Source: Escherichia phage vB_EcoM_Maryam
Sequence record: PQ799574.1
Length of the DNA stretch: 64,000 nucleotides
Strand: one strand, 5' to 3'
How positions within the stretch are numbered: position 1 is the first letter of the stretch; every line of letters starts with the position of its first letter. Positions 1 through 64,000 of the stretch are shown here, in pieces. The notes under the pieces were generated by a model. That model was not told where the DNA came from. It saw nothing but the letters and a program-made list of their open reading frames with translations, and ran no database searches. Made by a program: the position numbers and the translations under genes.

Positions 1-1
1 A

Positions 2-73
2 TTGCCTGACTCTACTGAGTTCTTTAAAGAACTTGTGAGTGTTCAACCAATGCCTAATAATATTTTGGATTAA
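2..73 (+). CDS. 3' end of an upstream ORF (partial at window edge)
   Basis: Open frame from window start to TAA at 71-73; no start codon inside window. Confidence 0.25.
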
Positions 74-75
74 AA

Positions 76-318
76 ATGACCAAGCGTAAAGAATATATGG
101 AGGCTGCTGAAAAGGCAGTCCGTGAATTAGCAATAGCTTATTATAATGAACATGGTAAATTTCCTGATAGATACAGCGTGCTTAAATCTGCTTTAACTCG
201 TTCATATAAAAATATGCTATCAGAAGTAAGTGATATTATATACAAACATAAAGAACAAACGGGCCAAAGTCTTGATTACGACGAGACTTTTAAACAAGTA
301 CTAGGAATTAAGGAATAA
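76..318 (+). CDS. hypothetical early protein upstream of nrdC
   Basis: ORF track 80 aa; packed in same-strand early gene array. Confidence 0.5.
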
Positions 319-319
319 T

Positions 320-583
320 ATGTTTAAAGTATATGGTTATGATAGCAACATTCATAAATGTGTGTATTGCGATAATGCAAAACGTCTTTTGACCGTGAAG
401 AAACAGCCGTTTGAATTTATCAACATTATGCCGGAAAAAGGTGTTTTTGATGATGAGAAAATCGCTGAGCTTCTGACTAAACTAGGTCGTGATACTCAAA
501 TCGGCTTGACAATGCCTCAGGTATTTGCTCCTGATGGAAGTCATATTGGTGGATTTGACCAACTGCGAGAATATTTTAAATGA
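320..583 (+). CDS. nrdC: phage thioredoxin/glutaredoxin NrdC
   Basis: 87 aa, sequence MFKVYGYDSNIHKCVYCDNAKRLL with CVYC redox motif; recalled T4 NrdC. Confidence 0.9.
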   Translation: MFKVYGYDSNIHKCVYCDNAKRLLTVKKQPFEFINIMPEKGVFDDEKIAELLTKLGRDTQIGLTMPQVFAPDGSHIGGFDQLREYFK

Positions 584-795
584 TGCTCGAAGGAACTGAC
601 TATATTCATGATTACCGCGGAAGCGCGGTATATGTAGGTGATGAAGTTGCAGTTTATTATGGGTATGGAACTTTGATGACAGCCAAGGTTATTCAAATTA
701 AAAATAATCGTGCTAAACTTGAAGTTTATTATTCTAATGGTGAAAAGTCTATTTCTAAGTGGAAATACGGTGATTGCATGGTCAAACTGGGGTAA
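580..795 (+). CDS. hypothetical protein
   Basis: ORF track 71 aa; stop/start overlap with nrdC. Confidence 0.5.
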   Translation: MMLEGTDYIHDYRGSAVYVGDEVAVYYGYGTLMTAKVIQIKNNRAKLEVYYSNGEKSISKWKYGDCMVKLG

Positions 796-797
796 AT

Positions 798-968
798 ATG
801 ATTTACGATATTAATGTAGCAAGAGCTCCGTCAATGGTTACTATTCCTGCTGAAGAACTAGATCGTCTTCATAAAATTGAAGAACTTCTTTGGGAAATTG
901 AATGTGACCTGCCATCAGGACTAGAATCCTGGATTGATTATGAAGAACTTAATAAGCTTCGGGGTTAA
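798..968 (+). CDS. hypothetical protein (start moved to first ATG after upstream stop)
   Basis: ORF track 774..968; ATG at 798 follows upstream stop. Confidence 0.4.
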   Translation: MIYDINVARAPSMVTIPAEELDRLHKIEELLWEIECDLPSGLESWIDYEELNKLRG

Positions 969-1072
969 ACCTTGGTGGGCGGCTAGATGGGAAACTGTAG
1001 AGCCAGAGCCGGAAGAACCGGTTTACACTGATGAAGAAACAGTATATAATGAACCAACGATAAATGACTTAA

Positions 1073-1576
1073 TTGATATGGAGATGGGACATGATTACAG
1101 TAGATAAGTGGTTTAGAATTAATCGTGCTGATACAGGGCTGTGTAATTACTGGCCGGAACTTAGTGCAGGTACTGTCTTTAAAGTTCGTGAACTTGCAAA
1201 AGAATGTGAAGATGATATAGAGCCTGATACTGGAATTATTGAAATTGAACTTTCCGACGGAAAGATTATTAATATCTATGATAAGCCAATTACGTATTGG
1301 TGCTTATGGAATACTGAATCAGTAGAAAATGGTGAAATCGAGGAAGTTGTAGAGCGAACTAATCAAGTTGTTCAGAAGCCTAAAGCTGATTTTCAAGGTG
1401 AACGTATTTCATACGCATTAGCTAAATTAGCTGCGCAAGAAAATAACGATGGCTATGAAGGTAACCTGATGCAAGCTGCGGCAGAATATATTGAATGGCT
1501 TGAAACCCAAATTTCTTTTTCTGACCAAAAGATTCGGCAATATAAGCGATTGAATCAAATGTTTTACAATACTTGA
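1073..1576 (+). CDS. hypothetical protein between nrdC and gene 49
   Basis: ORF track 167 aa; start uncertain (several in-frame ATG). Confidence 0.5.
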   Translation: MIWRWDMITVDKWFRINRADTGLCNYWPELSAGTVFKVRELAKECEDDIEPDTGIIEIELSDGKIINIYDKPITYWCLWNTESVENGEIEEVVERTNQVVQKPKADFQGERISYALAKLAAQENNDGYEGNLMQAAAEYIEWLETQISFSDQKIRQYKRLNQMFYNT

Positions 1577-1587
1577 AAATAATAAAT

Positions 1588-1618
1588 ACCCTTATCTATT
1601 TAAGGTAAGGGTTTTATT
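1588..1618 (+). terminator. stem-loop (ACCCTTA / TAAGGGT, 7 bp) followed by TTTATT, directly before gene 49 ATG
   Basis: Inverted repeat 1588-1594 / 1606-1612 read from sequence; could act as terminator and/or translational control hairpin for gene 49. Confidence 0.45.
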
Positions 1619-2092
1619 ATGTTATTGACTGGCAAATTATATAAAGAAGAAAAACAGAAATTTTATGATGCACAAAATGGTAAATGCTTAATTTGCCAAC
1701 GAGAACTAAATCCTGACGTTCAAGCTAATCACCTCGACCATGACCATGAATTAAATGGACCAAAAGCAGGAAAGGTGCGTGGATTGCTTTGTAATCTCTG
1801 CAATGCCGCAGAAGGTCAAATGAAGCATAAATTTAATCGTTCTGGCTTAAAGGGACAAGGTGTTGATTATCTTGAATGGTTAGAAAATTTACTTACTTAT
1901 TTAAAATCCGATTACACCCAAAATAATATTCACCCTAACTTCGTTGGAGATAAATCAAAGGAATTTTCTCGTTTAGGAAAAGAGGAAATGATGGCTGAGA
2001 TGCTTCAAAGAGGATTTGAATATAATGAATCTGACACTAAAACACAATTAATAGCTTCATTTAAGAAGCAGCTTAGAAAGAGTTTAAAATGA
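1619..2092 (+). CDS. 49: endonuclease VII (Holliday junction resolvase)
   Basis: 157 aa, MLLTGKLYKEEKQKFYDAQNGKCLICQ... matches recalled T4 gp49; zinc-binding Cys cluster. Confidence 0.95.
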   Translation: MLLTGKLYKEEKQKFYDAQNGKCLICQRELNPDVQANHLDHDHELNGPKAGKVRGLLCNLCNAAEGQMKHKFNRSGLKGQGVDYLEWLENLLTYLKSDYTQNNIHPNFVGDKSKEFSRLGKEEMMAEMLQRGFEYNESDTKTQLIASFKKQLRKSLK

Positions 2093-3906
2093 CAATTGAA
2101 AAAGAAATTGAAGGATTGATTCATAAAACTAATAAAGACCTTTTAAACGAGAATGCTAATAAAGATTCTCGTGTTTTTCCAACTCAACGGGACCTTATGG
2201 CTGGTATTGTGTCTAAACACATTGCCAAAAATATGGTCCCGTCTTTTATTATGAAAGCGCATGAAAGCGGAATTATTCATTTCCATGATATTGATTATTC
2301 CCCTGCTCTTCCATTTACTAATTGTTGTTTAGTAGATTTAAAAGGAATGCTTGAAAACGGATTTAAGCTAGGTAATGCGCAGATTGAAACTCCTAAATCA
2401 ATTGGCGTTGCTACTGCAATTATGGCACAAATTACTGCGCAAGTTGCTTCCCATCAATATGGCGGAACGACTTTTGCGAATGTAGATAAAGTACTTTCTC
2501 CTTATGTTAAACGCACCTATGCAAAACATATTGAGGATGCAGAAAAATGGCAAATCGCTGATGCGTTGAATTATGCCCAGTCTAAAACAGAAAAAGACGT
2601 ATACGATGCATTCCAAGCTTATGAATATGAAGTAAATACTCTTTTTAGTTCAAACGGACAAACTCCTTTTGTAACAATTACATTTGGTACGGGAACTGAC
2701 TGGACTGAACGAATGATTCAGAAAGCAATTCTGAAAAATCGTATTAAAGGTCTCGGTCGTGATGGGATAACTCCTATTTTCCCTAAGCTTGTTATGTTCG
2801 TCGAAGAAGGTGTTAATCTTTATAAAGACGATCCGAACTATGATATTAAACAGCTTGCTCTAGAGTGCGCAAGCAAAAGAATGTATCCTGACATCATTTC
2901 GGCTAAGAACAATAAAGCTATTACTGGTTCATCTGTTCCTGTTTCTCCAATGGGTTGCCGTAGTTTCTTGAGCGTATGGAAAGATTCGACTGGTAATGAA
3001 ATTCTTGATGGACGTAATAATCTTGGTGTTGTAACACTGAATCTTCCTCGTATCGCATTAGATTCTTATATTGGAACACAGTTCAATGAACAGAAATTTA
3101 TCGAATTGTTCAATGAGCGAATGGATTTGTGTTTTGAAGCTTTGATGTGTAGAATTAGTTCCTTAAAAGGAGTTAAAGCAACTGTTGCTCCTATTCTTTA
3201 CCAAGAAGGTGCATTCGGGGTTCGTCTTAAACCTGATGACGACATAATTGAGTTATTTAAAAACGGTAGAAGTTCAGTGTCTTTAGGATACATTGGTATT
3301 CACGAATTGAATATTCTTGTCGGTCGTGATATTGGACAAGAAATTTTAACTAAAATGAATGCTCATCTTAAACAGTGGACTGAAAGAACCGGATTTGCTT
3401 TTAGTTTATATTCGACTCCTGCTGAAAACCTTTGTTATCGCTTCTGTAAACTCGATACAGAAAAATATGGAAGCGTAAAAGATGTTACAGATAAAGGCTG
3501 GTACACTAACAGTTTCCATGTTTCAGTAGAAGAAAATATTACTCCGTTTGAAAAGATTTCTCGTGAAGCGCCATATCATTTCATTGCGACAGGTGGTCAC
3601 ATTTCTTATGTTGAACTTCCTGATATGAAAAATAACTTAAAGGGTCTTGAGGCCGTATGGGATTATGCTGCACAACATTTAGATTATTTTGGTGTTAACA
3701 TGCCGGTAGATAAATGTTTTACGTGTGGAAGTACCCATGAAATGACTCCTACTGAAAACGGATTTGTTTGTTCTATCTGTGGAGAAACTGATCCTAAAAA
3801 GATGAACACAATAAGAAGAACATGTGGTTATTTGGGAAATCCGAACGAACGCGGATTTAATCTCGGTAAAAATAAAGAAATCATGCATAGGGTTAAACAC
3901 CAATGA
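2089..3906 (+). CDS. nrdD: anaerobic ribonucleotide reductase large subunit NrdD (intron-less)
   Basis: 605 aa continuous ORF; glycyl-radical C-terminal region (RRTCGYLG) and Cys cluster; ATGA overlap with gene 49. Confidence 0.95.
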   Translation: MTIEKEIEGLIHKTNKDLLNENANKDSRVFPTQRDLMAGIVSKHIAKNMVPSFIMKAHESGIIHFHDIDYSPALPFTNCCLVDLKGMLENGFKLGNAQIETPKSIGVATAIMAQITAQVASHQYGGTTFANVDKVLSPYVKRTYAKHIEDAEKWQIADALNYAQSKTEKDVYDAFQAYEYEVNTLFSSNGQTPFVTITFGTGTDWTERMIQKAILKNRIKGLGRDGITPIFPKLVMFVEEGVNLYKDDPNYDIKQLALECASKRMYPDIISAKNNKAITGSSVPVSPMGCRSFLSVWKDSTGNEILDGRNNLGVVTLNLPRIALDSYIGTQFNEQKFIELFNERMDLCFEALMCRISSLKGVKATVAPILYQEGAFGVRLKPDDDIIELFKNGRSSVSLGYIGIHELNILVGRDIGQEILTKMNAHLKQWTERTGFAFSLYSTPAENLCYRFCKLDTEKYGSVKDVTDKGWYTNSFHVSVEENITPFEKISREAPYHFIATGGHISYVELPDMKNNLKGLEAVWDYAAQHLDYFGVNMPVDKCFTCGSTHEMTPTENGFVCSICGETDPKKMNTIRRTCGYLGNPNERGFNLGKNKEIMHRVKHQ

Positions 3907-4373
3907 ATTACGATAGATTTTATCCATGTGATTTTGTGAATGGCCCTGGATGCAGGGTCGTTCTTTTCGTTACAGGTTGTTTGCATAAATGCGAAGGGTG
4001 TTATAATAAATCAACATGGAATGCTAGAAATGGTATTCCATTCACTGGTGAAACACTAGAACAATTGATTGAATGTTTGAATAATGATTATATAGAAGGA
4101 TTGACTATAACCGGAGGTGACCCTCTCTATCCTGATAATCGAGATGTTATTCATTGCATTGTTCAAACAGTAAAAAATCTTTATCCCAATAAAAGCATTT
4201 GGTTGTGGACAGGATATAAATTTGAAGATATTAAACAACTAGAAATGCTTAAATATGTTGATGTTATTATTGATGGGAAGTATGAGAAAAATCTTCCGAC
4301 TAAAAAGCTATGGCGAGGATCAGATAATCAGCGGCTTTGGTCAAATACCGATGGGGTGTGGAAACATGATTAA
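3903..4373 (+). CDS. nrdG: anaerobic RNR activating protein NrdG (radical SAM)
   Basis: 156 aa; CxxxCxxC motif (CLHKCEGC); ATGA overlap with nrdD. Confidence 0.9.
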   Translation: MNYDRFYPCDFVNGPGCRVVLFVTGCLHKCEGCYNKSTWNARNGIPFTGETLEQLIECLNNDYIEGLTITGGDPLYPDNRDVIHCIVQTVKNLYPNKSIWLWTGYKFEDIKQLEMLKYVDVIIDGKYEKNLPTKKLWRGSDNQRLWSNTDGVWKHD

Positions 4374-4479
4374 ATTGAATTATATTATGGATACTATAAA
4401 TGATATGATTTTTCATTTTGGTCCAGAATTTTATTCGCAATATAGTTTAGTGCTTATCAATGCTTGGTTAATCAATTAA
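4366..4479 (+). CDS. small hypothetical ORF (37 aa)
   Basis: ATG at 4366 overlapping nrdG stop; ORF track gives longer out-of-frame overlap 4255..4479. Confidence 0.3.
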   Translation: MIKLNYIMDTINDMIFHFGPEFYSQYSLVLINAWLIN

Positions 4480-4488
4480 GGGTAAAAT

Positions 4489-4704
4489 ATGTATAAATTT
4501 CGTAAAGGTTTAGCTGATTTTCTTACAACTGTAACATTCTTTCTGTTTATGGCAGTTGGAGCTATTTTTCTTATTCCTTTTATTGTTGTATTTTTCGTTA
4601 TTAGTTTAATTTCTCCAGAAAAGGGCTTATCTTCTAGTGAGTTCAATGAGCGTCTGGATAAAATTACTAACAAGCTGAATGCTGTTCTTGATAAAAAGGC
4701 TTAA
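4489..4704 (+). CDS. small membrane protein
   Basis: 71 aa with long hydrophobic stretch FFLFMAVGAIFLIPFIVVFFVISLI. Confidence 0.5.
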   Translation: MYKFRKGLADFLTTVTFFLFMAVGAIFLIPFIVVFFVISLISPEKGLSSSEFNERLDKITNKLNAVLDKKA

Positions 4705-4706
4705 TT

Positions 4707-5018
4707 ATGATTAGTTTTGAGCGGTATGTAGTAGAGAGTTGGAATGGTTTTGATATGTTCGGTAATGACTATTATTTCTATGAATGTAGTCTGAACCCAA
4801 GCTTCTGGGCTGGACGTGAACAAGACCTCGAAGAAATCAACGCTCGTGCCGATTTGTTAGGTGAACTGCCTACTACTTATTTCACCTTTGATGAATCCGG
4901 CTTCGTTATCCAGGTTTATTTCCCTGAAGAAAATTCTGGTGATGATTCTGTTAATCCTCCTTATTGGGCTTACCAAGGAATTATTTCTCGTGGAACAAAA
5001 CTCGAACTTAAAGAATAA
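4707..5018 (+). CDS. hypothetical protein
   Basis: ORF track 103 aa. Confidence 0.5.
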   Translation: MISFERYVVESWNGFDMFGNDYYFYECSLNPSFWAGREQDLEEINARADLLGELPTTYFTFDESGFVIQVYFPEENSGDDSVNPPYWAYQGIISRGTKLELKE

Positions 5019-5313
5019 GATTGAAGTCTATGGAATTCCAGATGAAGTAGGTCGTTGTCCTGGATGTCAATCAGTTACAAAACTTCTAAAGGAGCTCAAT
5101 GCTCCTTTTACTTTCTATAAAGTTCTTACAAATAACGGTAAGATTGAGTATGATCGTCCACTGATTGTATCTCTTGCTAAACGCGCTGGATTCACATCTC
5201 TTAACATTCGTTATCCAGTCATTTTCATTAATGATTCTAGACAAAAGAACATTAAACACTTCAAAGAAACTCTCATTTCACTTGGATATGATAGAGATAT
5301 CATAGAAGATTAA
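4988..5313 (+). CDS. glutaredoxin/thioredoxin-like protein (NrdH-like, CPGC motif); start codon uncertain
   Basis: Frame of ORF 4861..5313 contains KIEVYGIPDEVGRCPGCQ; no ATG after upstream stop, GTG at 4988 or other non-AUG start possible. Confidence 0.45.
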
Positions 5314-5316
5314 GAC

Positions 5317-5338
5317 GGGCCCTTTGGGCCTTTCTTTC
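5317..5338 (+). terminator. GC hairpin (GGCCC ttt GGGCC) plus T-rich tail
   Basis: Inverted repeat read from sequence, directly after ORF ending 5313. Confidence 0.5.
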
Positions 5339-5411
5339 TCACATTCTGTATATTACCATTCTAAGCTATCGTTCCCTTCTTATCATTCCCTAAAATAATT
5401 TTCACAAAGTT

Positions 5412-5441
5412 GTTTACAACGAGCTCAAACTGTGGTATTAT
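5412..5441 (+). promoter_or_regulatory. T4-type early promoter (GTTTAC ... TATTAT)
   Basis: -35-like GTTTAC 5412-5417 and -10-like TATTAT 5436-5441, upstream of ORF at 5472. Confidence 0.45.
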
Positions 5442-5471
5442 TAACACATGAATTGCCTTTGAGGAATTGAT

Positions 5472-5648
5472 ATGGTTGATAAAGAGATTAAAATTGACCA
5501 GTATTATCGTGTTAACGGACATATCGTTATTGTTACAGCAGTCGATGATCTAGATGTTCATTATACTGTGATTAAATGGAACAAACGTATGATTTGTGAT
5601 CGTGCTGTATTTAGTTCAGTTGCTAAGGAAATTAAACTCCATGGGTAA
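5472..5648 (+). CDS. small hypothetical protein (58 aa)
   Basis: ATG 5472 preceded by GAGGA; not in ORF track (<60 aa). Confidence 0.4.
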   Translation: MVDKEIKIDQYYRVNGHIVIVTAVDDLDVHYTVIKWNKRMICDRAVFSSVAKEIKLHG

Positions 5649-5934
5649 AACGTATCGTCGTAAAGACTTAAAAGTGCGTGATTATGACTATTTCGGAAAG
5701 CGTAAAGCTCCTGATGGGGTAAGTCATAAAGATATGGTTGAAAACATTTTTCGCTCAGATAAATGGCGTAGAATGAAAGGCATTGATTCAGAAGTTAAAG
5801 ATGAGCTAAATCGCCAATTACGCGGTGAAGTAAGAAAGTTGAAAAAATCAGTTTACATTGATGATGATTTTGATTATAATACTTCTCAACGAGTTGCTAA
5901 ACGTAAATCAAACGAGTGTTATCGTTACAGCTGA
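5641..5934 (+). CDS. hypothetical basic protein
   Basis: ORF track 5596..5934; start moved to ATG 5641 which overlaps upstream stop. Confidence 0.5.
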   Translation: MGKTYRRKDLKVRDYDYFGKRKAPDGVSHKDMVENIFRSDKWRRMKGIDSEVKDELNRQLRGEVRKLKKSVYIDDDFDYNTSQRVAKRKSNECYRYS

Positions 5935-5941
5935 GGAAAAT

Positions 5942-6073
5942 ATGAATATCAAACGAATGCTTTTTAAGCAGGGGTTATACACTTTAAATGTTACTCCAAA
6001 AGGTGATACAACTAAGTGGTCAGTAAATGACTGGATTAAATTTATTGATGAAAATGGTAATTGGGAAATTTAA
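5942..6073 (+). CDS. small hypothetical ORF
   Basis: ATG 5942 with GAGGA upstream; in frame with ORF track 5858..6073. Confidence 0.35.
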   Translation: MNIKRMLFKQGLYTLNVTPKGDTTKWSVNDWIKFIDENGNWEI

Positions 6074-6274
6074 ATGAATCCTGAATCTAAATTATCGCAG
6101 CGAATTGCCGAAGCTCGTCGTCAGTTCTTTGAAAATATGATAGCACAAGGTATTGATGACGAAGTTTTTCTAAACTGGTTTTGGAATCACAAATATTCAA
6201 GTTGCTCAGGAGCAATATTAATATCAGCCGCAATGATGTATGAAGGCTGGAAGGGTGCCAAACGGTTTAGCTAA
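6074..6274 (+). CDS. hypothetical protein
   Basis: ORF track 66 aa. Confidence 0.5.
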   Translation: MNPESKLSQRIAEARRQFFENMIAQGIDDEVFLNWFWNHKYSSCSGAILISAAMMYEGWKGAKRFS

Positions 6275-6291
6275 GGGCTTCGGCCCTTTTT
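6274..6291 (+). terminator. GGGC-TTCG-GCCC hairpin plus T-run
   Basis: Tetraloop hairpin followed by TTTTT. Confidence 0.55.
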
Positions 6292-6326
6292 GGATAATAA
6301 AATTTTAATGCAATTGAGGATAATGT

Positions 6327-6653
6327 ATGACTATTCAAATTAAAAACGCCATCAATTCTTACGCATATGATAAAGTAGTTTCTTTGTTAGAAAAAGGCGA
6401 TATTGTAACTCCTCAAATTTTGGATAAATGGGAAAAAGAGCTTCATCAAATGATGAAACAGAATGATCAGAAGATTGGACGCAATACTGTCCGTGAATTG
6501 TTGGTTCAATATATCTTGTCAGAATTTGATGTTAAAGCTTTTGGTGTAGAATCTAAAGCTTATCAAAAGCATGAAATTTCCGATAAAACTATTCGTCGCA
6601 TGAAAAATCAACGCAAGAAAAAATTTGCAGACCTGAAAATTACTAAGGTATAA
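6327..6653 (+). CDS. hypothetical protein
   Basis: ORF track 108 aa. Confidence 0.5.
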   Translation: MTIQIKNAINSYAYDKVVSLLEKGDIVTPQILDKWEKELHQMMKQNDQKIGRNTVRELLVQYILSEFDVKAFGVESKAYQKHEISDKTIRRMKNQRKKKFADLKITKV

Positions 6654-6655
6654 TT

Positions 6656-6871
6656 ATGAACGAAGCTCTTATTAACGATTTGCGTCTTGCCGGATATGAA
6701 GTAAATACAAACGGCAATGGTTTAACTCAAATTGAAGGAAATGGATTCATCCTTGAGTATGAATTTAGCCAATGGTGGTTATATGCCAATTACGGCGAAT
6801 TGATTGAATATGTTGACCAATTTGATTCACTAGATGCAGCTCTTGGAGCGGCTAAGTTGATGAATGTATGA
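6656..6871 (+). CDS. hypothetical protein
   Basis: ORF track 71 aa. Confidence 0.5.
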   Translation: MNEALINDLRLAGYEVNTNGNGLTQIEGNGFILEYEFSQWWLYANYGELIEYVDQFDSLDAALGAAKLMNV

Positions 6872-7137
6872 AATTTATTAATATTTCTATTACTATTGAA
6901 AATTATGGCATTTTCTATGTTGACCAATACATGAAAATTTCATTTTTCCCAAATAAGACTGGTGTTGGATATTGGGAAAGCCATGTTTCTGAATTAAATG
7001 AAAGTGAATATGTTAGTACACATGAAAAGTTTTTAGACTTTTTATATCATGCTGATCTAACTAGTCATTATATAGATATTCATGAATTTAAAAAGATGAT
7101 GGAGAAAGTATTCCAAGCATACTGTTTACTTAGATAA
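6868..7137 (+). CDS. hypothetical protein
   Basis: ORF track 89 aa. Confidence 0.5.
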   Translation: MKFINISITIENYGIFYVDQYMKISFFPNKTGVGYWESHVSELNESEYVSTHEKFLDFLYHADLTSHYIDIHEFKKMMEKVFQAYCLLR

Positions 7138-7150
7138 CTGATATCCTCTA

Positions 7151-7190
7151 TGCTTTAAGATAGATCTTCAAATATTATGATATAATAGAT
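7151..7190 (+). promoter_or_regulatory. possible middle-type promoter (MotA-box-like TGCTTTA plus TATTAT) upstream of gene 55
   Basis: TGCTTTA at 7151-7157 and TATTAT about 15 nt downstream. Confidence 0.3.
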
Positions 7191-7215
7191 CTATGAATTG
7201 AGCTAAGAGGTGAAA

Positions 7216-7773
7216 ATGTCAGAAACTAAGCCTAAATATAATTACGTAAACAATAAAGAGCTTTTACAAGCTATTATTGATTGGAAAACAGAATTAGCAA
7301 ATAATAAAGACCCAAATAAAGTAGTTCGTCAGAATGATACTATCGGATTAGCCATTATGCTTATTGCAGAAGGCTTATCTAAGCGTTTCAACTTTTCAGG
7401 ATACACCCAGTCTTGGAAACAAGAAATGATTGCAGATGGTATAGAAGCTTCTATTAAGGGGCTTCACAATTTTGATGAAACGAAATATAAAAACCCACAT
7501 GCATATATAACTCAAGCTTGTTTTAATGCATTCGTCCAGCGTATTAAAAAAGAACGTAAGGAAGTTGCAAAGAAATATAGTTACTTCGTTCACAATGTCT
7601 ATGACAGTCGTGACGACGATATGGTTGCGTTAGTAGATGAAACTTTTATTCAAGACATCTACGATAAAATGACGCATTACGAAGAATCAACCTATAGAAC
7701 ACCGGGGGCTGAAAAGAAAAGTGTTGTAGACGATTCTCCTAGTTTGGATTTTTTATATGAGGCTAACGATTAA
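7216..7773 (+). CDS. 55: late-transcription sigma factor gp55
   Basis: 185 aa from ATG 7216 ([23 protein letters not shown]...), recalled T4 gp55; ORF track starts 6 nt upstream at GTG. Confidence 0.9.
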
Positions 7774-7975
7774 CCTCTCCGGATTCTTGGAAGAAATACC
7801 TGAAGTTGAAGCTATTCCCTATTTACTTAAAATGTATCTCAGGGAAGTTTTAGCTCTTGACATTGATATTGATCCAGAAAATCCGTATGATACCGCTTTT
7901 AAATCTAATGGTGTAGAATTAAATTACAGGTATCATTTAACAGATGATGATTTTTATTTTATATTAGAGAAATAA
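7757..7975 (+). CDS. hypothetical protein
   Basis: ORF track 72 aa; start uncertain. Confidence 0.4.
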
Positions 7976-7976
7976 T

Positions 7977-8294
7977 ATGACTGATAAACCCGAAATTAAT
8001 GATGAAGTGGAAAAGCTTATTTCTTCTATTGAAGAAAAGAACCGTCTTGAAGCAGAAAGAAAAGCAAATAAGTTATTGTCTAAAAACAAACGCGAACTGA
8101 ATCGTCTTTATAAGCATGCTCAGATTGCGGCTGAAAATAATAATTTTGCTCAATACGAATATGCTATCAAGAAAAGTCGGGATATTCTAAAACAGCCATA
8201 TAACGATGAACTCATCAGTATTCTTTGGAAGACTACTAGATCGCAAATTGAGGATATGATTGATGCTTACACACGTAAAATTCAAGCGTCTTAA
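7977..8294 (+). CDS. hypothetical protein
   Basis: ORF track 105 aa. Confidence 0.5.
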   Translation: MTDKPEINDEVEKLISSIEEKNRLEAERKANKLLSKNKRELNRLYKHAQIAAENNNFAQYEYAIKKSRDILKQPYNDELISILWKTTRSQIEDMIDAYTRKIQAS

Positions 8295-8466
8295 AATTAA
8301 TGCAGGATTTACTGAATCTTTGAATGGTCATCTTTGTGTGAAAATTTCTGAAAAAGAATACCATGATAGTTCAATTAAAGAAGTTAATCCTCCTATTGTA
8401 AGAGCAGACCCTAATATGAAAGTGTGGGTTGATTCTTATCAAGTCAAAAAATGGTGGCAGTTATGA
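8260..8466 (+). CDS. hypothetical protein
   Basis: ORF track 68 aa. Confidence 0.45.
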   Translation: MMLTHVKFKRLKINAGFTESLNGHLCVKISEKEYHDSSIKEVNPPIVRADPNMKVWVDSYQVKKWWQL

Positions 8467-8709
8467 AAGATGAACATCCAGACTTCTGAAATAGATTATA
8501 ATAAAATTCGTTCCTCTAAAGAGGAAATGATGAGACTCTTTAAAGCGTCTCATGATAAAGCTAAAGCAGAAGGAACTATAAAATATAAGCGCATAAAATT
8601 TAAAAGTTCTAACGAGCCTCTGTATGGCGTATTATGTGGATAGGAGCTTCGGCTCCTATATTGCTTTATAAATTTTTGGTAAAATAAACCAAAACAAAGA
8701 GGATATTAA

Positions 8710-9912
8710 ATGAAAGTATGTATTTTTATGGCTCGAGGTCTTGAAGGTTGTGGTGTAACAAAATTCTCACTCGAGCAACGTGATTGGTTTATTAAAAATG
8801 GTCATGAAGTAACTTTGGTTTATGCTAAAGATAAATCATTTACTCGTAATTGCGCGCATGATTATAAATCATTTTCAATTCCGGTTTTATTGGCAAAAGA
8901 ATATGATAAAACACTTAAGCTGGTAAATGATTGTGATATTCTAATTATCAATTCAGTTCCTGCTACTTCGGTTGAAGAAGACACTATTAATAACTATAAA
9001 AAAATTATTGATAACATTAAACCTTCTGTTCGTGTTGTAGTTTATCAACATGACCATTCTTCTCTTTCTTTGCGCCGAAATTTGGGATTAGAAGAAACTG
9101 TTCGTCGAGCTGATGTTATTTTTAGCCATTCTGATAATGGTGATTTTAATAAAGTTCTGATGAAAGAATGGTATCCTGAAACAGTTTCTCTGTTTGATGA
9201 TATTGAAGAAGCACCGACAGTATATAACTTTCAGCCTCCTATGGATATTGCGAAGGTTCGGTCAACCTACTGGAAAGATGTTTCTGAAATTAACATGAAT
9301 ATCAACCGTTGGATTGGTCGTACGACTACATGGAAAGGTTTTTATCAGATGTTTGATTTTCATGAAAAACATCTTAAACCTGCAGGACTAAGTACTATTA
9401 TGGAAGGTCTGGAACGTTCTCCAGCGTTCATTCCTATTAAAGAAAAAGGAATTCCATACGAGTATTATCGTCTTCATCAAGTAGACCAAATTAAAATTGC
9501 TCCTAATTTGCCAACGCAAATTCTTGACCGTTATGTAAATAGCGAAATGCTTGAACGTATGAGTAAATCCGGTTTTGGTTATCAGTTGAGTAAGTTGGAT
9601 AAAAAATATCTACAACGTTCTTTAGAATATACTCATCTCGAGCTTGGTGCATGTGGAACAATTCCGGTATTTTGGAAATCTACTGGCGAAAATTTAAAAT
9701 TCCGTGTTGATAATACTCCGCTAATTTCGCATGATAGCGGTATCGTTTGGTTTGATGAAAATGATATGGAATCAACGTTTGAACGTATTAAAGAACTGTC
9801 ATCTGACCGAGCTCTTTATGACCGTGAGCGAGAAAAAGCGTATGAATTTTTGTATCAGCATCAAGATTCAAGCTTCTGCTTTAAAGAACAGTTTGACATT
9901 ATTACAAAATAA
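8710..9912 (+). CDS. agt: DNA alpha-glucosyltransferase
   Basis: 400 aa, matches recalled T4 alpha-gt in size and position between 55 and 47. Confidence 0.85.
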   Translation: MKVCIFMARGLEGCGVTKFSLEQRDWFIKNGHEVTLVYAKDKSFTRNCAHDYKSFSIPVLLAKEYDKTLKLVNDCDILIINSVPATSVEEDTINNYKKIIDNIKPSVRVVVYQHDHSSLSLRRNLGLEETVRRADVIFSHSDNGDFNKVLMKEWYPETVSLFDDIEEAPTVYNFQPPMDIAKVRSTYWKDVSEINMNINRWIGRTTTWKGFYQMFDFHEKHLKPAGLSTIMEGLERSPAFIPIKEKGIPYEYYRLHQVDQIKIAPNLPTQILDRYVNSEMLERMSKSGFGYQLSKLDKKYLQRSLEYTHLELGACGTIPVFWKSTGENLKFRVDNTPLISHDSGIVWFDENDMESTFERIKELSSDRALYDREREKAYEFLYQHQDSSFCFKEQFDIITK

Positions 9913-9929
9913 AGGGCTTCGGCCCTTTA
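9912..9929 (+). terminator. AGGGC-TTCG-GCCCT hairpin
   Basis: Tetraloop hairpin directly after agt stop. Confidence 0.5.
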
Positions 9930-9951
9930 GCTTTATACGGAGTTTGATATA

Positions 9952-10092
9952 ATGATATTTCTTGGATATGTGATACTTTTTCTTGCATTTTATCTATTCA
10001 CTAGAGCATGTTGGATTGGGTTCTTTAGCACTCCAGATGGATTTATTTCAATAATTTTATTTTGCATTTCAATGACGGTTCTTGATATATGA
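9952..10092 (+). CDS. small membrane protein (46 aa) between agt and 47
   Basis: ATG 9952, hydrophobic MIFLGYVILFLAFYLF...; TGA overlaps gene 47 ATG. Confidence 0.4.
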   Translation: MIFLGYVILFLAFYLFTRACWIGFFSTPDGFISIILFCISMTVLDI

Positions 10093-11108
10093 AAATTTTA
10101 AATTTAGGTGATTGGCATTTAGGCGTTAAAGCTGATGATGAGTGGGTTCAATCCATTCAGTTGGATGGAATTAAACAAGCAATAGAATATTCTAAGAAAA
10201 ATGGAATTACTACCTGGATTCAATACGGCGATATTTTTGATGTGCGAAAAGCGATCACGCATAAAACTATGGAGTTTGCTCGTGAAATAGTTCAAATGCT
10301 TGATGATGCTGGTATTACCCTACATACTATTGTAGGAAACCATGATATGCACTTTAAAAATACTTTAACTCCAAATGCCTCTACTGAGCTTTTGGCTAAA
10401 TATCCTAATGTTAAAGTATATGATAAGCCTACTACAGTAGATTTTGACGGATGTTTAATTGATTTAATTCCTTGGATGTGTGAAGAAAATACTGGTGAAA
10501 TTCTTGAACACATCAAAACTTCATCTGCTTCTTTTTGTGTTGGTCACTGGGAACTGAATGGATTTTATTTTTATAAAGGAATGAAATCTCATGGTCTTGA
10601 ACCTGATTTCCTTAAGACTTATAAAGAAGTGTGGTCTGGTCACTTCCATACTATTTCTGAGGCTGCAAACGTCAGATATATTGGGACACCATGGACACTA
10701 ACTGCAGGTGACGAGAATGACCCTCGTGGGTTCTGGATGTTTGATACAGAAACAGAACGAATGGAATTTATTCCAAACAATACTACCTGGCATCGTAGAA
10801 TTCATTATCCATTTAAAGGAAAAATTGACTATAAAGATTTTACAAATCTATCAGTACGTGTTATAGTAACTGAAGTAGACAAAAATCTAACGAAGTTCGA
10901 ATCTGAACTAGAAAAAGTTGTGCATTCATTACGAGTTGTGTCAAAGATTGATAACTCTGTCGAGTCAGATGACAGTGAAGAAGTTGAAGTTCAATCTCTT
11001 CAGACGTTGATGGAAGAATACATTAATGCAATTCCAGACATCACTGATTCTGATCGCGAAGCACTTATTCAATATGCAAATCAGTTATATGTAGAGGCAA
11101 CACAATGA
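10089..11108 (+). CDS. 47: recombination endonuclease subunit gp47 (Mre11-like)
   Basis: 339 aa; phosphoesterase motifs (GDWH, GNHD); recalled T4 gp47. Confidence 0.9.
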   Translation: MKILNLGDWHLGVKADDEWVQSIQLDGIKQAIEYSKKNGITTWIQYGDIFDVRKAITHKTMEFAREIVQMLDDAGITLHTIVGNHDMHFKNTLTPNASTELLAKYPNVKVYDKPTTVDFDGCLIDLIPWMCEENTGEILEHIKTSSASFCVGHWELNGFYFYKGMKSHGLEPDFLKTYKEVWSGHFHTISEAANVRYIGTPWTLTAGDENDPRGFWMFDTETERMEFIPNNTTWHRRIHYPFKGKIDYKDFTNLSVRVIVTEVDKNLTKFESELEKVVHSLRVVSKIDNSVESDDSEEVEVQSLQTLMEEYINAIPDITDSDREALIQYANQLYVEATQ

Positions 11109-11368
11109 CTTTTGATGAATTTAAAAATGTTATGATGAGTCAGCATTTTGAATGCGAAGTAAAAGATGATATTGGTCATAAAGAAATTATTGAATATTGG
11201 TTTGAACCGCTAGAGGTTGAAGATAATTGTATTAAAAAGGTTACGGTCTGCACTGACTGGGCTGTATCTTTTAACTTCAACATTTTAGATAATGACACAC
11301 CTAAATCATTACGAGATATGGCTGTATCTTGTATTAAGGATGCATATTGTGAAGTTTTCGACATTTGA
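11105..11368 (+). CDS. hypothetical protein between 47 and 46
   Basis: ORF track 87 aa. Confidence 0.5.
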   Translation: MTFDEFKNVMMSQHFECEVKDDIGHKEIIEYWFEPLEVEDNCIKKVTVCTDWAVSFNFNILDNDTPKSLRDMAVSCIKDAYCEVFDI

Positions 11369-11555
11369 CATTAATGATGAATTCATAGCAAATATTGATT
11401 ATACCGAAGAAGATTCTAGATATGTTGGAATAATTTATATTACATCAAAAACAGCACAAGGTGTTGTTTGCATGGCTGAATTTGATGAATACTTTTTAGA
11501 TTATGATGATATGATAGAATGGTCTAAAAGATACATTAAAAGGAATCTTTTGTGA
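11340..11555 (+). CDS. hypothetical protein between 47 and 46, start uncertain
   Basis: ORF track 11292..11555 overlaps previous ORF; ATG 11340 is alternative start. Confidence 0.4.
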   Translation: MHIVKFSTFDINDEFIANIDYTEEDSRYVGIIYITSKTAQGVVCMAEFDEYFLDYDDMIEWSKRYIKRNLL

Positions 11556-13234
11556 AGAATTTTAAACTAAACCGAGTTAGGTATCAAAATATAATGTCAG
11601 TAGGTGGAAATCCTATTGACATTCAATTAGATAAGGTTCAAAAAACTCTTATTACTGGACGAAATGGCGGTGGTAAGTCTACTATGCTAGAAGCCATCAC
11701 ATTTGGGCTTTTTGGTAAGCCATTTCGTGATGTAAAGAAAGGTCAATTAATAAACAGCACAAATAAGAAAGAACTTTTAGTTGAACTGTGGATGGAATAT
11801 GATGAGAAAAAGTACTATATCAAAAGAGGACAAAAACCAAACGTTTTCGAAATCACCGTTAACGGTACACGTCTTAATGAATCTGCCAGCAGTAAAGATT
11901 TCCAAGCAGAATTTGAACAGCTTATCGGAATGTCATATGCCAGTTTCAAGCAGATTGTTGTCCTTGGTACAGCAGGGTATACCCCTTTCATGGGTTTGTC
12001 GACCCCTGCACGAAGAAAGCTTGTGGAAGACCTGCTTGAGGTAGGAACATTAGCTGAAATGGATAAGCTTAATAAAGCACTAATACGTGAATTAAATTCG
12101 CAGAACCAAGTGCTTGATGTTAAAAAAGATAGTATTATCCAACAAATTAAAATATATAATGATAACGTTGAACGCCAGAAAAAATTGTCTGGTGACAACC
12201 TTACTCGTCTGCAGAATATGTATGATGATTTGGCAAAAGAAGCTAGAACGCTAAAATCGGAAATAGAAGAAGCTAATGAAAGATTAGTTAATATTGTTTT
12301 AGATGAAGACCCGACTGATGCATTTAATAAAATCGGTCAAGAAGCATTTTTAATTAAATCAAAAATTGACTCGTATAATAAAGTCATTAATATGTATCAT
12401 GAAGGTGGATTATGTCCAACCTGTTTGTCACAATTAAGTTCCGGTGATAAAGTTGTTTCTAAAATTAAAGATAAAGTTTCTGAATGTACGCATTCATTTG
12501 AACAGCTTTCAACACACCGTGATAATTTAAAAGTTCTTGTTGATGAATACCGAGATAATATTAAAACCCAGCAGTCGTTGGCAAATGATATTCGCAATAA
12601 AAAGCAATCTCTAATCACGACGGTAGATAAAGCTAAAAAAGTTAAAGCGGCTATAGAAAAAGCATCTTCTGAGTTTATTGACCATGCTGATGAAATAGCA
12701 CTGCTTCAAGAAGAACTTGATAAAATTGTTAAGACAAAAACTAATTTAGTAATGGAAAAATACCACCGAGGAATTTTGACTGATATGCTCAAAGATTCTG
12801 GTATTAAAGGTGCTATTATTAAAAAGTACATTCCATTATTTAATAAGCAGATTAACCATTATCTTAAAATAATGGAAGCGGATTATGTGTTTACATTAGA
12901 TGAAGAATTTAATGAGACAATTAAATCCCGTGGTCGTGAAGATTTTAGTTATGCTTCATTTAGTGAAGGTGAAAAGGCACGAATTGATATTGCTCTTTTA
13001 TTTACTTGGCGTGATATTGCTTCTATCGTATCTGGTGTTAGTATTAGTACATTAATTCTTGATGAAGTGTTTGATGGGTCATTTGATGCCGAAGGTATTA
13101 AAGGTGTAGCTAATATTATAAATTCAATGAAAAACACTAATGTTTTTATAATTTCGCATAAAGACCATGACCCGCAAGAATATGGTCAGCATCTTCAAAT
13201 GAAGAAAGTTGGTCGATTTACTATAATGGTTTAA
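11552..13234 (+). CDS. 46: recombination endonuclease subunit gp46 (Rad50-like ATPase)
   Basis: 560 aa; Walker A GRNGGGKST; coiled-coil middle with CPTC zinc hook; GTG start. Confidence 0.9.
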   Translation: MKNFKLNRVRYQNIMSVGGNPIDIQLDKVQKTLITGRNGGGKSTMLEAITFGLFGKPFRDVKKGQLINSTNKKELLVELWMEYDEKKYYIKRGQKPNVFEITVNGTRLNESASSKDFQAEFEQLIGMSYASFKQIVVLGTAGYTPFMGLSTPARRKLVEDLLEVGTLAEMDKLNKALIRELNSQNQVLDVKKDSIIQQIKIYNDNVERQKKLSGDNLTRLQNMYDDLAKEARTLKSEIEEANERLVNIVLDEDPTDAFNKIGQEAFLIKSKIDSYNKVINMYHEGGLCPTCLSQLSSGDKVVSKIKDKVSECTHSFEQLSTHRDNLKVLVDEYRDNIKTQQSLANDIRNKKQSLITTVDKAKKVKAAIEKASSEFIDHADEIALLQEELDKIVKTKTNLVMEKYHRGILTDMLKDSGIKGAIIKKYIPLFNKQINHYLKIMEADYVFTLDEEFNETIKSRGREDFSYASFSEGEKARIDIALLFTWRDIASIVSGVSISTLILDEVFDGSFDAEGIKGVANIINSMKNTNVFIISHKDHDPQEYGQHLQMKKVGRFTIMV

Positions 13235-13248
13235 TTTATAAGAGATTA

Positions 13249-13272
13249 TGCTTTAATTTATTAGAGTATAAT
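13249..13272 (+). promoter_or_regulatory. middle-type promoter (MotA box TGCTTTA plus TATAAT)
   Basis: TGCTTTA 13249-13255, TATAAT 13267-13272. Confidence 0.4.
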
Positions 13273-13289
13273 CTCTATGGAGGAAAAAC

Positions 13290-13478
13290 ATGGAATATTC
13301 AACTGGACAGCATCTATTAACTATTCCTGAAATAAAACGATATATTCTGAGAAATAATTTTTCTAATGAAGAGCATATAGTTACTGAATCTATGCTTAGG
13401 AATGCATTTAAAGCAGAATATACAAAAATAATGTCCAATAGAAATGAAGCTTGGACTGTTACTGATTATTATGACTAA
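13290..13478 (+). CDS. hypothetical protein (gene 45.2-like)
   Basis: ORF track 62 aa; position between 46 and rpbA. Confidence 0.5.
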   Translation: MEYSTGQHLLTIPEIKRYILRNNFSNEEHIVTESMLRNAFKAEYTKIMSNRNEAWTVTDYYD

Positions 13479-13487
13479 AGGTGTATT

Positions 13488-13877
13488 ATGACTAAAATTA
13501 CTGTGAATTATACTGTTGATGTAAAAGATATTCAGCCAAAACACGTGCGTTCTGAATCAAATCCACAAAACCAAAATAAAATTCGTCGCGCATGGGTTTT
13601 GTCTCTTTCTGATAACGCAATGGAAGTTATTCAGAATAAAATTAAATCTGCACCTGCTCGTCATGCGTATTATGAAGCTATCGATCGTGAAGTAAGTAAT
13701 AAATGGATTGAACTAATGCGCAAACATACTACAGAATCCCTAAACGCCGGTGCTAAATTTATTATGACTTCATGTGGTGAACGCCTTGAAGATGATTATT
13801 GTGGTAATGCAGATGAACGTCTAATTGTTGCTGCTCAAATTGTTGCGGAAACAATTGCGGCTGATTTTAATCGTTAA
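13488..13877 (+). CDS. rpbA: RNA polymerase-binding protein RpbA
   Basis: 129 aa, position immediately upstream of gene 45 start; recalled T4 size. Confidence 0.6.
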
Positions 13878-13932
13878 TTGCTTTATTAAATTAGTTATAA
13901 AATTAAATCTCATTTGAATTGAAGGAAATTAC

Positions 13933-13992
13933 ATGAAACTGTCTAAAGATACTACTGCTCTGCTTAAAAATTTCGCTACTATTAACTCGTAA
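13933..13992 (+). pseudogene. 45: sliding clamp gene 45, 5' fragment only (19 codons then TAA)
   Basis: MKLSKDTTALLKNFATINS matches recalled gp45 N-terminus; remainder of the ~228-aa gene absent. Confidence 0.8.
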
Positions 13993-14062
13993 TTAAAATC
14001 GCAGCAGTTTTTTCATTCAGAACATCGTTAGAAGCTTTGATGATGTAAGTTACTTTAGACAT
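13982..14062 (-). pseudogene. motA: motA (middle transcription activator), 5' fragment only (25 codons)
   Basis: Minus-strand MSKVTYIIKASNDVLNEKTAAILIT then S and stop; matches recalled MotA N-terminus; converges on the gene 45 fragment. Confidence 0.75.
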
Positions 14063-14159
14063 TTTGTTTCTCCGTAGTTGATAAGACTATAATACCATAA
14101 GTTAAAGCAGAAGTAAACTTTATTTTGAGCTCTTTTTCAAGAGCTCTGGTAAAAATTAC

Positions 14160-14375
14160 TTAGATTGATAGGTCTTTAATCTTAGCTATTAAAACAGCTT
14201 TTCCTTCACGAAGTTTTTCCAGTTTACGACCATTAGAGCCGCGAACTACTAAGGAATTTATCTCCACTTCCAACCAATTTAGTTTTTCAACTAGTTCTTT
14301 ACGTTTAGCATTCATGCCGGGTTTAACTTTACCGAAACGGGTGGTAGCGTTTTGAGTATTTTTCATCTTATTCAT
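14160..14375 (-). CDS. hypothetical basic protein between motA and 52
   Basis: ORF track 71 aa. Confidence 0.5.
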   Translation of the reverse strand: MNKMKNTQNATTRFGKVKPGMNAKRKELVEKLNWLEVEINSLVVRGSNGRKLEKLREGKAVLIAKIKDLSI

Positions 14376-14417
14376 TTTAATCTCCAGTTATTTTTCTGTA
14401 TCAGTGTTGATAGGGTA

Positions 14418-14447
14418 ATAGTACCATGGAATGCTTTGGTTGTAAAC
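14418..14447 (-). promoter_or_regulatory. T4-type early promoter (GTTTACA 17 nt TACTAT) on minus strand
   Basis: Reverse complement of 14418-14447 reads GTTTACA...TACTAT; upstream of ORF 14160..14375. Confidence 0.5.
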
Positions 14448-14469
14448 CGTTTTGTGAAAAAAATTTTAA

Positions 14470-14497
14470 ATAAAAAAGGGAGAGCCGAGGCTCTCCC
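14470..14497 (-). terminator. GGGAGAG / CTCTCCC hairpin with T-run on minus strand
   Basis: Perfect 7-bp inverted repeat 14478-14484 / 14491-14497; A-run on plus strand gives U-run in minus-strand RNA. Confidence 0.55.
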
Positions 14498-14502
14498 TAA
14501 AA

Positions 14503-14652
14503 TTACTGCATGACTGTGATAACTGTCATGATAACACGTTGAATTCCGAACGCAAGAAGACCTCCTGCTACGGCTGGAACAACGCCTAAACCAGCCAGTA
14601 AAATGCTACCAGATACTAATGCAGCGCTTGTAATACCAATGAATGGACTCAT
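14503..14652 (-). CDS. small membrane protein (49 aa) downstream of gene 52
   Basis: Minus-strand ATG overlapping gene 52 stop; hydrophobic MSPFIGITSAALVSGSILLAGLGVV... Confidence 0.4.
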   Translation of the reverse strand: MSPFIGITSAALVSGSILLAGLGVVPAVAGGLLAFGIQRVIMTVITVMQ

Positions 14653-15977
14653 TTGATTTCCTCTAAATCTTTGGTGTATTCGGTAACTACATCAGTAGTT
14701 TTCCAATATTCGTTTTCTTCTTTTTTAGCTTTAGCTTCTTCAGCAAGTTTCTTTGCTTCATCGGAAGTCATATGAAAAATATTCATTCCAACTAGTTTAT
14801 CAACATAAGAAGAATACATATCGATTTTCGAAAGTTCTTCGGTCAGTTCTTTACGAGTTTTACCCTGTACAACAATTTCACCTGAAATTACTTTCTTAAT
14901 GAAATGTGCCTTGGCAAAGGCTAAACGAAAAGCTGATTCAGTTTCTTTAATTTTGTTATCAATTCGTTTTTGGACATAAGTTTTACGAACTTCAACGAAG
15001 TCTTTAATTAAATCAACTACGTTATCGTAAACTTGTAGTTTTCCTTTCTCATTAATAACCGTAATATTCTGAGAACGACGCTCAATCAACCCAAAGTCTT
15101 TCATAATTTTTGCATGGCGTTCTTCTTCATTATCGCTCAAAGAATATTCTTTACGGAATTTAACTTTGAATCCAAAACCGTGCTCACCGCAAGCATCATC
15201 CCATGTAATGAAGCCTTTATCTTCAAGTGGGTCTAAGATTTTACTCACATAAGTTTCACGATCATACTTATATGGAATCTCAGTGATATGCATTTGAGTT
15301 CGTGAAGTAAACTTATATGTTCCGCGAATTTCATATTGACCATCAATCTCAACGACTTCACCACGAAATTCTGGGAATTCTACCTTCGGTTTAGTTACTT
15401 TCTTTCCTTGAAGAGCTTGCAGTACAGCTTTCTTGACAGAAGAAACACTATGAGGAAGAATGTAAGTTGCATAACCAGTTGCAATACCGGAAACGCCATT
15501 AAGAAGAACAGTAGGAATAATAGGTAAATAGAAAGCAGGCGGAATGTGTTCTTTATCTTGATGTACCGGAGCATATTCAGTATCTTTATATACGTTATAG
15601 AAATTTTTACTTACACGAGCAAAAATATAACGACTTGCTGCTGCTTTTTGGACGGTACGAGAACCAAAGTTTCCTTGACCATCTAACAGAGGAAAATTAT
15701 TATTCCAAGTGTTAGCCATCAAAGCACCTGCGTCTTGTGCAGAGTTTTCGCCATGGTGATATCCAAGGTCCGCTACACCACCTGCAATAGAAGCAAGTTT
15801 GTGAAACTTATCTTTATTTCCTCGTGCCAAATCAAGAGCTCGAGCAATAACAAATCGTTGAACTGGCTTAAATCCATCAATCATATTTGGAATGGCACGA
15901 TTTTCAACCGTGTACATAGCATAAGCCAATGCTTCATTATCAATGATACTTTTTAAATCGCGATTATTCAGTTGCAT
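14649..15977 (-). CDS. 52: DNA topoisomerase II medium subunit gp52
   Basis: 442 aa; MQLNNRDLKSIIDNEALAYAMYTVENRAIP... typical topo II breakage-reunion domain. Confidence 0.95.
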   Translation of the reverse strand: MQLNNRDLKSIIDNEALAYAMYTVENRAIPNMIDGFKPVQRFVIARALDLARGNKDKFHKLASIAGGVADLGYHHGENSAQDAGALMANTWNNNFPLLDGQGNFGSRTVQKAAASRYIFARVSKNFYNVYKDTEYAPVHQDKEHIPPAFYLPIIPTVLLNGVSGIATGYATYILPHSVSSVKKAVLQALQGKKVTKPKVEFPEFRGEVVEIDGQYEIRGTYKFTSRTQMHITEIPYKYDRETYVSKILDPLEDKGFITWDDACGEHGFGFKVKFRKEYSLSDNEEERHAKIMKDFGLIERRSQNITVINEKGKLQVYDNVVDLIKDFVEVRKTYVQKRIDNKIKETESAFRLAFAKAHFIKKVISGEIVVQGKTRKELTEELSKIDMYSSYVDKLVGMNIFHMTSDEAKKLAEEAKAKKEENEYWKTTDVVTEYTKDLEEIK

Positions 15978-15981
15978 AAAT

Positions 15982-16122
15982 TTACCATACTAGTGAATGT
16001 AGTGCCATAATAACATCAGAAATGAAAAGCACGACTTGAATTAATCCGAACATTACTCCATAATATAGTGCTACTAATAAAGTAGCAAGGGCTAATGAAT
16101 AGCCCAAGATTTTCTTAATCAT
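15982..16122 (-). CDS. small membrane protein (46 aa)
   Basis: Minus-strand ORF MIKKILGYSLALATLLVALYYGVMF... between 52 and ac. Confidence 0.4.
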   Translation of the reverse strand: MIKKILGYSLALATLLVALYYGVMFGLIQVVLFISDVIMALHSLVW

Positions 16123-16273
16123 TAGTAGATAACAACACAAATGTTAAATATGCACACATACCTTGGGCTAAAGCTTGCGAAAACACGCTGCTGGCATCAA
16201 TACAGATAGTTAAAACACATGCTACTATCCAACAAATAAATGAAATAACTCCTAATAATTTTGCAATATTCAT
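16115..16273 (-). CDS. small membrane protein, ac-like (52 aa)
   Basis: Minus-strand MNIAKLLGVISFICWIVACVLTICID...; position between 52 and stp as for T4 ac. Confidence 0.4.
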   Translation of the reverse strand: MNIAKLLGVISFICWIVACVLTICIDASSVFSQALAQGMCAYLTFVLLSTND

Positions 16274-16280
16274 ATTTTCC

Positions 16281-16361
16281 TCACTGGCGTCCGAAGACGC
16301 CTTTAGTTTTAAGATTATTACGATAGAACTGCATCACATGTTCGTTATGGAAATTACTCAT
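16281..16361 (-). CDS. stp: Stp peptide (restriction alleviation / PrrC activator)
   Basis: 26-aa [29 protein letters not shown] matching recalled T4 Stp. Confidence 0.8.
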
Positions 16362-16819
16362 TAATATGCCTGCAAAACAAATTTAAAGTTATCAGCCAAC
16401 ATACGGTTCATTTCTTCAAGTGTTTGATACTCAGAATGATGATTACGAGTAAACGCCAAAGCTAACTGACCTTTACCAAATCCTGTCGTCAGAGGTTTCA
16501 TCTTAGAAGCAGGCAGATAAAATACTGTGTATGGAACATTGTTATTTGCAATAGTACGTGCAAGCTGAGACCGACGTTGACGAATATGACTTAGAACTGC
16601 ACTGAATCCTTGCTTAGAACGCTGATTACCTACATAAAATCGTGCAGACACACATGGATTACTAAATGGACGACCATCTAATTTACTTACTAAAAAGTAA
16701 AATCCAGGTTTAGATAAAATGTCTTTATGCGGAGTTCCCAAAAACCATTCACCGCCCTTGATTGTGCCAATAACAGTAGCGCCTGCATTATTCAGATCAG
16801 TAACAGTCATGTATTTCAT
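16361..16819 (-). CDS. ndd: nucleoid disruption protein Ndd
   Basis: ORF track 16361..16867; true start [18 protein letters not shown]... at 16819. Confidence 0.85.
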
Positions 16820-16879
16820 ATTAATTTCCTCTAAATTATTTTCTACTCCAAGGCCGCATGAATACACGCGGCCATTAAA

Positions 16880-17095
16880 TTAATCGTCGCAGTCGACGCT
16901 CAATTCCCAAAACTCTTCTACGGTATAAGTTTCAATATCATTTTCAATACAGAAACGTTCATTACTATTGTTTGCTAAAGTAGCGTTAACTGTCATTTTC
17001 TCGCTGGTACTCTTAAGAGGTGAAATACGAATTAACTGATCACCGTTATCTAAACAAAAAATTTCACCAACTTTTACATCTTTAAAACTTTTCAT
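16880..17095 (-). CDS. hypothetical protein (ndd-adjacent)
   Basis: ORF track 71 aa. Confidence 0.5.
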   Translation of the reverse strand: MKSFKDVKVGEIFCLDNGDQLIRISPLKSTSEKMTVNATLANNSNERFCIENDIETYTVEEFWELSVDCDD

Positions 17096-17210
17096 AATTC
17101 ACCTCAAGGAGTATAAAATCCGAATGCAGTTGTTGACCATCCCATCCAGTATGGGAAATTTGCACCAATGTAAAACATAAGAATATAAAACCAACCGCTC
17201 AGCAAATTCA

Positions 17211-17429
17211 TCATTTTACACCGTTCCAAATTGTTTCAACCACGGATTTTAAGCCATTTTGATGAATGTCCATTCCAACTACCGCCATCAAATAGATTCC
17301 AACTACAACTGAACCTAAGGCAAAAATCAGCATGAAAATGAATAAAGCCGGAAAAATATTATCGAAAAACCATTCAATAAATGTAAAAGCACTGCGTTTA
17401 CGCTTCATATTTTCCTCACATAAATCCAA
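17211..17429 (-). CDS. small membrane protein
   Basis: ORF track 72 aa, hydrophobic. Confidence 0.45.
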   Translation of the reverse strand: MDLCEENMKRKRSAFTFIEWFFDNIFPALFIFMLIFALGSVVVGIYLMAVVGMDIHQNGLKSVVETIWNGVK

Positions 17430-17529
17430 AGTAAACGTTTAATACATCAATCATTAAAACGATTGGGAATATACTCAAAACAACTAAAATTATAATTATA
17501 TTCCATATAGCTTTAATAATCTTTTTCAT
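17416..17529 (-). CDS. small membrane protein (37 aa)
   Basis: Internal ATG of ORF 17416..17664 with GGAGGA upstream; MKKIIKAIWNIIIILVVLSIFPIV... Confidence 0.4.
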   Translation of the reverse strand: MKKIIKAIWNIIIILVVLSIFPIVLMIDVLNVYFGFM

Positions 17530-17557
17530 TTTGTGTTCCTCCGTGGTTGATAGGGTA

Positions 17558-17587
17558 ATAATACCACAGAGGAACAGTCTTGTAAAC
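17558..17587 (-). promoter_or_regulatory. T4-type early promoter (GTTTACA 17 nt TATTAT)
   Basis: Reverse complement reads GTTTACAAGACTGTTCCTCTGTGGTATTAT. Confidence 0.5.
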
Positions 17588-17836
17588 AACTTTTTTAAAA
17601 ATATTCGTAATAAATGTGAATACCAATCACTACTGCCGAAACTTGCGCAACCCACCACGCACAAGCAATAAGTACAGAATTAAAAATTTTCATAATAACC
17701 TCATCACAAAAGTAAATGTTAAACAAATTACTGGAATACTAATTAACCAAACAAAACACCACCACAATGAACTCATAGTTCAATCTCAGCGATTTTCATT
17801 TTATTCTCCAAATCTGTATCAGTAGTTGATAGTTGT

Positions 17837-17866
17837 ATAGTACCACGGTCCTTGTGGTATGTAAAC
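17837..17866 (-). promoter_or_regulatory. T4-type early promoter (GTTTACA 17 nt TACTAT)
   Basis: Reverse complement reads GTTTACATACCACAAGGACCGTGGTACTAT; near-identical copy at 45026-45055. Confidence 0.5.
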
Positions 17867-17881
17867 CATTTTGTGAAATTT

Positions 17882-18439
17882 TTAAATGGAAAGATACCAT
17901 CCATTGTAGTTGCTTTTTCTTACAACCTTACGAAGGTCTTCTCTATCACCGATGAACTTCGGAGTGTACTGGATGACACCTGGATGAATTTCTTTAGTGT
18001 TGAATATAATTATACAGTCCGCGACCTGGTGATTTAGAATGGGCCCTAGATTTATTCCAGAACCATATGGATACTCTCCGCTGCATCCTGTTGTTACAGA
18101 AATCCAACGTGAGTCAGTTTGATGTGTCTTAACTTCTACACGGAGCCCGCAATATTTTGGATGTGCTAAAACATCCCATGCATATGTGTACGGATCATTG
18201 ACATCTTCTTGGCCTTTATTGACATATCCGCTTAGCCAATCTGCTACAAAAAACTCTGCGTACACAGCGATACGGCATCTTTCGATAACTTCTGTCTTAT
18301 CCTGATTTGGGTTTTGTTTTAAAGAGTATCTTGCAGTATCAGCAATTTTGACCTTCATTTCACCAGTCAAGTCACTGTTCGATAGGGTAAATGTCGGAAT
18401 CTGAAATAGTCTCTGTAGCCCCGGATTCGTTTTCTGCAT
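17882..18439 (-). CDS. denB: endonuclease IV DenB
   Basis: 185 aa, size and position (between ndd and rIIB) match recalled T4 DenB. Confidence 0.7.
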   Translation of the reverse strand: MQKTNPGLQRLFQIPTFTLSNSDLTGEMKVKIADTARYSLKQNPNQDKTEVIERCRIAVYAEFFVADWLSGYVNKGQEDVNDPYTYAWDVLAHPKYCGLRVEVKTHQTDSRWISVTTGCSGEYPYGSGINLGPILNHQVADCIIIFNTKEIHPGVIQYTPKFIGDREDLRKVVRKSNYNGWYLSI

Positions 18440-18496
18440 TTAAACTTTCCTTTATGTCGGAATCACTGATATTCATATAATAAATCATAAAACAAA

Positions 18497-18510
18497 AGGG
18501 CCGAAGCCCT
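18497..18510 (-). terminator. AGGGC-UUCG-GCCCU tetraloop hairpin
   Basis: Inverted repeat with CGAA loop on plus strand (UUCG in minus-strand RNA). Confidence 0.45.
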
Positions 18511-18514
18511 TATT

Positions 18515-18709
18515 TTATTTGAATTGTGCAATTCTTTTCTCTAGACATTCAGCATAAGATTTCATTGAGATGAACTGTGAAAGCAGCAGTTCTTGCTCAA
18601 CTGCACTAACCGTTAGAAACTTTGTGCTTTCTAAAAATTTGCTCAGTGCATTAATTTTGAGCATTAATTGATCGTATTCTTCTTTTACTCGTGCTTGATA
18701 ACCTAACAT
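18515..18709 (-). CDS. hypothetical protein between rIIB and denB
   Basis: ORF track 64 aa; bracketed by two copies of the same hairpin. Confidence 0.5.
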   Translation of the reverse strand: MLGYQARVKEEYDQLMLKINALSKFLESTKFLTVSAVEQELLLSQFISMKSYAECLEKRIAQFK

Positions 18710-18716
18710 AATTTTC

Positions 18717-18730
18717 CTTAGTTAAGGGCC
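18717..18730 (-). terminator. AGGGC-UUCG-GCCCU tetraloop hairpin (second copy)
   Basis: Same motif AAGGGCCGAAGCCCTTA as at 18497. Confidence 0.45.
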
Positions 18731-18737
18731 GAAGCCC

Positions 18738-19676
18738 TTATTTAAATTGTTCAGTAACGTCTTCAACTACTTCATATTGGCAGGTACGCATTTTAGCATC
18801 ATTGTAATCAATCGGAATTGATACTACATCACGTGGATGTACTTTAACTTTTACAACTCGGCTGGTTGAACTGCCAAAGTGACGAATATAAGATTTAGAA
18901 CACACATGCAGACCACGAGAACAAGTTTGTGTATCATCGTCATTCACACGAGTACGCGGCATTTTAACTACTTTACCAGGACTGTTATCAAAGGTATTTG
19001 AGTGACAGTCAAAGTAATTGCTGCGAACTACTTTCCAAGCATAGAAGTAACCATCTTCTGTAATTTCAATATCGTTTGCTACCAAGAAATCAAAAAGTCG
19101 AGATACCGCTTTCTGGCTTGGGTTTTCCAGCAGATTTTCCAAGAACGGAAAATAAAATTCAAAGTTTTCGCCTTTTTCCATCGAATCAAGAATACGATCA
19201 ACCAAACCAGACCGCAATTCAATATTTTGATAGAATAAGCTTCCACCTTCAATTCGAACATCGCCGGAAATATATTTTTCAACAGCACGACGAACATTAA
19301 TTTTTTGTGCCGCTTCTTCCAGCTTATCTGCTACAAGCAGATTAAGAATTTCCTGGAAGTTTGAATGAGTATTAGGAGTTGCGTTATAAGTTACACCGTC
19401 AACAGTAATTGAAATGAATTTTTTAGATGCATTCCAAATAATGTCAGATTTAGCAACTGGAGCAATAACTGCATCGCTATTAACTTTAACTGTAATATCA
19501 CCGCTAATAGTAACTTTAGAGCGTTTAGCTTCTTCAGCATTTTTCAAAACACGACGGATTGTGTCAACCGATACATCCTTCCAATAAGCTAATTCCTGCT
19601 GAGTGTAATTACCACTTGAATACAGTTTAACAATTTCAGCTTGTTCGTTTTTGGTCAGGCATTTAATATTGTACAT
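18738..19676 (-). CDS. rIIB: rIIB protein
   Basis: 312 aa, MYNIKCLTKNEQAEIVKLYSSGNYTQQELA...; adjacent to rIIA. Confidence 0.9.
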   Translation of the reverse strand: MYNIKCLTKNEQAEIVKLYSSGNYTQQELAYWKDVSVDTIRRVLKNAEEAKRSKVTISGDITVKVNSDAVIAPVAKSDIIWNASKKFISITVDGVTYNATPNTHSNFQEILNLLVADKLEEAAQKINVRRAVEKYISGDVRIEGGSLFYQNIELRSGLVDRILDSMEKGENFEFYFPFLENLLENPSQKAVSRLFDFLVANDIEITEDGYFYAWKVVRSNYFDCHSNTFDNSPGKVVKMPRTRVNDDDTQTCSRGLHVCSKSYIRHFGSSTSRVVKVKVHPRDVVSIPIDYNDAKMRTCQYEVVEDVTEQFK

Positions 19677-19687
19677 AATTTTCCTTA

Positions 19688-21865
19688 TTAGGCCGCAAGG
19701 GCCTTCATAGTTTTAGCGATTTGGGAAACTTCATCATCACTTAAAGAGTTGCGATATCCGATGAAGTCGGAAACAATACGGAATTTCTTGGTAAACTCAG
19801 CAACCATTTTATCACTGTTTTTTGAAGCATTATTTGATAATACATCAAAAAGATTAGTTACTGTCCAGATGTCATGACCGATGGTATCTTTTCCACCATT
19901 AAAATATACACCGCGCAATGAACTAACTATATTAGCGAGTCGTGTATATTCTTCAGAAACTTCATCTGTACTGAAGTACTTCATCATAAAATCTAGTTCA
20001 GGATACTTGATAATTTTATCAATATATCGTTGAGCTGAACTTGAATAACCTACATACTTATCATAATCTACATCATCAAAAGCATCTACATATAAATCAC
20101 GCAAAGCTTCAAAAATACATTGGCACTGACCGAGTTCTTTTACCTTTTTCTGTAAAAGCGGACGAATAACATAAAATTCATTAATGCCAATAAGATTAGC
20201 CATACGAATCAAAATATTCATAGATGGATGACAAAGAGATGTAGTACCATCCATAGAGAAAATATCAGAACGATGCATATACGCTACATAACCAGTAATT
20301 TCATCTGCTTCTGATGTGAGCGTAAATAATTCCTCTTTTTCCCATCGCCCATCTTTAATTTCAAACTTAAATGCTGTAGCAGCTTTAGGACGAGGAGCTT
20401 TACTTTTAACTACCTTTGGAATATAGCTTTTAACTAAAGCTTCAATTTCTGACAAATAATGAATGTTAACTTCATCACTTTCAAACATCGCCATAATATC
20501 AGGAAGTAAATCAATCTGCGATTCTACTTCCGGATTAATAAACAGAAGACGCTCATTGTGATGAATATTCAAAGTGTTATTAAATTCACTATCATCTAAC
20601 GCGTGTGCTAATCCACGGACAATATTAACACGATTTTTAATATTATCAATAACGATATTAATTTTTGTTGCATTAATACCAAACAGACGATAACTTGATG
20701 CAACGGCTGAAGTTTCATGACTTTGCTTAATGCGCTTCAGTCGAGGGTCAAGATTTACTTCATACACAACTCCTGCATTACATAACTTACTATCAGGTTC
20801 AAACATGCTTTGCATCTTCTTATATGACAGATTTTTAGTCGTAAATTTGACTGAATTACTAATCATATAATCTCGAGCAGAATACCCCATCTTCATCAAT
20901 TCACGATATGTATGACGGGGAGATGTGGATTCTTTAAATCGTTTTACATCTTCATTAAATGCTTTCTCACTGAGTTCTTTAACTCGTTCAATGATATTTT
21001 TACGAGTGCGATCATCTAGTGAAAGAGCCTCGCGAGATGGAGCAATATCAAGTGAACCCATTGGAAACTTAATGTAATTCACTTCATTGCGAATGCTTAG
21101 CCAGTTACGGTCTCTAATAACACCATCGATAGGATAAACAATACCGCCATAGATAGCATATAATCCACCACGATCAGGCCAGTATCTTTCTGGATTTACA
21201 CCATAATAATCATCAAAATCCGGAAAATAATCAATTTCACGGTCAAGACCATTAATGATAGCCAAATCTTTGAACGGTCGCATGATATAAGAAACTTCAT
21301 AAGCAAAGTTTCTAAAGTCTTTTTCTTCAACTGGAACTACGATTTCAATACCAGTTTTATCATCTGGACCCATTTCTTTTACGAATGTAGGTTTAATCTG
21401 TGGACCATCACCATCCATGTAAGCTACATAACCACGAATTTCACCTTTATGATACGAAGTAATACTAAACGTATCAGTATAACTAAACGGAGATTTAGAA
21501 CCTAAACCAAATCCGCCAATAAAGTCATTAGATTCAGCTTTAGATGAACTGAAGTATGAATTATACAACCCAGGAGAATTATCATCACCTTGAATATCAA
21601 AATCACTCATACCCGGACCAAAATCTCGACAAACAAATCGCGGGTCTAAACGTCCAGGAACTTGTATGATAAATTTCTCTGGATTTCCATTAAGTGCATG
21701 AGCATCAATCATGTTAGTAATCAATTCACGGACTACTGCGCGAATCTTGTTTGTATACAAATCAGACGACAGAATTTTAAATACTTTAGGAGATGCTGTG
21801 ATGCTAAATGCTTTCGATTTAGAACCATTACCAAGAATTGTTTCTTTTTCAGTGGTGATAATCAT
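19688..21865 (-). CDS. rIIA: rIIA protein
   Basis: 725 aa, [25 protein letters not shown]...; GHKL-type ATPase-like N-terminus. Confidence 0.9.
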
Positions 21866-21875
21866 AATTTCCTCA

Positions 21876-22079
21876 TTAATTCATATTACGCTTAATAACT
21901 TCAGCAACTTCTAGTAGTTCATCTTTAGTTGCGGTGTCGGATTGAATTTTATCTCTAATATCTTTAAAGCGGTTTTTAAATTCTTCAGCTTCTCCCATAT
22001 CGAAAAAGCGTTGAATGATTCTATATTCTCGATGAACTGCTTTATCAAAAAGTTCTAAATTTACTTTATATGATTTCAT
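21876..22079 (-). CDS. hypothetical protein (rIIA.1-like)
   Basis: ORF track 67 aa. Confidence 0.5.
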
Positions 22080-22104
22080 TTCAATATCCTCATTTGCCCA
22101 ATTA

Positions 22105-22134
22105 ATTATACCACATCCTTGTGGTAAAGTAAAC
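22105..22134 (-). promoter_or_regulatory. T4-type early promoter (GTTTAC ... TATAAT) for rIIA.1/rIIA
   Basis: Reverse complement reads GTTTAC ~18 nt TATAAT. Confidence 0.45.
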
Positions 22135-23954
22135 TACTGGCTCATCCATTCTTTACGAAGGTCAGCATTATCTCCCATGAGCATTTCAAAAAGCTCTTTC
22201 CAGTTCTCAGGAAGTTTAACAACATCATATACTGGGTTTTGAATCATCTCACGATATTCAGATTTTTCCAAAGAGCCAAGTCCCTTAATATAACGGATGC
22301 TATGTTTAGGTAGAGCATCTTTGGCACTCTCATATTCAGCGACTGTATAAAACCATTCTTGTTTTTTACCGACCTGAGCGATGATTACAGGAGTTTTGAC
22401 AAAGCGAATTCGTCCTTGCTCAAACAATTCTGGCCAATTACTAAAAAATCCAAGCAGAGAAGGATAAATGCTTCCTAGACCATCATGGTCAGCATCAGTC
22501 ATAATAGCAATATTATGATAATTCAAGTTTTCAGCTTTTTCACCGAGAACTAATCCAGTGATTGCGCAAATATCAAATAGTTCTTTGTTTTTAAGCATAT
22601 CAGCATATGACATACCCCAACTATTAAGAACTTTACCACGCAATGGATAACCACCATGAAGTTCTTTATCACGAACATCAATAAGATATCCGATAGCCGA
22701 ATCACCCTCAGTCAAGAAAAGAGTCGTGTCAGCATCTTTACCACAAAGATTCGCTTTAATATGTTTATGAACCTTAGCTTTAGAAGCCTTTTTAGCTGCT
22801 TTTGTTTCTGCTGCTTTTTCTGCTGCCAATTTACGAGCCAAAGCAGCTTCAATAATCGGCATTAGAATTGCTTCATTATTTAGAATAGCACGTGAAATCT
22901 TTTTAGCATCAAGCTGAATATGACTACGGATTTCACCAAATGGAGAAGTCAAACGCTCTTTAGTTTGAGAATCAAATCGCATGTTTTTCATATCACGAAC
23001 AAACATAACGATAGTCAAACATTCTTTAACACGTGCTTTAGTTACATCAATTTTGAATTTACGTTTGATTTGTGGAATAAGGTCTTCACAAATATCATCC
23101 ATAACACAGTCAATGTGATGGCCACCATTCTTAGTGTGAATGTTATTCACATAAGTTAATTGACGAAATCCATCCGGTGAACGACCAACCGCAATAGAAC
23201 AATTTTCTTGTTCTTGAACAATAGCATGTTCATCATACTGTCGTGCATATTTCTTAAAATTGCCCTGAACCTTTTTACCATTAAAGGTAAATTGAATATC
23301 AGGATAAACAACAGCAAGTGTCTGGAGACGATCTAGTGTAATATCAAGATAAACTTGGGACAGCTCATTAGTTTCAAATGACATAAAATCAGGAATGAAA
23401 GTAACACGTGTTCCTTTCCATTTTCCAGGAATATCTTCCCATGATTTATTTTCCATGCCATTTGAACAACGAACTACAATATTATTTTGACCATCACCCG
23501 TTTCACCAACAAACATCACAGAAAAAATGTTTGTCAAACTAGAACCAACACCATTCATACCGCCGGTGACACGTTCTTTATCATCACCAAAGTTACCACC
23601 CGCTTTTGGAATAGTCCAAGCAGCAACTGGACCAGGAATTTCTTCACCGGTAGGTGTTTTAACCATCGCTTGTGGAATACCACGACCGTTATCTTCAACT
23701 GTTACTTGATTGTTTTTAATAGTAACATTAATTTTATTTGCGAATTTAAACTTAGTACGAATACCTTCATCGACTGAGTTATCGATAATTTCATCAATAA
23801 GCTTAACAAGACCAGGTACATACTGAACACTTTCCCATTTACCAAACAGAAAGCGCTCATGCATTTCATTAGCAGAAGAGCCAATGTACATGCCACTACG
23901 CTTTTTGATATGTTCAATATCGCTCAGAATTTTAATTTCATTCTTAATCATCAC
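22134..23954 (-). CDS. 39: DNA topoisomerase II large (ATPase) subunit, single fused gp39 (T2-type, no gene 60 split)
   Basis: 606 aa continuous ORF covering both the ATPase domain and the TOPRIM-containing C-terminal part. Confidence 0.9.
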   Translation of the reverse strand: MMIKNEIKILSDIEHIKKRSGMYIGSSANEMHERFLFGKWESVQYVPGLVKLIDEIIDNSVDEGIRTKFKFANKINVTIKNNQVTVEDNGRGIPQAMVKTPTGEEIPGPVAAWTIPKAGGNFGDDKERVTGGMNGVGSSLTNIFSVMFVGETGDGQNNIVVRCSNGMENKSWEDIPGKWKGTRVTFIPDFMSFETNELSQVYLDITLDRLQTLAVVYPDIQFTFNGKKVQGNFKKYARQYDEHAIVQEQENCSIAVGRSPDGFRQLTYVNNIHTKNGGHHIDCVMDDICEDLIPQIKRKFKIDVTKARVKECLTIVMFVRDMKNMRFDSQTKERLTSPFGEIRSHIQLDAKKISRAILNNEAILMPIIEAALARKLAAEKAAETKAAKKASKAKVHKHIKANLCGKDADTTLFLTEGDSAIGYLIDVRDKELHGGYPLRGKVLNSWGMSYADMLKNKELFDICAITGLVLGEKAENLNYHNIAIMTDADHDGLGSIYPSLLGFFSNWPELFEQGRIRFVKTPVIIAQVGKKQEWFYTVAEYESAKDALPKHSIRYIKGLGSLEKSEYREMIQNPVYDVVKLPENWKELFEMLMGDNADLRKEWMSQ

Positions 23955-24004
23955 TTATCCTCGTTTGGTTTCGGGAATATTATACTCCGGTAATCATAAA
24001 GCTA

Positions 24005-24021
24005 AAGGCCCGAAGGCCTTT
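24005..24021. terminator. AGGCC-CGAA-GGCCT hairpin with flanking T-run
   Basis: Inverted repeat 24005-24018 followed by TTTTATTT. Confidence 0.45.
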
Positions 24022-24290
24022 TATTTAAAACGAATAGTTGAATCCTTAAAGAACAGCCCAGAACATACTGTTCCTTCTACTTTCTGCCCGGTAGGTCCAA
24101 TAGCACGAAATCCAGTATGTTGGAAATCATTTTCAGAGCAACCGAACCAGTTATATCCAGTGATTTCAATATTCGTAAAACCACTTGATGATAAAATTTT
24201 AGTTGCATTATCAGCATCAGTACATCCTACTAAAGATACTGCTAATACTAATGCTGCAATAGAACGATTAATATATTTCATAATTTTCAC
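24021..24290 (-). CDS. putative lipoprotein
   Basis: 89 aa; signal peptide with lipobox LVGC. Confidence 0.5.
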   Translation of the reverse strand: MKIMKYINRSIAALVLAVSLVGCTDADNATKILSSSGFTNIEITGYNWFGCSENDFQHTGFRAIGPTGQKVEGTVCSGLFFKDSTIRFK

Positions 24291-24658
24291 TTAAATTTAA
24301 TGGCTTGAAGAAGACTAATAACTCTCAAGCGACTTCTTTCATCTTTAACTGTAAAGGAAAGAGGGTCACCAGATTTCATAGTGATAGTGCATCCAAAATC
24401 AAAATTTTCGGGAACTTCTTTGAAGAAGTCAAATTCTTCATCATAAATTAGAACATTACTCTGACAACTATGAAGAATTTTTCCATCATTTCCAGATGCT
24501 GTACTAATCATTGTAACATTATGACCTTTCATATCTTCAACGATAAATTCACTAGTCAATATTACAGCATTAATAGAACTATTCCTATTACTAGCAGAAA
24601 GTAGAAATTTCTGTTCTTCACCTTCACGAATGCAATATTTCTTACCAATTTTAAACAT
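24287..24658 (-). CDS. hypothetical protein
   Basis: ORF track 123 aa. Confidence 0.5.
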   Translation of the reverse strand: MFKIGKKYCIREGEEQKFLLSASNRNSSINAVILTSEFIVEDMKGHNVTMISTASGNDGKILHSCQSNVLIYDEEFDFFKEVPENFDFGCTITMKSGDPLSFTVKDERSRLRVISLLQAIKFK

Positions 24659-24660
24659 AA

Positions 24661-24837
24661 TTACCCTTTAAGTAAATCGTAAAATCCACCATTCACATGC
24701 TTAGGAGCAGAAGGCCGACGAGTAGACAAACGATGACATTTAGGGCAAACATCATTTTCTCGTTCAGAAATCTTTTTAATTTTTTCATATTCATGCCCGC
24801 AGTCTTCAGATTGGCATTTATAATCATACATTGGCAT
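24661..24837 (-). CDS. zinc-ribbon protein (58 aa, two CxxC pairs)
   Basis: Minus-strand MPMYDYKCQSEDCGHEYEKIKKISERENDVCPKCHRLS...; not in ORF track (<60 aa). Confidence 0.45.
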   Translation of the reverse strand: MPMYDYKCQSEDCGHEYEKIKKISERENDVCPKCHRLSTRRPSAPKHVNGGFYDLLKG

Positions 24838-24839
24838 AA

Positions 24840-25265
24840 TTATTCCTTAAAGTGTGCTTTCAGCATTTGATACAAGGACCATGCCTGTTCATTATTTTCA
24901 ATAGTAACTTTCATGACAGGAAATTCTGTGAAATCTTCTATTTGTTCTTGCTCTTTCTCTTCCTGCTCTTGCTCTTCAGCTGCCTGATATGGATTTTCCA
25001 CTTCATCAAAGAACTCGGCTTCGTTAGTAGAGAGCCAGATAAAGTTTTCGTCAAGGATATCACCATGTGTTGCATATCCAATTGTGCCAGTAAATGACAT
25101 AATTTTAGTAGGACGACCAAGATGGTCAACATCTAAAATTTTAAAAGGATGCATACCTAAACGTCGTGCATAAATTCCGTTATCAGTATGGTCTTTAATA
25201 AAAGCTTCTTGAGCTTGTTTATTTTTAAATTGATACCATTTATTAACTTCAAATTTAATAGCCAT
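24840..25265 (-). CDS. hypothetical protein with acidic C-terminal region
   Basis: ORF track 141 aa. Confidence 0.5.
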
Positions 25266-25480
25266 TAATAAATTTCCTTCCAGTAAGTTGTGCCATCTTC
25301 AGTAATTTCACGAAATACACCGTAAATTGGTTGTTTATCACCAACCTTTTCATACACATAAACCGAAGTCAAGTGAGTAAACTTAACGGTATGTTCCTTT
25401 TGAACCACTACCAAATCTGGATCAAATAATACATCTTCAAATTCGTCATTAGTGCAATTCTGAACAATTTTACGTTTCAT
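25265..25480 (-). CDS. hypothetical protein
   Basis: ORF track 71 aa. Confidence 0.5.
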
Positions 25481-25493
25481 TACAATTTCCTCA

Positions 25494-25775
25494 TTAATTA
25501 AACATTGGAGCGATACGTTTCAGAAGAGTAGCAGCACCTTTAGCGAATTTTACATCATGAAAAACAGTTTCTTCTTCTGTAACAACTCGAACTTTAATAT
25601 TTTCACAATCCCAATTTTTACGAACAATCTTCAAAAGCTGCAGTAAATCTTTACATTCAGCAATATCGATAACACATCCACGAGAATCTTCCATTATCGC
25701 ACGATAACCGTAAGCCATACCATAATCGTTGAAAGATTGCTCGATGATAATTAAGTTTTCCATTTTATTCTCCAA
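25494..25775 (-). CDS. hypothetical protein
   Basis: ORF track 93 aa. Confidence 0.5.
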   Translation of the reverse strand: MENKMENLIIIEQSFNDYGMAYGYRAIMEDSRGCVIDIAECKDLLQLLKIVRKNWDCENIKVRVVTEEETVFHDVKFAKGAATLLKRIAPMFN

Positions 25776-25860
25776 GTTGTTTTCTGTATCAGTAGTTGAT
25801 ATTGATATAGTACCATAATCAACTACTGATGTATATAGTTTTATGAAAAAATTTTAAACT

Positions 25861-26352
25861 TTATGCATAGCGAGCTTTGCTGTAGTGTTTAATCCAACTT
25901 TCAGGAATGACTTTGTATGTTCCTAAAAATACCGCGTTGTATAACTTAACGCCATCTTCTACCCATTGATCAGTAATGTATGCACACATAGCGCGAGTAC
26001 GGTTAACAACACCTTCCTCACCTTCAGTAAATTCAAACTCATAAGGAGCAACGAACTTGATAGCTTGACCGAGTTTCCACTTAAAGTCTACACCTACATG
26101 CGAAGTATCAATCGTTTCAATTCCTTTAGCGGGAACAGCTTTCAAAAACGCAGGCTCAAGAAATTTCCATCGAACATAACCAAACTGAGGTTTAGACATT
26201 CCATCTTTAGGAATGATACGCACTTTTACTTCAGAATCTTCATCTTTAACACCATGTTTAAGCTGAATGCTTACGACTTCAACCAATTTTCCTGCTGCTT
26301 TAGAACGGGATTTATCAGATACACGAGCAATTTCACCGATATTAATATTCAT
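25861..26352 (-). CDS. hypothetical protein (paralog of next ORF)
   Basis: 163 aa; C-terminal WVEDGVKLYNAVFLGTYKVIPESW similar to WIEDGVELLNVVHAGEYSVVPRS in 26426..26926. Confidence 0.5.
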   Translation of the reverse strand: MNINIGEIARVSDKSRSKAAGKLVEVVSIQLKHGVKDEDSEVKVRIIPKDGMSKPQFGYVRWKFLEPAFLKAVPAKGIETIDTSHVGVDFKWKLGQAIKFVAPYEFEFTEGEEGVVNRTRAMCAYITDQWVEDGVKLYNAVFLGTYKVIPESWIKHYSKARYA

Positions 26353-26425
26353 AATTATCTCTCACTTGTTAAAAAGATTTTATACTCCGCAGGACCATTA
26401 TACTCTGGTCCCAAGAGTTTGTAAA

Positions 26426-26926
26426 CTAGCTTACACGAACATTAATCACTGCGCTGCGAGGAACTACGGAGTACTCTCCAGCATGAACTACGTTCAGAAG
26501 TTCAACACCATCTTCAATCCACTGATCAGTTACCCAACCGCCAATCGGATTCGCGAATGGACGACGAATATAAACTGCCTTACACAACAAATCAGTCGGG
26601 TCTTCAATTTTTTCAACTGGTGTTACATACATAGAAACTAAATCCATATCAATATGGGATTTTTCTTGTTCTTCTTTTTCAATTTCTGTCAATAAATTGA
26701 AATCTTCTTCATAGATGATGAATGATGATACCCTTCCATAATAGTTTCTAATTTCCATGTACACTGTACCAATGAGAATTCCGCTATTAACACTAATAAC
26801 AGTAAAAGGATATCCGCCAGTTGTACCAAGAAGTTCCCAAAACTTGCTATCAGTCGTATTCGACATTGTCTGGAAATCAATTTCAGATGGTTTTTTCATT
26901 TGATACGTAGTATTAATTTTAATCAT
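26426..26926 (-). CDS. hypothetical protein (paralog of previous ORF)
   Basis: 166 aa; shared C-terminal motif. Confidence 0.5.
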   Translation of the reverse strand: MIKINTTYQMKKPSEIDFQTMSNTTDSKFWELLGTTGGYPFTVISVNSGILIGTVYMEIRNYYGRVSSFIIYEEDFNLLTEIEKEEQEKSHIDMDLVSMYVTPVEKIEDPTDLLCKAVYIRRPFANPIGGWVTDQWIEDGVELLNVVHAGEYSVVPRSAVINVRVS

Positions 26927-26935
26927 AATTTTCCT

Positions 26936-27487
26936 TTAATCTAAGGTAATAAAGCCTTTTAATTCGGCATGCGATTTGCGAAACATTACTTGATGCCCAC
27001 CAATGATAACTTGATCATCTGGCACTTCATAAATCGCAATGTACATTCCACGATCTTTTAAGTCTTCACGCTCTTCTCGAGTAAACCATCTCATTATATC
27101 ATATTCACTAGCGAAAGCAAAATGATATAATGCAATAAACCACAATGGAATATAATTTTCAATTCGTGAATAATCTTTATTCCATTTAGTTTTAATAGCA
27201 TCATTAGCATTTTCAACTAATAACTTATCATCGTGTGGAATAGGAATACTTTCATGACTTTCATAATCATTGCTATGATGATGAAATGATGATGAATTAA
27301 TACCGCAAAATTTTAGCCAAGTTCGAGTTTTCATAGAATCAAATCCACGATAAGGAGTTGATTGAACACATAACTCTTGCCTAATTTTCATTATACCACT
27401 ATCATCATTTAATGCGCTAAACGATGATTCAACACGATAAATTTTCATTTTATTATCCTCAGTAGCTATGGTGTTATAATACCACAA
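26936..27487 (-). CDS. hypothetical protein
   Basis: ORF track 183 aa; start may be internal. Confidence 0.45.
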   Translation of the reverse strand: MWYYNTIATEDNKMKIYRVESSFSALNDDSGIMKIRQELCVQSTPYRGFDSMKTRTWLKFCGINSSSFHHHSNDYESHESIPIPHDDKLLVENANDAIKTKWNKDYSRIENYIPLWFIALYHFAFASEYDIMRWFTREEREDLKDRGMYIAIYEVPDDQVIIGGHQVMFRKSHAELKGFITLD

Positions 27488-27511
27488 CTAACCGAGGAAG
27501 TAAACAACTTT

Positions 27512-28195
27512 TTATCGTTTTGTTGGAAGAGATAGAGGATCGCACTCTTCCTCTGATGGAGCGTCTTCAAGACCCATCGCATAGCGCAAAGCATACTTCA
27601 TCATCAGGATGTCTTTCGCACAGTCATGAATAGAATCATGCGCAACGAATCCATCTAAAGTTCCCTTTGGAAGAGGACATGTGGTCATATCACGAACAAG
27701 CAGAAGTGCTTCAATTCTGGTACGAATATCACGCTGATTCCAGAATTTACATGGTTCTAACTTAAATGTGTCAAGCTCATTCTCAGATACACCATTAAGG
27801 CGTTGAATATCACGAATGAGATCGACTAAAATTGGAAAATCAAACGACATTCCACGGCACCAGCCTTGAGATTTCCAAGGATCGATATTATGTGCATTGA
27901 TGTAATCATTAAATTTCGCAATACCGTCGATAGTGCTTACATCTTCATCGGACGGTGCAATATTTTTTCGAGCTTCAGGAGACTGATTTTTCCACCATTC
28001 GATAGTGCTTTTAGTAAAAAGACGGTGTCCTTTTTGGCTTTTTAAATCAAATTTGATTTTAATGCCGCGTGAAACTAATTCATCAAATGTTTCAACTACT
28101 TCTGGGTTAGGGTCAAAAGCAATTACAGCTAAATCAATAACAGCTGCTTTTTCACCACTTCCCATTGTTTCAAAATCTATAATAAAATCAAACAT
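27512..28195 (-). CDS. dexA: exonuclease A (DEDD 3'-5' exonuclease)
   Basis: 227 aa, MFDFIIDFETMGSGEKAAVIDLAVIAF... DEDDh-type motifs. Confidence 0.9.
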   Translation of the reverse strand: MFDFIIDFETMGSGEKAAVIDLAVIAFDPNPEVVETFDELVSRGIKIKFDLKSQKGHRLFTKSTIEWWKNQSPEARKNIAPSDEDVSTIDGIAKFNDYINAHNIDPWKSQGWCRGMSFDFPILVDLIRDIQRLNGVSENELDTFKLEPCKFWNQRDIRTRIEALLLVRDMTTCPLPKGTLDGFVAHDSIHDCAKDILMMKYALRYAMGLEDAPSEEECDPLSLPTKR

Positions 28196-28452
28196 TAAAT
28201 TTTCCTTGCTAAATCGCGAATTTGACCTACAGTATAATCTTGGATATAAACTTTATTAATAGGCTCATCAATAAATTTTGACATAGATTCAATATCTTTT
28301 TGTATCTCTTCAAGACTGTATACTATCTTTAAAGCTTTTTCGCGAATAGTAATATTTTCAGGACCCTGATTTTCTTCAATGACAGCTTTAACATTTGTCA
28401 TAAGAGATTTAAATTGGTACCAACTTAATTCAATCATTAATAATCGCCTCAT
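28195..28452 (-). CDS. hypothetical protein (tandem paralog 1)
   Basis: 85 aa, similar in pattern to next ORF. Confidence 0.5.
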   Translation of the reverse strand: MRRLLMIELSWYQFKSLMTNVKAVIEENQGPENITIREKALKIVYSLEEIQKDIESMSKFIDEPINKVYIQDYTVGQIRDLARKI

Positions 28453-28690
28453 AAAGATAGCTAATTTCGCCTAAAACATAATCATTAATTGTAACAGTTT
28501 TCACTTCACCGCAAAAGAATTCTAACGCAATTAAATCTCGTTCAATTTCTTCTAATTGAAGCATCAACTTATTAGATTCAATTTTTACAGTTTCACGATT
28601 TTTACCATGAGCAATTTCATAAATTTCGCTAATTTTATCCTGAAGAAGATAAAACTGATCTTTAGTTATTTCCACGAATAGCTTCCTCAA
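28430..28690 (-). CDS. hypothetical protein (tandem paralog 2)
   Basis: 86 aa. Confidence 0.5.
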   Translation of the reverse strand: MRKLFVEITKDQFYLLQDKISEIYEIAHGKNRETVKIESNKLMLQLEEIERDLIALEFFCGEVKTVTINDYVLGEISYLYEAIIND

Positions 28691-28922
28691 ATTTAATTAG
28701 TAATTTACAGACACTTTCATCTAGTGTAATTACCGTATCTGTATTACTGTGATATGATTGTTTTTCAATTCGTTTAATTGCTAATATAGTATCACTTATA
28801 AGATAAAGCTTATGAAGGAGCTCAGCTCCTGTTACCATAACATTAAGATTATCTTGCTTATTAGTATGCTTCCTTATACCATCTATTAGACGATTTAAAT
28901 ATTTTGAATTGATGTTAATCAT
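28662..28922 (-). CDS. hypothetical protein
   Basis: ORF track 86 aa. Confidence 0.5.
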   Translation of the reverse strand: MININSKYLNRLIDGIRKHTNKQDNLNVMVTGAELLHKLYLISDTILAIKRIEKQSYHSNTDTVITLDESVCKLLIKFEEAIRGNN

Positions 28923-28928
28923 ATATCC

Positions 28929-30248
28929 TCACACATAAAATACGTCATAACGACCACGGGTAACACCAACATAAAGAAGTTGTTGAGCCAATTCAGCATC
29001 TGCATAATGAATACAAGGCGTATAAATGAAAGCACGGTCTACAGACATACCCTGAGCTTTATGGAATGTTGATGCAGGAAGTGCTTTCACTTTACTGAAC
29101 TGCGATTTAGCATCCCAAAAATCACTCCATGGAGCTTTTCCGCCTTTGTTCCAATTTTTATAAGTTTCTGCCGTTTTACCTAAAAATAGGTTAAACTTAT
29201 ACAATTCTTCATCAGATGAAATTATTTTAATCTTTTCACGATAATATTCATCATCGCCATAAGTTTCTACTGTTAAATCCCAATGACGAATTAAGTATTC
29301 CCCAGAAACACCACGAGCTTTAACAAACGTTGATGTATACTCTGCTTCTATAATACGAACTAATTGTCCGTTATTAAAAATAATTTCTGACACAGGCTTT
29401 CCATCAATTTTATATGTTTTAATTAATGGTTCCTGCATTACAATAATTTCACCGACAATAAAATCTTTATCAGTTTCAAAAATCTTTTTACGAATGATGT
29501 TATTTAACTTGTCAACAGATTTATTCGTAAATGCCATTACGCGATTTTCAAACAAATCATCTAGTGATTTTACGATTGAAAAATAATTTACCATAAAATC
29601 GCGTAAAGCGGTATCACCAGTAAATCCACGTACTCCATGCCCGTCAACAACTTTATCATAAATCCACTTACCGTTGCGAACATCAGTAGCTACATCAATA
29701 ATAGGAGCATTACTGCGTTTAACTTCAGTGAGTTCACACTGATAAAAATCTTTGTGTGTAAAGAATGGACTGATATAAGCAGTATTTTCTCCTGGGTCAA
29801 CAGGTCTAATTTGCTTATTATCGCCTATTCCAATTATAGTACACCACGGCGGAATAGTTGAAAGCAGAATTTTAAACAGCTTTCTATCATACATTGACAC
29901 TTCGTCACAGATTAATACTCTGCATTTAGCTAAATCTGGTACTTCCTTCTGCTCAAAGAGGACATTTTCTTCATATGTTACCGGGTTAATTTTAAGAATG
30001 CTGTGAATAGTACTCGCTTCTTTCCCTGATAGTTTTGAAAGAATCTTTTTAGCTGCATGAGTAGGAGCTGCTAAAATAATACCAGTTTCACCCGTAGATA
30101 TTAGGGCTTCAATGATGAATTTTGTAAGAGTAGTCTTACCAGTACCAGCAGGTCCATTAATAGTTACATGATGTTTCTTTTCTTTAATAGCCTTCATAAC
30201 AATGTTAAAGGCATTTTTCTGGCCTTCTGTCAAATCATCAAATGTCAT
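28929..30248 (-). CDS. dda: Dda DNA helicase (SF1)
   Basis: 439 aa; Walker A GPAGTGKT; recalled T4 Dda. Confidence 0.95.
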   Translation of the reverse strand: MTFDDLTEGQKNAFNIVMKAIKEKKHHVTINGPAGTGKTTLTKFIIEALISTGETGIILAAPTHAAKKILSKLSGKEASTIHSILKINPVTYEENVLFEQKEVPDLAKCRVLICDEVSMYDRKLFKILLSTIPPWCTIIGIGDNKQIRPVDPGENTAYISPFFTHKDFYQCELTEVKRSNAPIIDVATDVRNGKWIYDKVVDGHGVRGFTGDTALRDFMVNYFSIVKSLDDLFENRVMAFTNKSVDKLNNIIRKKIFETDKDFIVGEIIVMQEPLIKTYKIDGKPVSEIIFNNGQLVRIIEAEYTSTFVKARGVSGEYLIRHWDLTVETYGDDEYYREKIKIISSDEELYKFNLFLGKTAETYKNWNKGGKAPWSDFWDAKSQFSKVKALPASTFHKAQGMSVDRAFIYTPCIHYADAELAQQLLYVGVTRGRYDVFYV

Positions 30249-30556
30249 CGGAAAGTCCCTGCAATTGGAATACTAACAATACGCCCAGTATCTAGAATTC
30301 GTTGATATAATCTTTGTGTATCTACATCAGGCTTAACATGTTTAACTTCTATTTTATTAAACCAAAATTTACGTGGGGTCTCAACTAATCTTGGAATTCC
30401 CTTACCTAAAGCTAGTTTATATTGGTCTTTGAGAGTAGTAAAAACTCTATCAGCAATCTCTCTTTCAAAAAACACAGCAGGACGATGTTCATCAAGTGGA
30501 ACTGGCGCCGTAAATCCGTCTTTGTCTCGGTAAACTATCGCATATACATAAACCAT
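30245..30556 (-). CDS. hypothetical protein
   Basis: ORF track 103 aa. Confidence 0.5.
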   Translation of the reverse strand: MVYVYAIVYRDKDGFTAPVPLDEHRPAVFFEREIADRVFTTLKDQYKLALGKGIPRLVETPRKFWFNKIEVKHVKPDVDTQRLYQRILDTGRIVSIPIAGTFR

Positions 30557-30557
30557 A

Positions 30558-31313
30558 TTATCCTCGGATAAGTTTAAAAATTGAACAATTTAGCGGGTAT
30601 CCTCTTTTCAGTTTAAGTTTATCAATAAAAGACAAGTTTTGATACCGCTCTACACCTTGAATAATTTTATCACACATATCATATTGCATTTCTGCTTCTG
30701 ACAACTTTTTCACAATTTTCCAATCCGAGCCTTTAAGAAGAACGTTCAGTTTAACAACTTCAGCGCCTTCTGCTATGCGAGAACCATCAATACGAGCTTT
30801 AAGTGCTATAATCTTTAGCTTAATGTCAGAGGTCTGTTTTGATTTAGAAAGCTGAGAAATGTGTTCAATTCGATTTTCACGTTTTTTCTGTATAGCTTTA
30901 ATTTGATTATAAGTCTTTTTGATTTTAGCCCATTTCTTTTCATCTAAATTTAGTTTATGAACTTTTTTCGCAGATGAACGACCAATTCGCAAAGCAAATA
31001 AATCCCGTTTTTCAATCAACTCTTCTAAAGTATAATCAGAACGAAATGTATTATACTTTTTCTTTACTGCAATAACATTCCCTTTAATGTATCCAATGTT
31101 ATTATCAAAACGTTCTAATGATAATTTCTCTCCTTCAATACGATTATCAAAAGGTTCTCCCGAGTAAGCACAAACTTTTTGATCTAAAATGTTCTTAATG
31201 TAATTGAAGTCTAAGTTAAAATCTTTAGAACGTCTTTTTGCAGATGCCTGAGTATGCTCTAAACGACGTTTAATTTTACGAATTTGATTATTAGACATAT
31301 TATGCAGTTTCAT
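30558..31313 (-). CDS. srd: Srd-like protein (sigma-70-related decoy)
   Basis: 251 aa; position between dda and modA as in T4. Confidence 0.6.
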   Translation of the reverse strand: MKLHNMSNNQIRKIKRRLEHTQASAKRRSKDFNLDFNYIKNILDQKVCAYSGEPFDNRIEGEKLSLERFDNNIGYIKGNVIAVKKKYNTFRSDYTLEELIEKRDLFALRIGRSSAKKVHKLNLDEKKWAKIKKTYNQIKAIQKKRENRIEHISQLSKSKQTSDIKLKIIALKARIDGSRIAEGAEVVKLNVLLKGSDWKIVKKLSEAEMQYDMCDKIIQGVERYQNLSFIDKLKLKRGYPLNCSIFKLIRG

Positions 31314-31434
31314 ATTTTTCTCACATCTTACGGACGATTGACTACTATACTATAACATTTTTACCTTGGCTTGTAAACAATTTTATGAAAAATGCTTTAA
31401 AAATTTCATGGTATAATGAATCTAAGTCCTTCCA

Positions 31435-32037
31435 TTATAGATTAAATCCTTCAAAATCAAGAGTATAGATAGTGTATGTTGAGTACTTTTTGTACTCATA
31501 TCTATCTGCAATTCTAAATACACTTCCAGCTGGTATCATTACTTCTTGTTCATCTGAAACTAATTCCATATTACGATAACGATGACTATCCGGAAACTTA
31601 AAGTTTGGATTGTATTCTTTACAGCGTAGAGCTTTTATAGCATACTCCTGGAAATTGAATACCATAGGAGCTTTGAATTCAAAAATAACTTGTGTGTTAT
31701 ACTCTAAACCAGAAGCAAAATGTAGAGCTATATTTTTATCATATGAAGCTGATACGACTTTATCAAATGTAATAATATCAATTCCTTGATTTAATACTTG
31801 TTTAGTCTCAGCTGGAACACCTCTCCAAAGAGGTTTATCGTTTGGAACCAAACGAGATTTGATTATTTCATTTAACCAAGAATGATCGTCTGGTTTATTA
31901 GTAATACAATGAATTAAAAGTTCAATTTCAGATAAATTAAACCCTTCAGAAAGTAATTCTTCACGAATAGAAGCACGCACCGATGCATCCATTGATTTTA
32001 TTTTAAAATCTTTTAGTTGCATTACCGAGTATTTCAT
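31435..32037 (-). CDS. modA: ADP-ribosyltransferase ModA
   Basis: 200 aa; R / S-x-S / E-x-E ART signature (LWRG, SAS, EQEVMIP). Confidence 0.85.
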   Translation of the reverse strand: MKYSVMQLKDFKIKSMDASVRASIREELLSEGFNLSEIELLIHCITNKPDDHSWLNEIIKSRLVPNDKPLWRGVPAETKQVLNQGIDIITFDKVVSASYDKNIALHFASGLEYNTQVIFEFKAPMVFNFQEYAIKALRCKEYNPNFKFPDSHRYRNMELVSDEQEVMIPAGSVFRIADRYEYKKYSTYTIYTLDFEGFNL

Positions 32038-32657
32038 TCAACTACCTCAATATCATAAACTTTAAATGTTCCAAATGAATCGTGTAATTTTTCTTTTGAA
32101 ATAGAAGTTATTCTATACTTTCCAATTGGAATCATCCATTCCTGTTCACGCACAATCATCATTAAGTTATCAGTACGCTCTGAATCTAATCCATCAGTAT
32201 CTTCATACGTGTACTTAAACTCAGTATTAGGAGAAGAAAGTATAATATCGCTGATATGGTCAGAATAATTAAAAGCTTTATTAGTTTTTAAGCGAAGTAT
32301 TATTTTAGTAAAATATTCAGCGTAAGAAAAAGAACATGCTGTGAGCAAACTAGTAGTAAATGAATCTACTCTATTCGTTGAAAACACTTCTCCAACTTGT
32401 AAATCTTTAATAAGTTCTTCTGTTGATTTTGATATACCACGATATAACTGATAAGGTGATTTAGTTAAATGCTTTTTAATGATTTTATTCAACTGCCGAT
32501 GAAGAGCTTCATTCTTTTTGGCTTCCATACATTGCCAAAGAACTGACTGCTCAAAGTCAGTAAATTTTTCACAGACCTTTTTATACATATCATATTGAAA
32601 ATCGACGCTTTCAGCTTTTATAGATAACTGTTCAACATCTGCAAGATTAATAATCAT
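32034..32657 (-). CDS. modB: ADP-ribosyltransferase ModB
   Basis: 207 aa; ART signature (LYRG, EQEWMIP); tandem with modA. Confidence 0.85.
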   Translation of the reverse strand: MIINLADVEQLSIKAESVDFQYDMYKKVCEKFTDFEQSVLWQCMEAKKNEALHRQLNKIIKKHLTKSPYQLYRGISKSTEELIKDLQVGEVFSTNRVDSFTTSLLTACSFSYAEYFTKIILRLKTNKAFNYSDHISDIILSSPNTEFKYTYEDTDGLDSERTDNLMMIVREQEWMIPIGKYRITSISKEKLHDSFGTFKVYDIEVVE

Positions 32658-32724
32658 GATAGCCTCCGTATACTTCAGAAGCTATCATATCATCGTTAGA
32701 AAGGAAAGTAAACAACTTTTTGAA

Positions 32725-32907
32725 TTATTTTGCCCAGGGAGCCCAGGGCGGAGGGTCAAGATGGTATGAAGCTAGTTCTTCTAGAAGAGCATCTGGGGCT
32801 TCAATTCCATAATTCTGTAATACTATACGGTACTCTTTCTTATAATCACTAGAATCATTCTGGATATTCGTAGAATGATTATCTTCTAACATCTCAAATA
32901 AATCCAT
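32725..32907 (-). CDS. hypothetical protein
   Basis: ORF track 60 aa. Confidence 0.4.
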   Translation of the reverse strand: MDLFEMLEDNHSTNIQNDSSDYKKEYRIVLQNYGIEAPDALLEELASYHLDPPPWAPWAK

Positions 32908-32915
32908 ATTAATTC

Positions 32916-33386
32916 CTAGCGATAAAAACCAAAATGACGATTAGCTTCAGCAATCTTTCTTTCTTCTTCGGACATTCTCCATCGTAGTCCAACATCAAAA
33001 TGAGCCCAGACCATCCTAACAAATGCATTTATATCTTTAATATCTTCAATAATGAATGTTTTACTTTTAGAAGGTTGACTCGCTAATTTAACTTTATCGT
33101 CTTCAAACATGTCAAAAAGACCATATTCATGAGCTCTTTTATAGCCTTTAATAGTTAAAGCTTCAGAAGAAGAAAATGGTGAATCTGTATTCTGCAAAAT
33201 ATCTTCAGTATGCTTTATAATTAGAATAATATTTTCTGGATATTTTCTTTCTTTTATATCTTTAATTAAAATATCCGGATTTTCTGCTAAAGGAATAATT
33301 AATGAGCATTTTTTATCAAGTGTATTTACTGATTTACCTTCTTTAGACATAAATTCTATTGAATAATGTTTTGCTACTTCAATCAT
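32916..33386 (-). CDS. hypothetical protein
   Basis: ORF track 156 aa. Confidence 0.5.
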
Positions 33387-33539
33387 GGGATTTCCTTTTG
33401 CCTACTAATGGACCATCGGGAATTTTGTTTTCCTGGATATATTTCTCATTTTCTTCCATCATTTTACTGCCAATTTTAAGAAGCAAATCCAGTGCTTCAT
33501 TTGCTTTAGCTTTAGCCTCTTCCAGCGTCATATCTTTGT

Positions 33540-33743
33540 TCACGATTTATCCCCATAGATGTCTCTCATCAATTTAAGCGCTGAGCGTTCTAATTTCTTT
33601 TCTTTCTCAGCACTAATCATTGATTTCATCCATTCTTCCGATTCGTTCTGCATTTCTTTATTTGCTTGTTCAACCCAACCATCATCAATGTACATTGAGT
33701 TTGGTCTATTGAACCATTCAAGAATCTTCTTGAGAGCTTTCAT
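33540..33743 (-). CDS. hypothetical protein
   Basis: ORF track 67 aa. Confidence 0.45.
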
Positions 33744-34215
33744 TTATTTTACCTAAAACAATAGTAGGAGCATTGTCAAATTTATGAATTTTTAGCAAAT
33801 TTGGATTTAAATTATTCCATAAAGAGGTAATAAAATATGATAGCGCACTTTCGTCCGTAATTATAAATTTATTTCCTTTATCTATTTTCCAATCATATAT
33901 TGAATCATATGAATAGAAGGATAACGGTTTATTATTATAATATGCTTCAGCAACATCAATATAGTTAGATTTAGTAAATGCTTGAATTGCCATAAATGGA
34001 GAATTTTGTACAGTTTCAATAATTCCGATCTTTTTAAGTTTTATTTCAACATCTTCTGGAATTGGCATTGAAATAAAATCTTCTACTAGATACATGTTAT
34101 TGTCATATCTTTTATCAATCATTACTGCTACTGTAATTGGAACATCCTTGACAAACGCCATACTAATGCTATTGATAGACATTTCAAACAAAATTGCTTC
34201 CATAATTTTCCTCAA
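33718..34215 (-). CDS. hypothetical protein
   Basis: ORF track 165 aa. Confidence 0.5.
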
Positions 34216-34553
34216 TCACAAGATGTAGATGAACAACTAGAATCACAAGAACTTCCACATGAATCGCCCGTCCATACATAAACAGGAACATTTGTATCAT
34301 ATGAATCAGAACTAGACTGTGTTTTCTGTGCATTAGATGATGTAGTAGGTGTTGACCAGCGCCAAGGATTTTTATAATATTCTTGGGCTTCTTCATAAGT
34401 CATAGTAACTGCTTCTACTGTTCCATCTCCCATATAAACATACTCAACTACAGTTAAAGGAAGGTAGTCATTTGAAATAGGAACTACACCTTCTCCAGGA
34501 GTCGTAGAGAAAAAATCCGTAAAGAAACTTTTAAACCAATTAAAGATAAACAT
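34212..34553 (-). CDS. hypothetical protein with Cys/Ser-rich C-terminal tail
   Basis: 113 aa ending [18 protein letters not shown]. Confidence 0.5.
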
Positions 34554-34759
34554 TACAAAAAGCCTCTTTTGAATTCAACTTGTTTATCGCCATAATCATA
34601 TCGAATTTCTGCATTAAATTCAACAGAACCATCTGCGTACATCATAAATGAATGAACAACAACTTCTGTAGACCATGGTTGCAGTTCATATTTCTTCATT
34701 ACATGCCGTGAAATGATAATATCTAAATCTTCATTTGGTTTAATCCAACGATTTAACAT
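34553..34759 (-). CDS. hypothetical protein
   Basis: ORF track 68 aa. Confidence 0.45.
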   Translation of the reverse strand: MLNRWIKPNEDLDIIISRHVMKKYELQPWSTEVVVHSFMMYADGSVEFNAEIRYDYGDKQVEFKRGFL

Positions 34760-34830
34760 AATGCTCTCCTCTATAAGATAATTCTATTATACCATACTCA
34801 TTTTGGAAAGTAAACCGGTAAAATGAAAAA

Positions 34831-34850
34831 AGGACTCCCGAAGGAGTCCT
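34831..34850 (-). terminator. rho-independent terminator downstream of soc (8-bp stem, UUCG loop, U-run)
   Basis: AGGACTCC-CGAA-GGAGTCCT with A-run on plus strand (U-run in minus RNA). Confidence 0.65.
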
Positions 34851-34855
34851 TGAAA

Positions 34856-35101
34856 TTATTCACCAGTTACTTTCCACAAATCTTCGTTTGCAGTAATCCA
34901 TTCAGTACGTTGATTTTCTTCATATACTGTAGAATATGCTGCTTTTTCTGAAGGGAATATCTGATAATGAGCTCCAGAAATTTTGTGAACGTCAGAATAA
35001 AGAGGGAAAGCTACAGAAATTTCCTTTCCTTCAATTTTCTTATTTCCATCTAATTTCTGCTCAAACGTTTTGATATTAACATAACCGCGAGTACTAGCCA
35101 T
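34856..35101 (-). CDS. soc: small outer capsid protein Soc
   Basis: 81 aa MASTRGYVNIKTFEQKLDGNKKIEGKEISVAFPLYSDVHK... Confidence 0.9.
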   Translation of the reverse strand: MASTRGYVNIKTFEQKLDGNKKIEGKEISVAFPLYSDVHKISGAHYQIFPSEKAAYSTVYEENQRTEWITANEDLWKVTGE

Positions 35102-35131
35102 GTAATTCTCCTTTTATTTAAATTACATGAT

Positions 35132-35139
35132 TATTTATA
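35132..35139 (-). promoter_or_regulatory. late promoter TATAAATA upstream of soc
   Basis: Reverse complement of TATTTATA at 35132-35139, ~30 nt upstream of soc ATG. Confidence 0.6.
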
Positions 35140-35323
35140 ATAAATTCTCACGGAACGTTAAAATACCCAATTTTAGTTAATATAACAATATCGCCGTTAA
35201 TAATTACCGGAGAATAATCGGCTGGAGCATTAAATTTTCAATGGGCTCTAATATTATATCCATCAGAACCAAATGCTCGACTAGCCGGTCTCCCGGCTTT
35301 TTGCCATGCATAAAAATCAAATT

Positions 35324-35530
35324 TCATTTTGAATGCTCTATAATTAATTTTAAGGCTTCTTCACGCACCAACTTGCCTAATGGTATATGACCAGTTTTAA
35401 TTGTGTAAGCTTTGTGGAGCTGATTAGATAAGAGCTCGTATGTGAGCTCTTTGTCATAATTTTTAAATAGCTGGTCAATACGTTTCTTGCGGGCTTTCTT
35501 AAGCTGGCGTTTATTTAAACGAGCCATCAA
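35324..35530 (-). CDS. hypothetical basic protein
   Basis: ORF track 68 aa. Confidence 0.45.
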   Translation of the reverse strand: MMARLNKRQLKKARKKRIDQLFKNYDKELTYELLSNQLHKAYTIKTGHIPLGKLVREEALKLIIEHSK

Positions 35531-36045
35531 TAACCTCGGTCTTGACGAGCGAAGTTTTCAGCATTTTTCAGATAATAAAGTTTAAAGATTTCTTCAGCTG
35601 ACATTCCAAGAGCAATGAATTTATTCATGAAAAAGTGAAATTGGTCAATCAGTTCAAATTTAATTTCAAGCTGATCTTCAGGAGATAAGTCTTGAATTTT
35701 CTTGGATTGCATTTCAGAATAACGTTTCTTCCAAGGTTTCCATACGGCAGAAGCTTCTTTTTCACCATTACTCATACCACCAAGAGAAGTATATAGCTCG
35801 CGAGTTTCATCTGCGATATAATCGTCTTGGTTTCGCAGCCAAGTAAGAACTTCTCCTGCAGTTTCAAGTGAATCGGGATGACGATTTGTTTCTGGTTTAT
35901 CATTAGCCAAACGAATCTGTAAATGCCGCTGCATATCAAGCATAACCTGCAGTGGGTCAATATTGTGCATAATATTCTCAGCATATGCACGATTTGCTTT
36001 ATCAACACCTTCGATCAAATGAGCGCATTCATTAAAGTGAGCCAT
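35527..36045 (-). CDS. 56: dCTP pyrophosphatase gp56
   Basis: ORF track 35527..36138; true start MAHFNECAHLIEG... at 36045 preceded by AAGGAAA. Confidence 0.8.
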   Translation of the reverse strand: MAHFNECAHLIEGVDKANRAYAENIMHNIDPLQVMLDMQRHLQIRLANDKPETNRHPDSLETAGEVLTWLRNQDDYIADETRELYTSLGGMSNGEKEASAVWKPWKKRYSEMQSKKIQDLSPEDQLEIKFELIDQFHFFMNKFIALGMSAEEIFKLYYLKNAENFARQDRGY

Positions 36046-36116
36046 TATTTTTCCTTTCAATTCATGAGTTAGTAGATTAATTATACAATAAATATATAAA
36101 GCAATAAGGAGGACAT

Positions 36117-36317
36117 ATGGTACAAAAATTAATGGCACTTGTTAATGCCATCAAAGGTAATAAAAAGCGTATAGCTTTTACTATTTCTGCTATGGTAGGA
36201 ATTTTACTCTGGAACTTTATTCTATCACCTGTTGCAATTGCACATGGTATTAATATTCCAGTAGTTACTCTTGATACATTCGTAGATTTAGCATTTGCTT
36301 TAGTTGGGTTAATTTAA
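36117..36317 (+). CDS. small membrane protein encoded on opposite strand between genes 56 and 61
   Basis: 66 aa; strong SD AAGGAGG 7 nt before ATG; two hydrophobic segments. Confidence 0.4.
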   Translation: MVQKLMALVNAIKGNKKRIAFTISAMVGILLWNFILSPVAIAHGINIPVVTLDTFVDLAFALVGLI

Positions 36318-37342
36318 ATCTTAGCATATTTAGATAACCGCATTTTAGCCATCAACCCCTGGGCAATATTATTTTTCATATATTCCATAATTTGTTCAGG
36401 GGTTGCACCTTCCTTTCTAATCATATCATTAACATCTTTTGATTTCCAGGGAGATTTATCCCAAAACATAACCCTTTCTCCTGCATCAACTAATTTAGTC
36501 ATTCGCTTAATAGTGTCAGGATGACGAGGTTCATTATCTAAAACCCACACTCGTCTATCTTTAAATGGAACAACTTCTAGGTCTAATTGACCACCCGTAA
36601 TAGCTATACCATTTTCAATAAAAAGTGAATCTATAGGTCCTTCTAGAACATATACATCACCATCTTTAACTCGTTCGACTCCATATATTTTTGTTGCCTC
36701 AGGATAAGCTTTAATGGTGATATATTTTTGAGGAGCATCTTTCTTTAATGCACGTCCTTGAAAAGACTCAGCTTTTCCATTAGCATTATAAATTGGAATA
36801 ACAAGACGAGGCTCAGAAATTTCCTTTTTGTATGTTCCCGGTGCTATGCTATTAACTAATTTAGGCCATTCGGTTGTAAACCAAAGATATTTCCATTTAT
36901 CCTTTGGAATACAACGAGCTTTTACATATTTTATAATTGGATGGTCTTCCGCCAGTTTATCTAATCTAACACATGACGGAAGAGATTTAATTATTTTCTT
37001 CTCAGGTTGCTTAGGAAGTTCTTTAGGTTTTTCTACTGGACGACTTTTACCTTTTTCTTTTCTTATTTCAAAGATATACTCACGATATAAATCAGGTTCA
37101 AACTCCTTTAAATATATTCCGATTGGTGCATGATAATTACAGTTATAACAATGAATATTTCCTTCATTATTATCACCATAATACCATCCACGAGCTTTAT
37201 TCTGGTCGGTTTTTGAATCTCCACAAACAGGACATCTAAACCGCAATTTAAAAGTTGAACTATTATTTACTTGTGTGAATTTAGGTAAATGAGCCAATGC
37301 ACGATACGCAAACTCATTATCAATCCAAGGTATTGATGACAT
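36314..37342 (-). CDS. 61: DNA primase gp61
   Basis: 342 aa; zinc ribbon CPVCGDS...CYNCNYH plus TOPRIM. Confidence 0.9.
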   Translation of the reverse strand: MSSIPWIDNEFAYRALAHLPKFTQVNNSSTFKLRFRCPVCGDSKTDQNKARGWYYGDNNEGNIHCYNCNYHAPIGIYLKEFEPDLYREYIFEIRKEKGKSRPVEKPKELPKQPEKKIIKSLPSCVRLDKLAEDHPIIKYVKARCIPKDKWKYLWFTTEWPKLVNSIAPGTYKKEISEPRLVIPIYNANGKAESFQGRALKKDAPQKYITIKAYPEATKIYGVERVKDGDVYVLEGPIDSLFIENGIAITGGQLDLEVVPFKDRRVWVLDNEPRHPDTIKRMTKLVDAGERVMFWDKSPWKSKDVNDMIRKEGATPEQIMEYMKNNIAQGLMAKMRLSKYAKI

Positions 37343-37510
37343 TTTTACTCTTCTTTTTCTTTAGATTCCTCTTTTTTCTTTTTAGGAATCTGTTCAGGAC
37401 CTTTATTTACTACAGCACCTGATGTTGTTCCAGTAGAGATATTTTCAGGATTACCACCTGAATCTCCAGCGACCATATCTTCTTTAATAAATTCTTTATA
37501 TGTTTTCATA

Positions 37511-37867
37511 TTAACCTCTATTCATAAAAGCATTAAAAATTTGGTCATCAATAGATGGCGCAGTAATATTTTCTGCATCATTTAGCAAATCATTAATTTC
37601 ATCAGATAGCATAACACATGTACCTTTATTTCCTGTAATTGTTACTGCACAATTACGAACGTTTTCTTTATCAAATTTTAGGTTAATATTTTCGTAGTGA
37701 AAATCCTTTAATGCCGAATATATCTTTAAAATGAAATTGTCTTTTACTACAATAAACCCAACCTCACTATTAAAACGCGGTTCATGGAAACTGTAATAAA
37801 CCTTTTCATCTATAAAATCGTATGAAATTTTTTCCATTTTTAAATATGAAAATTCAGAACTATACAT
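37511..37867 (-). CDS. hypothetical protein (61.1-like), shares C-terminal DDQIFNAFMN(R/K)G with next ORF
   Basis: ORF track 118 aa. Confidence 0.5.
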   Translation of the reverse strand: MYSSEFSYLKMEKISYDFIDEKVYYSFHEPRFNSEVGFIVVKDNFILKIYSALKDFHYENINLKFDKENVRNCAVTITGNKGTCVMLSDEINDLLNDAENITAPSIDDQIFNAFMNRG

Positions 37868-37868
37868 A

Positions 37869-38510
37869 TTAACCTTTATTCATAAAAGCATTAAAAATTT
37901 GATCGTCAATAGAAACTTTTACTTTAGGCTGTTCTTCAAACGGTAATTCATATCCACATATTACAATTTTGTGATCGATACCAAAATACACAGAAGCAAT
38001 ATTATTAATATTATTTTCAGTGAAATCTAAATTAACATCAATATCTTTTTGACTAACGCTCAAAGGATAATTAATACGAATAATTCGATTATCTTTAACA
38101 AAGATTCCACCGACATACTCTGTGCTGCGTTTAAAGTTTACACGTTTCCTAAATGAAAAATATTCAGGTTCTTTATGGGCTCGACTCATAGGGCTTAAAG
38201 TGTATTCCGAATATGAAATATCAAATCCTACACCTTCAATATGAGCCAAAGTGTCATGATTAAACCAATTATAATCGTATGCCAAATCCATTAAATTGTA
38301 ATATGTGAAAGGCACCGGATTAACATCATGTGTTGTACCTTTAAAATCTGCCCAGGCAACGATTTCGTTATCTTTAACAATTACAAAAATTGTGTCAATA
38401 AGATATCCACGGTTATTTTCATCAGGCGTTATATTATAACATTGTGCATCAGGAAATTTACCGTATTTAAACGGCGGATTTTTGTGCATATAATAAATCA
38501 TATTATTCAC
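37869..38510 (-). CDS. hypothetical protein (61.2-like), two internal VKDN-type repeats
   Basis: ORF track 213 aa. Confidence 0.5.
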   Translation of the reverse strand: MNNMIYYMHKNPPFKYGKFPDAQCYNITPDENNRGYLIDTIFVIVKDNEIVAWADFKGTTHDVNPVPFTYYNLMDLAYDYNWFNHDTLAHIEGVGFDISYSEYTLSPMSRAHKEPEYFSFRKRVNFKRSTEYVGGIFVKDNRIIRINYPLSVSQKDIDVNLDFTENNINNIASVYFGIDHKIVICGYELPFEEQPKVKVSIDDQIFNAFMNKG

Positions 38511-38796
38511 CTGTGATTTCGGTTACGATATTTTTGTTATTAAAGTTTTTATCGCAATACAGAACATAATTATACTGCATTACACCACCAGACTTAAGTT
38601 GTTTTTGCACTTCAGCTTTCATTTTAGGACGATCGCGCTCAACGATATTCATAATATCCGCTTCAATTTGAGTTTCAACTTCAGTCTGATCTGCAGTCAT
38701 AGACCATTCACACAAATCTTTATCATATCCTGCCATAGCAGGCTGAGCAGCACAAGAAGCCAAAGTAAAAATTGTAGCAAAAATAAATTTTTTCAT
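38503..38796 (-). CDS. sp: periplasmic Spackle-like protein
   Basis: 97 aa with signal peptide MKKFIFATIFTLASCAAQPAMA; size and position match recalled T4 sp (61.3). Confidence 0.6.
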   Translation of the reverse strand: MKKFIFATIFTLASCAAQPAMAGYDKDLCEWSMTADQTEVETQIEADIMNIVERDRPKMKAEVQKQLKSGGVMQYNYVLYCDKNFNNKNIVTEITGE

Positions 38797-38856
38797 GATA
38801 ATCTCCTCAGTAGTTTATGTTTATATAGTATCTCAATTTCCAACAAAAGTAAACAG

Positions 38857-39156
38857 CTATTTTAAAACTTCTGCGTAATCACATGTTACAAACTGTTTCT
38901 CTAGCTTAACGATTTTACGAAAATACCTTTTATACTGACGAATCTGCCTCTTCGTAGGACGTACAGCAAACTTAATAAATTCCACTCGACCAAATGGAGG
39001 ACTTTCTTCTGCTGGAATATCTAACACCAATTCCCACGTATCTGCAATAAGTGCTTTGAATTGAGTATTTTTCCTGACGTTATACGGAGTAGGTTTAAAT
39101 AAAACAATATGCATATTATCCTCGGCAATCCACTTCGCACACTTTCTTGTCATCAA
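38857..39156 (-). CDS. hypothetical protein (61.4-like)
   Basis: ORF track 99 aa. Confidence 0.45.
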   Translation of the reverse strand: MMTRKCAKWIAEDNMHIVLFKPTPYNVRKNTQFKALIADTWELVLDIPAEESPPFGRVEFIKFAVRPTKRQIRQYKRYFRKIVKLEKQFVTCDYAEVLK

Positions 39157-39298
39157 TGAAAGCTTTAACTAATGCTTTATTAACTTCAGCATATTGAGTA
39201 GTAGCCCATTGAACGTCATCTTTCATCATTGTGATTTCTTTAGTAAACATGCTTTCATTCTTAAACCACCCCATAAAAACTACCTTTACCAATTCCAT
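39116..39298 (-). CDS. dmd: Dmd-like protein (60 aa)
   Basis: 60 aa directly downstream of gene 41, as recalled for T4 dmd. Confidence 0.5.
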   Translation of the reverse strand: MELVKVVFMGWFKNESMFTKEITMMKDDVQWATTQYAEVNKALVKAFIDDKKVCEVDCRG

Positions 39299-39356
39299 AA
39301 CAATCTCCTCATTTAACCAACAAGACTACTATACCATAGTCTTGTCAGCTTGTAAA

Positions 39357-40784
39357 CTAAAATTTTAATTCATTTGCCAAAGCATCTAACTGAGCTCGAG
39401 CTGATTCGTTTCTTTGATAGCGATTCTGTTCAGCCTGAATCTGTTGTGAACCTGCTACTTCACTCACTTCGGTTGGAGTAGAATCTTGTTCAATTTCTAC
39501 CCATTTTTGATTTCCTTTTTGAACACCCATCAAAAACTTATTCCACTTATTCTTATCACCATATCGTGATTTGATTTGCTTAATAAGTTGTTGTTCAGCA
39601 GCTGCTAGCTCCTCAGTTTCAATGACCGCAAGCATAAAATCAGCTGTTGCTGGAAGACCAGCAGATTCTGCAATATCGCTCATGTTAACATCGGAAGAGT
39701 CCCAAGCTTGTTTACCGACCTGTGCTGCAGTCCAAAGAACAGTTTCGGTTTCAACAGCCAGAGCACGCAATTCCTCTGCGATAGCTTTAACAGTTGTGTA
39801 ACTATTTTCTGAATAAACTCGGATGCGACAAGATTTACAAATACCCAGATAGTCGACAATAATGATTGTTGGAACAAAATTCTTTTTGAGCTTCAATTCA
39901 TTCAAGAGAGACCTGAATGTATTAGCATCTGCTCCACCAGTAGGGTACTGTTTAACGATTAAACGACCAAGAGTAGATTTCTCACGCCATTTTTCCATTT
40001 TTCCTTTATACTCAGCGTAAGAAATATGTCCATCATCAATATCGTCAAGAGAAACATCGAGCATGTTAGCATCAATACGTTTAGCACAGACTTCTTCGGC
40101 CATTTCCATGGAGATATAAAGAACGTTATGACCAAGCTGTAAATAATCCGCTGCTAATGAACACAATCCTAATGACTTACCAACGTTAACGCCAGCCATT
40201 AAAACGTTCAGTGTTCCTGTTTCAGCTCCGCCTTTTGTAATTTTATTCAAAATACGAAGTTTAAATGGAACTTTACGAGCTTTATTCATATAAGATAGCC
40301 AGCGTGCTTCGTAGTCATCCATCCAATCATGACCAACGTAGCTATCAAATGAAATTGATAATGCTTGGCGCATGATGTCAGGAATAGCACCAACATCCGG
40401 CATTTTCTTATTTCGTTTTTCCGGAGGAAGCTCAGCATTAGTTTGAATTTCGATTATTTTAGACGTAGCATTAAACATCGCCCTTTGCTGAACATATTTT
40501 TCTGTTTCTTTTACTAACCAGCTGTGGTCTTCCGGAGAATCAGCCAGTTTTGAAATAAGTGTTTTTACACCAGAATATTCTGTTTCAGTAAATGAACTAT
40601 TTTCTAATGCAACATTTAACGCATTAATAGATGGAACGCTATGGTACTCATTAACATGAGATTTAATTAATTTGAATGTATTTTTAGCTGGACCACTTTC
40701 AAAATATTCTGAATCCATATATGGCCAAACTTTTGAAAAATAAGCTTGATCAAATATAAGATGAGAAAGAATAATTTCTACCAC
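39357..40784 (-). CDS. 41: replicative DNA helicase gp41 (DnaB-like)
   Basis: 475 aa; Walker A GVNVGKS. Confidence 0.95.
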   Translation of the reverse strand: MVEIILSHLIFDQAYFSKVWPYMDSEYFESGPAKNTFKLIKSHVNEYHSVPSINALNVALENSSFTETEYSGVKTLISKLADSPEDHSWLVKETEKYVQQRAMFNATSKIIEIQTNAELPPEKRNKKMPDVGAIPDIMRQALSISFDSYVGHDWMDDYEARWLSYMNKARKVPFKLRILNKITKGGAETGTLNVLMAGVNVGKSLGLCSLAADYLQLGHNVLYISMEMAEEVCAKRIDANMLDVSLDDIDDGHISYAEYKGKMEKWREKSTLGRLIVKQYPTGGADANTFRSLLNELKLKKNFVPTIIIVDYLGICKSCRIRVYSENSYTTVKAIAEELRALAVETETVLWTAAQVGKQAWDSSDVNMSDIAESAGLPATADFMLAVIETEELAAAEQQLIKQIKSRYGDKNKWNKFLMGVQKGNQKWVEIEQDSTPTEVSEVAGSQQIQAEQNRYQRNESARAQLDALANELKF

Positions 40785-40793
40785 ACTTACTCC

Positions 40794-41138
40794 TTAAAAG
40801 AATTTAAACTTTTTCTTTGACCTTTTATTAAATGCATCTTGTAGTTGCATTGTAATACATTTTTCTACATGAGGAGCTAACTCAGCTTTTCTTTCTTGGT
40901 CAAGAACAGCAAAGTCCATTACAACCTTTCCATCAACCCAATCCAGTTTAGTTACATACACTATATGTGTAGAACCATCTTCTAGTTTAATGACAATCTC
41001 CTGGATAACATTTTCCATGGCAGATTTAATTATCTTAAGAGATTCATTAAAAAGACGTTCTTTTCTTTCTTCTTCCCCCTCCGAAGAGGGGGATTCATCG
41101 ATAATTTCTAGATCTAAATCTAAATCATCTTTATTCAT
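40794..41138 (-). CDS. 40: gp40 head vertex assembly chaperone
   Basis: ORF track 40794..41156; second ATG gives 114 aa without overlapping uvsX. Confidence 0.6.
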   Translation of the reverse strand: MNKDDLDLDLEIIDESPSSEGEEERKERLFNESLKIIKSAMENVIQEIVIKLEDGSTHIVYVTKLDWVDGKVVMDFAVLDQERKAELAPHVEKCITMQLQDAFNKRSKKKFKFF

Positions 41139-42312
41139 TAAATTCTTCCATATCACTTAACTGCTCGAGGTCAGTTTCTAAATCAGCAGCTGATTTACTT
41201 TTACTTTCTGAAGATTTAAATTTTTCAACTTTTGAGTTAATCAATTCATCAACTTCAGCTTCAACAATTTCATTACTATCAATAGCACCTAACTGATAAG
41301 CACGTTTAATAGCATCTCGGAATGGTTGATGCTTAAATAAAGGACCCCAGAATGTAGTGCAGTTGGTATCTTTTGCACGCCAAGATTTTTCTTCGCGAAT
41401 CATCTCGCCGGTTTCTTCGTCAAGAAATTCACGCGCATACCAACCATTTTTAGGTTTTACTACAAATCCTAATTCTAGAGCCATATCTAACAATCCAGAA
41501 TAAGGATCAATACCACCGTCAAATTTAACATCAATAAAGAATTTACTTTTTTCTTTAACGGTACGAGATTTTTCTACATTTAGAACAAATTGATACCCCT
41601 GAAGATCAGAACCATCTTTAATCTGACGCTTACCGATAATGAATACTGTATCAGCCGAATACATTACGCCTGTACCACCTGTCATCACGGTTTTACTAAA
41701 CATTTCAATTGTTTCAATTGTATGGTTAACCGCAACACATGGAATATTTTTAATGCTAAAGTAAGGAGTAACGATACGGAATAATGACTTCAGTGATTTA
41801 GCACGAGTCATATCTGCCACAGATTTTTCATTTAAGGCATCTTCCGTTTCTTTCTTAGAAGCCATATTACCGATTGAGTCGATGAATACAATAACCTTTT
41901 CACCACGCTCAATAGCTTCAAGCTGATTCACCATATCAATTTTCAGCTGTTCAACTGACTGAATCGGCGTATGAATTACTCGTTCCGGGTCAACTCCCAT
42001 GGATCGCAAATAAGCTGGAGTAATACCAAATTCACTATCATAGAATAGACAAACCGCGTCAGGATATTTGTTCAAATATGCCGCAACCATAGTCAAAGAC
42101 ATATTTGATTTAAAGTGTTTAGAAGGCCCTGCGAAAATAGTTAAACCAGACTGCATACCGCCATCAATCGCACCAGAAATAGCGATATTAAGCATTGGGA
42201 TTTTTGTGCGGATTACATCCTTTTCATTAAAGAATTTAGATGTAGTCAGTTCAGCAGTCATTTTAGAAGTGGAAGCTTTAATCAAACGGGATTTTAAATC
42301 TGCAATAGACAT
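41131..42312 (-). CDS. uvsX: UvsX recombinase (RecA-like)
   Basis: 393 aa; RecA-fold motifs; recalled T4 UvsX. Confidence 0.95.
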   Translation of the reverse strand: MSIADLKSRLIKASTSKMTAELTTSKFFNEKDVIRTKIPMLNIAISGAIDGGMQSGLTIFAGPSKHFKSNMSLTMVAAYLNKYPDAVCLFYDSEFGITPAYLRSMGVDPERVIHTPIQSVEQLKIDMVNQLEAIERGEKVIVFIDSIGNMASKKETEDALNEKSVADMTRAKSLKSLFRIVTPYFSIKNIPCVAVNHTIETIEMFSKTVMTGGTGVMYSADTVFIIGKRQIKDGSDLQGYQFVLNVEKSRTVKEKSKFFIDVKFDGGIDPYSGLLDMALELGFVVKPKNGWYAREFLDEETGEMIREEKSWRAKDTNCTTFWGPLFKHQPFRDAIKRAYQLGAIDSNEIVEAEVDELINSKVEKFKSSESKSKSAADLETDLEQLSDMEEFNE

Positions 42313-42389
42313 TCATTTTTTCCATAGGCATCATTATATTTTCCTCACTGGTTAAAGATAGAGTAATTATAACATAATAAATTTAGGCA

Positions 42390-43238
42390 TTAATCAACTG
42401 CTATTGGATGAATAGCATTAAACTTATGAAATGCTTCTGATTTTTCTTTGCGCGAAACGCACATGCGAAGAACCTTTAATGGCTCGTCTTCTTCACCCAA
42501 CGATTTTCGTTTTTCAATATTAGAAGTTTTCCAACGAGCTTGCTCTGGAAACTCTCTATTGATTTGCTCAAGCGCTCTATTATGTTTAGAATTACTACGA
42601 ATTGAACTACACCCGCCAGGAGCTTGTGCTTTTCCAGATACAACCAGATATTTGAACAAGGCCAAATGCGGATAACCTTGATTAATTAAATTGAGAAATG
42701 CATACATATCTTCGCACAAATCAATTTTTCCATACCCAATTTGTTCTGTCGTAAGTTTTCCGAGGTCATACCATGTATTCGTGAATCCATATGAATTTTC
42801 ACGATAATTACCCCAAGATGAAGTAATTTTAAAAATTGGTAGGCGAGCATGACCGTGATAATACCCGCAATCCATGGCATCTTCAACGTATTGAATCAAT
42901 TCATAGAACTGTTCACGGGTTAATTGATTGACTTTATCTACACAACGACGGTCATCTCTTTTTCGCATTGAACTCATACGAATAGTAGTATCATCGTCAA
43001 TCATCCAGATTCGTTGACCTGCATACATATCAGTAATTGCTTTACGAGTACCGGCAATTCCGTTTACATCATCAGGAATAGTTATAATTTTAGCTCTAGA
43101 CCCATAGGCATCATAATAAGCTTTTTCTTCATGTTCACGCACTACAATATGGGGTTCATAATCAGTCGGAAACATATCAAGGGCAGAAACTGCCCCGACA
43201 CGCTGATAACTTGGAATTACGAATTGAATCATTTCCAC
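42390..43238 (-). CDS. putative glucosyltransferase at the beta-gt locus (T2/T6-type beta-glucosyl-HMC alpha-glucosyltransferase-like)
   Basis: 282 aa with DDD motif; lies between uvsX and 42; does not resemble recalled 351-aa T4 beta-gt. Confidence 0.5.
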   Translation of the reverse strand: MEMIQFVIPSYQRVGAVSALDMFPTDYEPHIVVREHEEKAYYDAYGSRAKIITIPDDVNGIAGTRKAITDMYAGQRIWMIDDDTTIRMSSMRKRDDRRCVDKVNQLTREQFYELIQYVEDAMDCGYYHGHARLPIFKITSSWGNYRENSYGFTNTWYDLGKLTTEQIGYGKIDLCEDMYAFLNLINQGYPHLALFKYLVVSGKAQAPGGCSSIRSNSKHNRALEQINREFPEQARWKTSNIEKRKSLGEEDEPLKVLRMCVSRKEKSEAFHKFNAIHPIAVD

Positions 43239-43969
43239 TCACCGTTATAATCTTTTTTCACAATATGAGTTTCGCCAGTATTCCACCAATGATCAACCAA
43301 GTAAAAATGACGAGAATATACATGAAGACTTCCAACATTCCATATAATAGAACCTGCTTTATACTGACGAGTTGAATCGCCGGCATTCAAATCAGATACT
43401 AATTTATCTAATACGTATTTTTGCCATGCATAATCATTACGGAATCCGAAGACCACGTCATTTGAGCGCATGCTTACTACTGCATTGACTTTCTTATCAC
43501 GAATCAGGTACTGTACTGTATTAGTACACATGAAATCTGACATACCATCTTTATTGTAGTCAAATTGCATGGATGGACGAGTATAAATCATGATACCACG
43601 TCGAGAATCAGGATTTTGACCAAGTTCAGCTAAACACATATCATACTGGGCATAGTTATCTTCTGACCAAATAGCCCAACCATAATTCGAGTTAATTTCG
43701 CCTTTAGAAGATGCTACCTGCTGCCAAATCTTTGGTGTTTCGCCTGGAATATCTTTAACAAACAAGCTCTTAGATTTATACCATTCAAGTTCACGCTGAA
43801 TGTATTCATCATTAAGAGCGCCAAAAATAAAGGGTTCATCTGCTACAAATGATGCGCCAATAATTTCAATAGTTTTAACGCCAGTTTTATCAACTACGAA
43901 ATCTTTTTCCTTTAATGCAGTTCCCAAATAAAAACGGATTTCTTCAACTGTCATAGAGTCATTAATCAT
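43229..43969 (-). CDS. 42: dCMP hydroxymethylase gp42
   Basis: 246 aa; thymidylate-synthase-like fold. Confidence 0.9.
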   Translation of the reverse strand: MINDSMTVEEIRFYLGTALKEKDFVVDKTGVKTIEIIGASFVADEPFIFGALNDEYIQRELEWYKSKSLFVKDIPGETPKIWQQVASSKGEINSNYGWAIWSEDNYAQYDMCLAELGQNPDSRRGIMIYTRPSMQFDYNKDGMSDFMCTNTVQYLIRDKKVNAVVSMRSNDVVFGFRNDYAWQKYVLDKLVSDLNAGDSTRQYKAGSIIWNVGSLHVYSRHFYLVDHWWNTGETHIVKKDYNGEWK

Positions 43970-44122
43970 TTAAACCTCAATTGATACATTCATATTTAAC
44001 TTGTAACAGTAATAAACCCCAACCTAAAATAATAGTCGGAATCATAAGAGGAACCGTTACACTATAGTATATACTTATTATAATCATCAAGATTAAAAGC
44101 AACACTTCTATAATTTTGCTTT

Positions 44123-44374
44123 TCATTCCTTCTCTCTGATGATAATTACTTGATTTGGCTGTGCAGACTTTTTAGTTTCACCCGCAATTGACCAAATAAA
44201 TGTAATAAACCAACCAATAATTGACCAGTTAAACAGCAAAGACGTGAAAAAGATTCCTACTGTCGATTTTGACCCACGCATCAAGGCGATAAACCATGGA
44301 AGCATGTATATAATAATAGCCAACACACCTGAAACTAAAACCATAAAAATTGAACCTGCTACTAAAGTTTCCAT
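44123..44374 (-). CDS. imm: immunity (superinfection exclusion) membrane protein Imm
   Basis: 83 aa, two TM segments. Confidence 0.8.
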   Translation of the reverse strand: METLVAGSIFMVLVSGVLAIIIYMLPWFIALMRGSKSTVGIFFTSLLFNWSIIGWFITFIWSIAGETKKSAQPNQVIIIREKE

Positions 44375-44381
44375 GTTTTCC

Positions 44382-44762
44382 TCACTTAGTCAAATTTTTT
44401 ACGCATGAATTATAAGAATTCACTACATACTCCATCGGAGCATTTTTACCGGTACGCCATTGGTAATTATTAGCCCAATTTGCCCAAAGCTCGGCGCAGT
44501 AGTTTTCAATTTTTTCTTCGCGTGTAATTACATCCGAATTACGATATGCTTGAGCAGATTCATCTGGACGAATAGCTTCGTCAAAATTTGCCTGCATTTG
44601 TTCTACTGTTTGCTTTGGAGCTTCTTTATAACACTTGACATTAGGATTATAAAACTTGCTTGAACAGTTTACAATTTTTCCTACATCAGACTGATTTACT
44701 ACCGGTCCTTGAGCCACACAACCAGTAAGACCTAATGCAATAACCAAAATAGCGATTTTCAT
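44382..44762 (-). CDS. putative lipoprotein adjacent to imm
   Basis: 126 aa; signal peptide with lipobox LTGC. Confidence 0.5.
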   Translation of the reverse strand: MKIAILVIALGLTGCVAQGPVVNQSDVGKIVNCSSKFYNPNVKCYKEAPKQTVEQMQANFDEAIRPDESAQAYRNSDVITREEKIENYCAELWANWANNYQWRTGKNAPMEYVVNSYNSCVKNLTK

Positions 44763-44772
44763 AATAATTTCC

Positions 44773-45021
44773 TCAAATGCAAGTAGTAATTACTCCAGTA
44801 GTGCTTATGCAGGTATTACCCATTTGCACACCTAAAGATCCATTTGTATTCACATGAAGATTATCATCAATTTTAACTGATATTTTACCATTAGTGTGAA
44901 TAACGGTGCTAGATTTAATCACAGGTTGAGTATCATTTTCAACACTAATAAATGGAACTGCTACTAATGCAACTAAACAAACTGCTAAGCATCCCATAAC
45001 AATTTTCATTTTATTCTCCAA
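44773..45021 (-). CDS. secreted/membrane small protein
   Basis: ORF track 82 aa; hydrophobic N-terminus. Confidence 0.45.
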   Translation of the reverse strand: MENKMKIVMGCLAVCLVALVAVPFISVENDTQPVIKSSTVIHTNGKISVKIDDNLHVNTNGSLGVQMGNTCISTTGVITTCI

Positions 45022-45025
45022 ATCT

Positions 45026-45055
45026 GTATCAGTAGTTGATAGTTGTATAGTACCA
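45026..45055 (-). promoter_or_regulatory. T4-type early promoter (GTTTACA 17 nt TACTAT)
   Basis: Reverse complement reads GTTTACAAGACTGTTCTTCTGTGGTACTAT. Confidence 0.5.
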
Positions 45056-45163
45056 CAGAAGAACAGTCTTGTAAACAGTTTTGTGAAAATTTTTTAGGGA
45101 ATTCTAAAGGTCCAGAATCATCTGTTTTTCATAAGTATAGATTTATATTACTTGTATGAAAAA

Positions 45164-45179
45164 GGGACCCGGAGGTCCC
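45164..45179 (-). terminator. GGGACC-loop-GGTCCC hairpin with U-run downstream of gene 43
   Basis: Inverted repeat read from sequence; A-run on plus strand. Confidence 0.55.
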
Positions 45180-45192
45180 TAGATTTATTCTA

Positions 45193-47888
45193 TCAGCCAA
45201 ACAGGAAGTCTAACGAAGCTTTTTCTTCATAGTCCATACCAGCCGATTCACACATGCCTGCAAGCGGTTTAACAAACGATTTTTGGAACAAAGTTGAGTA
45301 GTCAATCCAAGATAGTACATCAGAACGAATTTCTTTTGGAAGTTCTGTACCCGACGGCCAAGCAATGCACTTGTCGCCAAATGGATTTCCTTCACGTAAT
45401 GGAAGAACCATTACCTTATTTCCATCCAAAATTGGAGCTACACCCAGACCACTAACAGCTCGACGATAAGTTAGCACACCACGAATATGGAACGGGCATT
45501 TAAATCCTGGCCAACCTTTATCATCATATTTCGCTATATCGTTCGCAGTTTTTACTTCAGCAATAACTTTATAGTCAAGTTGACGATATTCTTTCTCGAA
45601 GTTCTTGTAATATTCTTGGACAGACTCTTCACCTTCCTGAAGAATACGACGAATACTTTCTTCAAGAGCTTCTTGAACTGCTTTAGGCGTTGAACTTTGC
45701 TGAGTTTCCATACCCATGATTTTTAGATGCGGTTCAGCAAAACGCTTATCTTCCATATCATATACGTTCAGAGCATAACGCTTTTTCGCTTTCCAAAATC
45801 CACCAACGCCCTTTGAACCAAGTGGAGGGCAAGAAATAGCTTCACGGTCCATATGCATCAGATGCTCGCGGTTATTCATATAATCACATAACTCACGATA
45901 TGCAACATCAATCATAGGTTCCATCTTTTTCTTACCGAACTGATTCATGAATTCAACTAAATCGTTCTGCTCTTTGAATCGGTCAAGACCAACTTTTTCA
46001 ATAACTTTATCTACACAAACATATACCGAATCAGTATCACCTGCTGCAATGAAATCTTCGCCATTAGTTCCGCACACTTTATTCAGATACTCATTAATTT
46101 TACGAGCAATCCACTGAATACCAACTTGGCCGAAAATTGTGATAGCAGTAGCATTTCGCAAATCATAGTAACGGAAATGAATATTACCAAGAGCACCGTA
46201 AAGGCTGTTAATAAGAATTTTACGGTTCAGCTGATTTGTATTAGCAAGTGTAGCCGCTTTTTCACATTCTTCAATCAAACTATTGAGAACAGATTCAGTA
46301 TAATTCGATAGTTCATTTAAGAAATCATCACTGAACTTAACATATCGTTCAACTTCAGGTTTAGTTGAACAAGACCCTGCGCCTTTCATAATAATCTTTT
46401 TAATAGCTTCGGCATTCATTTCTTCAGCGAACATTTTCTTTTTCCAATCTTTACGCTGGAAAAATACTTTAGCGATTTCCTTTGGAATGATACCTTCTTG
46501 ATGCTTATCGTACATCCATCCATTCGGAGAACAAGAATATTCATCACTCGGTTTAGGAGCTGTTCCTGCGATATATTCATGAATTGGATGAACTTTAAAC
46601 TGACCACGAATAGTCTCAGGACTAATGTTAACCTGACGAATAATGCTCGGATACAGAGACGTCAAGTCAAAACTCATAATATATCGACGAGCAATTGGTT
46701 TAGGTTCAAATACAAATGCACCCGGAAAACTCTGTTTAACGTGCGAACCTTGTTGAGGAATAACCTTATGTTCACCTTTCAATGAGTTAAAAATAATAGC
46801 ATCCCAGGTTTTAATAGGACTCATTACACCAGAAAAAGGCATTTTAGCGTAATAAGACATACTTAAAACTAGATCGATAAACCCGCGAATTTTATCAATT
46901 GCTTGAACTGATTCTACGTCAATGATGTTATAACTAATGTATCGTTGATGATTAGTCTCACGAAGTTTATTAATAGGACCGTCGTATGGTAATTTACCTT
47001 TTTTGGTTTCATGCTGAGCAACTGATTCCAAAGAGAATGACGGCAAATTAGTAAATGCGAATTTCTTATACAAATCTAAATAATCAAGAATAGATACGCC
47101 ATCAATAGAATAAATTTCTTTGCTACCGTACATATTTTGGATAAGTTTAGATTTTACTCGACCGATTGGAGAGAAGCGTTTCATACTACGTTCACCGAGA
47201 ACCATTTTAACGCGATTCATGATATACGGAACGTCAAATCCCTCAATATTCCAACCAGTAAAAATAGCAGGTCGTTTCTGTTCCCAGAGATTGATATATT
47301 CCATGAGCATATCACGCTCATTATCGAATGGCATATAAATTACTCGGTCAAGAATTTCTTGAGGAACTTCATCACCACCTTCACAGTCAAGCTTAGCAGC
47401 TAACTTTGCATCCCATTTTGATACTGAACCATACATTGAATTCAAAAGGTCGAAAACATAAAAACGATCATCAATTGAATCGTAATGAGTGATAGCATCA
47501 ATTTCATATTCAGCTTTCATTGGGTCAGGAAATTTATCACCAGTAACCTCAATGTCACAGTTAGCTACACGAACAAATTTTCGGTCATAAACAATTTCTG
47601 AACCGTATGTATCACTGATAAAGCGAGTTTAAAATCGTTCATACCGAGAGCTTCGAGACCGATGTCTTCCATTCGTTTCATCCAATCTCGAGCATCTTTC
47701 ATTGATGGAAATTTTTGAGGAGCGCAGTTTTTACCATAGATGTCTTTGTACTTTGACTCTTCCTTACAATGCCTAAACATAGTTGGAAGATATTCTACTT
47801 CACGAGTACGTTCCTTTCCATTTTCATCAATATAACGTTCAACAATATTATTTCCGACTGTTTCAATAGAGATATAAAATTCTTTCAT
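45193..47888 (-). pseudogene. 43: DNA polymerase gp43 interrupted by a 1-nt frameshift near 47619
   Basis: N-terminal 84 codons in ORF 47565..47888, remainder in ORF 45193..47520 in another frame; the second frame is open upstream and reads ISDTYGSEIVYDRKFVRVANCDIEVTGDKFPDPMKAEY. Confidence 0.85.
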
Positions 47889-47930
47889 AGATATTCCTTA
47901 GTTTATAGCCCGAGTTATTAGGCTCTTGAT
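47889..47930 (-). promoter_or_regulatory. probable gene 43 translational operator / 5' leader hairpin
   Basis: Leader contains AGAGCCUAAUAACUCGGGCU-type hairpin just upstream of SD AAGGAA; T4 gp43 is known to autoregulate via such an operator. Confidence 0.3.
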
Positions 47931-47948
47931 ATATTATACTCCAAATAA

Positions 47949-47962
47949 GGGGCCGAAGCCCC
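47949..47962 (-). terminator. GGGGC-UUCG-GCCCC hairpin
   Basis: Same 16-nt core as at 51729-51744. Confidence 0.5.
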
Positions 47963-47968
47963 TTTGCT

Positions 47969-48256
47969 TTAAATTTCTATTGTACGACGCGATATAACGG
48001 ACTTGCCATCTGTATTTGTGGTTTTGATAATCGCATGAAATGCGCGTTGGCGTGGGTAAACTAATCGTTGGAATTCTTTTTGGAATTCTATTTGTTTATC
48101 TTCCGGGAGGTCAAAAACCAGTTGGGTAGAAGACAGACCATATGTTTGTTTTAGATTTTCGAATATTAGAAAAGCTTCGGTAAACTGAATCTCTGATTGT
48201 GTCATATAATTTACCTTAATTACCAATCGTATATTTAGGAACGAGTTTCCATTCAT
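47969..48256 (-). CDS. hypothetical protein between regA and 43
   Basis: ORF track 95 aa; start likely internal. Confidence 0.45.
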   Translation of the reverse strand: MNGNSFLNIRLVIKVNYMTQSEIQFTEAFLIFENLKQTYGLSSTQLVFDLPEDKQIEFQKEFQRLVYPRQRAFHAIIKTTNTDGKSVISRRTIEI

Positions 48257-48584
48257 GTTTTTGTTTAAAAGAAATAACTCGGAAGTTATTAGTTAAATCT
48301 TTCATAAAAGTTCTTTGACCAGGAACGATTTCAATCAGTCCCCAATCTTCTAACAACCATGCAATCGAATCACGACGAACTTCATCTTCTTCTGTCATTT
48401 CAACTTGGCGACCATCCATACGAAGCATTTCTTTAAAATGAACGATATAGTATAGTCCTTTTTTCTGAAGAATATGACAGGACTGATACAGAACTTTATC
48501 TTTATTATTAGCAATTCCCATACGAGTCAAAGTTTCTTTTACTTTCAGAAAATCTTCAGGTTTTTTAAGAGTAATTTCAATCAT
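48216..48584 (-). CDS. regA: translational repressor RegA
   Basis: 122 aa MIEITLKKPEDFLKVKETLTRMGIANNKDKVLYQSCHILQKKG... Confidence 0.9.
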   Translation of the reverse strand: MIEITLKKPEDFLKVKETLTRMGIANNKDKVLYQSCHILQKKGLYYIVHFKEMLRMDGRQVEMTEEDEVRRDSIAWLLEDWGLIEIVPGQRTFMKDLTNNFRVISFKQKHEWKLVPKYTIGN

Positions 48585-48585
48585 T

Positions 48586-49131
48586 TTACCATTCCAATGC
48601 TAGTTTTTTGAGTTGTTTCTGTTCTTTTACGTTCTTAGTCACTTCTTTCAAAAAATCATCCGTGACTAAACCTTTTAGTTCTTTTAATACTAAAGGAAGT
48701 TTTCCATTTTTAGTAAGAATTGATTTATAGTTAATTGCATCATTTGTATTAACTTGATACCACTTAGCAAGTAACTTAATAATCAATACTTCGGTGGAAT
48801 CTTCAACCAGTTTTGCCCATTTACCGTATCTTTTACCACGAGGAACTGCAGCCATTAGATAATTAAAATGAGCTTCATCACTTAAGCCTGATCCAATTAA
48901 ATTCATAGCATATACAGCTGGCATGCACTCTGGAAATTGTGATAATGCATTTTCAACCATGAATTTTGAATAATCTTTTTGAGCAATAGAGCATTTAGTT
49001 TTATTATTGATAGCTCCAATTATTTCAAAAAATTCATTTTCAGCTTTTTCTTTAAAAGAATCAGCAGCGGATTGGACAGCTGTCCAATCTTTTGAATACC
49101 AAGCAAGTAGGAAAAGATTATGTATGCCCAT
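48586..49131 (-). CDS. 62: clamp loader small subunit gp62, N-terminus atypical
   Basis: 181 aa; from [15 protein letters not shown] onward matches recalled gp62, first ~9 residues MGIHNLFLL do not. Confidence 0.75.
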
Positions 49132-49237
49132 TTAGTTCTCCGGTAAATGGAATGCTAAAACCTGCTTTACGCGATCTTTATATTGCGATGAACGAAGAAA
49201 TGATAAAAGAATTAAAACGTCAACTGAAGGTGATTTA
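49111..49237 (+). pseudogene. 3' fragment of an unidentified ORF ending at breakpoint 2
   Basis: Frame open only from the stop at 49108; encodes ...MLKPALRDLYIAMNEEMIKELKRQLKVI then stop. Confidence 0.3.
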
Positions 49238-49239
49238 AT

Positions 49240-49458
49240 TTGGCCAGGGAAATTAATTCAAAATCCGATTATTTTAATTCTCTCAATGATAAAGATAAAA
49301 ATCTAATACGGCATTTTATTGTTGAGATGGGATATACCGATACACGCGATTTAAGAGAACATATATTTGAATGTGGTGTAGCTAAAAAGTTTTCATTCAC
49401 ATGCAAATGTTTGAGAGAGGTAATTCAGCACTATGAACAATTTAGTCGCAAAACATAA
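49240..49458 (+). CDS. hypothetical protein
   Basis: ORF track 72 aa. Confidence 0.5.
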   Translation: MAREINSKSDYFNSLNDKDKNLIRHFIVEMGYTDTRDLREHIFECGVAKKFSFTCKCLREVIQHYEQFSRKT

Positions 49459-49541
49459 TTTTAATAAAGCTTCTGTTCATAAGGATAAGAAGAAAGCGTT
49501 TAAAGAATCTAATCGCAAGCAGAAACATAAGGGGAAGGTCT

Positions 49542-49820
49542 ATGATTATTGATTCTCAGTCTGTGGTTCAATACACAATCAAAATTGATATTCTAGAAAA
49601 GCTATATAAGTTTCTACCAAATTTATACCACTCAATTGTTAATGAATTAGTTGAAGAACTACATCTCGAGAATAATGATTTCTTGATTGGAACTTATAAA
49701 GACCTCTCAAAAGCAGGATATTTCTACGTAATTCCAGCACCAGGAAAAAGTATTGATGATGTATTAAAAACTATAATGATTTATGTCCATGATTATGAAA
49801 TTGAAGATTATTTCGAATGA
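49542..49820 (+). CDS. arn: Arn (anti-restriction nuclease) -like protein
   Basis: 92 aa; position upstream of asiA. Confidence 0.6.
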   Translation: MIIDSQSVVQYTIKIDILEKLYKFLPNLYHSIVNELVEELHLENNDFLIGTYKDLSKAGYFYVIPAPGKSIDDVLKTIMIYVHDYEIEDYFE

Positions 49821-49981
49821 GTCATAATCTTGAAAAAGTAATCGAGCATAATGTAGCTCAGGAACGTAAGTCGTTCAAGGAATTCGTAGAAAAAATTTTT
49901 GAAGAAAATAGCACAGACCAGTTTACAAATCAAACGTCTGATGATATTATAACAAAGTCAACTAATTGAGTGGTATAGTTA

Positions 49982-50254
49982 ATGAATAAAAATATTGATA
50001 CAGTTCGTGAAATTATTACTGTTGCGTCTATTTTGATTAAATTTTCCAGAGAAGATATTGTTGAAAATCGTGCTAATTTTATTGCATTTCTGAATGAGAT
50101 TGGAGTAACGCATGAAGGTAGAAAGTTAAATCAGAATTCATTCCGTAAAACTGTTTCTGAATTAACTCAAGAAGATAAGAAAACCCTCATCGACGAATTC
50201 AACGAGGGTTTTGAGGGTGTATATCGATATCTAGAGATGTATACGAACAAATAA
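49982..50254 (+). CDS. asiA: anti-sigma-70 factor AsiA
   Basis: 90 aa MNKNIDTVREIITVASILIKFSREDIVENRANFIAFLNEIG... Confidence 0.9.
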   Translation: MNKNIDTVREIITVASILIKFSREDIVENRANFIAFLNEIGVTHEGRKLNQNSFRKTVSELTQEDKKTLIDEFNEGFEGVYRYLEMYTNK

Positions 50255-50911
50255 TTATTTAGCCCTTCCTAATATTCTGGCCGCCTGAGCACATATTGAT
50301 TCAAGGCGGTCATTACTTATATGATCATTTCTATACCAGTACATGGTTATCGTTCCAGCATAGATATTATCCAAATTAAAATATGGACAACTGTACATGT
50401 AGTTTATTTCAGGAGTAGGCTTTTTAGTTGGTAAAAAAGCAAATTTTGAGTTGGAATAATAATGACGTCCATTTAAATGAACTGCATATTCATCCATAGT
50501 TTTATCAACAGGATATCCTCCAAGTGATTTTTCACTTATTGTTGAAGGTAATTTTCCTTCATATGCTATAATATCAACAAAATAGTTTAAGTTTTTAGGG
50601 CGGAAAGAATACACCGCACTAAAGTCTGCCTCAGATGATATATGAACTATCTGGAGTTGTTCCAGGGCGACAGATTCAAAGCGTGCATTTCTTTCCTTTT
50701 CAATAATTTCACTGTATGTTTCATACTTTGATTGCTTATAGTACTCAAAGAAACTATCTCCCCTATACCAAACAATCGCCATCATAAATAAAAGAATTAC
50801 GACAGCTACACGGGAAGCAAGAACTTTCCCGGTAGCGTTATCTTTGAACAAGCGATCTAGAACACCAAATAGAATATCAGAGGGCGAAAATGATATTCTA
50901 GGTGCTGCCAT
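50255..50911 (-). CDS. t: holin T
   Basis: 218 aa with single N-terminal TM and large periplasmic domain; convergent with asiA. Confidence 0.9.
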   Translation of the reverse strand: MAAPRISFSPSDILFGVLDRLFKDNATGKVLASRVAVVILLFMMAIVWYRGDSFFEYYKQSKYETYSEIIEKERNARFESVALEQLQIVHISSEADFSAVYSFRPKNLNYFVDIIAYEGKLPSTISEKSLGGYPVDKTMDEYAVHLNGRHYYSNSKFAFLPTKKPTPEINYMYSCPYFNLDNIYAGTITMYWYRNDHISNDRLESICAQAARILGRAK

Positions 50912-50941
50912 AGACCCTCCTTTTAAGGATATTTATTCAAA

Positions 50942-51718
50942 TTATACTCTTGGACCATATATTGCTCCAACATTTTGCCACGTTGGAGAAGACCCTATAA
51001 CAGCATATCCAGAATCGCCGCCATTGTATTCAGATCCTTGACCACGAATATTACATCTACCTCCTGCGGCGCCTACCTCACCACCGCTTCCGCCATTATA
51101 GATACCGTTCACGGACCCCGATCCAGGCGCATAAAGAGTACCAGCAGTTGCGCCTGATTGCATATCAATAGATCCGCCAGGTGCACCAAACGGACGCCCA
51201 CCACCACCACCAAAGGTTAATCTCATTTGTGAAAAAGGAGAATAATACCCACCGCCACCACCGCCACCACCGGCAGCAATAGCTCCGCCATTATTAATTC
51301 TTAGTCTCCCACCAATATCGTTTTGAATACAATGACCTCCAGCTGAGCCAGGACTATTGCTACCGCCATTACCTCCACGACCATACATCGTTACGCCGTG
51401 TATATTTAACTGAACATATTCATTTGGTGTATCTCCGTACATAAAGAATAAAGGAACATCTTTAGAATATGATACTAAATCACCTGTAATATTAAACACT
51501 ATAGGTGCACTACCTGCCTCAAAACATCTATCTCGGAACCATTGACCATTGAAGTTATGGTCTGCTCCAAGCGTGTGAATTATTTCAACAGATCGACCTA
51601 TCATATTACTCATCCAAAACGGAACGCCCATTCTTAATCTTGCGGCTGCTCCTGCCATCCAATGGTCTCCAGTCTGTGCCAATGCAGAAGTTCCTATCCA
51701 CGGTCCTGCTACTGCCAT
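50942..51718 (-). CDS. 38: long tail fibre adhesin gp38, T2/T6-type with glycine-rich repeats
   Basis: 258 aa from ATG 51718 ([15 protein letters not shown]...), GGAGG SD; poly-Gly runs; ORF track starts at upstream TTG. Confidence 0.8.
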
Positions 51719-51728
51719 ATAAACCTCC

Positions 51729-51744
51729 AAGGGGCCGAAGCCCC
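51729..51744 (-). terminator. GGGGC-UUCG-GCCCC hairpin between genes 37 and 38
   Basis: Identical core to hairpin at 47947-47962. Confidence 0.45.
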
Positions 51745-51749
51745 TCTTA

Positions 51750-54700
51750 TTATTTTAACAATGATTTAACTAATGCTTTAAGTTCTTCGATTTCTGATTT
51801 AAGTTCTGCAATTTCTGCAGTATGCTCATTGATTGCAGCTGTATTTAAACCAATTACACCGTTATAGTTCAAACGAAGTAAAGCTTCGCCATCAGGGTCA
51901 CCTTCAACTAATTCTGGTAAAATAGCTTGAACTTCTTGAGCAATTAAACCGGCGTTAGGTTCCCATTTCTGATTGCCTTCTTCATCTAGGCCTCGCTTCT
52001 GCATATAAGTGTAACCGTTAATTTTGGAAAGCTTCTCAGAAGCATTTTCAAATTTAACAAGGTCTTTTTTAACACGAATATCAGAACGGACATAAACATC
52101 TCGAACAAATGTGGAATAGGCATCGCTCTGTTGGACTAAATGACCAAAAGAAATAATAGCTCTTCCTTGTTCAGTCCACAAAGCACCAGTGGTATCCCAA
52201 AGACCTTCATGGAGATGGTAAGCGGACGACCATGAAGCAATATGCATTCCATTTGCAACCATATTAATTCGCCCATCACCGCCATGAACTAATCCAGTAT
52301 CATTATCACCAATAACAAGACATGGTCCAGTCCACACCGGGTCACCACCGCCAGCTGATAATCTTGCTCCGGTTTGAACCATGTTAGGAACATACAGAAC
52401 TCCAGTGTGGTGGAATTCATAGATAGCTTGTGGGTCAGAACCGTTTTCCTGGTTACCTACACGAATAATACCTTGTGCCCAGTTATTAGTAATGCGACGC
52501 ATACCAAAATCAACGCTAGATATGTATCCTTCATTCGTAATAGCAGATTTTCCTTTAATAATAGGATAATAACTATCATTACCAACATTACCAAAATCTA
52601 CAAATATCGGAGCTTCTTGTCGCCATTGGTTTCCCCAATCGCCAGCCTGGTGCGCAGTCCATTGTGTACCGTTTATATGAAGGCGGTCTCTATTAAAATT
52701 AAATGTTCCTTGACCTTGAGGAGAAAGCGATATTTCGCCGTTATTTGTTATGTATACACCACCCTGTGTAATGTAACTGTAAAAACCTAGACCGTTGTCG
52801 CCGCCACCTTTGCCTATATACCAGTTATTTGTACCACCTACATCACTACGGATATGTGATGAAGCACCTCCGCCAGCAGTTAAAACGAGAGCATCATTGC
52901 CTGCTGATAAAGTCAATTTACCAGTCATCGTGTCGCCTTCTTTAGAAACACGAGTAGCTATTGCATCGCGAATATTTGTGGTTTCTCCCGCAGAAGTAAA
53001 CGATTTCCAAATATCTGAGAAAATATTACCATTACGAGCAATAGTAGCTTCACCGCCGCCGACTTGAACGTTATCGGGGAAATTAACTGTACCGTCTTGA
53101 TTAAAACGAGACGTATGGCCTTGTGAACCATCTTCTTTTAAATGATGTAAAACAAATGTACCCGAATTAATTTCAGTACCTAAAGACCAAACAGCTTTAC
53201 TGTTTAAAAACTTCTGTTTAACAATAGGATAATATTTACTTACTGCGTCATCATCGATTTCCTGGAAAATAGGAGCTGCTTGAACATATTGAATATCATA
53301 ACCACCAGCGCCAGCGCCGTGACCAGTAAATTTAATATATCCGTTTGCTGCGAACGTATTGTAACTTGATTGTAAATCTGGAATAGTAACTTTACCAGTA
53401 TCTAAAGCCATACTAAACGGGCGAAGTGGACCGATATCACCATGTTTACCTTCACCATAAGCAGTTGGAATAATATGAAGACTGCCTTCTGAACGTCTAA
53501 AAATAGCTCCATAATCTGCGTTCCAAATGCGAAGAGCATTCACTGCTCCAGATGAAATTTCGCCTGTTGTGTGAACTCCTCTATTTCCAGCAGTAACACC
53601 AGATGATTCAAATGAACCGTTAACGTTCATTTCTACTTCACCTGTTGTAAGTCTTTGAATATAGCTCATCCAGCTAGTTGCATCGGAAATTTCCATGACA
53701 TTTTTGCGATTACCTTCACTAGGAATAGTAAATGTATTACCCCACACGGAAATTGTCATATTATCAACTGAACTACTACCAGTTGTGTTACCTCTAAACA
53801 TCAGTGTAGAAGCATTATTTCTACCATCGATATTAACAGAACCACCAATAACGTCAATATTACCAGGAGTAACTAACAAACCGCCATGAGTATTAATGTT
53901 TGTGGTACCCTTGCCGCGGAAATAATGATGATAGTTACCGCCTTGATAATATCCTAAAAGAGTCTGACCATCTCCAAACGCGTTATTATCGTGATATGTC
54001 ACGACAGTAGCAAGAGCATAATTTTCAGTTGGAGGAGTAGTTAAATCGGTTCCGTTAGTAGAATATCCAGCTACAAATTTTCTTAGGCTAGTTGTTTCGC
54101 TAGGACTAAATAAAAACGTTTTTGTTCCATTATTAACGCTAAAATAATATCCATCTTGATGCCATTTAAATCCAGTATCATTATCTCCTAAAGCAATACT
54201 AGATTGTCCTAATATTGAATAATCTTTATTACCAGGTGTTAAACCAATAGAAATTGAGTGACTTGATTTAATTCCGCCGCTCCAAGTAAATGACCAAAGA
54301 TAGGTGTCAAGTCCATCACCTGCATACCAAGTTATTCCATCATTATCTTTAACTTCATGGAAAATACCAGAACCAACGGCATTACGCATGACACGAAGAT
54401 GATTAATAGCAGTAGTGCTTTCAGACAATGGAACATTGTCTGCCATCGAATAGATGTCATAATCACCCGTAGATTTATTATTAGTAATGACTTTGTTGGT
54501 CAGAATTTGTGGAGACGAAATAGATTTCCATGCTGATACTTCAGGTGAAGTAAATAGTCCACTGCCTGAAAATGCATAAGTGCTTTCGCTACCAGCGGCG
54601 TAGTCTTGAACCCTGATATTAAGTACTTGTGTAGTTAAACCATCATTAGCCGGGGCATAAATGATTCCGCGTTCGCGACTATTGTTATCGAAAAAACGAA

Positions 54701-55061
54701 CATGCGCTGTACCTGAACTTTTTGTAATAAGTTCTCCGCCTTCAGTCATAATCTGCCCAGCGGAAATAATATCGCGAGTTACTCGAGCAATACCAATTAA
54801 ATTAAAATTACCAGTCTGAGTGAAGACGCCATTTAAAGTATAATCGCCAGTTTGGTTATAATTGCCTGTATGAATAACATTCCCGTCAATACTACCGCCT
54901 TTAGCAAAACCCAGATCAATAATATTTCCTTGGTCATCTTTAGTAAAAAGTACACGGTCTTTTAAGTTTATAGCCAATTCACCTTCGGCTAATACTGAAG
55001 CGGCAGGACGTGCTCCTGCAGTTTTGCTTCTTTTAAATTGTATTTGTTTTAAAGTAGCCAT
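51750..55061 (-). CDS. 37: long tail fibre distal subunit gp37 with C-terminal intramolecular-chaperone-like domain
   Basis: 1103 aa; glycine-rich fibrous repeats; C-terminus SDIRVKKDL...[15 protein letters not shown]...[14 protein letters not shown]. Confidence 0.85.
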
Positions 55062-55069
55062 AAGTCCTC

Positions 55070-55726
55070 TTAATAATAGCCGAAATCTTGAACAGAATCC
55101 TTAATAACAATTTGGTCAAATCGTGGAACATGCGAGGGTTGAGATGCAGGATTCTGTGAAAAAAGGTTTGGCGCAGTTAAATTTCCTGTCATAGTGTCTC
55201 CAGAGCGTAATACCCTAGAGTTTGCGTTTGCTGTAACAATATTTATTGCTCCATCAACATAATCTTTCCGCGTAAGGTCATAATTATTTACTGGTGATAA
55301 CGAAGTTACACGGATTTGTGATGCTTCAATTACGCCCTTTGAGCTAATATCTCCATTTCGTGTGTTAATTACTACAGTTCTACCTGCTGTTCCTTGTGAT
55401 GATTTAAAACCAATACCATACCACGAAACAATATCCATATTTGTAGTATCATACGTGGCACTATCACCAGGACCAGCAAAAATACCATTATCGCCTGACC
55501 CTGCGCCAGGAACAGTCATTCCTTTATTAAAAATTACTTTATTTAAATAAGTACCACCATTAGCTTTAGAAACGAAATCGTTATCTGCAGCTTGTGGTTT
55601 ATTATATTCTGAATATATTTTAAATGATTTATAGAGTACATCGTCACCGGCTGGATTCAATGGAAAATTTCCTTGATGCCAAATGACAGAGCCTCCGGTT
55701 GTTGAACCTACTTTTAAATCAGCCAT
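55070..55726 (-). CDS. 36: long tail fibre hinge protein gp36
   Basis: 218 aa; position between 35 and 37. Confidence 0.85.
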   Translation of the reverse strand: MADLKVGSTTGGSVIWHQGNFPLNPAGDDVLYKSFKIYSEYNKPQAADNDFVSKANGGTYLNKVIFNKGMTVPGAGSGDNGIFAGPGDSATYDTTNMDIVSWYGIGFKSSQGTAGRTVVINTRNGDISSKGVIEASQIRVTSLSPVNNYDLTRKDYVDGAINIVTANANSRVLRSGDTMTGNLTAPNLFSQNPASQPSHVPRFDQIVIKDSVQDFGYY

Positions 55727-55749
55727 TGTATGCCCCTTTATTTTAATAG

Positions 55750-55757
55750 TATTTATA
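55750..55757 (-). promoter_or_regulatory. late promoter TATAAATA upstream of gene 36
   Basis: Reverse complement of TATTTATA at 55750-55757, ~24 nt upstream of gene 36 ATG. Confidence 0.6.
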
Positions 55758-55766
55758 AAGAAAAAG

Positions 55767-55786
55767 GGAACCCGAAGGCTCCCTCA
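55767..55786 (-). terminator. GGGAGCC-UUCG-GGUUCCC hairpin with U-run between genes 35 and 36
   Basis: Imperfect inverted repeat with one G-U pair, UUCG loop in minus-strand RNA. Confidence 0.5.
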
Positions 55787-55788
55787 AT

Positions 55789-56904
55789 TTAAACTTCTCT
55801 AAATTCCTGTCCAAACACTTTACCAGTTTTAGACGATGCTTGCGTAGGAAGTACCATTATATCCGGAGGTGAAGCAGATTCACAGATATAATTAACTCGA
55901 ATACCATTGACGCCAAACTCAGCAGGTTTTGAAATGCCACCATTTCTTGACACTTCAGAAAAGCTTAAATTTCTCATACCGCCTTGACCCGCTTGTGCAG
56001 TTCTCTGTGCGTATATCGTAAATCCAACTGCATTTTCTGGAACAACTACATAATCTTCTTTTAATTCCCAAGACCCAGCTTGTCCGGTAAACTCAGCATG
56101 TGTTGAAGAAATATATCCATCCGATTCATTATAAAATCTAATGGATATATTCGTAGTTCCAAGAGCAAGTAAATCGGCATCAGCATATAGTTGTGCTTTA
56201 AGATAAAGAACATCGCCAGGAATTAAATTGTAGTCAGAAAGTTTACTTATCGCGGATGAAGTTGGTAGACGTGCAATTTCGTTATTAGTTCCACCAACCG
56301 CTGACATAAACTGCTCAACGCTTTCATATGTTCTTCTTGGAAACCCGGTAGCTCCAACGTCTTCTAAACTGTCAAATACAACATCTAAAATAGTTTGATA
56401 ATCATCAGTGCTTTTTCTGTTGCTCAGTTTAACATGCTCTAATGCGATAGCTCTTTTAGAAGAAGTGTAAAAAGAAGCATATGATACATCAAATCTTGAC
56501 AATACAGAGTCAGATGGAAAAGCAGACGTTCCTGCTGTTCTTAGCCAAGATACTACTTCAGGAGGAAAATTAACCTTTCCGCTAGTTAATATAGCAACAA
56601 TTCTATTATTCGTCAAAGAATTCATGAAACTAACAAAAGCAGCTGATGTAGTATCATTTGAAGTAGAAAAAGCATATGACTTACTATCAACTAATGCTCC
56701 TGTAGAAGGGTCAAAAACTCTTAAATGAAGACCTGCGCTAAATGTTTGACTTCCTACAGGATTATCCTGAAATTTAACATATGGTCCTGCTGTAGAAAGC
56801 GGGCAAGAACCCGCTATACTTATTTTGTATCTTACTGAATTACTTTCCGATAAAAATGGCGTTTGGACGTATCCTTGTCCAAACTCTGCCATAAATTTTT
56901 CCAT
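55789..56904 (-). CDS. 35: long tail fibre hinge connector gp35
   Basis: 371 aa; follows gene 34. Confidence 0.85.
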   Translation of the reverse strand: MEKFMAEFGQGYVQTPFLSESNSVRYKISIAGSCPLSTAGPYVKFQDNPVGSQTFSAGLHLRVFDPSTGALVDSKSYAFSTSNDTTSAAFVSFMNSLTNNRIVAILTSGKVNFPPEVVSWLRTAGTSAFPSDSVLSRFDVSYASFYTSSKRAIALEHVKLSNRKSTDDYQTILDVVFDSLEDVGATGFPRRTYESVEQFMSAVGGTNNEIARLPTSSAISKLSDYNLIPGDVLYLKAQLYADADLLALGTTNISIRFYNESDGYISSTHAEFTGQAGSWELKEDYVVVPENAVGFTIYAQRTAQAGQGGMRNLSFSEVSRNGGISKPAEFGVNGIRVNYICESASPPDIMVLPTQASSKTGKVFGQEFREV

Positions 56905-56912
56905 AATACCTC

Positions 56913-59900
56913 TTATTCAACCCATTCAAATTTAACAGTTTTATTCACTGGGTCAGGAATAATACGAACATTACCAATTCGCAAGAAATCACGAATAGTA
57001 AGATTACCCATTATAGCATTATCAGATGGTAAAGCACCGATATCAGATGGCTGAGGAGGGTTACCTCCGTCAAATACCTGAACAAAACTTGACCAAGAGT
57101 TTTTGGTTTTCTGCCATGTGCGTGTCCAACGAGTGGTACGCGCTTCTGGTGTTGTTGGATAAGTAATCCAATCTTGGTAAAGCGAATCAAGTGTGTTACC
57201 AAACTGAGTCAATGTACCAGGAGATTTAACTTCTTCGCCACGTTCTAAGTATGGAAGTCCAGTCACTTCATTAGTTTTTTCAACCATTTTAAAATAACCA
57301 GGGAATTGATTATAAGTGGCTGAATCGTTAATATCAATTGACCAGAATCCTACTGTATCAGTTGTTGGTGCGCGGGTATATAAATCAGATGTTTTAGTGC
57401 CCTGAGAACGAATTCTCGAGTTAACAGTCAAACCGCCTGAATTTATAGTAGCACCTTTGGCAATAATTAAGCTTTCGCCAATCGTTACTTGGCCAGATGC
57501 ATTATTAATAGCTAAAGGACGTAATCCATTAAATCCACCAGTCTGATCACCCGATGCAGTAAGCATAAAATTCGTTACTGATCCATCATTGCGAACAATG
57601 AAACCATAATTTCCGTTAATAGCACGGAAAGCATTTGCGCTTCGAGAAATAATTTCACCAGTTGCAGTGACTGAATTACCAAATGTTGCTACACCATTTG
57701 CATTCAATGTTCCTGAAGCATTAACATTTATAGGTGTTACTGTACCGTTGATATTAAATGTTATATTTCCGGCTTTATTGCGCTGAGAATAAAAATGACT
57801 AGATGTTTCATCACTAACTTCAAATACGGTAGAACGTGTTGTATCTAATTCCCCACTAAATTGATTTCCCCACACTCTAACAGTCATCGTTTGGGCTGGG
57901 TTTGTTCCAGTTTGAGGTCCTTTCTCAAAAATCAATCGAGTTGCTGTTCCAGTATTAGAAATAGTTAATGTACTATTTGCTGAAACTGATCCACCGAACG
58001 TAGCAGTACTAGATGATACAAGAGGGGCACTCAGATTCGTTTGTTGGGTTAAGGTTAGTGAACCATTAACTGTCTGCGCAATGTCCCTACGAATGAACTG
58101 AGATGAATCTAGACCATCCAATAAATTACTATCTACAGCTTTTGCTTTTAATGGCAAATAATTTGCTAATACACGGTTTAATTCATATGGTGATACTGCA
58201 TAACCATTTTTCTCATATGATTCTAATGGCTGTGTTGAACCTACCGTATCATTACCAACAAACGTTAATGAACCAGAAGAAGTTTTAACAAAGCCCCTTA
58301 TCGCAGTAGTTGCTGCCCAAGTAGATTCGCTCTGCACAATCCATTTTAAATTTTTTGGAGATACAGCAGTATTTGCTGACGTTCCAGTCACAGTTTCAGA
58401 CTGAGTTGCAACTTTAATAACACCTTCTTGTGCTTCAGTAGATTTAGTACCTAAAAGCTTTTTAGGAGTTATTAAAACATTATCTAATGTTCCTGCAGCA
58501 GCTTCGACCTGTGTAGCTACACGAAGTGTACCACGCTGTGTCTCATTTGCTTCAAGAATATCAAGGGTATAATGGTCCCAGAGAGTTCCTGATTCAACTA
58601 ATCCAGATAGAGCAACAACAGAAGTACGATCAGTACTATTAAATCTGGTTTTAATTTTTAATGGTGTAGAGATACGAGTATCGTCGACGCCTGCGTCGAA
58701 TTCAACCTGTGTAGCAATTTCAGCTATACCACTTAAACTTTCAGTTGCTCTACGGTCATTTAAAGTTTTAGGAGTGACTGCACGAGTATAGTCAGTTCCT
58801 GTGTTAACTTCACTTTGCGTAGCAATTTCAATTAAACCAATTCTTGCATCAGTTGATGTCTTTTTATGTAACGTTTCTGGCGTTACAACCGCATTTGCCC
58901 ATCCTTCTTGGCTTTGTCCAGCAATTACTTCACTTTCAACTGCTAAAATTACTGCGCCTTGTTGCGTTGGAGTAGCTTTATACTGATCCAAAGCTTTAGG
59001 TGAAACAACTAAATTATTAGTGTTTTTATTATAAACATTCGTACCATTTAATTCACGACTAGAAGCTGGAGTAGCACCTGCAGTAGATACAAAGGTTACA
59101 ATACCAGATAATGATTCAGAACCTTGACGAGCTTGAAGCTTTTTAGGAGTGATGATTGTAGTATCATCGGTTCCTGCATTAGTTTCTTGCTGCGTAGCAA
59201 TTTCTGCGACACCTCTACGAGTTTCTGTAGCAGTTCTTTCATTCAGCTTTTTAGGAGTAATGATAAGGTCATCTGCAAAAGAGAATGTGGTGTTCTGATT
59301 CACTTGAGCAGTAGTTGCTATTCTTGCAATACCTCTACGAGTTTCTGTAGCAGTACGATTAGCTAACGTTTCTGGAGTAATTGCCAATTCTTTTTGTGGA
59401 GAATTTTCTAAATCAGCATTAGCTTGAGCTTGTGTAGCTAAAGCAATTACACCTAATCTTGCTCTAGTAGAATCATTTAAAGAATCTACTCTTTCTACGG
59501 TTGGAACATTTTGCTGTACAACCCAATATTTTCCGTCAGAATCTTCTATATAAGCAAGCTCTAAAACTGGAACATAATTAGTTTCACCGTTAAAAACTAA
59601 TTCTTGAACTGTAACCCACTCAGCTTCAGGTGGATATTCTGAGCGTTTTGGGAATTGCAGCAATTGAACTGAAGAAGCAATTTTATCTTCACCTGCAGCT
59701 TTGATTTTAACCGTTTGTCCTTTTCTCATGTAATTCATAGAAATTTTGACAGTATCACCAACAGAAATATCAGTCGGAAGCTGAAGTTCAATTGTTTGGG
59801 TTGTTCCATTATTCGCGCCAAATACCATGACTTCTTCGTTTGGACGAATATTAGAATTAGTTGTTATAATGCGTAAACGTGCTTTACTATCCCCGTCAAA

Positions 59901-60782
59901 CAATCTCCACAATTTCTCATTATCATCAAACATCAAGAAACCGTCAATCGATGTACGGCCTTCAATGGAATGAGTTCCAACTTCTTGTACTGAAGTTGTT
60001 TCATCATATGTAGTAACAATTGTGTGATAAAGAGGATTTAATTTATCCAAATCAACGAAATTAATAATATCGCCATGATTGGCAAATCTTGGAAGTTTAA
60101 TATTAATTGCTGAAGCAGAAGTAAATCTACGTACGATAAAATCGTTTGATTGTGCCTGATAGAGACTCGCAGGAGTTACAACTACAGCTTCTCTACTATA
60201 ATCAGCAACATACATTTGCCACAGACGATTACTAAAAATTAAAACTATCTGTGATTTTGGATGAGTCATTAGTACTGAACGTACTTGCTGACCTCTAAAA
60301 TTTACAATGCTTTGTACCGGAGCTGTAATTAAAACTTGATTAACTCCAGGTTTTCCTCCAATATCTTGGAGAACGATGGTATCACCATCAATTGGAGAAG
60401 ATGGTAAAGTAAATGTAATGTCATTACCAGCTGCAGTATCAACTGAAATTGATTCGCCCGATTTTAATTGATAAGGTCCTGATGAAACAGTTGTCCAGTT
60501 TGCATCAGTACGTAACGCTCTCCATCGTACGCTATTAAAAGCTCCTGCTGGTTTTGGAATATCATTTATAGCAGCCCAAAAGCGGTTATCATAAATGATT
60601 ACAAAATCTTTTAAATATCCACGAGTTGGATCATATTGTTGAACTGTGTTTTCTTGAATTAAGTAATCAACGTTAACGCCGTCAGTTCCTACGGCACGAT
60701 CAGCTAAAGCTACGTTGATTATTTTATCACCACCTGCGTCCAGACCATCTTCTGCTCTGAACTTTCTTTTAATCTCGGCCAT
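56913..60782 (-). CDS. 34: long tail fibre proximal subunit gp34
   Basis: 1289 aa, size identical to recalled T4 gp34. Confidence 0.9.
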   Translation of the reverse strand: MAEIKRKFRAEDGLDAGGDKIINVALADRAVGTDGVNVDYLIQENTVQQYDPTRGYLKDFVIIYDNRFWAAINDIPKPAGAFNSVRWRALRTDANWTTVSSGPYQLKSGESISVDTAAGNDITFTLPSSPIDGDTIVLQDIGGKPGVNQVLITAPVQSIVNFRGQQVRSVLMTHPKSQIVLIFSNRLWQMYVADYSREAVVVTPASLYQAQSNDFIVRRFTSASAINIKLPRFANHGDIINFVDLDKLNPLYHTIVTTYDETTSVQEVGTHSIEGRTSIDGFLMFDDNEKLWRLFDGDSKARLRIITTNSNIRPNEEVMVFGANNGTTQTIELQLPTDISVGDTVKISMNYMRKGQTVKIKAAGEDKIASSVQLLQFPKRSEYPPEAEWVTVQELVFNGETNYVPVLELAYIEDSDGKYWVVQQNVPTVERVDSLNDSTRARLGVIALATQAQANADLENSPQKELAITPETLANRTATETRRGIARIATTAQVNQNTTFSFADDLIITPKKLNERTATETRRGVAEIATQQETNAGTDDTTIITPKKLQARQGSESLSGIVTFVSTAGATPASSRELNGTNVYNKNTNNLVVSPKALDQYKATPTQQGAVILAVESEVIAGQSQEGWANAVVTPETLHKKTSTDARIGLIEIATQSEVNTGTDYTRAVTPKTLNDRRATESLSGIAEIATQVEFDAGVDDTRISTPLKIKTRFNSTDRTSVVALSGLVESGTLWDHYTLDILEANETQRGTLRVATQVEAAAGTLDNVLITPKKLLGTKSTEAQEGVIKVATQSETVTGTSANTAVSPKNLKWIVQSESTWAATTAIRGFVKTSSGSLTFVGNDTVGSTQPLESYEKNGYAVSPYELNRVLANYLPLKAKAVDSNLLDGLDSSQFIRRDIAQTVNGSLTLTQQTNLSAPLVSSSTATFGGSVSANSTLTISNTGTATRLIFEKGPQTGTNPAQTMTVRVWGNQFSGELDTTRSTVFEVSDETSSHFYSQRNKAGNITFNINGTVTPINVNASGTLNANGVATFGNSVTATGEIISRSANAFRAINGNYGFIVRNDGSVTNFMLTASGDQTGGFNGLRPLAINNASGQVTIGESLIIAKGATINSGGLTVNSRIRSQGTKTSDLYTRAPTTDTVGFWSIDINDSATYNQFPGYFKMVEKTNEVTGLPYLERGEEVKSPGTLTQFGNTLDSLYQDWITYPTTPEARTTRWTRTWQKTKNSWSSFVQVFDGGNPPQPSDIGALPSDNAIMGNLTIRDFLRIGNVRIIPDPVNKTVKFEWVE

Positions 60783-60816
60783 TCTCCCGGGCTCCTATTG
60801 TGTTTTCAATAATAAG

Positions 60817-60824
60817 TATTTATA
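60817..60824 (-). promoter_or_regulatory. late promoter TATAAATA upstream of gene 34
   Basis: Reverse complement of TATTTATA at 60817-60824, ~35 nt upstream of gene 34 ATG. Confidence 0.6.
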
Positions 60825-60886
60825 CTTGTTTACTTTAAGATTTGGATGGTATATAATAGAAATCTCACTAATTGAACGAGGTTCAT

Positions 60887-61804
60887 ATGGATTTAGAAAT
60901 GATGTTGGATGAAGATTACAAAGAAGGAATTTGCTTTATTGACTTTAGTCAAATTGCGCTTTCAACTGCTTTGGTAAACTTCCCAGATAAAGAAAAAATT
61001 AATTTATCAATGGTTCGTCATTTGATATTGAACTCAATTAAGTTTAATGTCAAAAAAGCAAAAACGCTTGGATACACTAAAATTGTACTGTGTATTGATA
61101 ACGCGAAATCTGGATACTGGCGTCGTGATTTTGCGTATTATTACAAGAAAAACCGTGGAAAAGCACGAGAAGAATCTACTTGGGACTGGGAAGGTTATTT
61201 TGAATCCAGCCATAAAGTTATAGATGAATTGAAAGCTTATATGCCATACATTGTTATGGATATTGATAAGTATGAAGCAGATGACCACATTGCTGTTCTT
61301 GTTAAAAAGTTCTCTTTAGAAGGACACAAGATTTTAATCATTTCATCGGATGGTGACTTTACTCAACTTCACAAATACCCAAATGTTAAGCAATGGTCAC
61401 CGATGCACAAGAAATGGGTTAAAATTAAAAGCGGTTCTGCTGAAATTGACTGTATGACTAAAATCCTTAAAGGCGACAAAAAGGATAACGTTGCTTCAGT
61501 TAAAGTACGATCTGACTTTTGGTTTACCAAAGTTGAAGGTGAACGAACTCCTTCAATGAAAACTTCAATCGTTGAAGCTATTGCTAATGACCGTGAGCAA
61601 GCTAAGGTGCTTCTCACAGAATCTGAATATAATCGTTATAAAGAAAATTTAGTTCTAATTGATTTTGATTATATTCCTGATAATATTGCTTCAAACATTG
61701 TGAATTACTATAATTCATATAAATTACCACCGCGTGGCAAAATTTATTCATATTTTGTAAAAGCGGGTCTTTCTAAATTAACTAATAGCATTAATGAATT
61801 TTGA
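60887..61804 (+). CDS. rnh: RNase H (5'-3' exonuclease, FEN-1 family)
   Basis: 305 aa from ATG 60887 (MDLEMMLDEDYKEG...); ORF track starts at upstream TTG. Confidence 0.9.
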   Translation: MDLEMMLDEDYKEGICFIDFSQIALSTALVNFPDKEKINLSMVRHLILNSIKFNVKKAKTLGYTKIVLCIDNAKSGYWRRDFAYYYKKNRGKAREESTWDWEGYFESSHKVIDELKAYMPYIVMDIDKYEADDHIAVLVKKFSLEGHKILIISSDGDFTQLHKYPNVKQWSPMHKKWVKIKSGSAEIDCMTKILKGDKKDNVASVKVRSDFWFTKVEGERTPSMKTSIVEAIANDREQAKVLLTESEYNRYKENLVLIDFDYIPDNIASNIVNYYNSYKLPPRGKIYSYFVKAGLSKLTNSINEF

Positions 61805-61812
61805 GGTGAATA

Positions 61813-62082
61813 ATGGCTAAAAAAGAAATGGTTGAATTTGATGAAGCTATCCATGGCGAAGATTTGGCTAAATTTATTAAAGAAGCATCTGATCATAAAC
61901 TGAAAATTTCCGGTTATAATGAACTGATTAAAGATATTCGAATTCGTGCCAAAGATGAACTTGGTGTTGATGGCAAGATGTTTAATCGTCTGTTAGCTTT
62001 GTATCATAAAGATAACCGTGATGTGTTTGAAGCTGAAACTGAAGAGGTAGTTGAACTTTATGACACAGTTTTCTCTAAATGA
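61813..62082 (+). CDS. dsbA: dsDNA-binding protein DsbA
   Basis: 89 aa; position between rnh and 33. Confidence 0.75.
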   Translation: MAKKEMVEFDEAIHGEDLAKFIKEASDHKLKISGYNELIKDIRIRAKDELGVDGKMFNRLLALYHKDNRDVFEAETEEVVELYDTVFSK

Positions 62083-62398
62083 TATTCGTCCGGTCGATGA
62101 GACCGGTCTTTCAGAAAAAGAACTTTCCCTTAAGAAAGAAAAGGATGAAATTGCAAAGCTTCTTGATCGTCAAGAAAATGGATTTATCATTGAAAAAATG
62201 GTAGAAGAGTTTGGAATGAGTTATCTTGAAGCTACGACAGCATTCTTGGAAGAAAACTCTATTCCTGAAACTCAATTTGCTAAATTTATTCCTTCGGGTA
62301 TAATTGAAAAAATTCAGTCAGAAGCTATTGACGAAAATCTTTTGCGTCCTTCTGTTGTTCGTTGTGAAAAAACTAATACATTAGATTTTCTGCTATGA
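62060..62398 (+). CDS. 33: late transcription co-activator gp33
   Basis: 112 aa from ATG 62060 (MTQFSLNDIRPVDE...). Confidence 0.85.
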   Translation: MTQFSLNDIRPVDETGLSEKELSLKKEKDEIAKLLDRQENGFIIEKMVEEFGMSYLEATTAFLEENSIPETQFAKFIPSGIIEKIQSEAIDENLLRPSVVRCEKTNTLDFLL

Positions 62399-63048
62399 TT
62401 AAACTCCGCATGCCTGCTGGTGGTGAAAGATACATTGATGGTAAATCAGTTTATAAATTATACTTAATGATAAAACAGCATATGAATGGAAAGTATGATG
62501 TTATTAAGTATAATTGGTGCATGCGGGTGTCTGATGCCGCTTATCAAAAGCGAAGGGATAAGTATTTTTTCCAGAAGTTATCAGAAAAATATAAATTAAA
62601 GGAACTTGCTTTAATCTTTATAAGCAATTTGGTTGCTAACCAAGATGCTTGGATTGGTGACATCTCTGACGCTGATGCACTTGTGTTTTATCGTGAATAT
62701 ATCGGACGCTTAAAGCAAATTAAATTTAAGTTTGAAGAAGATATTCGCAATATTTACTATTTTAGTAAAAAAGTTGAAGTTTCTGCTTTTAAAGAAATCT
62801 TTGAATATAATCCAAAGGTTCAGTCAAGTTATATTTTTAAACTTCTGCAATCGAACATAATTTCGTTTGAGACGTTTATCTTGCTTGATTCGTTTTTAAA
62901 TATAATTGATAAACATGATGAACAGACTGATAATTTAGTCTGGAATAATTATTCTATAAAGTTAAAGGCTTATAGAAAAATTTTAAATATTGATTCACAG
63001 AAAGCTAAAAGTGTTTTCATTGAAACTGTGAAATCTTGCAAGTATTGA
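62395..63048 (+). CDS. 59: helicase loader gp59
   Basis: 217 aa; position between 33 and 32. Confidence 0.85.
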   Translation: MIKLRMPAGGERYIDGKSVYKLYLMIKQHMNGKYDVIKYNWCMRVSDAAYQKRRDKYFFQKLSEKYKLKELALIFISNLVANQDAWIGDISDADALVFYREYIGRLKQIKFKFEEDIRNIYYFSKKVEVSAFKEIFEYNPKVQSSYIFKLLQSNIISFETFILLDSFLNIIDKHDEQTDNLVWNNYSIKLKAYRKILNIDSQKAKSVFIETVKSCKY

Positions 63049-63049
63049 T

Positions 63050-63682
63050 ATGAATATAGTATATTGGTTTACATTTGAAGACCGTGTCAAAAATAAGACT
63101 CCACCGTACTACTATATCGGTAGTAAATTAAATTGCTCATTTGAGAACGGAATAATATATGACTCTTCCGGAAAGGAATACTGGAGCTCATGTAAACAAA
63201 AAAGATTTTTGAATGCGCTAATGCTTCAAAAACCGAGCGTTAAAATAATTCAAATTGATGATGACTTGGATGTTATTGAAGCAGAACGAAAATACCAACT
63301 TGAAGTAAATGCCAGAGATAATCCAGACTATTTTAATCTGGTATATGCTGGTGGTGGATTTGGTGTGAGTGGTGAAACTCATCCAGCCAAAGACCCGGAA
63401 GTTAGAGAGCATATGAGATTGGCTAATTATATGAACCGTGACGATTTTAGACCTTGGAAAACATCACGAGCTAATATAGAGTCTTGGAAATTATCTCATA
63501 TTGCTTACGAGAATTATGTGTTATTATTATCCTCTAATCTGTACGGTAAAACTCCTGGATGGCGAAGAGTTAAAGGTAATATAAATATAACTGATACAAC
63601 TGCTAAATCGATGGTAAAGTATTTCAACTCAGGTTGGATACCTCTCGAAGACCCAGAGTATTGCAAATTATGCCAGCTATGA
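63050..63682 (+). CDS. SegG-like putative homing endonuclease (possible GIY-YIG)
   Basis: 210 aa; N-terminus IVYWFTF...YYYIGSK loosely fits GIY...YIG; occupies the 32.1/segG position between 59 and 32. Confidence 0.45.
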   Translation: MNIVYWFTFEDRVKNKTPPYYYIGSKLNCSFENGIIYDSSGKEYWSSCKQKRFLNALMLQKPSVKIIQIDDDLDVIEAERKYQLEVNARDNPDYFNLVYAGGGFGVSGETHPAKDPEVREHMRLANYMNRDDFRPWKTSRANIESWKLSHIAYENYVLLLSSNLYGKTPGWRRVKGNINITDTTAKSMVKYFNSGWIPLEDPEYCKLCQL

Positions 63683-63736
63683 GGTAAAGTGTCATAGCAC
63701 CAACTGTTAATTAAATTAAGTTAAAAAGGAAATAAA
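63683..63736 (+). promoter_or_regulatory. gene 32 5' leader / translational operator (A/U-rich unstructured region)
   Basis: GTGTCATAGCACCAACTGTTAATTAAATTAAGTTAAAAAGGAAATAAA immediately before gene 32 ATG. Confidence 0.5.
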
Positions 63737-64000
63737 ATGTTTAAACGTAAATCTACTGCTGAACTTGCTGCGCAAATGGCTAAACTGAATGGCAATAAAG
63801 GTTTTTCTTCTGAAGATAAAGGCGAGTGGAAACTGAAACTCGATAATGCGGGTAACGGTCAAGCAGTAATTCGTTTTCTTCCGTCTAAAAATGATGAACA
63901 AGCACCATTCGCAATTCTTGTAAATCACGGTTTCAAGAAAAATGGTAAATGGTATATTGAAACATGTTCATCTACCCATGGTGATTACGATTCTTGCCCA
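63737..64000 (+). CDS. 32: ssDNA-binding protein gp32 (5' part, truncated by window end)
   Basis: [51 protein letters not shown]... Confidence 0.95.

Follow-up and report, generated by a model that had tools for sequence, protein, structure and literature searches.

The locus analysed here lies in a stretch of 64,000 nucleotides of Escherichia phage vB_EcoM_Maryam (PQ799574.1), hereafter called the window. On the given strand the gene order is nrdD (2089-3906), nrdG (3903-4373), a small ORF, 55.8, an ORF at 4707-5018 (ORF 4707), nrdH, a hairpin, a promoter-like site and 55.6 (Table 1). The order nrdD-nrdG-55.8-(ORF)-nrdH-55.6 is kept in comparison with RB51 and T4 and holds in six other genera, and the sequence of the hairpin also follows nrdH in T4. 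The nrdD gene is an uninterrupted ORF of 605 aa and nrdG follows it with an ATGA overlap (2089-4373). In contrast to T4, nrdD of the window has no I-TevII-bearing group I intron, and nrdD and nrdG are not separated by mobC. Downstream of the terminator-like hairpin, a strong sigma-70-like promoter (TTTACA, 17 nt, TG-TATTAT; 5413-5441) was noted 5' of 55.6. Searched with the DNA between 4650 and 5400, 638 phage records gave a match, and in 419 of these at least 80% of the query length was covered. Identity is 100% with Escherichia phage BCU-2 and 98.9% with RB51, hence the window belongs to a Tequatrovirus.

Table 1. Positions of the features at the nrdH locus, numbered from the first letter of the window.
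Feature	Position	Strand	Remarks
Gene 55.8	4489..4704	+	71 aa, PHROG 1930; directly precedes nrdH in T4
ORF 4707	4707..5018	+	103 aa, PHROG 2749 (E 3.9e-49), RB51ncORF079c, unknown function; TAA 5016-5018
Putative Shine-Dalgarno AAGGA	4975..4979	+	10 nt 5' of GTG; within 3' end of ORF 4707-5018
nrdH CDS	4990..5313	+	107 aa + TAA (5311-5313); T4-type glutaredoxin
nrdH start codon GTG	4990..4992	+	annotated start in RB51, BCU-2, Ac3
Dual-coding overlap, ORF 4707 end / nrdH start	4990..5018	+	29 nt
CPGC active-site codons TGT CCT GGA TGT	5056..5067	+	read from sequence
Terminator-like hairpin GGGCCC-TTT-GGGCC + T-rich tract	5317..5341 (hairpin 5317-5331)	+	4 nt after nrdH stop

The frame at 4980-5313 is an intact, ordinary nrdH that encodes the T4-type CPGC glutaredoxin of a Tequatrovirus, a protein of 107 aa that is very probably initiated by the GTG at 4990-4992. 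In the ORF listing, frame 1 is open from 4861 to the TAA at 5311-5313. From 5017 on it encodes KIEVYGIPDEVGRCPGCQSV..., and the product read from the GTG begins MEQNSNLKNKIEVYG.... The original prediction, which had singled out the frame with KIEVYGIPDEVGRCPGCQSV, was right that this frame is real and misplaced its GTG, which lies at 4990-4992 and not at 4988. In comparison with T4 NrdH (NP_049686.1), 99 of the 100 aligned residues match, and a core of 98 aa is 100% identical to the proteins of T2, T4T and others. The product is matched by PHROG 22, 'thioredoxin domain' (E 5e-16), and by Pfam PF00462 Glutaredoxin with 23.8 bits at a gathering cut-off of 22.9. With T4 NrdC, the 'T4 thioredoxin' (PDB 1AAZ, 1ABA, 1DE1, 1DE2), the window NrdH has the fold family in common: the structures 1ABA and 1AAZ align distantly (E 5e-4), beta-strand 1 (KVYG) and the CxxC motif correspond, and CPGC is aligned with the CVYC/CGPC site of NrdC (1AAZ/1ABA). 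NrdC is, however, only distantly paralogous; it has 87 aa and a CVYC site, and its sequence in the structure entries starts immediately before beta-strand 1. The bacterial NrdH-redoxin model (GlrX_NrdH) gave no match to the product in an NCBIfam scan at E up to 1, in which the sole return was GlrX_YruB (16.1 bits against a cut-off of 88.55). The neighbours are the class III genes nrdD and nrdG and small phage ORFs, rather than an nrdHIEF operon. The window NrdH thus stands outside the bacterial NrdH-redoxin family, and because that model is unmatched, the phage gene name 'nrdH' is best taken as historical. The T4 protein has reportedly been expressed, in work by Gvakharia et al. (1996, J Biol Chem 271:15307; cited in PMC8022965), and is said to have glutathione-dependent disulfide reductase activity.

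Near the conserved N-terminus, GTG 4990 is the only canonical start codon. It had been claimed that no ATG occurs in the frame from the upstream stop to the conserved N-terminus; two in-frame ATGs are in fact present, at 4891 and 4942, although neither is close to the N-terminus. We calculated the duplex energy between the 16S 3' end and the 20 nt 5' of every in-frame candidate (ATG, GTG, TTG, CTG and ATH between 4861 and 5032; n=16). The best pairing among the 16 candidates was that of GTG 4990 (-5.4 kcal/mol), which ranks in roughly the upper 7% of the window positions sampled; the 10 nt between its Shine-Dalgarno sequence and the GTG are near the upper limit of what is usual. A folded RNA structure at the start is not indicated, as the fold of 4955-5045 was no better than shuffles (z 0.29), and an Rfam scan of 4300-5700 returned no family and only a chance-level snoRNA match (E 0.73). 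The initiator tRNA decodes GUG, a start codon that is common, though in the minority, in E. coli and its phages. In T4, 2 of 19 annotated CDS in a 9-kb stretch begin with GTG, namely nrdH and the short form of gene 49. The latter, GTG-initiated like nrdH and encoded in the same region, shows that T4 accepts GTG starts; it is, however, an internal restart in an ATG-initiated gene, whereas the GTG of nrdH is the only start of its gene. In the window, the 30S subunit would bind AAGGA at 4975-4979 and the initiator tRNA would decode GUG 4990 as fMet, which would be standard bacterial non-AUG initiation. Full-text searches turned up no paper that deals with the start codon of nrdH or with initiation-site profiling in T4. 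From the strong comparative evidence we infer that GTG 4990 is used in vivo.

Codon differences were counted in a gap-free alignment of nine Tequatro- and Mosigvirus sequences. Over the 129 nt 5' of the GTG, the ORF 4707 frame has 255 synonymous and 54 non-synonymous differences and the nrdH frame 18 and 306, so that the latter is indistinguishable there from the third frame (18 and 296). On the 3' side of the overlap, the frame of ORF 4707 is not conserved (32 synonymous, 911 non-synonymous), and the nrdH frame has 635 synonymous and 250 non-synonymous differences. Since substitutions 5' of the GTG are synonymous in the frame of ORF 4707 and non-synonymous in that of nrdH, coding-type selection in the nrdH frame sets in at the GTG. 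The frame is hence untranslated 5' of 4990, which rules out the ATGs at 4891 and 4942. The conservation of codons 1 to 9 should not be credited to nrdH alone, because they are overlapped by the C-terminus of ORF 4707.

These counts bear directly on the idea that one of the upstream ATGs initiates. The frame is open from 4861 and includes both, and start at 4942 or 4891 would give a protein of 123 or 140 aa with a hydrophobic N-terminal extension (MILLILLIGLTKELFL...) that is superficially signal peptide-like. Yet the stretch in question evolves as non-coding in the nrdH frame, ATG 4942 is AGG in RB51 and Ac3, and both ATGs are without Shine-Dalgarno pairing (-2.8 kcal/mol for 4942, +2.6 kcal/mol for 4891). 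Moreover, in-frame stops in T4, T2 and Gaprivervirus forbid an upstream extension. In T4 an in-frame TAA is found four codons 5' of the nrdH GTG, as likewise in T2 and three IMG/VR contigs; therefore GTG is the only canonical start available in T4 and an upstream start is impossible there. In the Gaprivervirus phage RZ and three IMG/VR genomes, an in-frame TGA is located three codons 5' of the homologous GTG. We regard initiation at either upstream ATG as highly improbable.

Initiation at GTG 4990 is consistent with the arrangement in related phages. We read the in-frame codons 5' of beta-strand 1 in 14 additional phages representing T4-like genera and in 48 IMG/VR loci, the latter retrieved with a degenerate DNA pattern for I-E-[VI]-Y-G-I-P-[DE] and comprising 28 distinct start regions; a scan of IMG/VR for close relatives covered 9 loci only. 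The homologous GTG is kept in five genera, with AAGGAA, AAGGAG or AAGGTGG 9-10 nt upstream. Read from the GTG, the N-terminus is VEQNSNLKNKIEV in Tequatrovirus (VKQNKIEV in T4 and T2), VEQNSNLKNKIEI in Mosigvirus, VGQNSTKIEI in Gaprivervirus, VDQKLTKIEI in Dhakavirus and VENQSLKIEV in Kanagawavirus. The Shine-Dalgarno counterparts are AAGGAA in T4, AAGGAG in Gapriver- and Dhakavirus, AAGGTGG in Kanagawavirus and GAGG in Karamvirus PG7. In PG7 the homologous codon is an ATG (ATG-GAA-AAC compared to GTG-GAA-AAC in Kanagawavirus). Between this GTG or ATG and the Ile of beta-strand 1 there are 15, 21, 27 or 30 nt, four lengths that all keep the frame. In Jiaoda-, Marfa-, Gelderland-, Slopek-, Lazarus-, Pseudoteven- and Krischvirus and in Aeromonas phages, an ATG stands 1-4 codons before that Ile. 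In the remote genera the protein starts M-K-I-E-I-Y-G; in the T4 clade the place of this Met is taken by Asn, Thr or Leu, and the GTG used lies 4-9 codons upstream. The T4 clade thus swapped a proximal ATG for an upstream GTG long ago, and a lost start codon, as had been suggested for the window, is apparent only in this distant evolutionary sense.

The proximal ATG of the remote genera, together with the fold of T4 NrdC that begins at residue 3, could be taken to favour a start at the near-cognate ATT 5020-5022. This codon lies 1 nt after the TAA of ORF 4707 (TAAGATT), a geometry usable by termination-reinitiation, and initiation or re-initiation here would yield M-E-V-Y-G, resembling the M-F-K-V-Y-G of NrdC and the remote homologues. 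AUU is a far weaker initiator than GUG in E. coli. The ATT has no Shine-Dalgarno pairing (-0.9 kcal/mol) and its conservation is simply that of a codon for the Ile of beta-strand 1. Furthermore, no ORF ends at the equivalent ATT in T4 and T2, and the upstream stop of Mosigvirus comes 6 nt later, beyond the ATT. A start at this codon would also leave unexplained why an in-frame GTG or ATG with a Shine-Dalgarno sequence persists through four length variants. It is very unlikely that nrdH is initiated in this way, and GTG 4990 is retained as the start.

The GTG start of nrdH is already known, as the reference annotations of T4 and RB51 carry it. T4 nrdH (formerly ORF 55.7) shares with the window gene the GTG start, AAGGAA, CPGC, the terminator hairpin and the neighbours 55.8 and 55.6. 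The T4 product has 102 aa (M-K-Q-N-K-I-E...) compared to 107 aa in the window (M-E-Q-N-S-N-L-K-N-K-I-E...), and its GTG follows 2 nt after the 55.8 stop, while the GTG of the window lies 29 nt inside ORF 4707. In RB51, nrdH (YP_002854031.1) and RB51ncORF079c have an architecture, GTG start and 29-nt overlap identical to those of the window and are already annotated as such; RB51 differs by a few substitutions and has, for example, no ATG at the position of 4942. The annotations of BCU-2 and Ac3 likewise place nrdH at exactly the equivalent of GTG 4990, with the 29-nt overlap. Aligned with T4 nrdH and its homologues, as the original prediction had proposed as a check, the start falls on the GTG equivalent to that of T4. 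Of the explanations offered there, non-AUG initiation is the one borne out, by the T4 annotation and by the conservation of GTG in five genera. The overlap with the preceding ORF is confirmed as well and covers 4990-5018. Homologues start at the equivalent GTG and the overlap is natural; therefore the nrdH start is no anomaly.

That the window genome carries a damaged nrdH, whether through loss of its start, an indel or a sequencing error, and does not express it as such, is barely credible. Within the window this idea draws on the missing nearby ATG alone, and among relatives on Pectobacterium phage PM2, whose frame is shifted by 1 nt at an A7 run in this region. The window junction, by contrast, has no homopolymer. 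NrdH is under purifying selection and nearly identical to its T4 homologue over the aligned residues, and hundreds of phages, each sequenced independently, have the same arrangement. On this evidence nrdH is intact and the suggestion of a lost start codon fails; given the number of matching phage records, a private indel or read error is excluded.

In its own frame ORF 4707 is under purifying selection (528 synonymous and 159 non-synonymous codon differences), it is annotated in RB51 and others and conserved across at least five Tevenvirinae genera; its product has no Pfam match. The succession of 55.8, an ORF of about 100 aa running into the nrdH start, and nrdH is found in Tequatro-, Mosig-, Gapriver-, Dhaka- and Kanagawavirus, so the overlap is natural and recurs across genera. 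Within the 29 nt only one site varies among the nine Tequatro- and Mosigvirus sequences, a T/C at 5016. The change is synonymous in nrdH and converts the TAA of ORF 4707 to CAA, by which the Mosigvirus stop moves 6 nt downstream. T4 and T2 have no PHROG 2749 ORF, and in the alignment 55.8 is joined directly to ...AAGGAATAGTT-GTG; the ORF has been lost by deletion in these two phages. AAGGAA and GTG are kept there, which would be expected if they are functional start signals.

The predicted ribosome binding site of nrdH and its putative first nine codons are embedded in the 3' end of ORF 4707, and for this reason nrdH is probably translationally coupled to ORF 4707 in the window. It is a reasonable reading that T4 nrdH is coupled to 55.8 in a similar manner, given the succession of stop, 2 nt and GTG. 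A further-reaching view would see the embedding of ribosome binding site and GTG as a coupling device that ties NrdH synthesis to that of the PHROG 2749 protein, with the two perhaps working together, and would read the PM2 fusion as a naturally occurring 'Rosetta stone', or as an A7 site prone to slippage, and not as a sequencing error. We consider this view unlikely. In PM2 (NC_028940, 41901-42500), the PHROG 2749 ORF and nrdH are annotated as one 'glutaredoxin' of 199 aa. The conserved AAGGAATTATTTCTAGTG is present and is followed by the A7 run (about 42,214-42,220), which throws the GTG out of frame; with one added A, GTG-VEKKYPKIEIYG... is back in frame and the upstream ORF is separate again, ending with TAA. 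In a tblastn search with the fused PM2 protein, both parts were adjacent in 543 of 1259 records, and the listed records covering both halves match in two pieces and two frames. The sole one-piece match among the 1259 records was PM2 itself, and a natural fusion of ORF 4707 and nrdH was rejected. The PM2 fusion is likely a homopolymer error or a private frameshift.

The GTG start carries little biological weight and its practical value lies in annotation quality. ATG-only gene calling gets nrdH wrong, as seen in the PM2 fusion and in two further records. In JS10 (NC_012741, fetched stretch 734-1000), the nrdH annotation begins at an internal ATG that precedes CPGC by two codons, so that beta-strand 1 is lost. 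In Kanagawavirus the frame is also open from an ATG six codons 5' of the conserved GTG, and the annotators of Q7622 (fetched stretch 665-1006) chose this codon. Both starts are mis-annotated. Such records can be corrected by looking for a GTG that follows AAGGAR by 9-10 nt and stands 4-9 codons ahead of K-I-E-[VI]-Y-G. A different irregularity was seen in the record of phage JQD51 (PV204681), in which product names look displaced: 'glutaredoxin' stands on the 55.6 homologue, 'anaerobic ribonucleotide reductase' on the 55.8 homologue and 'hypothetical protein' on nrdH, and the PHROG 2749 ORF is unannotated. Finally, a perfect 8-bp hairpin inside nrdH (AAAGGAGC-TCAAT-GCTCCTTT, 5088-5108) was flagged as terminator-like by a scan. 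Within it, AAGGAG precedes an ATG at 5099 that is out of frame and, judged by eye, starts an ORF of just some 21 codons; the hairpin is probably incidental.

Follow-up and report, generated by a model that had tools for sequence, protein, structure and literature searches.

A flipped 35-kb block with two blunt junctions in phage record PQ799574.1 is most likely an assembly or finishing artefact

The sequence record PQ799574.1 of Escherichia phage vB_EcoM_Maryam contains a site at which the 5' part of the sliding-clamp gene 45 runs directly into the 5' part of motA, on the opposite strand. We analysed a stretch of 64,000 bp of this record, which is called the window here, and all positions refer to it unless another sequence is named. 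The site (J1, 13988|13989) is one of two junctions, and its partner (J2) locates at 49106|49107. J1 is very likely an assembly or finishing artefact of the record, and not a feature of the phage. A previous sequence-only reading had proposed a recombination, engineering or assembly junction; the assembly or finishing origin held up, and the other two origins are disfavoured by the evidence described below.

The features around J1 are as follows.

13933..13992, plus strand: truncated gene 45 (sliding clamp), 19 codons and then a TAA from foreign sequence; it reads MKLSKDTTALLKNFATINS followed by the stop
13982..14062, minus strand: truncated motA, codons 1-25 plus one junction-derived codon (Ser) and a stop; it reads MSKVTYIIKASNDVLNEKTAAILITS followed by the stop
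14063..14117, minus strand: motA leader, intact, with a sigma-70-like promoter at 14117..14089 (TTTACT-17-TATTAT, TG extended)
13988..13989, no strand: junction J1, blunt, T4 32548 (minus strand) joined to T4 163529 (plus strand), from base-level comparison with PV290051.1, BGP and T4

The sequence-only reading had gene 45 stopping after 19 codons and motA after 25, and the window sequence at 13933-14062 confirms both. By sequence comparison, the translation of 13933-13992 (+) is the first 19 codons of T4 gp45, and the 25 MotA codons, MSKVTYIIKASNDVLNEKTAAILIT, are identical to T4 at 24 of 25 positions. The leader upstream of motA had been described as intact, and it is, including its promoter; the leader region is 100% identical to that of phage BGP. 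That synteny breaks here, between the 5' fragments of two genes, had also been claimed, and mapping to T4 agrees with this. The two fragments had been called head-to-head and converging at the same time. They do converge, with their truncated 3' ends abutting, but the term head-to-head, as used of promoters, does not apply to them.

The crossover had been placed at about 13989/13990 with up to 2 bp (CG) shared by the two sides, and this had to be corrected. On the left side, PV290051.1 is 100% identical to the window up to 13988, and its next base is C where the window has G. On the right side, phage BGP (OZ035849.1) is 100% identical from 13989 on, and the preceding base is A where the window has C. 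The actual crossover is thus 13988|13989, with 0 bp of shared sequence, and the break falls at the identical base in all the reference loci compared (15/15). Because both flanks match T-even phages over kilobases (E = 0), the resemblance of J1 to T-even genes is not due to chance.

When the window was compared with T4 (NC_000866) by blastn, it was resolved into three collinear segments.

1..13988, plus strand (T4 48638->32548, T4 minus strand): segment A, with nrdC...49, nrdD, nrdG, 55, a-gt, 47, 46, 45.2, rpbA and the first 56 nt of gene 45
13989..49106, inverted relative to both flanks (T4 163529->168903 and 1->30862, T4 plus strand): segment B, with the motA 5' end, 52, rIIB, rIIA, 39, dda, 61, 41, uvsX, 42, 43, regA and gene 62 from codon 15
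49107..64000, same orientation as segment A (T4 ~162025->147590, T4 minus strand): segment C, with an arn.2 fragment, arn.1, arn, asiA, t, 38, 37, 36, 35, 34, rnh, dsbA, 33, 59 and the start of 32

Segment B is 35,118 bp long and lies opposite to segments A and C. Two stretches of T4 have no counterpart in the window. T4 30863-32547 covers the N-terminus of 62, all of 44 and gene 45 from codon 20, and the missing stretch measures 1,686 bp on MH992510.1. T4 162026-163528 covers the arn.2 5' end, arn.3, arn.4 and motA from codon 26, and the missing stretch measures 1,506 bp on phage BGP.

The second junction shows the same kind of join, in which gene 62 (from codon 15) is fused to arn.2 (from about codon 50).

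49106..49107, no strand: junction J2, blunt, 0 bp shared, T4 30862 (plus strand) joined to T4 ~162025 (minus strand)
48586..49131, minus strand: gene 62 without its first 14 codons; gp62 residues 15-187 correspond to 49107-48589, and the ORF starts in foreign sequence beyond J2
49107..49253, plus strand: arn.2 3' fragment, from about residue 50 to residue 98, without a start codon

The window belongs to a Tequatrovirus, with 91–98% identity to T4 across nearly its whole length and about 95 T4 proteins recovered. The genes of all three segments are collinear with T4, with 91–100% protein identity. Its backbone is not that of laboratory T4 but a T-even mosaic of environmental type, about 95–97% identical to any known phage. 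MH992510.1 shares about 97–98% identity with each of segments A and B, and BGP shares about 97% with each of segments B and C. These shared likenesses are consistent with one genome and leave a chimera between phages unsupported; judged from sequence similarity, a single phage, and not a mixture, is the plausible source of the three segments.

The window differs from T4 at other places as well. The usual T-even mosaic differences are found at 22134-23954, 35139-36106, 42300-43247 and 50942-55061. Compared with T4, dam, segF, segA and beta-gt are absent from the window, and nrdD has no intron. The gp39 is a single 606-aa protein, and neither a gene 60 split or bypass nor mobA is present; gp38 is a 262-aa ORF and gp37 a divergent 1,103-aa protein. 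Between motA and motA.1, a 71-aa ORF (14160-14375, minus strand) is absent from T4 and 100% identical in BGP. It matches phrog_6200 (unknown function), and relatives carry a 75-aa ORF without a Pfam match at this site. The 71-aa ORF seems to be a variable cassette of natural origin that has nothing to do with J1.

The most direct evidence on J1 came from PV290051.1, deposited as a 'complete genome' of 46,924 bp from Escherichia phage vB_EcoT_BCU-2 (River Chelt, UK). Window 1-13988 aligns to PV290051.1 32001-45988 with 100.000% identity and a constant offset of exactly 32,000, which suggests that the two sequences probably derive from the same isolate, the window being cut from a longer record whose first contig is this one. 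Past the position of J1, PV290051.1 continues for 936 bp, collinear with T4 to 31613 and into gene 44. Its gene 45 is complete (45933-46619, 228 codons). A full-length gene 45 continuing past 13990 had been named in advance as the observation that would speak against a real junction, and this is what PV290051.1 contains, in a sequence identical over the left 13,988 bases. PV290051.1 is itself a 46.9-kb fragment of a T-even genome of ~165 kb, extending from gp5 to where gene 44 begins. The name vB_EcoT_BCU-2 carries the non-standard morphotype letter 'T', and no publication on this phage was found in the literature; a single conference abstract naming the River Chelt came up, and it was unrelated.

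Other phages gave the same picture. None of the 691 phage records matching the J1 region spans J1, and none of the 611 records matching the J2 region spans J2. The exact J1 and J2 sequences had 0 matches each in IMG/VR, and the exact J1 sequence had 0 matches in the JGI metagenomes. The ENA/NCBI contigs encoding an identical gp46 or gp52 all showed the canonical order (11/11), and no instance of a relative naturally carrying the 45/motA arrangement was found. The exact gp46 protein look-up returned only MH992510.1, a relative at 97.5% identity and not an assembly of this isolate, and gp52 is common to hundreds of canonical contigs by the same kind of look-up. In the relatives, the canonical orders are 46-45.2-rpbA-45-44-62-regA-43 and 52-motA.1-motA-arn.4-arn.3-arn.2. 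The T-even order of 45 followed by 44 and 62, as stated in the sequence-only reading, is borne out by T4 and these relatives. So is the stated place of motA, beside gene 52 and ~35 kb away; the distance is about 35–38 kb around the circular map. The true genome order is almost certainly rpbA-45-44-62-regA-43 and 52-motA.1-(71-aa ORF)-motA-arn.4-arn.3-arn.2.

The gene content of the sequence as written is also untenable. Gene 44 is absent, genes 45 and 62 are truncated and most of motA is missing. Genes 44, 45 and 62 are 'Core genes' of T4-related phages, a class defined by being essential in every condition known (PMC2993671, Table 3). In addition, the DNA polymerase gene 43 is frameshifted by a 1-bp deletion at ~47622, where GCTTATATCAG in T4 and MH992510.1 becomes GCTT-TATCAG, and gp43 is split into ORFs of 107 aa (47565-47888) and 775 aa (45193-47520), both on the minus strand. 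About 95 T4 homologues were checked and no other is frameshifted; the deletion is probably a consensus error. Because the core genes 44, 45 and 62 are lost and gene 43 is frameshifted, the genome as written cannot be viable, and a plaque-isolated phage cannot have such a genome.

Inversions that arise by homologous or site-specific recombination need repeats, and misjoins in de Bruijn graphs need shared k-mers. Self-BLAST of the window (word size 11) returned six repeat pairs in all, and no direct or inverted repeat was found near 13989 or 49106. Since the junctions are blunt, without microhomology or repeats, these mechanisms are ruled out. An inversion by homologous recombination finds no repeat at either junction and leaves about 1.7 kb and 1.5 kb lost. 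A site-specific invertible segment of the Gin/Cin/Hin type is not supported either, as end inverted repeats are absent and ordinary T4 genes lie on either side of J1 and J2. A de Bruijn k-mer misjoin was rejected on the 0 shared bases at J1 and J2.

The window also has a 55-bp exact direct repeat at 45002-45056 and 17792-17846, both intergenic, upstream of gene 43 and denB. Related copies lie at 25783-25815 and 17562-17588. The repeat belongs to a ~95-bp family, with T4 copies at about 6548, 27000, 163604 and 167012.

An assembly or finishing error would account for these observations as follows. At least three assembled pieces would have been put together into the record with their orientation unchecked. 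The middle piece (35,118 bp, window 13989-49106) would have been joined in the wrong orientation, and the bridging stretches of about 1,686 bp and 1,506 bp would have been omitted. When a circular map is made up of three contigs, they should be correct in any order, and random orientation would flip exactly one of them in 6 of 8 cases, which matches the pattern here. The blunt, homology-free junctions fit end-to-end concatenation, and we infer that contigs were concatenated or mis-scaffolded, and that the cause was not a chimeric long read. One mark of a misjoin is that the arrangement is unbroken in a separate sequence from the same organism, and PV290051.1 runs through an intact 45 into 44. 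Another is that the join is biologically untenable, and here 45 and 62 are truncated, 44 is absent and 43 is frameshifted. The gene 43 deletion is independent evidence of an imperfect consensus. Two observations speak against the artefact. PV290051.1 runs 936 bp beyond J1, and appending that exact contig would not yield J1; therefore, one has to suppose either another assembly run or some trimming of the ends. Moreover, about 95 genes other than 43 are intact, which means that the consensus is not generally poor.

The junctions might instead belong to a real molecule, in which an illegitimate event (end-joining or topoisomerase-type) turned about 35 kb around and removed about 1.5 kb at each break, giving a defective genome that was accompanied by a wild-type helper in the lysate. 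We consider this improbable. The blunt junctions without homology would be compatible with illegitimate recombination. The similar losses at both breaks (1,686 and 1,506 bp) are also what might follow resection at two double-strand breaks, and headful packaging tolerates rearranged genomes. However, such a defective genome could dominate the consensus only by being more abundant than its helper, J1 and J2 occur in no other sequence searched, and the intact arrangement is present in the identical deposit PV290051.1. Without 44, 45, 62 and motA, the molecule could not replicate alone (PMC2993671). The fuller form of this explanation, that the sequenced lysate was dominated by a helper-propagated, defective-interfering-like T-even genome with a 35-kb inversion, about 1.5-kb deletions at both breakpoints and homology-independent joining, is slightly less probable still. 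If the junctions were real, they would show that a T4-type genome had undergone a large inversion without the help of homology, which would be unusual.

Deliberate manipulation, either as an engineered phage construct or as an in-silico edit of the record in which the block was inverted and bases were removed, is about as improbable as the real molecule. In its favour, both cuts are clean, blunt and without homology, and J1 and J2 are unique across the public collections searched. But no vector, marker, scar, restriction-site or recombinase-site sequence was found at J1 or J2, the backbone is environmental and not that of laboratory T4, and the loss of 44/45/62 has no evident purpose and gives a dead phage. 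Least probable by far is that a viable and new T-even lineage naturally and stably has this gene order, and that its missing genes have moved, or have replacements, elsewhere in the genome. The window shows only 64 kb of the genome, which leaves room for such genes, and T4-related genomes have undergone translocations and inversions during evolution (PMC2993671). However, gene 45 is cut at codon 19 and gene 62 at codon 15. Because both cuts fall inside the coding sequence, relocating the missing pieces would not rescue either gene. The intact gene 45 of PV290051.1 in its usual place also argues against a natural order, as do the 11 closest contigs and hundreds of records that are canonical, and neither junction recurs in IMG/VR, nor J1 in the JGI metagenomes.

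These results suggest that the record should carry a curation flag, as it needs re-assembly before it can serve as a reference or enter synteny, pan-genome and gene-essentiality analyses. Read literally, it would give the false impression of a T-even phage without clamp, clamp loader and MotA, and with a large inversion.

Compared with known systems, the window has the same genes and local order as the canonical Tequatrovirus T4, with the segment ends at T4 32548, 163529, 30862 and ~162025. The difference is that the 35.1-kb block between the replication and early clusters is flipped in the window. PV290051.1 shares segment A with the window and differs from it in having gene 45 intact in the normal place. 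The invertible G segment of Mu (Gin) and C segment of P1 (Cin) resemble the window in having a DNA block in inverted orientation. In contrast to them, the block here has no end inverted repeats, sequence is lost at both of its ends, it spans 35 kb and essential genes are cut; no invertase was seen, and every ORF checked is an ordinary T4-type gene. Mis-scaffolded or concatenated draft assemblies, in which contigs are joined with neither gap characters nor a check of orientation, share with the window the blunt joins, one reversed block, missing bridging sequence and essential genes cut mid-codon, and the point of difference is that the contig end of PV290051.1 lies 936 bp past J1 and does not coincide with it.

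Follow-up and report, generated by a model that had tools for sequence, protein, structure and literature searches.

The stretch of DNA analysed here (64,000 nt, hereafter the window) contains a block of approximately 35 kb that lies backwards between two correctly oriented flanks, with sequence missing at both joins. This arrangement is very probably an artefact of assembly or record construction, in which contigs were joined end to end, the middle one backwards, and the gaps between them were left unmarked. We deduced this indirectly, from sequence comparison rather than from reads, an assembly graph or the source record. The artefact is favoured since an independent record reads through the left join, both joins are blunt and unique, the cuts fall in the middle of open reading frames (ORFs), essential genes are lost, the cut ends are associated with polymorphic sites, and gene 43 is frameshifted. 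The absence of gp44, arn.3 and arn.4 from the first 96 kb of the source, the part that could be reconstructed, points in the same direction.

Layout of the window

The phage is a close relative (95-99%) of canonical Tequatrovirus genomes, and the window is approximately 97% identical to T4. The nearest record is PV290051.1 (vB_EcoT_BCU-2), annotated as a River Chelt isolate. BLAST and dot-plot comparisons with PV290051.1, DalCa and T4 split the window into three segments, A, B and C. Segment A (1-13988, plus strand) runs from nrdC through 47, 46 and rpbA into the first 56 nt of gene 45, where it ends at T4 position 32548; this would be the end of the first contig. Block B (13989-49106, 35,118 bp) carries its early genes on the minus strand, reversed relative to A and C, in the order motA', motA.1, 52, ac, ndd, denB, rIIB, rIIA, 39 ... 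dda, modA/B, 61, 41, uvsX, 42, imm, 43, regA and 62'. It is collinear with T4 from 163529 (74 nt into motA) through 168903/1, the rII map origin, to 30862 in gene 62, and its internal order is that of natural T-even phages. Segment C (49107-64000) resumes at approximately T4 162025, inside arn.2, and returns to the orientation of A. Its order is canonical, as judged in part from the PE37 annotation: arn.2', arn.1, arn (49542-49820), asiA.1 and asiA (49982-50254) on the plus strand, followed by t, 38, 37, 36, 35 and 34 on the minus strand and rnh, dsbA, 33 and 59 on the plus strand.

The ORF strands and the GC skew both switched at approximately 14.0 kb and 49.1 kb. The original prediction of an inverted block of about 35 kb between correctly oriented flanks, with arn and asiA on the plus strand, was thus borne out by ORF strands, GC skew and BLAST, and the dot-plots against T4, DalCa and PV290051.1 confirmed that the interior is collinear with T4 and reversed relative to the flanks. 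Its boundaries had been given as 13990 and 49107, each one base off from the 13989 and 49106 obtained by BLAST. Since the breaks are sharp to the base and lie between stretches 95-100% identical to known phages, the pattern is not a product of chance. The window contains no unknown-base characters (0 N), and no N run marks either gap.

The two joins and the missing sequence

At the left junction (13988..13989), nucleotide 56 of gene 45 is joined to the reverse complement of motA nucleotide 74. Compared with the parental contexts in PV290051.1, T4, teqsoen, DalCa, NR1 and PE37, this join is blunt, with 0 nt of microhomology. The remnant of gene 45, the sliding clamp gene (13933-13992, plus strand), keeps native codons 1-18, that is, 56 nt up to 13988, and its frame then enters block B and stops, reading MKLSKDTTALLKNFATINS before the stop codon. 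On the other side, the 74-nt 5' remnant of motA (13989-14062, minus strand) encodes MSKVTYIIKASNDVLNEKTAAILIT, followed by S and a stop codon from segment A.

At the right junction (49106..49107), the reverse complement of gene 62 nucleotide 44 is joined to the interior of arn.2, again bluntly and with 0 nt of microhomology; microhomology was assessed with three to four relatives on each side of the junctions. Gene 62 without its first 43 nt (48586-49131, minus strand; native part 48586-49106) is fused by chance to an ATG in segment C, and a chimeric 181-aa ORF results. Only residues 15-187 of gp62 are covered in the window. The 3' remnant of arn.2, approximately its last 49 codons (49107-49256, plus strand), contains an internal CAA to TAA change at 49236-49238.

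In T4 coordinates, the sequence missing between gene 62 and gene 45 is 30863-32547, approximately 1.69 kb (1685-1686 bp in three relatives), which removes the start of gene 62, all of gene 44 and most of gene 45. The sequence missing between motA and arn.2 is 162026-163528, 1503-1664 bp depending on the relative, which removes most of motA, arn.4, arn.3 and half of arn.2. Together, approximately 3.2-3.35 kb is lost at the two joins, gene 44 included, and each of the four cuts interrupts an ORF (45, motA, 62 or arn.2). The earlier estimate of about 1.6 kb for the first gap was right; on the motA side a loss had also been correctly proposed, but its size, put at about 1 kb or more, was underestimated. 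The similar gap lengths measured against DalCa (1686 and 1664 bp) suggested a symmetric mechanism, which was dismissed as coincidence when other relatives gave 1503-1506 bp for the second gap.

No inverted-repeat pairs with arms at 13989 and 49106 were found in a search across 12.5-50.6 kb. With neither microhomology nor inverted repeats at the junctions, a homology-driven inversion was ruled out. Scans for promoters and terminators around the junctions revealed nothing relevant to the origin of the arrangement. A physically real 35-kb inversion of the entire motA-rII-39-43-62 early and replication region would have to arise by homology-independent end joining, in the River Chelt phage or in a helper-dependent defective variant from its lysate, with 44, 45 and motA provided by a co-infecting helper or encoded at another place in the genome; we consider this very unlikely.

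The junctions were searched for in other records. The left junction was spanned by none of the 952 phage records that matched the region around it, and the right junction by none of 769. Each part alone is ordinary: the first 25 kb of block B is collinear in 237 phage records and segment C in 138. Junction k-mers were found neither in IMG/VR nor in a metagenome collection or a genome collection, and an exact look-up of the chimeric 181-aa gp62 in public gene and protein collections returned nothing. Recurrence of the arrangement in independent isolates, which the original prediction had raised, was therefore observed in none of the phage records, IMG/VR, the metagenomes or the genomes.

These searches bear on the idea of a viable natural phage with a 35-kb inversion whose genes 44, 45 and motA and 5' end of 62 were relocated beyond the window. 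Natural inversions are on record for the Tevenvirinae: in Morganella phage MP1 and in Pm5461, a multi-kilobase T-even-type block (>10 kb) is reversed relative to T4 (PMC5384007). That block holds baseplate and outer-capsid genes, occurs in two phages that were isolated independently and consists of intact genes, with no loss mentioned (PMC5384007). In contrast, the junctions in the window are unique, four ORFs are cut, essential genes are lost, and the block consists of early and replication genes; gene content is not preserved, and the breakpoints do not fall between genes or modules as in a natural inversion of the MP1 type. With 45, 62, motA and arn.2 cut in mid-ORF, extra duplications would be required for intact copies to exist elsewhere. 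The visible sequence comprises 96 kb of a genome type of roughly 166 kb, which leaves room for relocated genes, but source positions 1-96,000 contain none of the missing genes. When gp44, gp45, gp62, MotA and Arn.2-4 were compared by tblastn with the reconstructed 96 kb, only shortened remnants were detected, and gp44, arn.3 and arn.4 had no match at all. Relocation within the visible sequence was accordingly rejected, and the relocation proposed earlier could concern only the part of the source beyond it. Moreover, PV290051.1 carries an intact gene 45 in its canonical place, and none of the collections searched contains the junctions. A viable inversion is therefore highly improbable.

Genes 45, 44 and 62 are experimentally essential, and T4 without them cannot propagate unless a helper plasmid is provided (PMC8121543). 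The original prediction that the loss concerns essential genes was thus confirmed for 44 and 45. Since the phage was isolated on E. coli, the loss of 45, 44 and 62 argues against a real genome of this form. The same locus is deleted in the published T4del phage, which is likewise non-viable without complementation (PMC8121543), and an engineered genome had been among the readings offered; a clamp/clamp-loader deletion platform like T4del would be one of this kind. T4del is a clean swap of the whole locus for a Cas12a target in T4 (PMC8121543), whereas the window has other boundaries and also shows an inversion together with a further deletion. The Cas12a landing site was not found, even with three mismatches allowed, by which the T4del reading is effectively refuted. 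Furthermore, the homology arms of T4del end at approximately T4 30,190 and 32,922, compared with window cuts at 30,862 and 32,548, in mid-codon; the window is not T4 and its nearest record is a river isolate; no scar or marker is present; and neither the inversion nor the motA-arn loss would serve any design. The probability of an engineered origin is vanishingly small.

An independent record and the cut ends

Positions 32001-45988 of PV290051.1 correspond to window 1-13988 in a single 13,988-bp HSP with 100% identity, and the ORF coordinates of the two differ by exactly 32,000. At the position of the left breakpoint, PV290051.1 runs on through a complete gene 45 (228 codons, 45933-46619, in its canonical place) and a further 254 nt into gene 44, and this continuity from 45 to 44 is collinear with T4 and DalCa. 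The left junction, and this junction only, is thus contradicted by PV290051.1. The record is 46,924 bp long and is labelled a complete genome, but it is clearly a fragment of a genome type of approximately 166 kb. The only literature match for BCU-2 or the River Chelt phage was a conference abstract, and this dealt with Enterobacter phages that are unrelated.

We then compared the cut ends among relatives. Three of the window's four cut ends have a first missing base that varies among relatives, and the same signature is found at the undisputed contig end of PV290051.1 itself. The gene 62-side end of the window and the start of PV290051.1, the sixth end, are without it among the relatives used. 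The Poisson-binomial probability of at least three of four was 3e-4 for the window ends, for a signature noticed post hoc, and that of at least four of six was 8e-5 for all six ends, in a test devised after the pattern had been seen. A polymorphic first missing base is expected where contigs stop at branch points between variants, but not after illegitimate recombination or a random cut.

The cut-end signature also hints at a mixed population, and this would suit a real defective genome in the lysate, with co-infecting wild-type helper phage supplying gp44, gp45, gp62 and MotA; T4 without 45, 44 and 62 does propagate when these genes are given in trans (PMC8121543). However, four breaks and two blunt rejoinings would be required, all without homology, to produce one inversion and two deletions in a single genome. 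Recombination with the helper within the 35-kb inverted region should yield aberrant products and strong counter-selection, a point of reasoning rather than of data. The same material shows normal continuity from 45 to 44 in PV290051.1, and there is no precedent in roughly 770-950 related records. We assign this possibility only a very slight probability.

Other kinds of artefact were also considered, namely chimeric reads or ligation chimeras in a long-read assembly, or manual or in-silico editing. Ligation chimeras and cut-and-paste editing also produce blunt, non-homologous joins, and the position of the left join, 936 bp before the end of the PV290051.1 contig, would be compatible with them. 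Nevertheless, two independent chimeras would be needed to mimic an exact in-place inversion, and random points would hardly fall beside polymorphic sites at three of four ends. Such an origin is unlikely.

Probable contig misjoining and its consequences

The misjoining of contigs could have proceeded as follows. At least three contigs of a de novo assembly (A, B and C) would have been joined directly without gap markers, the middle contig B being kept in the wrong orientation, and the two apparent deletions would be stretches between contigs that were unassembled or dropped. Most likely, two or more sequence variants coexisted in the lysate, the assembly graph split at the sites where they differ, and contigs ended there. 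The source would probably be a sibling of the vB_EcoT_BCU-2 assembly or a later version of it. We infer both the mixed sample and the route by which A, B and C came to be ordered. In the phage itself, the genes most likely follow the canonical T-even order, and 45, 44, 62 and motA are most likely intact.

Several points weigh against misjoined contigs, among them the post hoc nature of the cut-end signature and the two ends that lack it. The terminus of PV290051.1 lies beyond the left join, so the source was not made simply by appending sequence to that exact contig, and one has to suppose another assembly run or output at the unitig level. In addition, random order and orientation of contigs would rarely mimic an in-place inversion (a few percent, on a rough estimate), which calls for the further assumption that the contigs were ordered to some extent against a reference and that a reverse-complement was missed.

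The window resembles scaffolding errors of draft genomes that were deposited as complete, with mis-oriented contigs and unmarked gaps, in its blunt, non-homologous joins, its perfect blocks, the loss exactly at the joins, the unique junctions, and the contradiction of the left join by an independent contig. It differs from them in that no N run is present and the left contig stops 936 bp before the end of the PV290051.1 contig. Of the four readings offered originally, namely a defective genome, an engineered genome, a mis-assembly and relocated genes, mis-assembly was singled out by the read-through of PV290051.1, the unique blunt joins and the contig-end signature, while the engineered reading failed on the missing T4del site, the differing boundaries and a background that is not T4.

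A further lesion was found in gene 43, which encodes the DNA polymerase. A 1-bp deletion at 47621 (minus strand) splits it into ORFs at 47565-47888 and 45193-47520, and tblastn showed a frame change at codon 89/90, where DalCa reads GATATAAG and the window GATAAAG. Either the sequence is in error here or the phage would carry one more lethal lesion; the frameshift is consistent with an imperfect sequence.

The association between cut ends and polymorphic sites offers a reusable check that needs no reads: where the first base missing at a suspicious join is one that varies among relatives, the join resembles a contig end produced by a mixed sample. A record built in this way would mislead analyses of synteny, pangenomes and essential genes, as well as automated scans for rearrangements. 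For phage biology, the arrangement carries no significance; the matter is one of data quality.

Layout of the three segments

The window derives from a Tequatrovirus (T4-like) genome; both the ORF strand and the GC skew flip at approximately 14.0 kb and 49.1 kb. Segment boundaries were set from BLAST dot-plots against T4, phage DalCa, and PV290051.1, the record of Escherichia phage vB_EcoT_BCU-2. The plots resolved three segments with the middle one reversed, in agreement with the original prediction of an inverted block at 13990-49107 with losses at both ends, whose coordinates were within one base at each end. Segment A (1-13988, plus strand) runs from nrdC to 47, 46, and rpbA and breaks off 56 nt into gene 45. 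Block B (13989-49106, 35,118 bp), with its early genes on the minus strand, is collinear with T4 from 163529 (74 nt into motA) through the map origin (rIIB/rIIA) to 30862, where gene 62 lacks its first 43 nt. Segment C (49107-64000) starts inside arn.2 (T4 ~162025) and then follows the canonical order of arn, asiA, t, 38-34, rnh, 33, and 59. Compared with the canonical T-even order, block B is an in-place reversal. The first gap (T4 30863-32547, 1685-1686 bp) takes out 44 entirely, together with the start of 62 and most of 45; the second (T4 162026-163528), which measures 1503-1664 bp according to the relative used, removes arn.3, arn.4, the 5' half of arn.2, and 562 nt of the 636-nt motA. There are no Ns in the window.

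The junctions and their occurrence elsewhere

Three or four relatives (among PV290051.1, T4, DalCa, teqsoen, NR1, and PE37) supplied the native context against which each of the four cut ends was compared. The left join (13988|13989) and the right join (49106|49107) were both blunt, with no base in common at either join in these comparisons, and no inverted repeat with arms at both junctions was found. All four cut points lie inside ORFs, leaving stubs of 19 codons for gene 45 and 25 codons for motA, a gene 62 remnant devoid of a start codon or ribosome-binding site and fused by chance to an ATG of segment C, and an arn.2 remnant consisting of its 3' part. At 49236-49238, the arn.2 remnant has TAA, compared to CAA (Gln) in four relatives, six codons ahead of the native stop.

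Among the phage records matching the respective regions, none of 952 spanned the left junction and none of 769 the right; a collinear arrangement was seen for the first 25 kb of block B in 237 records and for segment C in 138. Junction-spanning 28-38-mers were absent from IMG/VR, and no match was obtained for the left-junction k-mer in the metagenome collection or for the right-junction k-mer in the genome collection. The gene index and the 15-billion-protein collection contained conserved control proteins from all three segments, but neither the chimeric gp62 nor the split gp43 products.

Natural inversions do occur in Tevenvirinae, as in Morganella phages MP1 and Pm5461 for a baseplate/outer-capsid block of >10 kb (PMC5384007). 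However, that inversion is common to two independently isolated phages and no gene loss was reported for the reversed structural genes (PMC5384007), whereas no recurrence was found for the window junctions and genes are lost at both joins. The window was tested for recurrence, for kept gene content, for breakpoints lying between genes, and for repeats or microhomology where the segments meet, and displayed none of them; its arrangement instead fits the profile of a scaffolding error.

PV290051.1 (River Chelt, UK; 46,924 bp) is titled a complete genome, yet it clearly covers only a fragment (gp5 to gene 44) of a T4-type genome of ~166 kb. Window positions 1-13988 are 100% identical to it at a coordinate offset of exactly 32,000, and the window is therefore 32001-96000 of a longer record sharing its first 45,988 bases with PV290051.1. 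This longer record most likely stems from the same phage, as a later or a sibling assembly. At the left breakpoint, PV290051.1 does not pass into motA but reads on through an intact gene 45 (45933-46619) and extends 254 nt into gene 44; this stretch is ~99% identical to T4 and DalCa and collinear with both. The left junction is directly contradicted by PV290051.1.

Gene content of the window

A T4 strain with genes 45, 44, and 62 removed still infects, but needs a helper plasmid to propagate (PMC8121543). In a tblastn search of the first 96 kb of the source, as reconstructed, T4 gp44, gp45, gp62, MotA, and Arn.2-4 matched only truncated remnants. A viable phage with the missing genes relocated beyond the window is very improbable. 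A 1-bp deletion at 47621 (minus strand, codon ~89; GATATAAG in DalCa, GATAAAG in the window) splits gene 43, the essential DNA polymerase, into ORFs 45193-47520 and 47565-47888. No other uncompensated frameshift was found in the conserved essential genes of the window, and this one is probably an error in the sequence. A phage grown on ordinary E. coli could not have the sequence as written. That a real, helper-dependent defective genome was present in the lysate is improbable, and an engineered strain can practically be dismissed: the landing site of T4del, a published T4 strain whose 45-44-62 locus is replaced by a Cas12a target, is absent, the deletion boundaries are unlike those of T4del, and the identity to T4 is only ~97%.

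A ~95-bp conserved intergenic cassette occurs in four copies (14375-14475, 17788-17888, 25757-25858, and 45000-45100; 76% mean column identity), none of them at the junctions. Its minus-strand sequence reads as a T4 early promoter (GTTTACA ... TATACT-like) with a leader, ending in GGAGAATAAAATG; repeated early-promoter elements of this type are already known. The 213-aa ORF at 37869-38510 (minus strand), not present in DalCa at the matching position, matches Pfam AdfA (Anti-DarT factor A, gp61.2; E = 1e-137) and represents an anti-defence gene within a hypervariable region. Between gene 59 and the gene 32 position of relatives lies a 210-aa ORF (63050-63682, plus strand) with no Pfam match, which is not in DalCa; PE37 carries an ORF of equal length at the corresponding position, with the annotation homing endonuclease. 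The tail-fibre tip region (gp37, gp38; 50942-55061, minus strand) diverges strongly from DalCa, with a T2-type gp38 adhesin (Pfam GP38, E = 9e-71) and a gp37 whose exact sequence had no match in the protein collection. This divergence is ordinary host-range cassette variation.

Contig-like ends and the probable origin of the arrangement

Graph-based assemblers stop contigs exactly where variants diverge. Of the four cut ends, three have a first missing base that varies among relatives: c/t follows the gene 45 end, g/a precedes the motA end, and c/t precedes the arn.2 end. The corresponding base at the gene 62 end is invariant. A variable site also comes directly after the terminus of PV290051.1 at 46924, an undeniable contig end, while none adjoins its start. 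With local polymorphism rates of 1.5-15%, the Poisson-binomial P was 3e-4 for at least three of four ends and 8e-5 for at least four of six, for a pattern spotted after the fact. The pattern is specific, though post hoc. Illegitimate recombination, random chimeras, and arbitrary edits have no cause to stop at variable sites, and an artefact of another kind (chimeric reads or manual editing, for instance) is unlikely. These observations suggest that two or more variants were present in the lysate that was sequenced, and that the assembly broke at variant patches in 45-44-62 and motA-arn before the remaining contigs were joined.

Mis-assembly is very likely, with at least three contigs pasted together. 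The contigs would have been put in roughly correct order with no gap markers between them, contig B would have been left un-reverse-complemented to give the apparent inversion, and the apparent deletions would be inter-contig stretches that stayed unassembled. Since the left join falls 936 bp short of the PV290051.1 end, one has to assume another assembly run or output at the unitig level; since purely random ordering would rarely mimic an in-place inversion, some reference-guided ordering is implied. Among the interpretations first offered, mis-assembly alone is supported. The arrangement is almost certainly not a real biological feature.

Follow-up and report, generated by a model that had tools for sequence, protein, structure and literature searches.

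Paired C(UUCG)G hairpins on either side of denB.1 in a T4-like phage belong to a known intercistronic class

Extra-stable hairpins with a C(UUCG)G tetraloop were reportedly described between the cistrons of T4 by Tuerk et al. in PNAS in 1988, and predicted Rho-independent terminators of the same phage are said to be listed by Miller et al. in 2003 and in phiSITE. Stable hairpins have established roles in E. coli mRNA decay. The UUCG tetraloop itself was first described in T4 mRNA (PMC4371310). For the Tequatrovirus vB_EcoM-UFV13, a table of predicted Rho-independent terminators (Table 2 of PMC5931544) already holds both of the sequences considered here, one entered as 'denB.1 ... Minus CAAATAAATAAGGGCTTCGGCCCTTTTGTTTTAA' and the other, called by ARNold, as 'rIIB ... 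Plus TCCTTAGTTAAGGGCCGAAGCCCTTATTTAAATT'; the same table also contains sites at 39.1, soc, uvsX-40, regA, a-gt and stp. Two further bodies of work bear on short repeats in these genomes. One concerns PeSLs, composites of about 100 bp in which a sigma-70-like early promoter sits between a stem-loop and a ribosome-binding site, and which mediate a documented shuffling of cassettes in T4-type phages (Arbiol 2010, PMC2839356; Comeau 2014, PMC4122927). The other shows that T4 undergoes deletions and duplications at microhomologies of 2-10 bp anywhere (PMC9391042).

The window analyzed here, a 64,000-nt stretch of Escherichia phage vB_EcoM_Maryam (PQ799574.1), comes from a T4-like phage (Tequatrovirus), and its rIIB-denB locus (Table 1) is 98.5% identical to that of Yersinia phage fPS-90 and 95.5% identical to that of T4. 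The 64-aa open reading frame that an earlier sequence-only reading had placed between rIIB and denB is a real gene, denB.1, whose product matches Pfam PF21825 (crAss001_48-related; E 3e-19) and phrog_774, a family of unknown function. Comparison of the protein with solved PDB structures gave no meaningful match, and the main text of a CRISPRi-ART screen of T4 mentions neither denB nor denB.1. Between denB.1 and denB lies a 38-aa remnant of a longer frame, which matches phrog_2237 over its N-terminal 15 aa only. An Rfam search of the locus returned no family.

Table 1. Features of the rIIB-denB locus and collinear blocks of the window.
Feature	Position in window	Strand	Description
rIIB	18738..19676	minus	312 aa; upstream gene; ends ...EQFK-UAA
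Exact 20-nt repeat, copy 2	18724..18743		plus-strand sequence AAGGGCCGAAGCCCTTATTT
Hairpin A	18723..18740	minus	UAAGGGC-UUCG-GCCCUUA, 7 bp; followed by ACUAAGGAAAAUUAUG
denB.1	18515..18709	minus	64 aa; named denB.1 in the T4 annotation; ribosome-binding site AAGGA at 18719-18715
Exact 20-nt repeat, copy 1	18496..18515		plus-strand sequence AAGGGCCGAAGCCCTTATTT
Hairpin B	18489..18511	minus	AAGGGC-UUCG-GCCCUU (18511-18496) plus UUGUUUU (18495-18489)
38-aa ORF	18372..18488	minus	remnant of RB32ORF268c (109 aa in relatives); overlaps the denB start
denB	17882..18439	minus	endonuclease IV, 185 aa; downstream gene
Left block	73-13988		T4 48638 to 32548; inverted
Middle block	13989-49106		T4 ~163530 to 168903, then 1 to 30862
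Right block	49101-64000		T4 162031 to 147590; inverted

As presented, the window breaks collinearity with T4 and other Tequatroviruses, its middle 35 kb (motA' to gene 62') being inverted relative to both flanks. At the left junction (13988/13989) gene 45 is truncated after 19 codons and motA after 24; the right junction falls at 49101-49106, and the window lacks gene 44, arn.3 and arn.4, the larger part of genes 45 and motA, and the beginning of gene 62. A simple viable inversion was discarded as the cause, since essential genes are cut short or lost at the junctions. Since the junction arrangement is not viable, the non-collinearity is probably an artefact of assembly, scaffolding or joining, or else the mark of a defective genome. 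The hairpins are unaffected, since the 35-kb collinear block encloses them with a margin of 4.5 kb and their local context matches hundreds of genomes. Several other departures were noted in passing. Positions 1-13988 are 100% identical to part of PV290051.1 (vB_EcoT_BCU-2, 46.9 kb); the window has nothing corresponding to segA and b-gt, which T4 carries between uvsX and gene 42; gene 39 (22134-23951, minus) is a single 605-aa frame, and T4 ~2794-3910 (part of gene 60 including the bypass region, 60.1 and mobA) has no counterpart in the window, so that this appears to be a phage without the T4 split of gene 39/60.

Inspection of the intergenic regions revealed that the 20-mer AAGGGCCGAAGCCCTTATTT occurs exactly twice and that its copies flank denB.1; across 100 dinucleotide-preserving shuffles, matches with up to three mismatches averaged 0.01. 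The sequence-only reading had located the first copy correctly and had set the second at 18716-18735, 8 nt too low. The likeness between the copies, which are spaced 228 nt apart, goes past the 20-mer to about 33 nt with one 4-nt indel, and the extended portion, ACAATT[T/C]AAATAA, supplies the final codons QFK-stop of rIIB and denB.1 alike. On the mRNA (minus, coding) strand both copies read AAGGGC-UUCG-GCCCUU, with a core of GGGC-UUCG-GCCC that presents a four-base UUCG loop and its closing C-G pair. Folding of 41-nt contexts, a check that had been proposed together with the original observation, predicts both hairpins to be stable, with energies of -12.7 kcal/mol for hairpin B (z -4.0) and -10.9 kcal/mol for hairpin A (z -2.6).

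The surroundings of the two hairpins are not alike. The 5' arm of hairpin A opens with the rIIB stop codon UAA (18740-18738), and ACUAAGGAAAAUUAUG, adjoining the hairpin on its 3' side, carries the ribosome-binding site and start codon of denB.1; the ribosome-binding site begins 3 nt past the stem, leaving a gap of only 14 nt between the hairpin and the ATG. On the sense strand ACUAAGGAAAAUU comes next in place of a U tract, an arrangement that is not that of an intrinsic terminator, and a minus-strand terminator scan found no match at this hairpin. The possibility that hairpin A is part of a more extensive regulatory RNA structure was rejected, since a 101-nt fold is no more stable than its shuffles (z -0.83). 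Hairpin B starts 3 nt past the denB.1 stop codon, and the last two U's of its stem together with its tail read UUUUGUUUU, which gives the stem-then-U-tract shape of an intrinsic terminator. A consensus terminator scan scores hairpin B on the minus strand and hairpin A on the plus strand only, and the fPS-90 record carries an annotated terminator at the position of hairpin B. The stem of hairpin B is short (6 bp, about -10.6 kcal/mol), and its efficiency is uncertain for that reason. No promoter-like site was detected on the minus strand from 18372 to 18723, nor between hairpin B and the denB start codon.

The motif is also abundant elsewhere in the window, where CTTCGG is found 30 times as against 13.0 +/- 3.7 in shuffled sequence. 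Twelve C(UUCG)G hairpins have a stem of at least 6 bp, and all twelve carry UUCG on the sense strand; the recurrences reported earlier at 6274, 9912, 24005, 47949 and 51731 are confirmed, with more besides. By the T4 map the twelve lie after 55.3, a-gt.2, a-gt, stp, denB.1, rIIB, 39.1, soc, uvsX, regA, 37 and 35, the one after uvsX sitting inside gene 40. When upstream frames of at least 40 aa are counted, 11 of the 12 hairpins start from 4 nt before to 59 nt after the upstream stop codon. U tracts follow only about 4 of the 12, and four (after rIIB, stp, regA and gene 37) share a layout of stop codon, hairpin, ribosome-binding site and AUG with no U tract. The hairpin at 16286-16301 (minus, GGCGUC-UUCG-GACGCC) is itself coding: it gives the C-terminal GVFGRQ of Stp (26 aa), with the stop codon directly next. 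A further observation is that one identical 16-mer hairpin, AAGGGCTTCGGCCCTT, stands at four gene ends, after 55.3 (6273-6288), a-gt (9912-9927), denB.1 (18496-18511) and rIIB (18724-18739), which may reflect copying or else convergence on a favoured purine-rich 5' arm.

Comparison across T4-like phages shows that a UNCG hairpin follows rIIB, or in Moonvirus denB.1, in all phages examined from nine genera, eight of them classified in Tevenvirinae and the ninth being Muldoonvirus. Tequatrovirus has a UUCG hairpin after rIIB and the same hairpin with a U tract after denB.1; Winklervirus (Gravdalen) likewise has UUCG hairpins in both places, the one after denB.1 having a different stem. Marfavirus (R3_1) and Kanagawavirus (IME523, PEi20) carry a UUCG hairpin, and Dhakavirus (JS10) a UCCG hairpin, between rIIB and denB.1 and none after denB.1. 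Moonvirus (Moon) has no hairpin after rIIB, which overlaps denB.1 at TAATG, and a UUCG hairpin with a U tract after denB.1. The gene itself is absent from Mosigvirus (ZQ3), Gelderlandvirus (Melville) and Muldoonvirus (PS2), where rIIB is followed by one UUCG hairpin and then by an ORF268c homologue, with no denB.1 remnant. Among more distant T4-like phages, Slopekvirus and Lazarusvirus have a non-UNCG hairpin after rIIB, and Krischvirus has none directly after it.

The stems of these hairpins vary by genus (GGGGAC/GUCCCC, GGAGGC/GCCUCC, AGCCC/GGGCU, GGGCC/GGCCC and others). Across 11 hairpins, compensatory changes occur in five of the six stem pairs, the closing C-G pair is invariant, and 96.7% of cells are paired, a percentage inflated by the derivation of the structure from the same loop-aligned sequences, which affects the compensatory changes less. 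None of 500 shuffles reached the observed pairing or covariation score. The compensatory stem changes across genera indicate that the RNA structure is under selection, and the differing Winklervirus stems indicate that a bracket around denB.1 does not depend on sequence identity.

One loss of denB.1 can be reconstructed. Relative to Kanagawavirus IME523, phage Entb_45 of the same genus has lost the gene except for about 14 nt of 3'-terminal sequence, which now adjoin the UUCG hairpin; the deletion starts at the 3' foot of that sole hairpin and stops inside denB.1, and the parent arrangement has one hairpin only. Read from these two sequences, the comparison shows that denB.1 was lost here, not gained, and because part of its 3' end remains and the parent had a single hairpin, the loss was not a hairpin-to-hairpin event. 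The survey as a whole shows denB.1 to have been lost in several lineages and to be fixed in Tequatrovirus. Its proteins usually end in RI..F; the AQFK-stop ending of the Tequatrovirus proteins matches the end of rIIB and looks derived.

A search for rIIB at a 95% identity threshold matched 495 Tequatrovirus records, and one for denB.1 at an 80% threshold matched 496, which makes denB.1 essentially universal in the genus. We searched 50,697 phage records with a synthetic 333-nt deletion junction composed of the rIIB 3' end, one hairpin and the denB upstream region. At E <= 1e-110 there were no matches; at E <= 1e-20 the query matched 499 records, and among the matches listed all were in two pieces with denB.1 in between, the best single-piece E-values in this control being 1e-69 to 1e-84. 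Loss of denB.1 within the genus with a single hairpin left behind, the pattern expected of a PeSL, was seen in none of the 499 matching records. The earlier proposal that the flanking repeats provide short homology for gain or loss of a cassette thus finds no support in Tequatrovirus, and the comparison of gene presence that was to accompany it comes out in divided form: the expected state of one hairpin and no denB.1 is missing within the genus and does occur across genera, but the loss that can be reconstructed did not join hairpin to hairpin.

The truly variable segment in Tequatrovirus is the next frame, RB32ORF268c, homologues of which lie between rIIB/denB.1 and denB in nine T4-like genera. 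About half of the records listed have it in full, as two-piece matches spanning ~975 bp, while T4 and the window share an in-frame internal deletion of 213 nt with AAA(AG) microhomology at the breakpoint, to which the 38-aa frame of the window is due. Shigella phage Sf24 (827-1117) has a tandem duplication of about 265 bp that takes in the 3' end of denB.1, hairpin B and the 5' end of ORF268c, yielding a chimeric frame and a third copy of the hairpin. Neither rearrangement is bounded by hairpins. Of 10 Tequatrovirus loci sampled, 6 have identical hairpins A and B and 4 do not: in T4 each copy has an indel, the loop of hairpin A is UUUG in two IMG/VR contigs, and an extra G is confined to hairpin B in one phage. 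In Sf24 the same extra G is present in both. The UUUG loops imply that site A does not strictly need the exact UUCG sequence. Only 5 contigs with denB.1 loci were obtained from IMG/VR, a sample too small to survey the population.

We consider it probable that hairpins A and B act at the RNA level as T4 C(UUCG)G hairpins, hairpin B as a terminator or attenuator and hairpin A as a non-terminating element, and that the two are copies from one module. The sense-strand bias, the proximity to stop codons and the covariation all argue for function as RNA. Hairpin B with UUUUGUUUU would end the rIIB-denB.1 transcription unit as a factor-independent terminator or attenuator, and it is probably leaky, given that no promoter is detectable between it and denB. 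Hairpin A, lying within the transcript, most likely does not terminate sense transcription; from its anatomy and the known roles of such structures in mRNA decay, it would block 3'-to-5' exonucleases and so shield the rIIB message, and it would also keep the denB.1 ribosome-binding site free of base-pairing with upstream RNA. Termination at B and stabilisation by A are predictions from the anatomy and from what is generally known of mRNA decay in E. coli. The sequence-only reading had offered terminators or RNA stabilisers as roles for the pair; the former suits hairpin B, with its canonical U tract, the fPS-90 annotation and the UFV13 entry, whereas hairpin A, having no U tract on the sense strand, fits a stabilising or punctuating role better. 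Both would come from one module of ~20-33 nt, made up of a stop-codon context and a hairpin, that was copied or converted within the Tequatrovirus lineage. Their identity looks like such a lineage-specific copy or conversion and is not needed for function, as equivalent hairpins elsewhere have different stems.

Identical hairpins could instead act on DNA, as recombination linkers forming a small promoter-less analogue of a PeSL, such that exchange between them excises or inserts denB.1 and leaves one hairpin behind. We regard this as unlikely. An exact 20-nt direct repeat that extends with one indel to some 33 nt at a 228-nt spacing is suitable material for exchange, the shared extra G of Sf24 is compatible with gene conversion, and PeSL shuffling is known in T4-type phages (PMC2839356, PMC4122927). 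The state of Mosigvirus, Gelderlandvirus and Muldoonvirus, with one hairpin and neither denB.1 nor a remnant, would be its product, and single deletions from a two-hairpin ancestor could explain why some genera have the hairpin ahead of denB.1, one has it behind the gene and two have a hairpin on each side. Set against this are the near-universal presence of denB.1 in Tequatrovirus, the lack of any contiguous deletion junction among 50,697 phage records, the Entb_45 endpoint inside denB.1 in a lineage whose parent had a single hairpin, the non-identical stems of the Winklervirus bracket, and the divergence of A from B in 4 of 10 loci; moreover, microhomology rearrangements occur anywhere in T4 (PMC9391042) and account for the ORF268c and Sf24 changes, so that a special linker is unnecessary. 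The likeness to PeSL cassettes extends to intergenic stem-loops around a small non-essential frame and to certain relatives with a single element and no such frame; unlike PeSLs, neither A nor B is followed by a detectable promoter, and no excision product was found among 499 genomes. For want of the promoter component, A and B are not PeSLs. A broader proposal would make the stop codon and UUCG hairpin, with or without the ribosome-binding site, a promoter-less linker subject to ectopic gene conversion between neighbouring intergenic regions, with the two-hairpin bracket ancestral to Tevenvirinae and hairpin exchange repeatedly giving rise to the denB.1-less Mosigvirus, Gelderlandvirus and Muldoonvirus. 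We think this improbable; if true, it would extend PeSL-type modular shuffling to terminator-only elements.

Two other readings keep the function in RNA and assign hairpin A a different principal task. It might mainly terminate antisense (plus-strand) transcription into rIIB, with A and B together forming bidirectional terminators, as the T-rich plus-strand tails after both hairpins (TTTAAATTGT, ATTTTATTTG), their terminator-like scores and the plus-strand ARNold call for the rIIB-proximal hairpin of UFV13 (PMC5931544) would allow. On that strand, though, the loop is CGAA, which has no UUCG stability bonus, UUCG falls on the sense strand in 12 of 12 family members, and the A-rich and T-rich flanks of a palindrome give a plus-strand score almost automatically. 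The collinear block has no upstream plus-strand genes and no plus-strand late-promoter consensus TATAAATA; an antisense late promoter upstream of A was rejected on the latter ground. We judge the antisense role to be very unlikely. It is also doubtful, and in our estimation improbable, that hairpin A is mainly translational. On this view the 18 nt separating the rIIB stop codon from the ribosome-binding site of denB.1 would be folded up, so that ribosomes terminating on rIIB come to lie beside the denB.1 start and denB.1 translation is coupled to rIIB. The stop codon within the stem and the ribosome-binding site 3 nt beyond it are what such coupling would call for, the layout recurs at three further sites, and genera with no hairpin at the junction have a direct gene overlap (TAATG, Moonvirus); yet the hairpin is equally conserved where the next gene differs or a U tract comes next, so coupling is not its general role.

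The preferred explanation, RNA-level action as T4-type hairpins, thus describes a textbook RNA motif found again at two sites that had previously been listed as predicted terminators, and it matters little beyond annotation. There is a modest comparative gain in that a UNCG hairpin after rIIB is kept with covarying stems as its position relative to denB.1 shifts, a clear natural case of an RNA whose structure, rather than its sequence, is under selection, and the fixation of denB.1 in Tequatrovirus hints that the PF21825 protein is useful there.

Set beside the described systems, the microhomology-driven deletions and tandem amplifications of T4 (PMC9391042) explain the ORF268c deletion, the Sf24 duplication and the Entb_45 denB.1 deletion. 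The hairpins do not serve as breakpoints in these events, the one exception being that an end of the Entb_45 deletion adjoins the hairpin's 3' foot. Among the predicted T4 and Tequatrovirus terminators, hairpin B is present with a near-identical sequence after denB.1 on the minus strand, and hairpin A appears under rIIB, entered solely as a plus-strand site, its sense strand being without the defining U tract. The closest counterparts are the T4 C(UUCG)G hairpins, with which A and B have in common the UUCG loop and its closing C-G pair, the short G-C stem, the intercistronic position on the message strand and the large number of copies in a genome. Nothing essential differs from them, the particular feature here being two neighbouring copies identical over 20 nt. 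Both hairpins are members of that class, and the finding is a correct and ordinary case of a known motif that is already annotated in relatives.

Follow-up and report, generated by a model that had tools for sequence, protein, structure and literature searches.

An uninterrupted, parental-type gene 39 encoding the large topoisomerase II subunit in the T4-like Escherichia phage vB_EcoM_Maryam

The stretch of DNA analyzed here (hereafter, the window) comprises 64,000 nucleotides of Escherichia phage vB_EcoM_Maryam (PQ799574.1), and its minus strand carries at positions 22134..23951 what is, with very little room for doubt, an uninterrupted gene 39 of the Tequatrovirus (T4-like) type, encoding a 605-aa GyrB/ParE-like subunit of a type IIA topoisomerase. 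The allele found in the window is the parental, uninvaded form of the gene, and the one present in T4 is the derived form. The initial annotation of this DNA had described the gene as “fused”, a term that suits its single continuous ORF and misleads in implying a derived state.

The reading frame was followed directly in the sequence. A single open frame of 606 aa, counted from a GTG codon, was listed on the minus strand at 22134..23954, with one terminal stop codon (TAG, 22136..22134) and no internal ones. Stop codons are expected about once per 14 codons at the base composition of the window, and a run of 606 codons free of them would have a chance probability of approximately 8e-21. The in-frame GTG (23952..23954, minus strand), which opens this mechanically defined ORF, is probably not the start codon. 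The codon directly following it is an ATG (23951..23949), and T4 gp39, the T2 CDS and the T6 protein (PDB 8ylu) all open at this ATG with the residues MIKNEIKIL. Furthermore, a Shine-Dalgarno-like GAGG, a putative ribosome-binding signal, was read at 23959..23962 (minus strand), at a spacing of 7 nt from the ATG and of 4 nt from the GTG. Since the T4, T2, and T6 proteins begin at the ATG and the GAGG lies 7 nt upstream of it, the product of gene 39 almost certainly starts at position 23951 and would consist of 605 aa. Initiation at the GTG (23954), giving a protein of 606 aa, was considered unlikely: this codon is in frame, it is the first start-type codon past the upstream stop, and some database records do annotate a CDS of 1821 nt (e.g., 2447..4267), but the reference proteins of T4, T2, and T6 begin at the ATG and the GAGG is just 4 nt away from the GTG. 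Hence, of the 606-aa ORF that had been proposed initially, the single frame devoid of internal stops was upheld, its length was probably one residue too great, and its location on the minus strand was added. The gene should be annotated as one CDS of 605 aa from the ATG, and there is no recoding event to annotate.

The encoded protein has the domains of the large subunit, in the order GHKL ATPase, transducer and Toprim. The ATPase domain was detected with the Pfam model HATPase_c (aa 48-150, E = 2e-9), and its motifs EIIDNSVDE (aa 54-62), DNGRGIP (aa 87-93), and GGMNGVG (aa 130-136), among which both the N-box and the G-box were found, are encoded within 23544..23792 of the minus strand. The transducer, or second GyrB domain, matched DNA_gyraseB (aa 251-385, E = 1.5e-13) and the QTK loop was present as QTKERL (aa 329-334). 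The Toprim motif TEGDSA (aa 414-419; 22695..22712, minus strand), which holds the catalytic Glu, aligned with type IIA topoisomerase structures, and the acidic motif DADHDG (aa 486-491; 22479..22496, minus strand) is followed directly by the codon CTA for Leu492. The catalytic Glu and the DxD cluster of these two motifs are read in one frame and belong to one uninterrupted polypeptide. A PLRGK motif was also present, and residues 520-605 matched Pfam TOPRIM_C; at E ≤ 0.001, the protein gave no match to the Toprim model of Pfam. The assignment to PHROG 543, “DNA topoisomerase II large subunit”, was obtained with E = 2.4e-295.

Bacterial GyrB/ParE and eukaryotic topoisomerase II, the latter in its N-terminal half, have these three domains in the same order. 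Matches along the full length of the sequence were found with human TOP2B (E = 1.2e-59) and TOP2A (E = 4.4e-59), and also with yeast Top2 and ParE; in comparison with GyrB, the phage protein lacks the GyrB insertion. The partner of gp39, the GyrA-like DNA-cleavage subunit of 442 aa, is encoded by gene 52 at 14649..15977 on the minus strand and agrees with T4 gp52 at 442 of 443 aligned positions, the stop being counted as one of them. Paired, the two proteins would give an A2B2 enzyme of two subunits, as in T2 and T6. The enzymatic activity of the gene 39 product is predicted from its near-identity to characterized proteins, and the literature describes the phage enzyme as one that relaxes DNA and does not supercoil it.

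The locus was then compared with that of T4, which consists of genes 39, mobA, and 60 (NC_000866 2458..5328) and includes a 50-nt translational bypass. T4 gp39 corresponds to residues 1-473 of the window protein, with 466 of 473 residues identical (98.5% aa identity), and the remainder up to the C-terminus is covered by residues 27-160 of T4 gp60 (128/134 identical), clear homology beginning at approximately residue 31. That one ORF covers both T4 genes, as had been claimed from the sequence alone, was thus borne out by the alignment of the two T4 proteins. At the nucleotide level, BLAST aligned positions 24100-22534 of the window with T4 5477-3911 (96.8% identity) and positions 22469-21800 with T4 2793-2124 (99.4% identity), so the coding sequence common to both phages is orthologous on either side of the junction. 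A higher identity to T4 on the 22469-21800 side is what mosaic ancestry around the locus ordinarily produces.

The two alignments break at window position 22534 (T4 3911) and resume at 22469 (T4 2793), so that 64 nt in the window (22533..22470) stand against 1117 nt in T4. These 64 nt (22470..22533, minus strand; codons ~474-494, ENLNYHNIAIMTDADHDGLGS) are the stretch that is swapped for the MobA/bypass cassette in T4, and they are 100% identical to those of T2. The 1117 nt of T4 contain an extra gp39 tail of 43 aa, the mobA pseudogene along with ORF 60.1 of the annotation, an extra gp60 head of 30 aa, a diverged version of the stretch that was deleted, and the coding gap of 50 nt; the window has none of these parts. 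At the Gly codon where T4 reads GGA-UAG, followed by the gap and the landing GGA, the window reads GAT GGT CTA GGA with no gap, Gly491 (GGT) passing directly to Leu492 (CTA). The frame is therefore unbroken through …DADHDG|LGSIYP…, the very site of the 50-nt coding gap in T4.

The components of the cassette were also searched for individually. No MobA homologue was found when the intact MobA of RB55 (272 aa) was compared by tblastn with the whole 64-kb window, the best match having E = 1.4 and lying away from the locus, in agreement with the initial claim that no homing endonuclease is inserted here. The 50-nt bypass gap gave no match on either strand of the window with up to 15 mismatches, and together with the frame running straight through the gap site this confirmed the reported lack of a bypass element. 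The 43-aa gp39 tail and the 30-aa gp60 head produced chance matches only by tblastn (E ≥ 0.3), none of them at the locus, and the cassette DNA searched across the 64 kb gave only matches at chance level.

A closely similar gene is present in T2 (AP018813.1 2447..4264, 1818 nt) and T6 (YP_010067157.1; PDB 8ylu and related entries), which have the single-ORF architecture, the protein length of 605 aa and the downstream neighbors rIIA.1 and rIIA in common with the window. T2 gp39 aligns without gaps and with a single difference, F70L, the genes themselves having diverged at the nucleotide level to 96.8% identity; the junction region of T2 is identical to that of the window. Residues 1-605 of T6 gp39, as present in the cryo-EM structure (PDB 8ylu_C), align with two substitutions. 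This structure of the T6 protein as a single chain dates from 2024, and T6 gp39 and gp52 constitute an active two-subunit topoisomerase (PMC11461880). When the window was aligned with T4 genes 39 and 60 and with T2 gene 39, the check originally suggested for the continuity of the frame, neither an internal stop nor a gap appeared.

The frequency of this arrangement was estimated with a 126-nt probe spanning the junction, at a coverage of at least 80%. The uninterrupted junction was detected in 446 phage records, nearly all with 95-100% identity, and a search with the T4 cassette itself found 43 records, 41 of them at full length, both counts including GenBank/RefSeq duplicates. The closest record in the phage collection was that of phage MLF4 (98.1% nucleotide identity), and several records name the gene “60plus39” or “DNA topoisomerase II large subunit”. 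The uninterrupted gene 39 is thus the majority state in Tequatrovirus, with about nine in ten records. The arrangement had been put forward as a T2-like trait, and the likeness is genuine, T2 having the same arrangement and a protein that differs by one residue; nevertheless, it is not diagnostic, because about 90% of the related records share the uninterrupted junction (446 against 41-43 records, duplicates included).

The difference between the two alleles may be understood from the biology of MobA. In T4 and a minority of its relatives, a mobile cassette carrying the HNH homing endonuclease MobA has replaced 64 nt within the Toprim-coding region, cutting the gene into 39 and 60 and leaving a 50-nt coding gap for the ribosomes to bypass. 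The split of the T4 gene by the insert therefore results in a three-subunit topoisomerase II in T4 and a two-subunit enzyme in the present phage, where the uninvaded allele, judging from its sequence identity, would be translated conventionally as a single polypeptide. The anatomy of the mobile element, including the 64-nt deletion of the parental gene, has been described (Manning & Atkins, bioRxiv 10.1101/2022.08.31.505936), and the layout of the T4 junction in our comparison agrees with it, the 64-nt deletion included. The cassette's own copy of the deleted stretch, termed HomR, is only 67-81% identical to the parental sequence according to the same authors (Manning & Atkins, bioRxiv 10.1101/2022.08.31.505936); its identity to the 64-nt region of the window was 76%. 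As summarized in that preprint (bioRxiv 10.1101/2022.08.31.505936), MobA has been reported to nick the uninterrupted T2 gene inside the stretch that the cassette replaces, after which the cassette is copied into the gene during repair. The 50-nt gap, situated some 20 nt downstream of the position of the nick, is described there as shielding the invaded genome from being nicked again, and ribosomal bypass restores the protein. As the window and T2 have the same 64-nt target, with no difference between them, and the T2 target is reportedly nicked by MobA, the allele described here should be open to cleavage by MobA and serve as a recipient in its homing.

The same arrangement would be expected if an ancestor of the phage had carried the MobA/bypass cassette and had lost it cleanly, e.g., through gene conversion when a phage without the cassette infected the same cell, which would make the uninterrupted allele secondary. 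Tequatrovirus genomes are mosaic, and the 670 nt located 3′ of the junction share 99.4% identity with T4, against 96.8% upstream, which makes an exchange with T4-type phages plausible. “Hit and run” losses of the cassette are moreover known from other clades, although the peptide extensions were kept in those cases (Manning & Atkins, bioRxiv 10.1101/2022.08.31.505936), and in the window nothing remaining of the gp39 tail or the gp60 head specified by the cassette was found. A scar is likewise absent, the 64 nt being of the parental type, 100% identical to T2, and not the 76%-identical HomR copy. The 3′ part of gene 39 is, furthermore, no closer to T4 (339/345) than to T2 (341/345). A perfect conversion would look the same as a locus that was never invaded, with its function unchanged, and nothing in the sequence demands such a history, to which we gave only a very small probability. 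If it were true, the 99.4% identity downstream would be the trace of an exchange and the locus would be a Tequatrovirus example of the homing cycle in its loss phase.

A continuous ORF could also arise in the assembly itself, if a T4-type insertion had been collapsed or lost from the consensus in the source assembly, and other parts of this assembly are visibly untrustworthy. The window and T4 are not colinear: positions 1-13988 correspond to T4 48638 to 32548 in reverse, positions ~14375-49106 to T4 163604 to 168903 and then 1 to 30862 in the forward direction, and positions 49101-64000 to T4 162031 to 147590 again in reverse. When mapped on T4, a block of 35 kb (motA′, 52, rIIB, rIIA, 39 … 43, regA, 62′) is consequently inverted relative to both flanks. 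At the left joint (13988/13989), codon 19 of gene 45 lies head-to-head with approximately codon 25 of motA, and the right joint (~49101-49106) falls within gene 62 and arn.2, so that genes 45, motA, 62, and arn.2 are all truncated. About 1.7 kb comprising the start of gene 62, gene 44, and most of gene 45 are absent, as are about 1.2 kb with arn.3, arn.4, and most of motA. Positions 1-13988 are 100% identical to positions 32001-45988 of PV290051.1 (Escherichia phage vB_EcoT_BCU-2), a record of 46.9 kb which is labeled “complete genome” but covers no more than part of a T4-like genome; where the window breaks off to a different place, this record carries on into gene 45 in the normal way. The inverted 35-kb block looks like a mis-oriented contig of the source assembly and not like a biological rearrangement.

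These apparent mis-joins leave the finding on gene 39 untouched, since the nearest joint is 8 kb or more away from the gene, and many complete genomes are colinear with the entire stretch in which it lies (15-35 kb, 100% of the length). A collapse would, in addition, have had to take out precisely the cassette and put back the 64 parental nt, neither more nor fewer, in frame, and the same junction occurs in 446 records (duplicates included). An artefactual origin of the continuous frame was therefore regarded as scarcely credible, and the uninterrupted gene 39 was retained as the parental, uninvaded allele.

Other differences from T4 in the window fit the broader impression of a T2-like phage. 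The I-TevII intron was absent from nrdD of the window by comparison with T4, as were the T4 genes mobC, mobB, and segA from the window as a whole, and the segF position differs in length (425 nt in the window and 697 nt in T4). The sites of these T4 mobile-element differences were placed by the same comparison at 2624-2627, ~3903-3926, 8694-8722, 35139-35564, and 42300-43247. A beta-glucosyl-HMC-alpha-glucosyltransferase gene (42390..43238, minus strand; PHROG 842, E = 2e-89) replaces the b-gt gene of T4, and gp38 (50942..51730, minus strand; 262 aa; PHROG 2056, E = 6e-109) is of the adhesin, T2 type, unlike T4 gp38, which is an assembly chaperone of 183 aa.

The intact single-ORF form of gene 39 is already known and matters little in itself. 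Huang and co-workers reportedly established in the mid-1980s (biochemical work of 1985) that the single 39 protein of T2 and T6 is equivalent to the 39 and 60 proteins of T4; the T4 gene 60 paper dates from 1988, and the explanation by MobA homing is credited to Bonocora et al. in 2011. A comparative survey of the MobA/bypass element followed in 2022 (Manning & Atkins, bioRxiv 10.1101/2022.08.31.505936). The value of the present result lies in annotation, and the phage may be listed within Tequatrovirus as free of MobA and presumably sensitive to it.

The surroundings of the gene were also inspected. Downstream of gene 39, as in T4 and T2, rIIA.1 (21876..22079, minus strand; Pfam T4_RIIA1, E = 1.4e-33) comes next, and rIIA (19688..21865; 725 aa) follows further on in the same orientation, within a segment colinear with T4 1..2793 at 98.2% identity. 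Between the stop codon of gene 39, which it adjoins, and rIIA.1, a strong early-promoter-like sigma-70 site (22105..22133, minus strand) was recognized by its match to the consensus (TTTACT, a spacer of 17 nt, and TG-n-TATAAT; 10 of 12 positions), which could be an early promoter. A scan for promoters and terminators around gene 39 detected sites no more numerous than those in shuffled sequence.

Upstream of the gene, a possible middle promoter of the MotA type was read at 23979..24006 (minus strand), with TTTAGCTTTA, which approximates a MotA box, a 12-nt spacer and TATAAT at 23984..23979; the likeness is to the T4 middle-promoter consensus, and the site is a candidate that the sigma-70 scan did not report because it has no -35 hexamer. 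A hairpin (AAAGGCC-TTCG-GGCCTTT; 24004..24021, minus strand) was read directly 3′ of the stop codon of the 39.1 homologue and was not called a terminator by the scan because its T-run is weak.

The 39.1 homologue itself (24021..24290, minus strand) has 86-89 aa, in comparison with the 65 aa annotated in T4, shows a lipoprotein-like N-terminus (…LAVSLVGC) and belongs to PHROG 902, which has no assigned function. Between the 39.1 and 39.2 homologues, an ORF of 123 aa (24287..24658, minus strand) was found that has no counterpart in T4, where positions 5657-5661 span the site. This ORF falls in PHROG 622, also with no assigned function, and its N-terminus weakly resembles proteins of the goF family. 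At the same position, T2 carries an ORF of 105 aa.

Follow-up and report, generated by a model that had tools for sequence, protein, structure and literature searches.

MotB of phage T4 is a protein of the nucleoid-associated type, the DNA-binding of which is not sequence-specific and extends to both modified and unmodified DNA; H-NS and StpA co-purify with it, and it alters H-NS footprints. The protein is toxic when overproduced, and a burst size raised about two-fold has been reported for it (PMC6070864; PMC7827196). The homology between its C-terminal domain (CTD) and that of MotB.1, the different N-terminal domains (NTDs) of both proteins and the hypothesis of a duplication have already been published (Patterson-West et al., 2021; PMC7827196). 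There, 102 phage homologues were sorted into MotB and three MotB.1-related categories, with T4 MotB.1 representing 'Category 2', and either of the two MotB domains was proposed to be able to bind DNA. An HHpred analysis in the same study described the MotB NTD as KOW-like and the CTD as a five-stranded, cold-shock-like OB fold, comparable to the C-domain of aIF5A (PMC7827196). For the NTD of MotB.1 an LSm-like fold with a bent five-stranded antiparallel beta-sheet was predicted, which is common to GoF and Frd.2 (Kim et al., 2025; PMC12152347). T4 motB.1 amber mutants exhibited no plating defect, a motB.1 deletion caused no defect in burst size or latent period, and MotB.1 had no strong effect in an mRNA-stability reporter assay; in the laboratory, T4 can do without MotB.1 (PMC12152347). 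Annotation pipelines also already label both genes ('MotB-like transcriptional regulator', 'Transcription regulator MotB domain-containing protein'). As the relationship between motB and motB.1 and the idea of a duplication are known from the literature and from these pipelines, the finding of the pair itself adds little and is of low interest. The probable origin of motB.1 at the level of a domain, a frameshift in the T4 reference and a motif in the linker of MotB.1 are of modest value and could help in assigning a function to MotB.1.

The window, i.e., the whole stretch of 64 kb that was analysed here, stems from a Tequatrovirus (T4-like) genome. Its region 25400-27600 shares 99.0% identity with Shigella phage ESH35 and Escherichia phage AR1 and 98.8-98.9% identity with wV7 and RB18. 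The relevant genes are all located on the (-) strand; with increasing coordinates, they are 39, 39.1, an extra ORF, 39.2, goF, cef, an extra 93-aa ORF, motB, motB.1, motB.2, dexA, dexA.1/dexA.2 and dda. The sequence-only reading had proposed two genes between gene 39 and dexA with a possible relation to MotB. The order of the ORFs and the annotation of AR1 agree with this placement, both ORFs (163 and 166 aa) were found on the (-) strand at the proposed coordinates and contain the peptides that had been quoted for them, and homology searches against Pfam and PHROG identified one as MotB itself and the other as MotB.1. The features of the locus are as follows:

25861..26352, (-) strand: motB coding sequence, 163 aa plus stop, encoding MotB, a DNA-binding early protein (Pfam PF17613, phrog_1671; annotated motB in AR1 and RB18)
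26149..26352, (-) strand: MotB NTD, aa 1-68, a predicted KOW-like basic five-stranded barrel, pI 9.6 (AlphaFold2, motif, charge, KOW prediction in PMC7827196)
25864..26091, (-) strand: MotB CTD, aa 88-163, with an extra beta-hairpin extension of 13-16 residues (hhalign, CTD HMM, AlphaFold2)
25897..25983, (-) strand: MotB core motif AYITDQWVEDGVKLYNAVFLGTYKVIPES, aa 124-152 (BLASTP segment, invariant columns)
26397..26425, (-) strand: early-promoter-like site (GTTTACA, 17 nt, TATAAT) between motB.1 and motB (11 of 12 consensus positions matched)
26426..26926, (-) strand: motB.1 coding sequence, 166 aa plus stop (phrog_2333; annotated motB.1 in AR1)
26675..26926, (-) strand: MotB.1 NTD, aa 1-84, a predicted GoF/LSm-like beta-barrel with one helix, acidic (AlphaFold2, phrog_622, Foldseek, PMC12152347)
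26617..26682, (-) strand: MotB.1 linker segment of 66 bp (22 aa), not present in T4-type motB.1 (DNA and protein alignment with T4, motif census, AlphaFold2)
26429..26602, (-) strand: MotB.1 CTD, aa 109-166, the short form of the shared module (hhalign, Pfam match at aa 121-160, AlphaFold2)
26453..26539, (-) strand: MotB.1 core motif GWVTDQWIEDGVELLNVVHAGEYSVVPRS, aa 130-158 (BLASTP segment)

The ORF at 25861..26352 matched the Pfam model PF17613 ('motB') over all of its positions (1-162 of 162) with 321.5 bits (cut-off 25; E 1.1e-96) and phrog_1671 with an E-value of 2e-76. Like T4 MotB, of which it is an orthologue, the protein combines a KOW-like NTD with the CTD, and its gene likewise lies between cef and motB.1 next to a putative early promoter. 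It has 95% identity to the closest database cluster and about 86% to the T4-type cluster. The DNA-binding and the effects on H-NS were shown only for the T4 protein. The ORF at 26426..26926 matched phrog_2333 over its full length (protein residues 1-165, E 1.8e-83) and is 100% identical to the gene annotated as motB.1 in AR1. It lies directly upstream of motB and downstream of motB.2/dexA, which is syntenic with both AR1 and T4, and starts 9 nt past the stop codon of motB.2 with AAGGAAA as Shine-Dalgarno sequence. In its position, its phrog_2333 match and its combination of NTD and CTD it resembles T4 MotB.1 (T4p012 / P39415), yet the protein has 166 aa compared to the 143-144 aa of the common T4-type form, which does not contain the 22-aa linker segment. 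As the comparison with T4 motB.1 yielded a dN/dS of 0.05 over 136 codons (14 synonymous and 3 non-synonymous changes), motB.1 is under strong purifying selection and thus encodes a functional protein. The site at 26397..26425 presumably acts as an early promoter; it is conserved in T4, where the stop codon of motB.1 is likewise followed by GTTTACAAACTCTTGGG.

The AlphaFold2 model of MotB (mean pLDDT 81) consists of two small five-stranded beta-barrels and a disordered linker (residues 70-83, pLDDT <50). Strands of the NTD were predicted at residues 8-11, 23-30, 41-46, 56-61 and 65-67, and this domain carries a conserved VSxxSRSKAAGK motif. The CTD, which was matched by the CTD HMM with an E-value of 8e-35, has its strands at residues 97-110, 115-132, 135-142, 145-150 and 154-157. 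Its first hairpin is long, corresponds to the insertion in the alignment and differs in this respect from the CTD of MotB.1. MotB.1 was modelled as two small beta-barrels and a disordered linker as well (mean pLDDT 79; linker residues 86-106, pLDDT <50). Its NTD, predicted to contain a strand at residues 7-10, a helix at 23-36 and further strands at 41-48, 54-60, 66-72 and 79-82, does not align with the KOW-like NTD of MotB in hhalign. The CTD strands of MotB.1 were predicted at residues 117-120, 128-138, 141-148, 151-156 and 160-162. For MotB the pI is 9.0 as a whole and 6.8 in the CTD, while MotB.1 has a pI of 4.6 as a whole (net charge about -10) and of 5.0 in the CTD.

A C-terminal module common to both genes, and with it their paralogy, had been claimed from the letters of the DNA and was recovered by BLASTP, Pfam, PHROG and hhalign alike. 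In a composition-corrected pairwise BLASTP, MotB 124-152 aligned with MotB.1 130-158 (16 of 29 residues identical, 21 of 29 positive; E 9e-10), and no second significant segment was obtained outside this 29-residue core. As to similarity beyond the short motif, on which the sequence-only reading had let its claim depend, BLASTP thus gave none, but profiles lengthened the match, albeit across the CTD only. The Pfam motB model matched MotB.1 121-160 with its positions 114-153 only (33.4 bits compared to a gathering threshold of 25; E 5e-8), which makes MotB.1, judged by this match, a partial member of PF17613 through its CTD only, and the PHROG profile of MotB aligned to MotB.1 79-162 (E 1.6e-15). 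Family alignments were built from database homologues for MotB (n = 27) and for the MotB.1 type (n = 22). Their comparison by hhalign resulted in one match between MotB 93-156 and MotB.1 113-162 (50 columns, probability 98.1%, E 1.3e-13), in which a 13-residue gap represents the extra sequence of MotB; the N-terminal halves gave no match. When every stop-to-stop segment of the 64-kb window was scanned in six frames with filters off, the CTD HMM found two copies only (E 5e-35 and 9e-23), the next best segment having an E-value of 0.31. Invariant residues of the CTD are D, W, E, G, L, N and V, which are located in the second and third strands. The identity of both genes and their domain relationship can be stated with high confidence.

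Similarity of this kind might in principle arise by chance or from composition in two unrelated small beta-rich proteins, as the pairwise BLAST aligns no more than 29 residues and as the CTD profile also draws spurious repeats in Ig-domain proteins. The probability of this is next to nil, however, since it is refuted by the E-values of the composition-corrected BLASTP and of hhalign and by the passed Pfam gathering threshold, and no other segment in the six-frame scan was better than E 0.3. Very improbable, though slightly less so, is an ongoing gene conversion between the two neighbours which would keep the shared motif alike instead of old descent under selection. The genes are indeed close together, and in either family the core shows very high conservation. 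Yet the core DNA of motB and motB.1 is 57% identical (41% at third codon positions), the same codon is used for 10 of the 16 identical amino acids, and a long identical tract is absent. The two CTD types furthermore separate into groups by sequence, being 36% identical to each other compared to 66-91% within the MotB.1 type. By these measures the CTD copies are old and carry no sign of recent gene conversion, and the low identity of the core DNA and of its third codon positions likewise indicates an old duplication event.

Regarding the nature of this event, a tandem duplication with subsequent divergence had been read from the sequence. Its C-terminal paralogy holds, but the homology is limited to the last 50-64 residues and the N-terminal halves belong to different families according to hhalign, phrog_622 and Foldseek. 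A duplication of the whole ancestral motB, after which one N-terminal half would have diverged past recognition and left the CTD alone recognisable, appears rather unlikely, although it would fit two adjacent genes of similar length (163 and 166 aa) on the same strand, the prediction of a five-stranded SH3-like barrel with a disordered linker to the CTD in both N-terminal halves and the duplication proposed earlier (PMC7827196). It does not fit the lack of N-terminal similarity in hhalign, nor the helix at residues 23-36 of MotB.1, which is absent from the MotB NTD. The MotB.1 NTD, moreover, matches GoF (phrog_622, E 2e-4; Foldseek, E 2e-3) and not the KOW families, and among its homologues the CTD is combined with three or more kinds of N-terminal region, which points to domain shuffling. 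As the NTD of MotB.1 matches the GoF family, distant phages carry a single KOW+CTD gene and the CTD is joined to several N-terminal regions, the evidence favours a partial duplication or transfer of the CTD, which was fused to a different NTD, over a tandem duplication of the whole gene. The overall best explanation, which we regard as very probable, identifies the two ORFs as motB and motB.1, early genes of the T4 family that are paralogous only in a C-terminal small beta-barrel of ~50-75 residues; an origin at the level of the domain is the most likely history.

The link between GoF and the MotB.1 NTD is weak at the level of sequence. Whole MotB.1 matched phrog_622 (the GoF family) with an E-value of 2.2e-4 and its NTD alone with 9e-3, while GoF of the window matched the same family with 1.8e-40. 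Among viral models, Foldseek related MotB.1 to GoF of VR7 (the match mentioned above). The hhalign comparison between the MotB.1 family and a GoF alignment was not significant (E 0.22); this GoF alignment was shallow, its listed homologues all being at least 79% identical. A BLASTP of MotB.1 against GoF of the window was not significant either (E 2.9). The GoF/Frd.2 LSm-like proteins of Tevenvirinae (phrog_622, Pfam PF03197 FRD2) resemble MotB.1 by a weak match to its NTD, with goF being located 1.2 kb downstream; unlike MotB.1, GoF has another C-terminal half without a MotB-type CTD.

A search with a CTD profile against 1.84 billion representative proteins (E <= 1e-3) returned 35 matches, about 29 of which are genuine. 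Among the latter, the inspected proteins are small and come, where the source is known, from T4-like phages. Six long Ig-repeat/phage-tail proteins (P0243, P0245, P0246, P0249, P0251 and P0253) were discarded, since Pfam scans and inspection showed that their repeats had been matched spuriously. A KOW-like N-terminus is present in all of the most divergent genuine members (P0242, P0247, P0248 and P0252). Klebsiella phage Potts1 (Marfavirus) encodes a single KOW+CTD gene of 144 aa between dexA and cef, and single KOW+CTD genes were also found at two metagenomic T4-like loci, in one upstream of cef and in the other downstream of dexA. A close relative of such a single gene, P0055, represents an intermediate form: it aligns with MotB over the full length (27% identity, E 8e-13), whereas its CTD is of the short MotB.1 type with 69% identity to the CTD of MotB.1 in the window compared to 36% to that of MotB. 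This comparative evidence suggests that motB.1 arose by a domain-level duplication or fusion from an ancestral single KOW+CTD gene. The ancestral locus would then have contained one gene with a KOW domain and a short CTD, and motB.1 would have arisen when the 3′ domain of this gene was copied onto a GoF-like neighbour or recombined with it. The CTD of the retained T4-type motB may have gained its hairpin extension later on.

One of the metagenomic T4-like contigs (L006) encodes a 169-aa protein (3492-4001) directly upstream of the single KOW+CTD gene. Its similarity to PHROGs of the GoF superfamily (E 0.004) and to the last part of the MotB.1 NTD (E 0.006) is marginal, and no similarity to motB.2 was found for it. 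These marginal matches are a hint that a GoF-like gene may have adjoined motB before it acquired the CTD. In a further sequence, P0244 (43 aa), the N-terminus of motB.2 (MKIYRVESSFS) is fused to the final 28 residues of the CTD of MotB.1. Some T-even phages have accordingly deleted most of motB.2 and motB.1. P0244 fits many tblastn matches that cover 54 aa only, and a 29-aa RB69 peptide mentioned previously agrees with a deletion of this type (PMC7827196).

The linker segment that sets the MotB.1 of the window apart from the T4 type is flanked by an 8-bp direct repeat, TTGAAAAA, and encodes the motif HIDMDLVSMYVTPVEK, which is predicted to be disordered. Motifs like hDxDhxSxYxxPhxP were found in 88 of 237 CTD-bearing proteins, in 68 cases at the N-terminus and in 20 in the linker, and related ones also occur in KOW-type MotB-like proteins of Klebsiella phages. 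As the motif recurs in so many of the CTD-bearing proteins, it is probable that the long form of MotB.1 is ancestral and that the T4 form is a deletion. A conserved, movable short motif in a disordered linker is of modest value for assigning the function of MotB.1.

The T4 reference NC_000866.4 (= AF158101.6) differs from other T4 records within motB.1 (locus 7291-7650). It contains one extra G, reading ATTGGAAGATGG instead of ATTGAAGATGG, so that the MotB.1 of the reference is cut off midway through the conserved core (...GWVTDQWI-GRWR*) and comprises 119 aa. In 13 other records of T4, T4T, RB55 and RB59 this G is missing and 143 aa are encoded. Kim et al. used NC_000866.4 coordinates for their mutagenesis fragments and reported a MotB.1 monomer of 13.8 kDa (PMC12152347). 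Owing to this size and these coordinates, the MotB.1 of the published work may be the truncated form, which is missing half of the shared domain, and the frameshift in the reference may bear on the negative functional tests of MotB.1.

In the models of both CTDs, DSSP assigned a short 3-10 turn before the last strand and no inter-strand helix. A 3-10 turn ahead of the last strand is typical of SH3-like small barrels. The best Foldseek matches of both models in the PDB were the tandem Tudor domain of 53BP1 (2g3r), the UHRF1 TTD, tandem Agenet domains, Spt5 KOW and ribosomal KOW domains, with weak scores (E 1e-3 to 5e-2, TM 0.25-0.38) due to the two domains having no fixed mutual orientation. 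IF5A (8put_F) ranked 20th among the matches for MotB (E 0.025). Regarding the MotB NTD, the model agrees with the KOW-like domain predicted in PMC7827196. For the CTD we lean toward an SH3-like barrel, as modelled; the published OB-fold call is not clearly supported by whole-model Foldseek. Tandem Tudor/Agenet/KOW proteins such as 53BP1 (2g3r), UHRF1 (TTD) and Spt5 (KOW6-7) share with MotB and MotB.1 the two five-stranded SH3-like barrels and the 3-10 turn before the last strand, but this is a likeness of fold only at 10-15% identity and without a sequence relationship; membership in the Tudor/'Royal family' of methyl-lysine readers is not claimed. Sequence searches of PDB chains with MotB, MotB.1 and the CTD profile yielded nothing meaningful, and no relative has a solved structure.

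With respect to function, the basic KOW-like NTD would be the more likely DNA-binding part of MotB. As the CTD of MotB is neutral and that of MotB.1 acidic, both with the invariant residues D, W, E, G, L, N and V, this domain might rather serve as a common docking or self-association surface than as the main DNA-binding surface, which is proposed with low confidence. Equally tentatively, the NTDs might set the target, DNA in the case of MotB and RNA or protein in the case of MotB.1, and MotB.1 would bring its acidic GoF/LSm-like NTD to the partner of MotB. Such a functional division of labour between NTD and CTD is put forward with low confidence. A more specific scenario, which has to be regarded as improbable, would be that the shared barrel with its invariant D-x-W-x-E-x-G face is a Tudor-like docking module, either for a basic host partner (H-NS/StpA) or for a hetero-association of MotB and MotB.1. 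MotB.1 would then be a second, acidic effector on the same host target, the function of which would have been missed since the T4 reference allele, the likely basis of the published constructs, is frameshifted in the middle of the domain, and the conserved linker motif hDxDhxSxYxxPhxP, which T4-type MotB.1 has lost, would be a further short interaction motif.

Further observations concern other genes in the neighbourhood. The motB.2 ORF at 26936..27487, (-) strand, was called by the program with a TTG start (183 aa), while motB.2 of AR1 has 170 aa starting from MKIYRVESS, which corresponds to about 26936..27448 in the window. It matched only phrog_1106, which has no assigned function; a Pfam match or a relation to the CTD of MotB was not found. 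Between cef and motB, the window contains a 93-aa ORF (25494..25775, (-) strand), which matches phrog_3720 (function not assigned) and is ar1_010 in AR1, whereas this place is taken in T4 by non-coding DNA of about 170 nt only. The 123-aa ORF between 39.1 and 39.2 (24287..24658, (-) strand; ar1_005 in AR1, 'no match in nr') looks like another lineage-specific small early gene. A 136-aa ORF (23884..24294, (+) strand; ar1_006 in AR1), which runs opposite to 39.1 and overlaps it, is probably a spurious call, as the early gene cluster is uniformly on the (-) strand. Gene 39, which encodes the large subunit of topoisomerase II (22134..23954, (-) strand), is a single ORF of 606 aa in the window; in T4, the gene for this subunit is split into genes 39 and 60.
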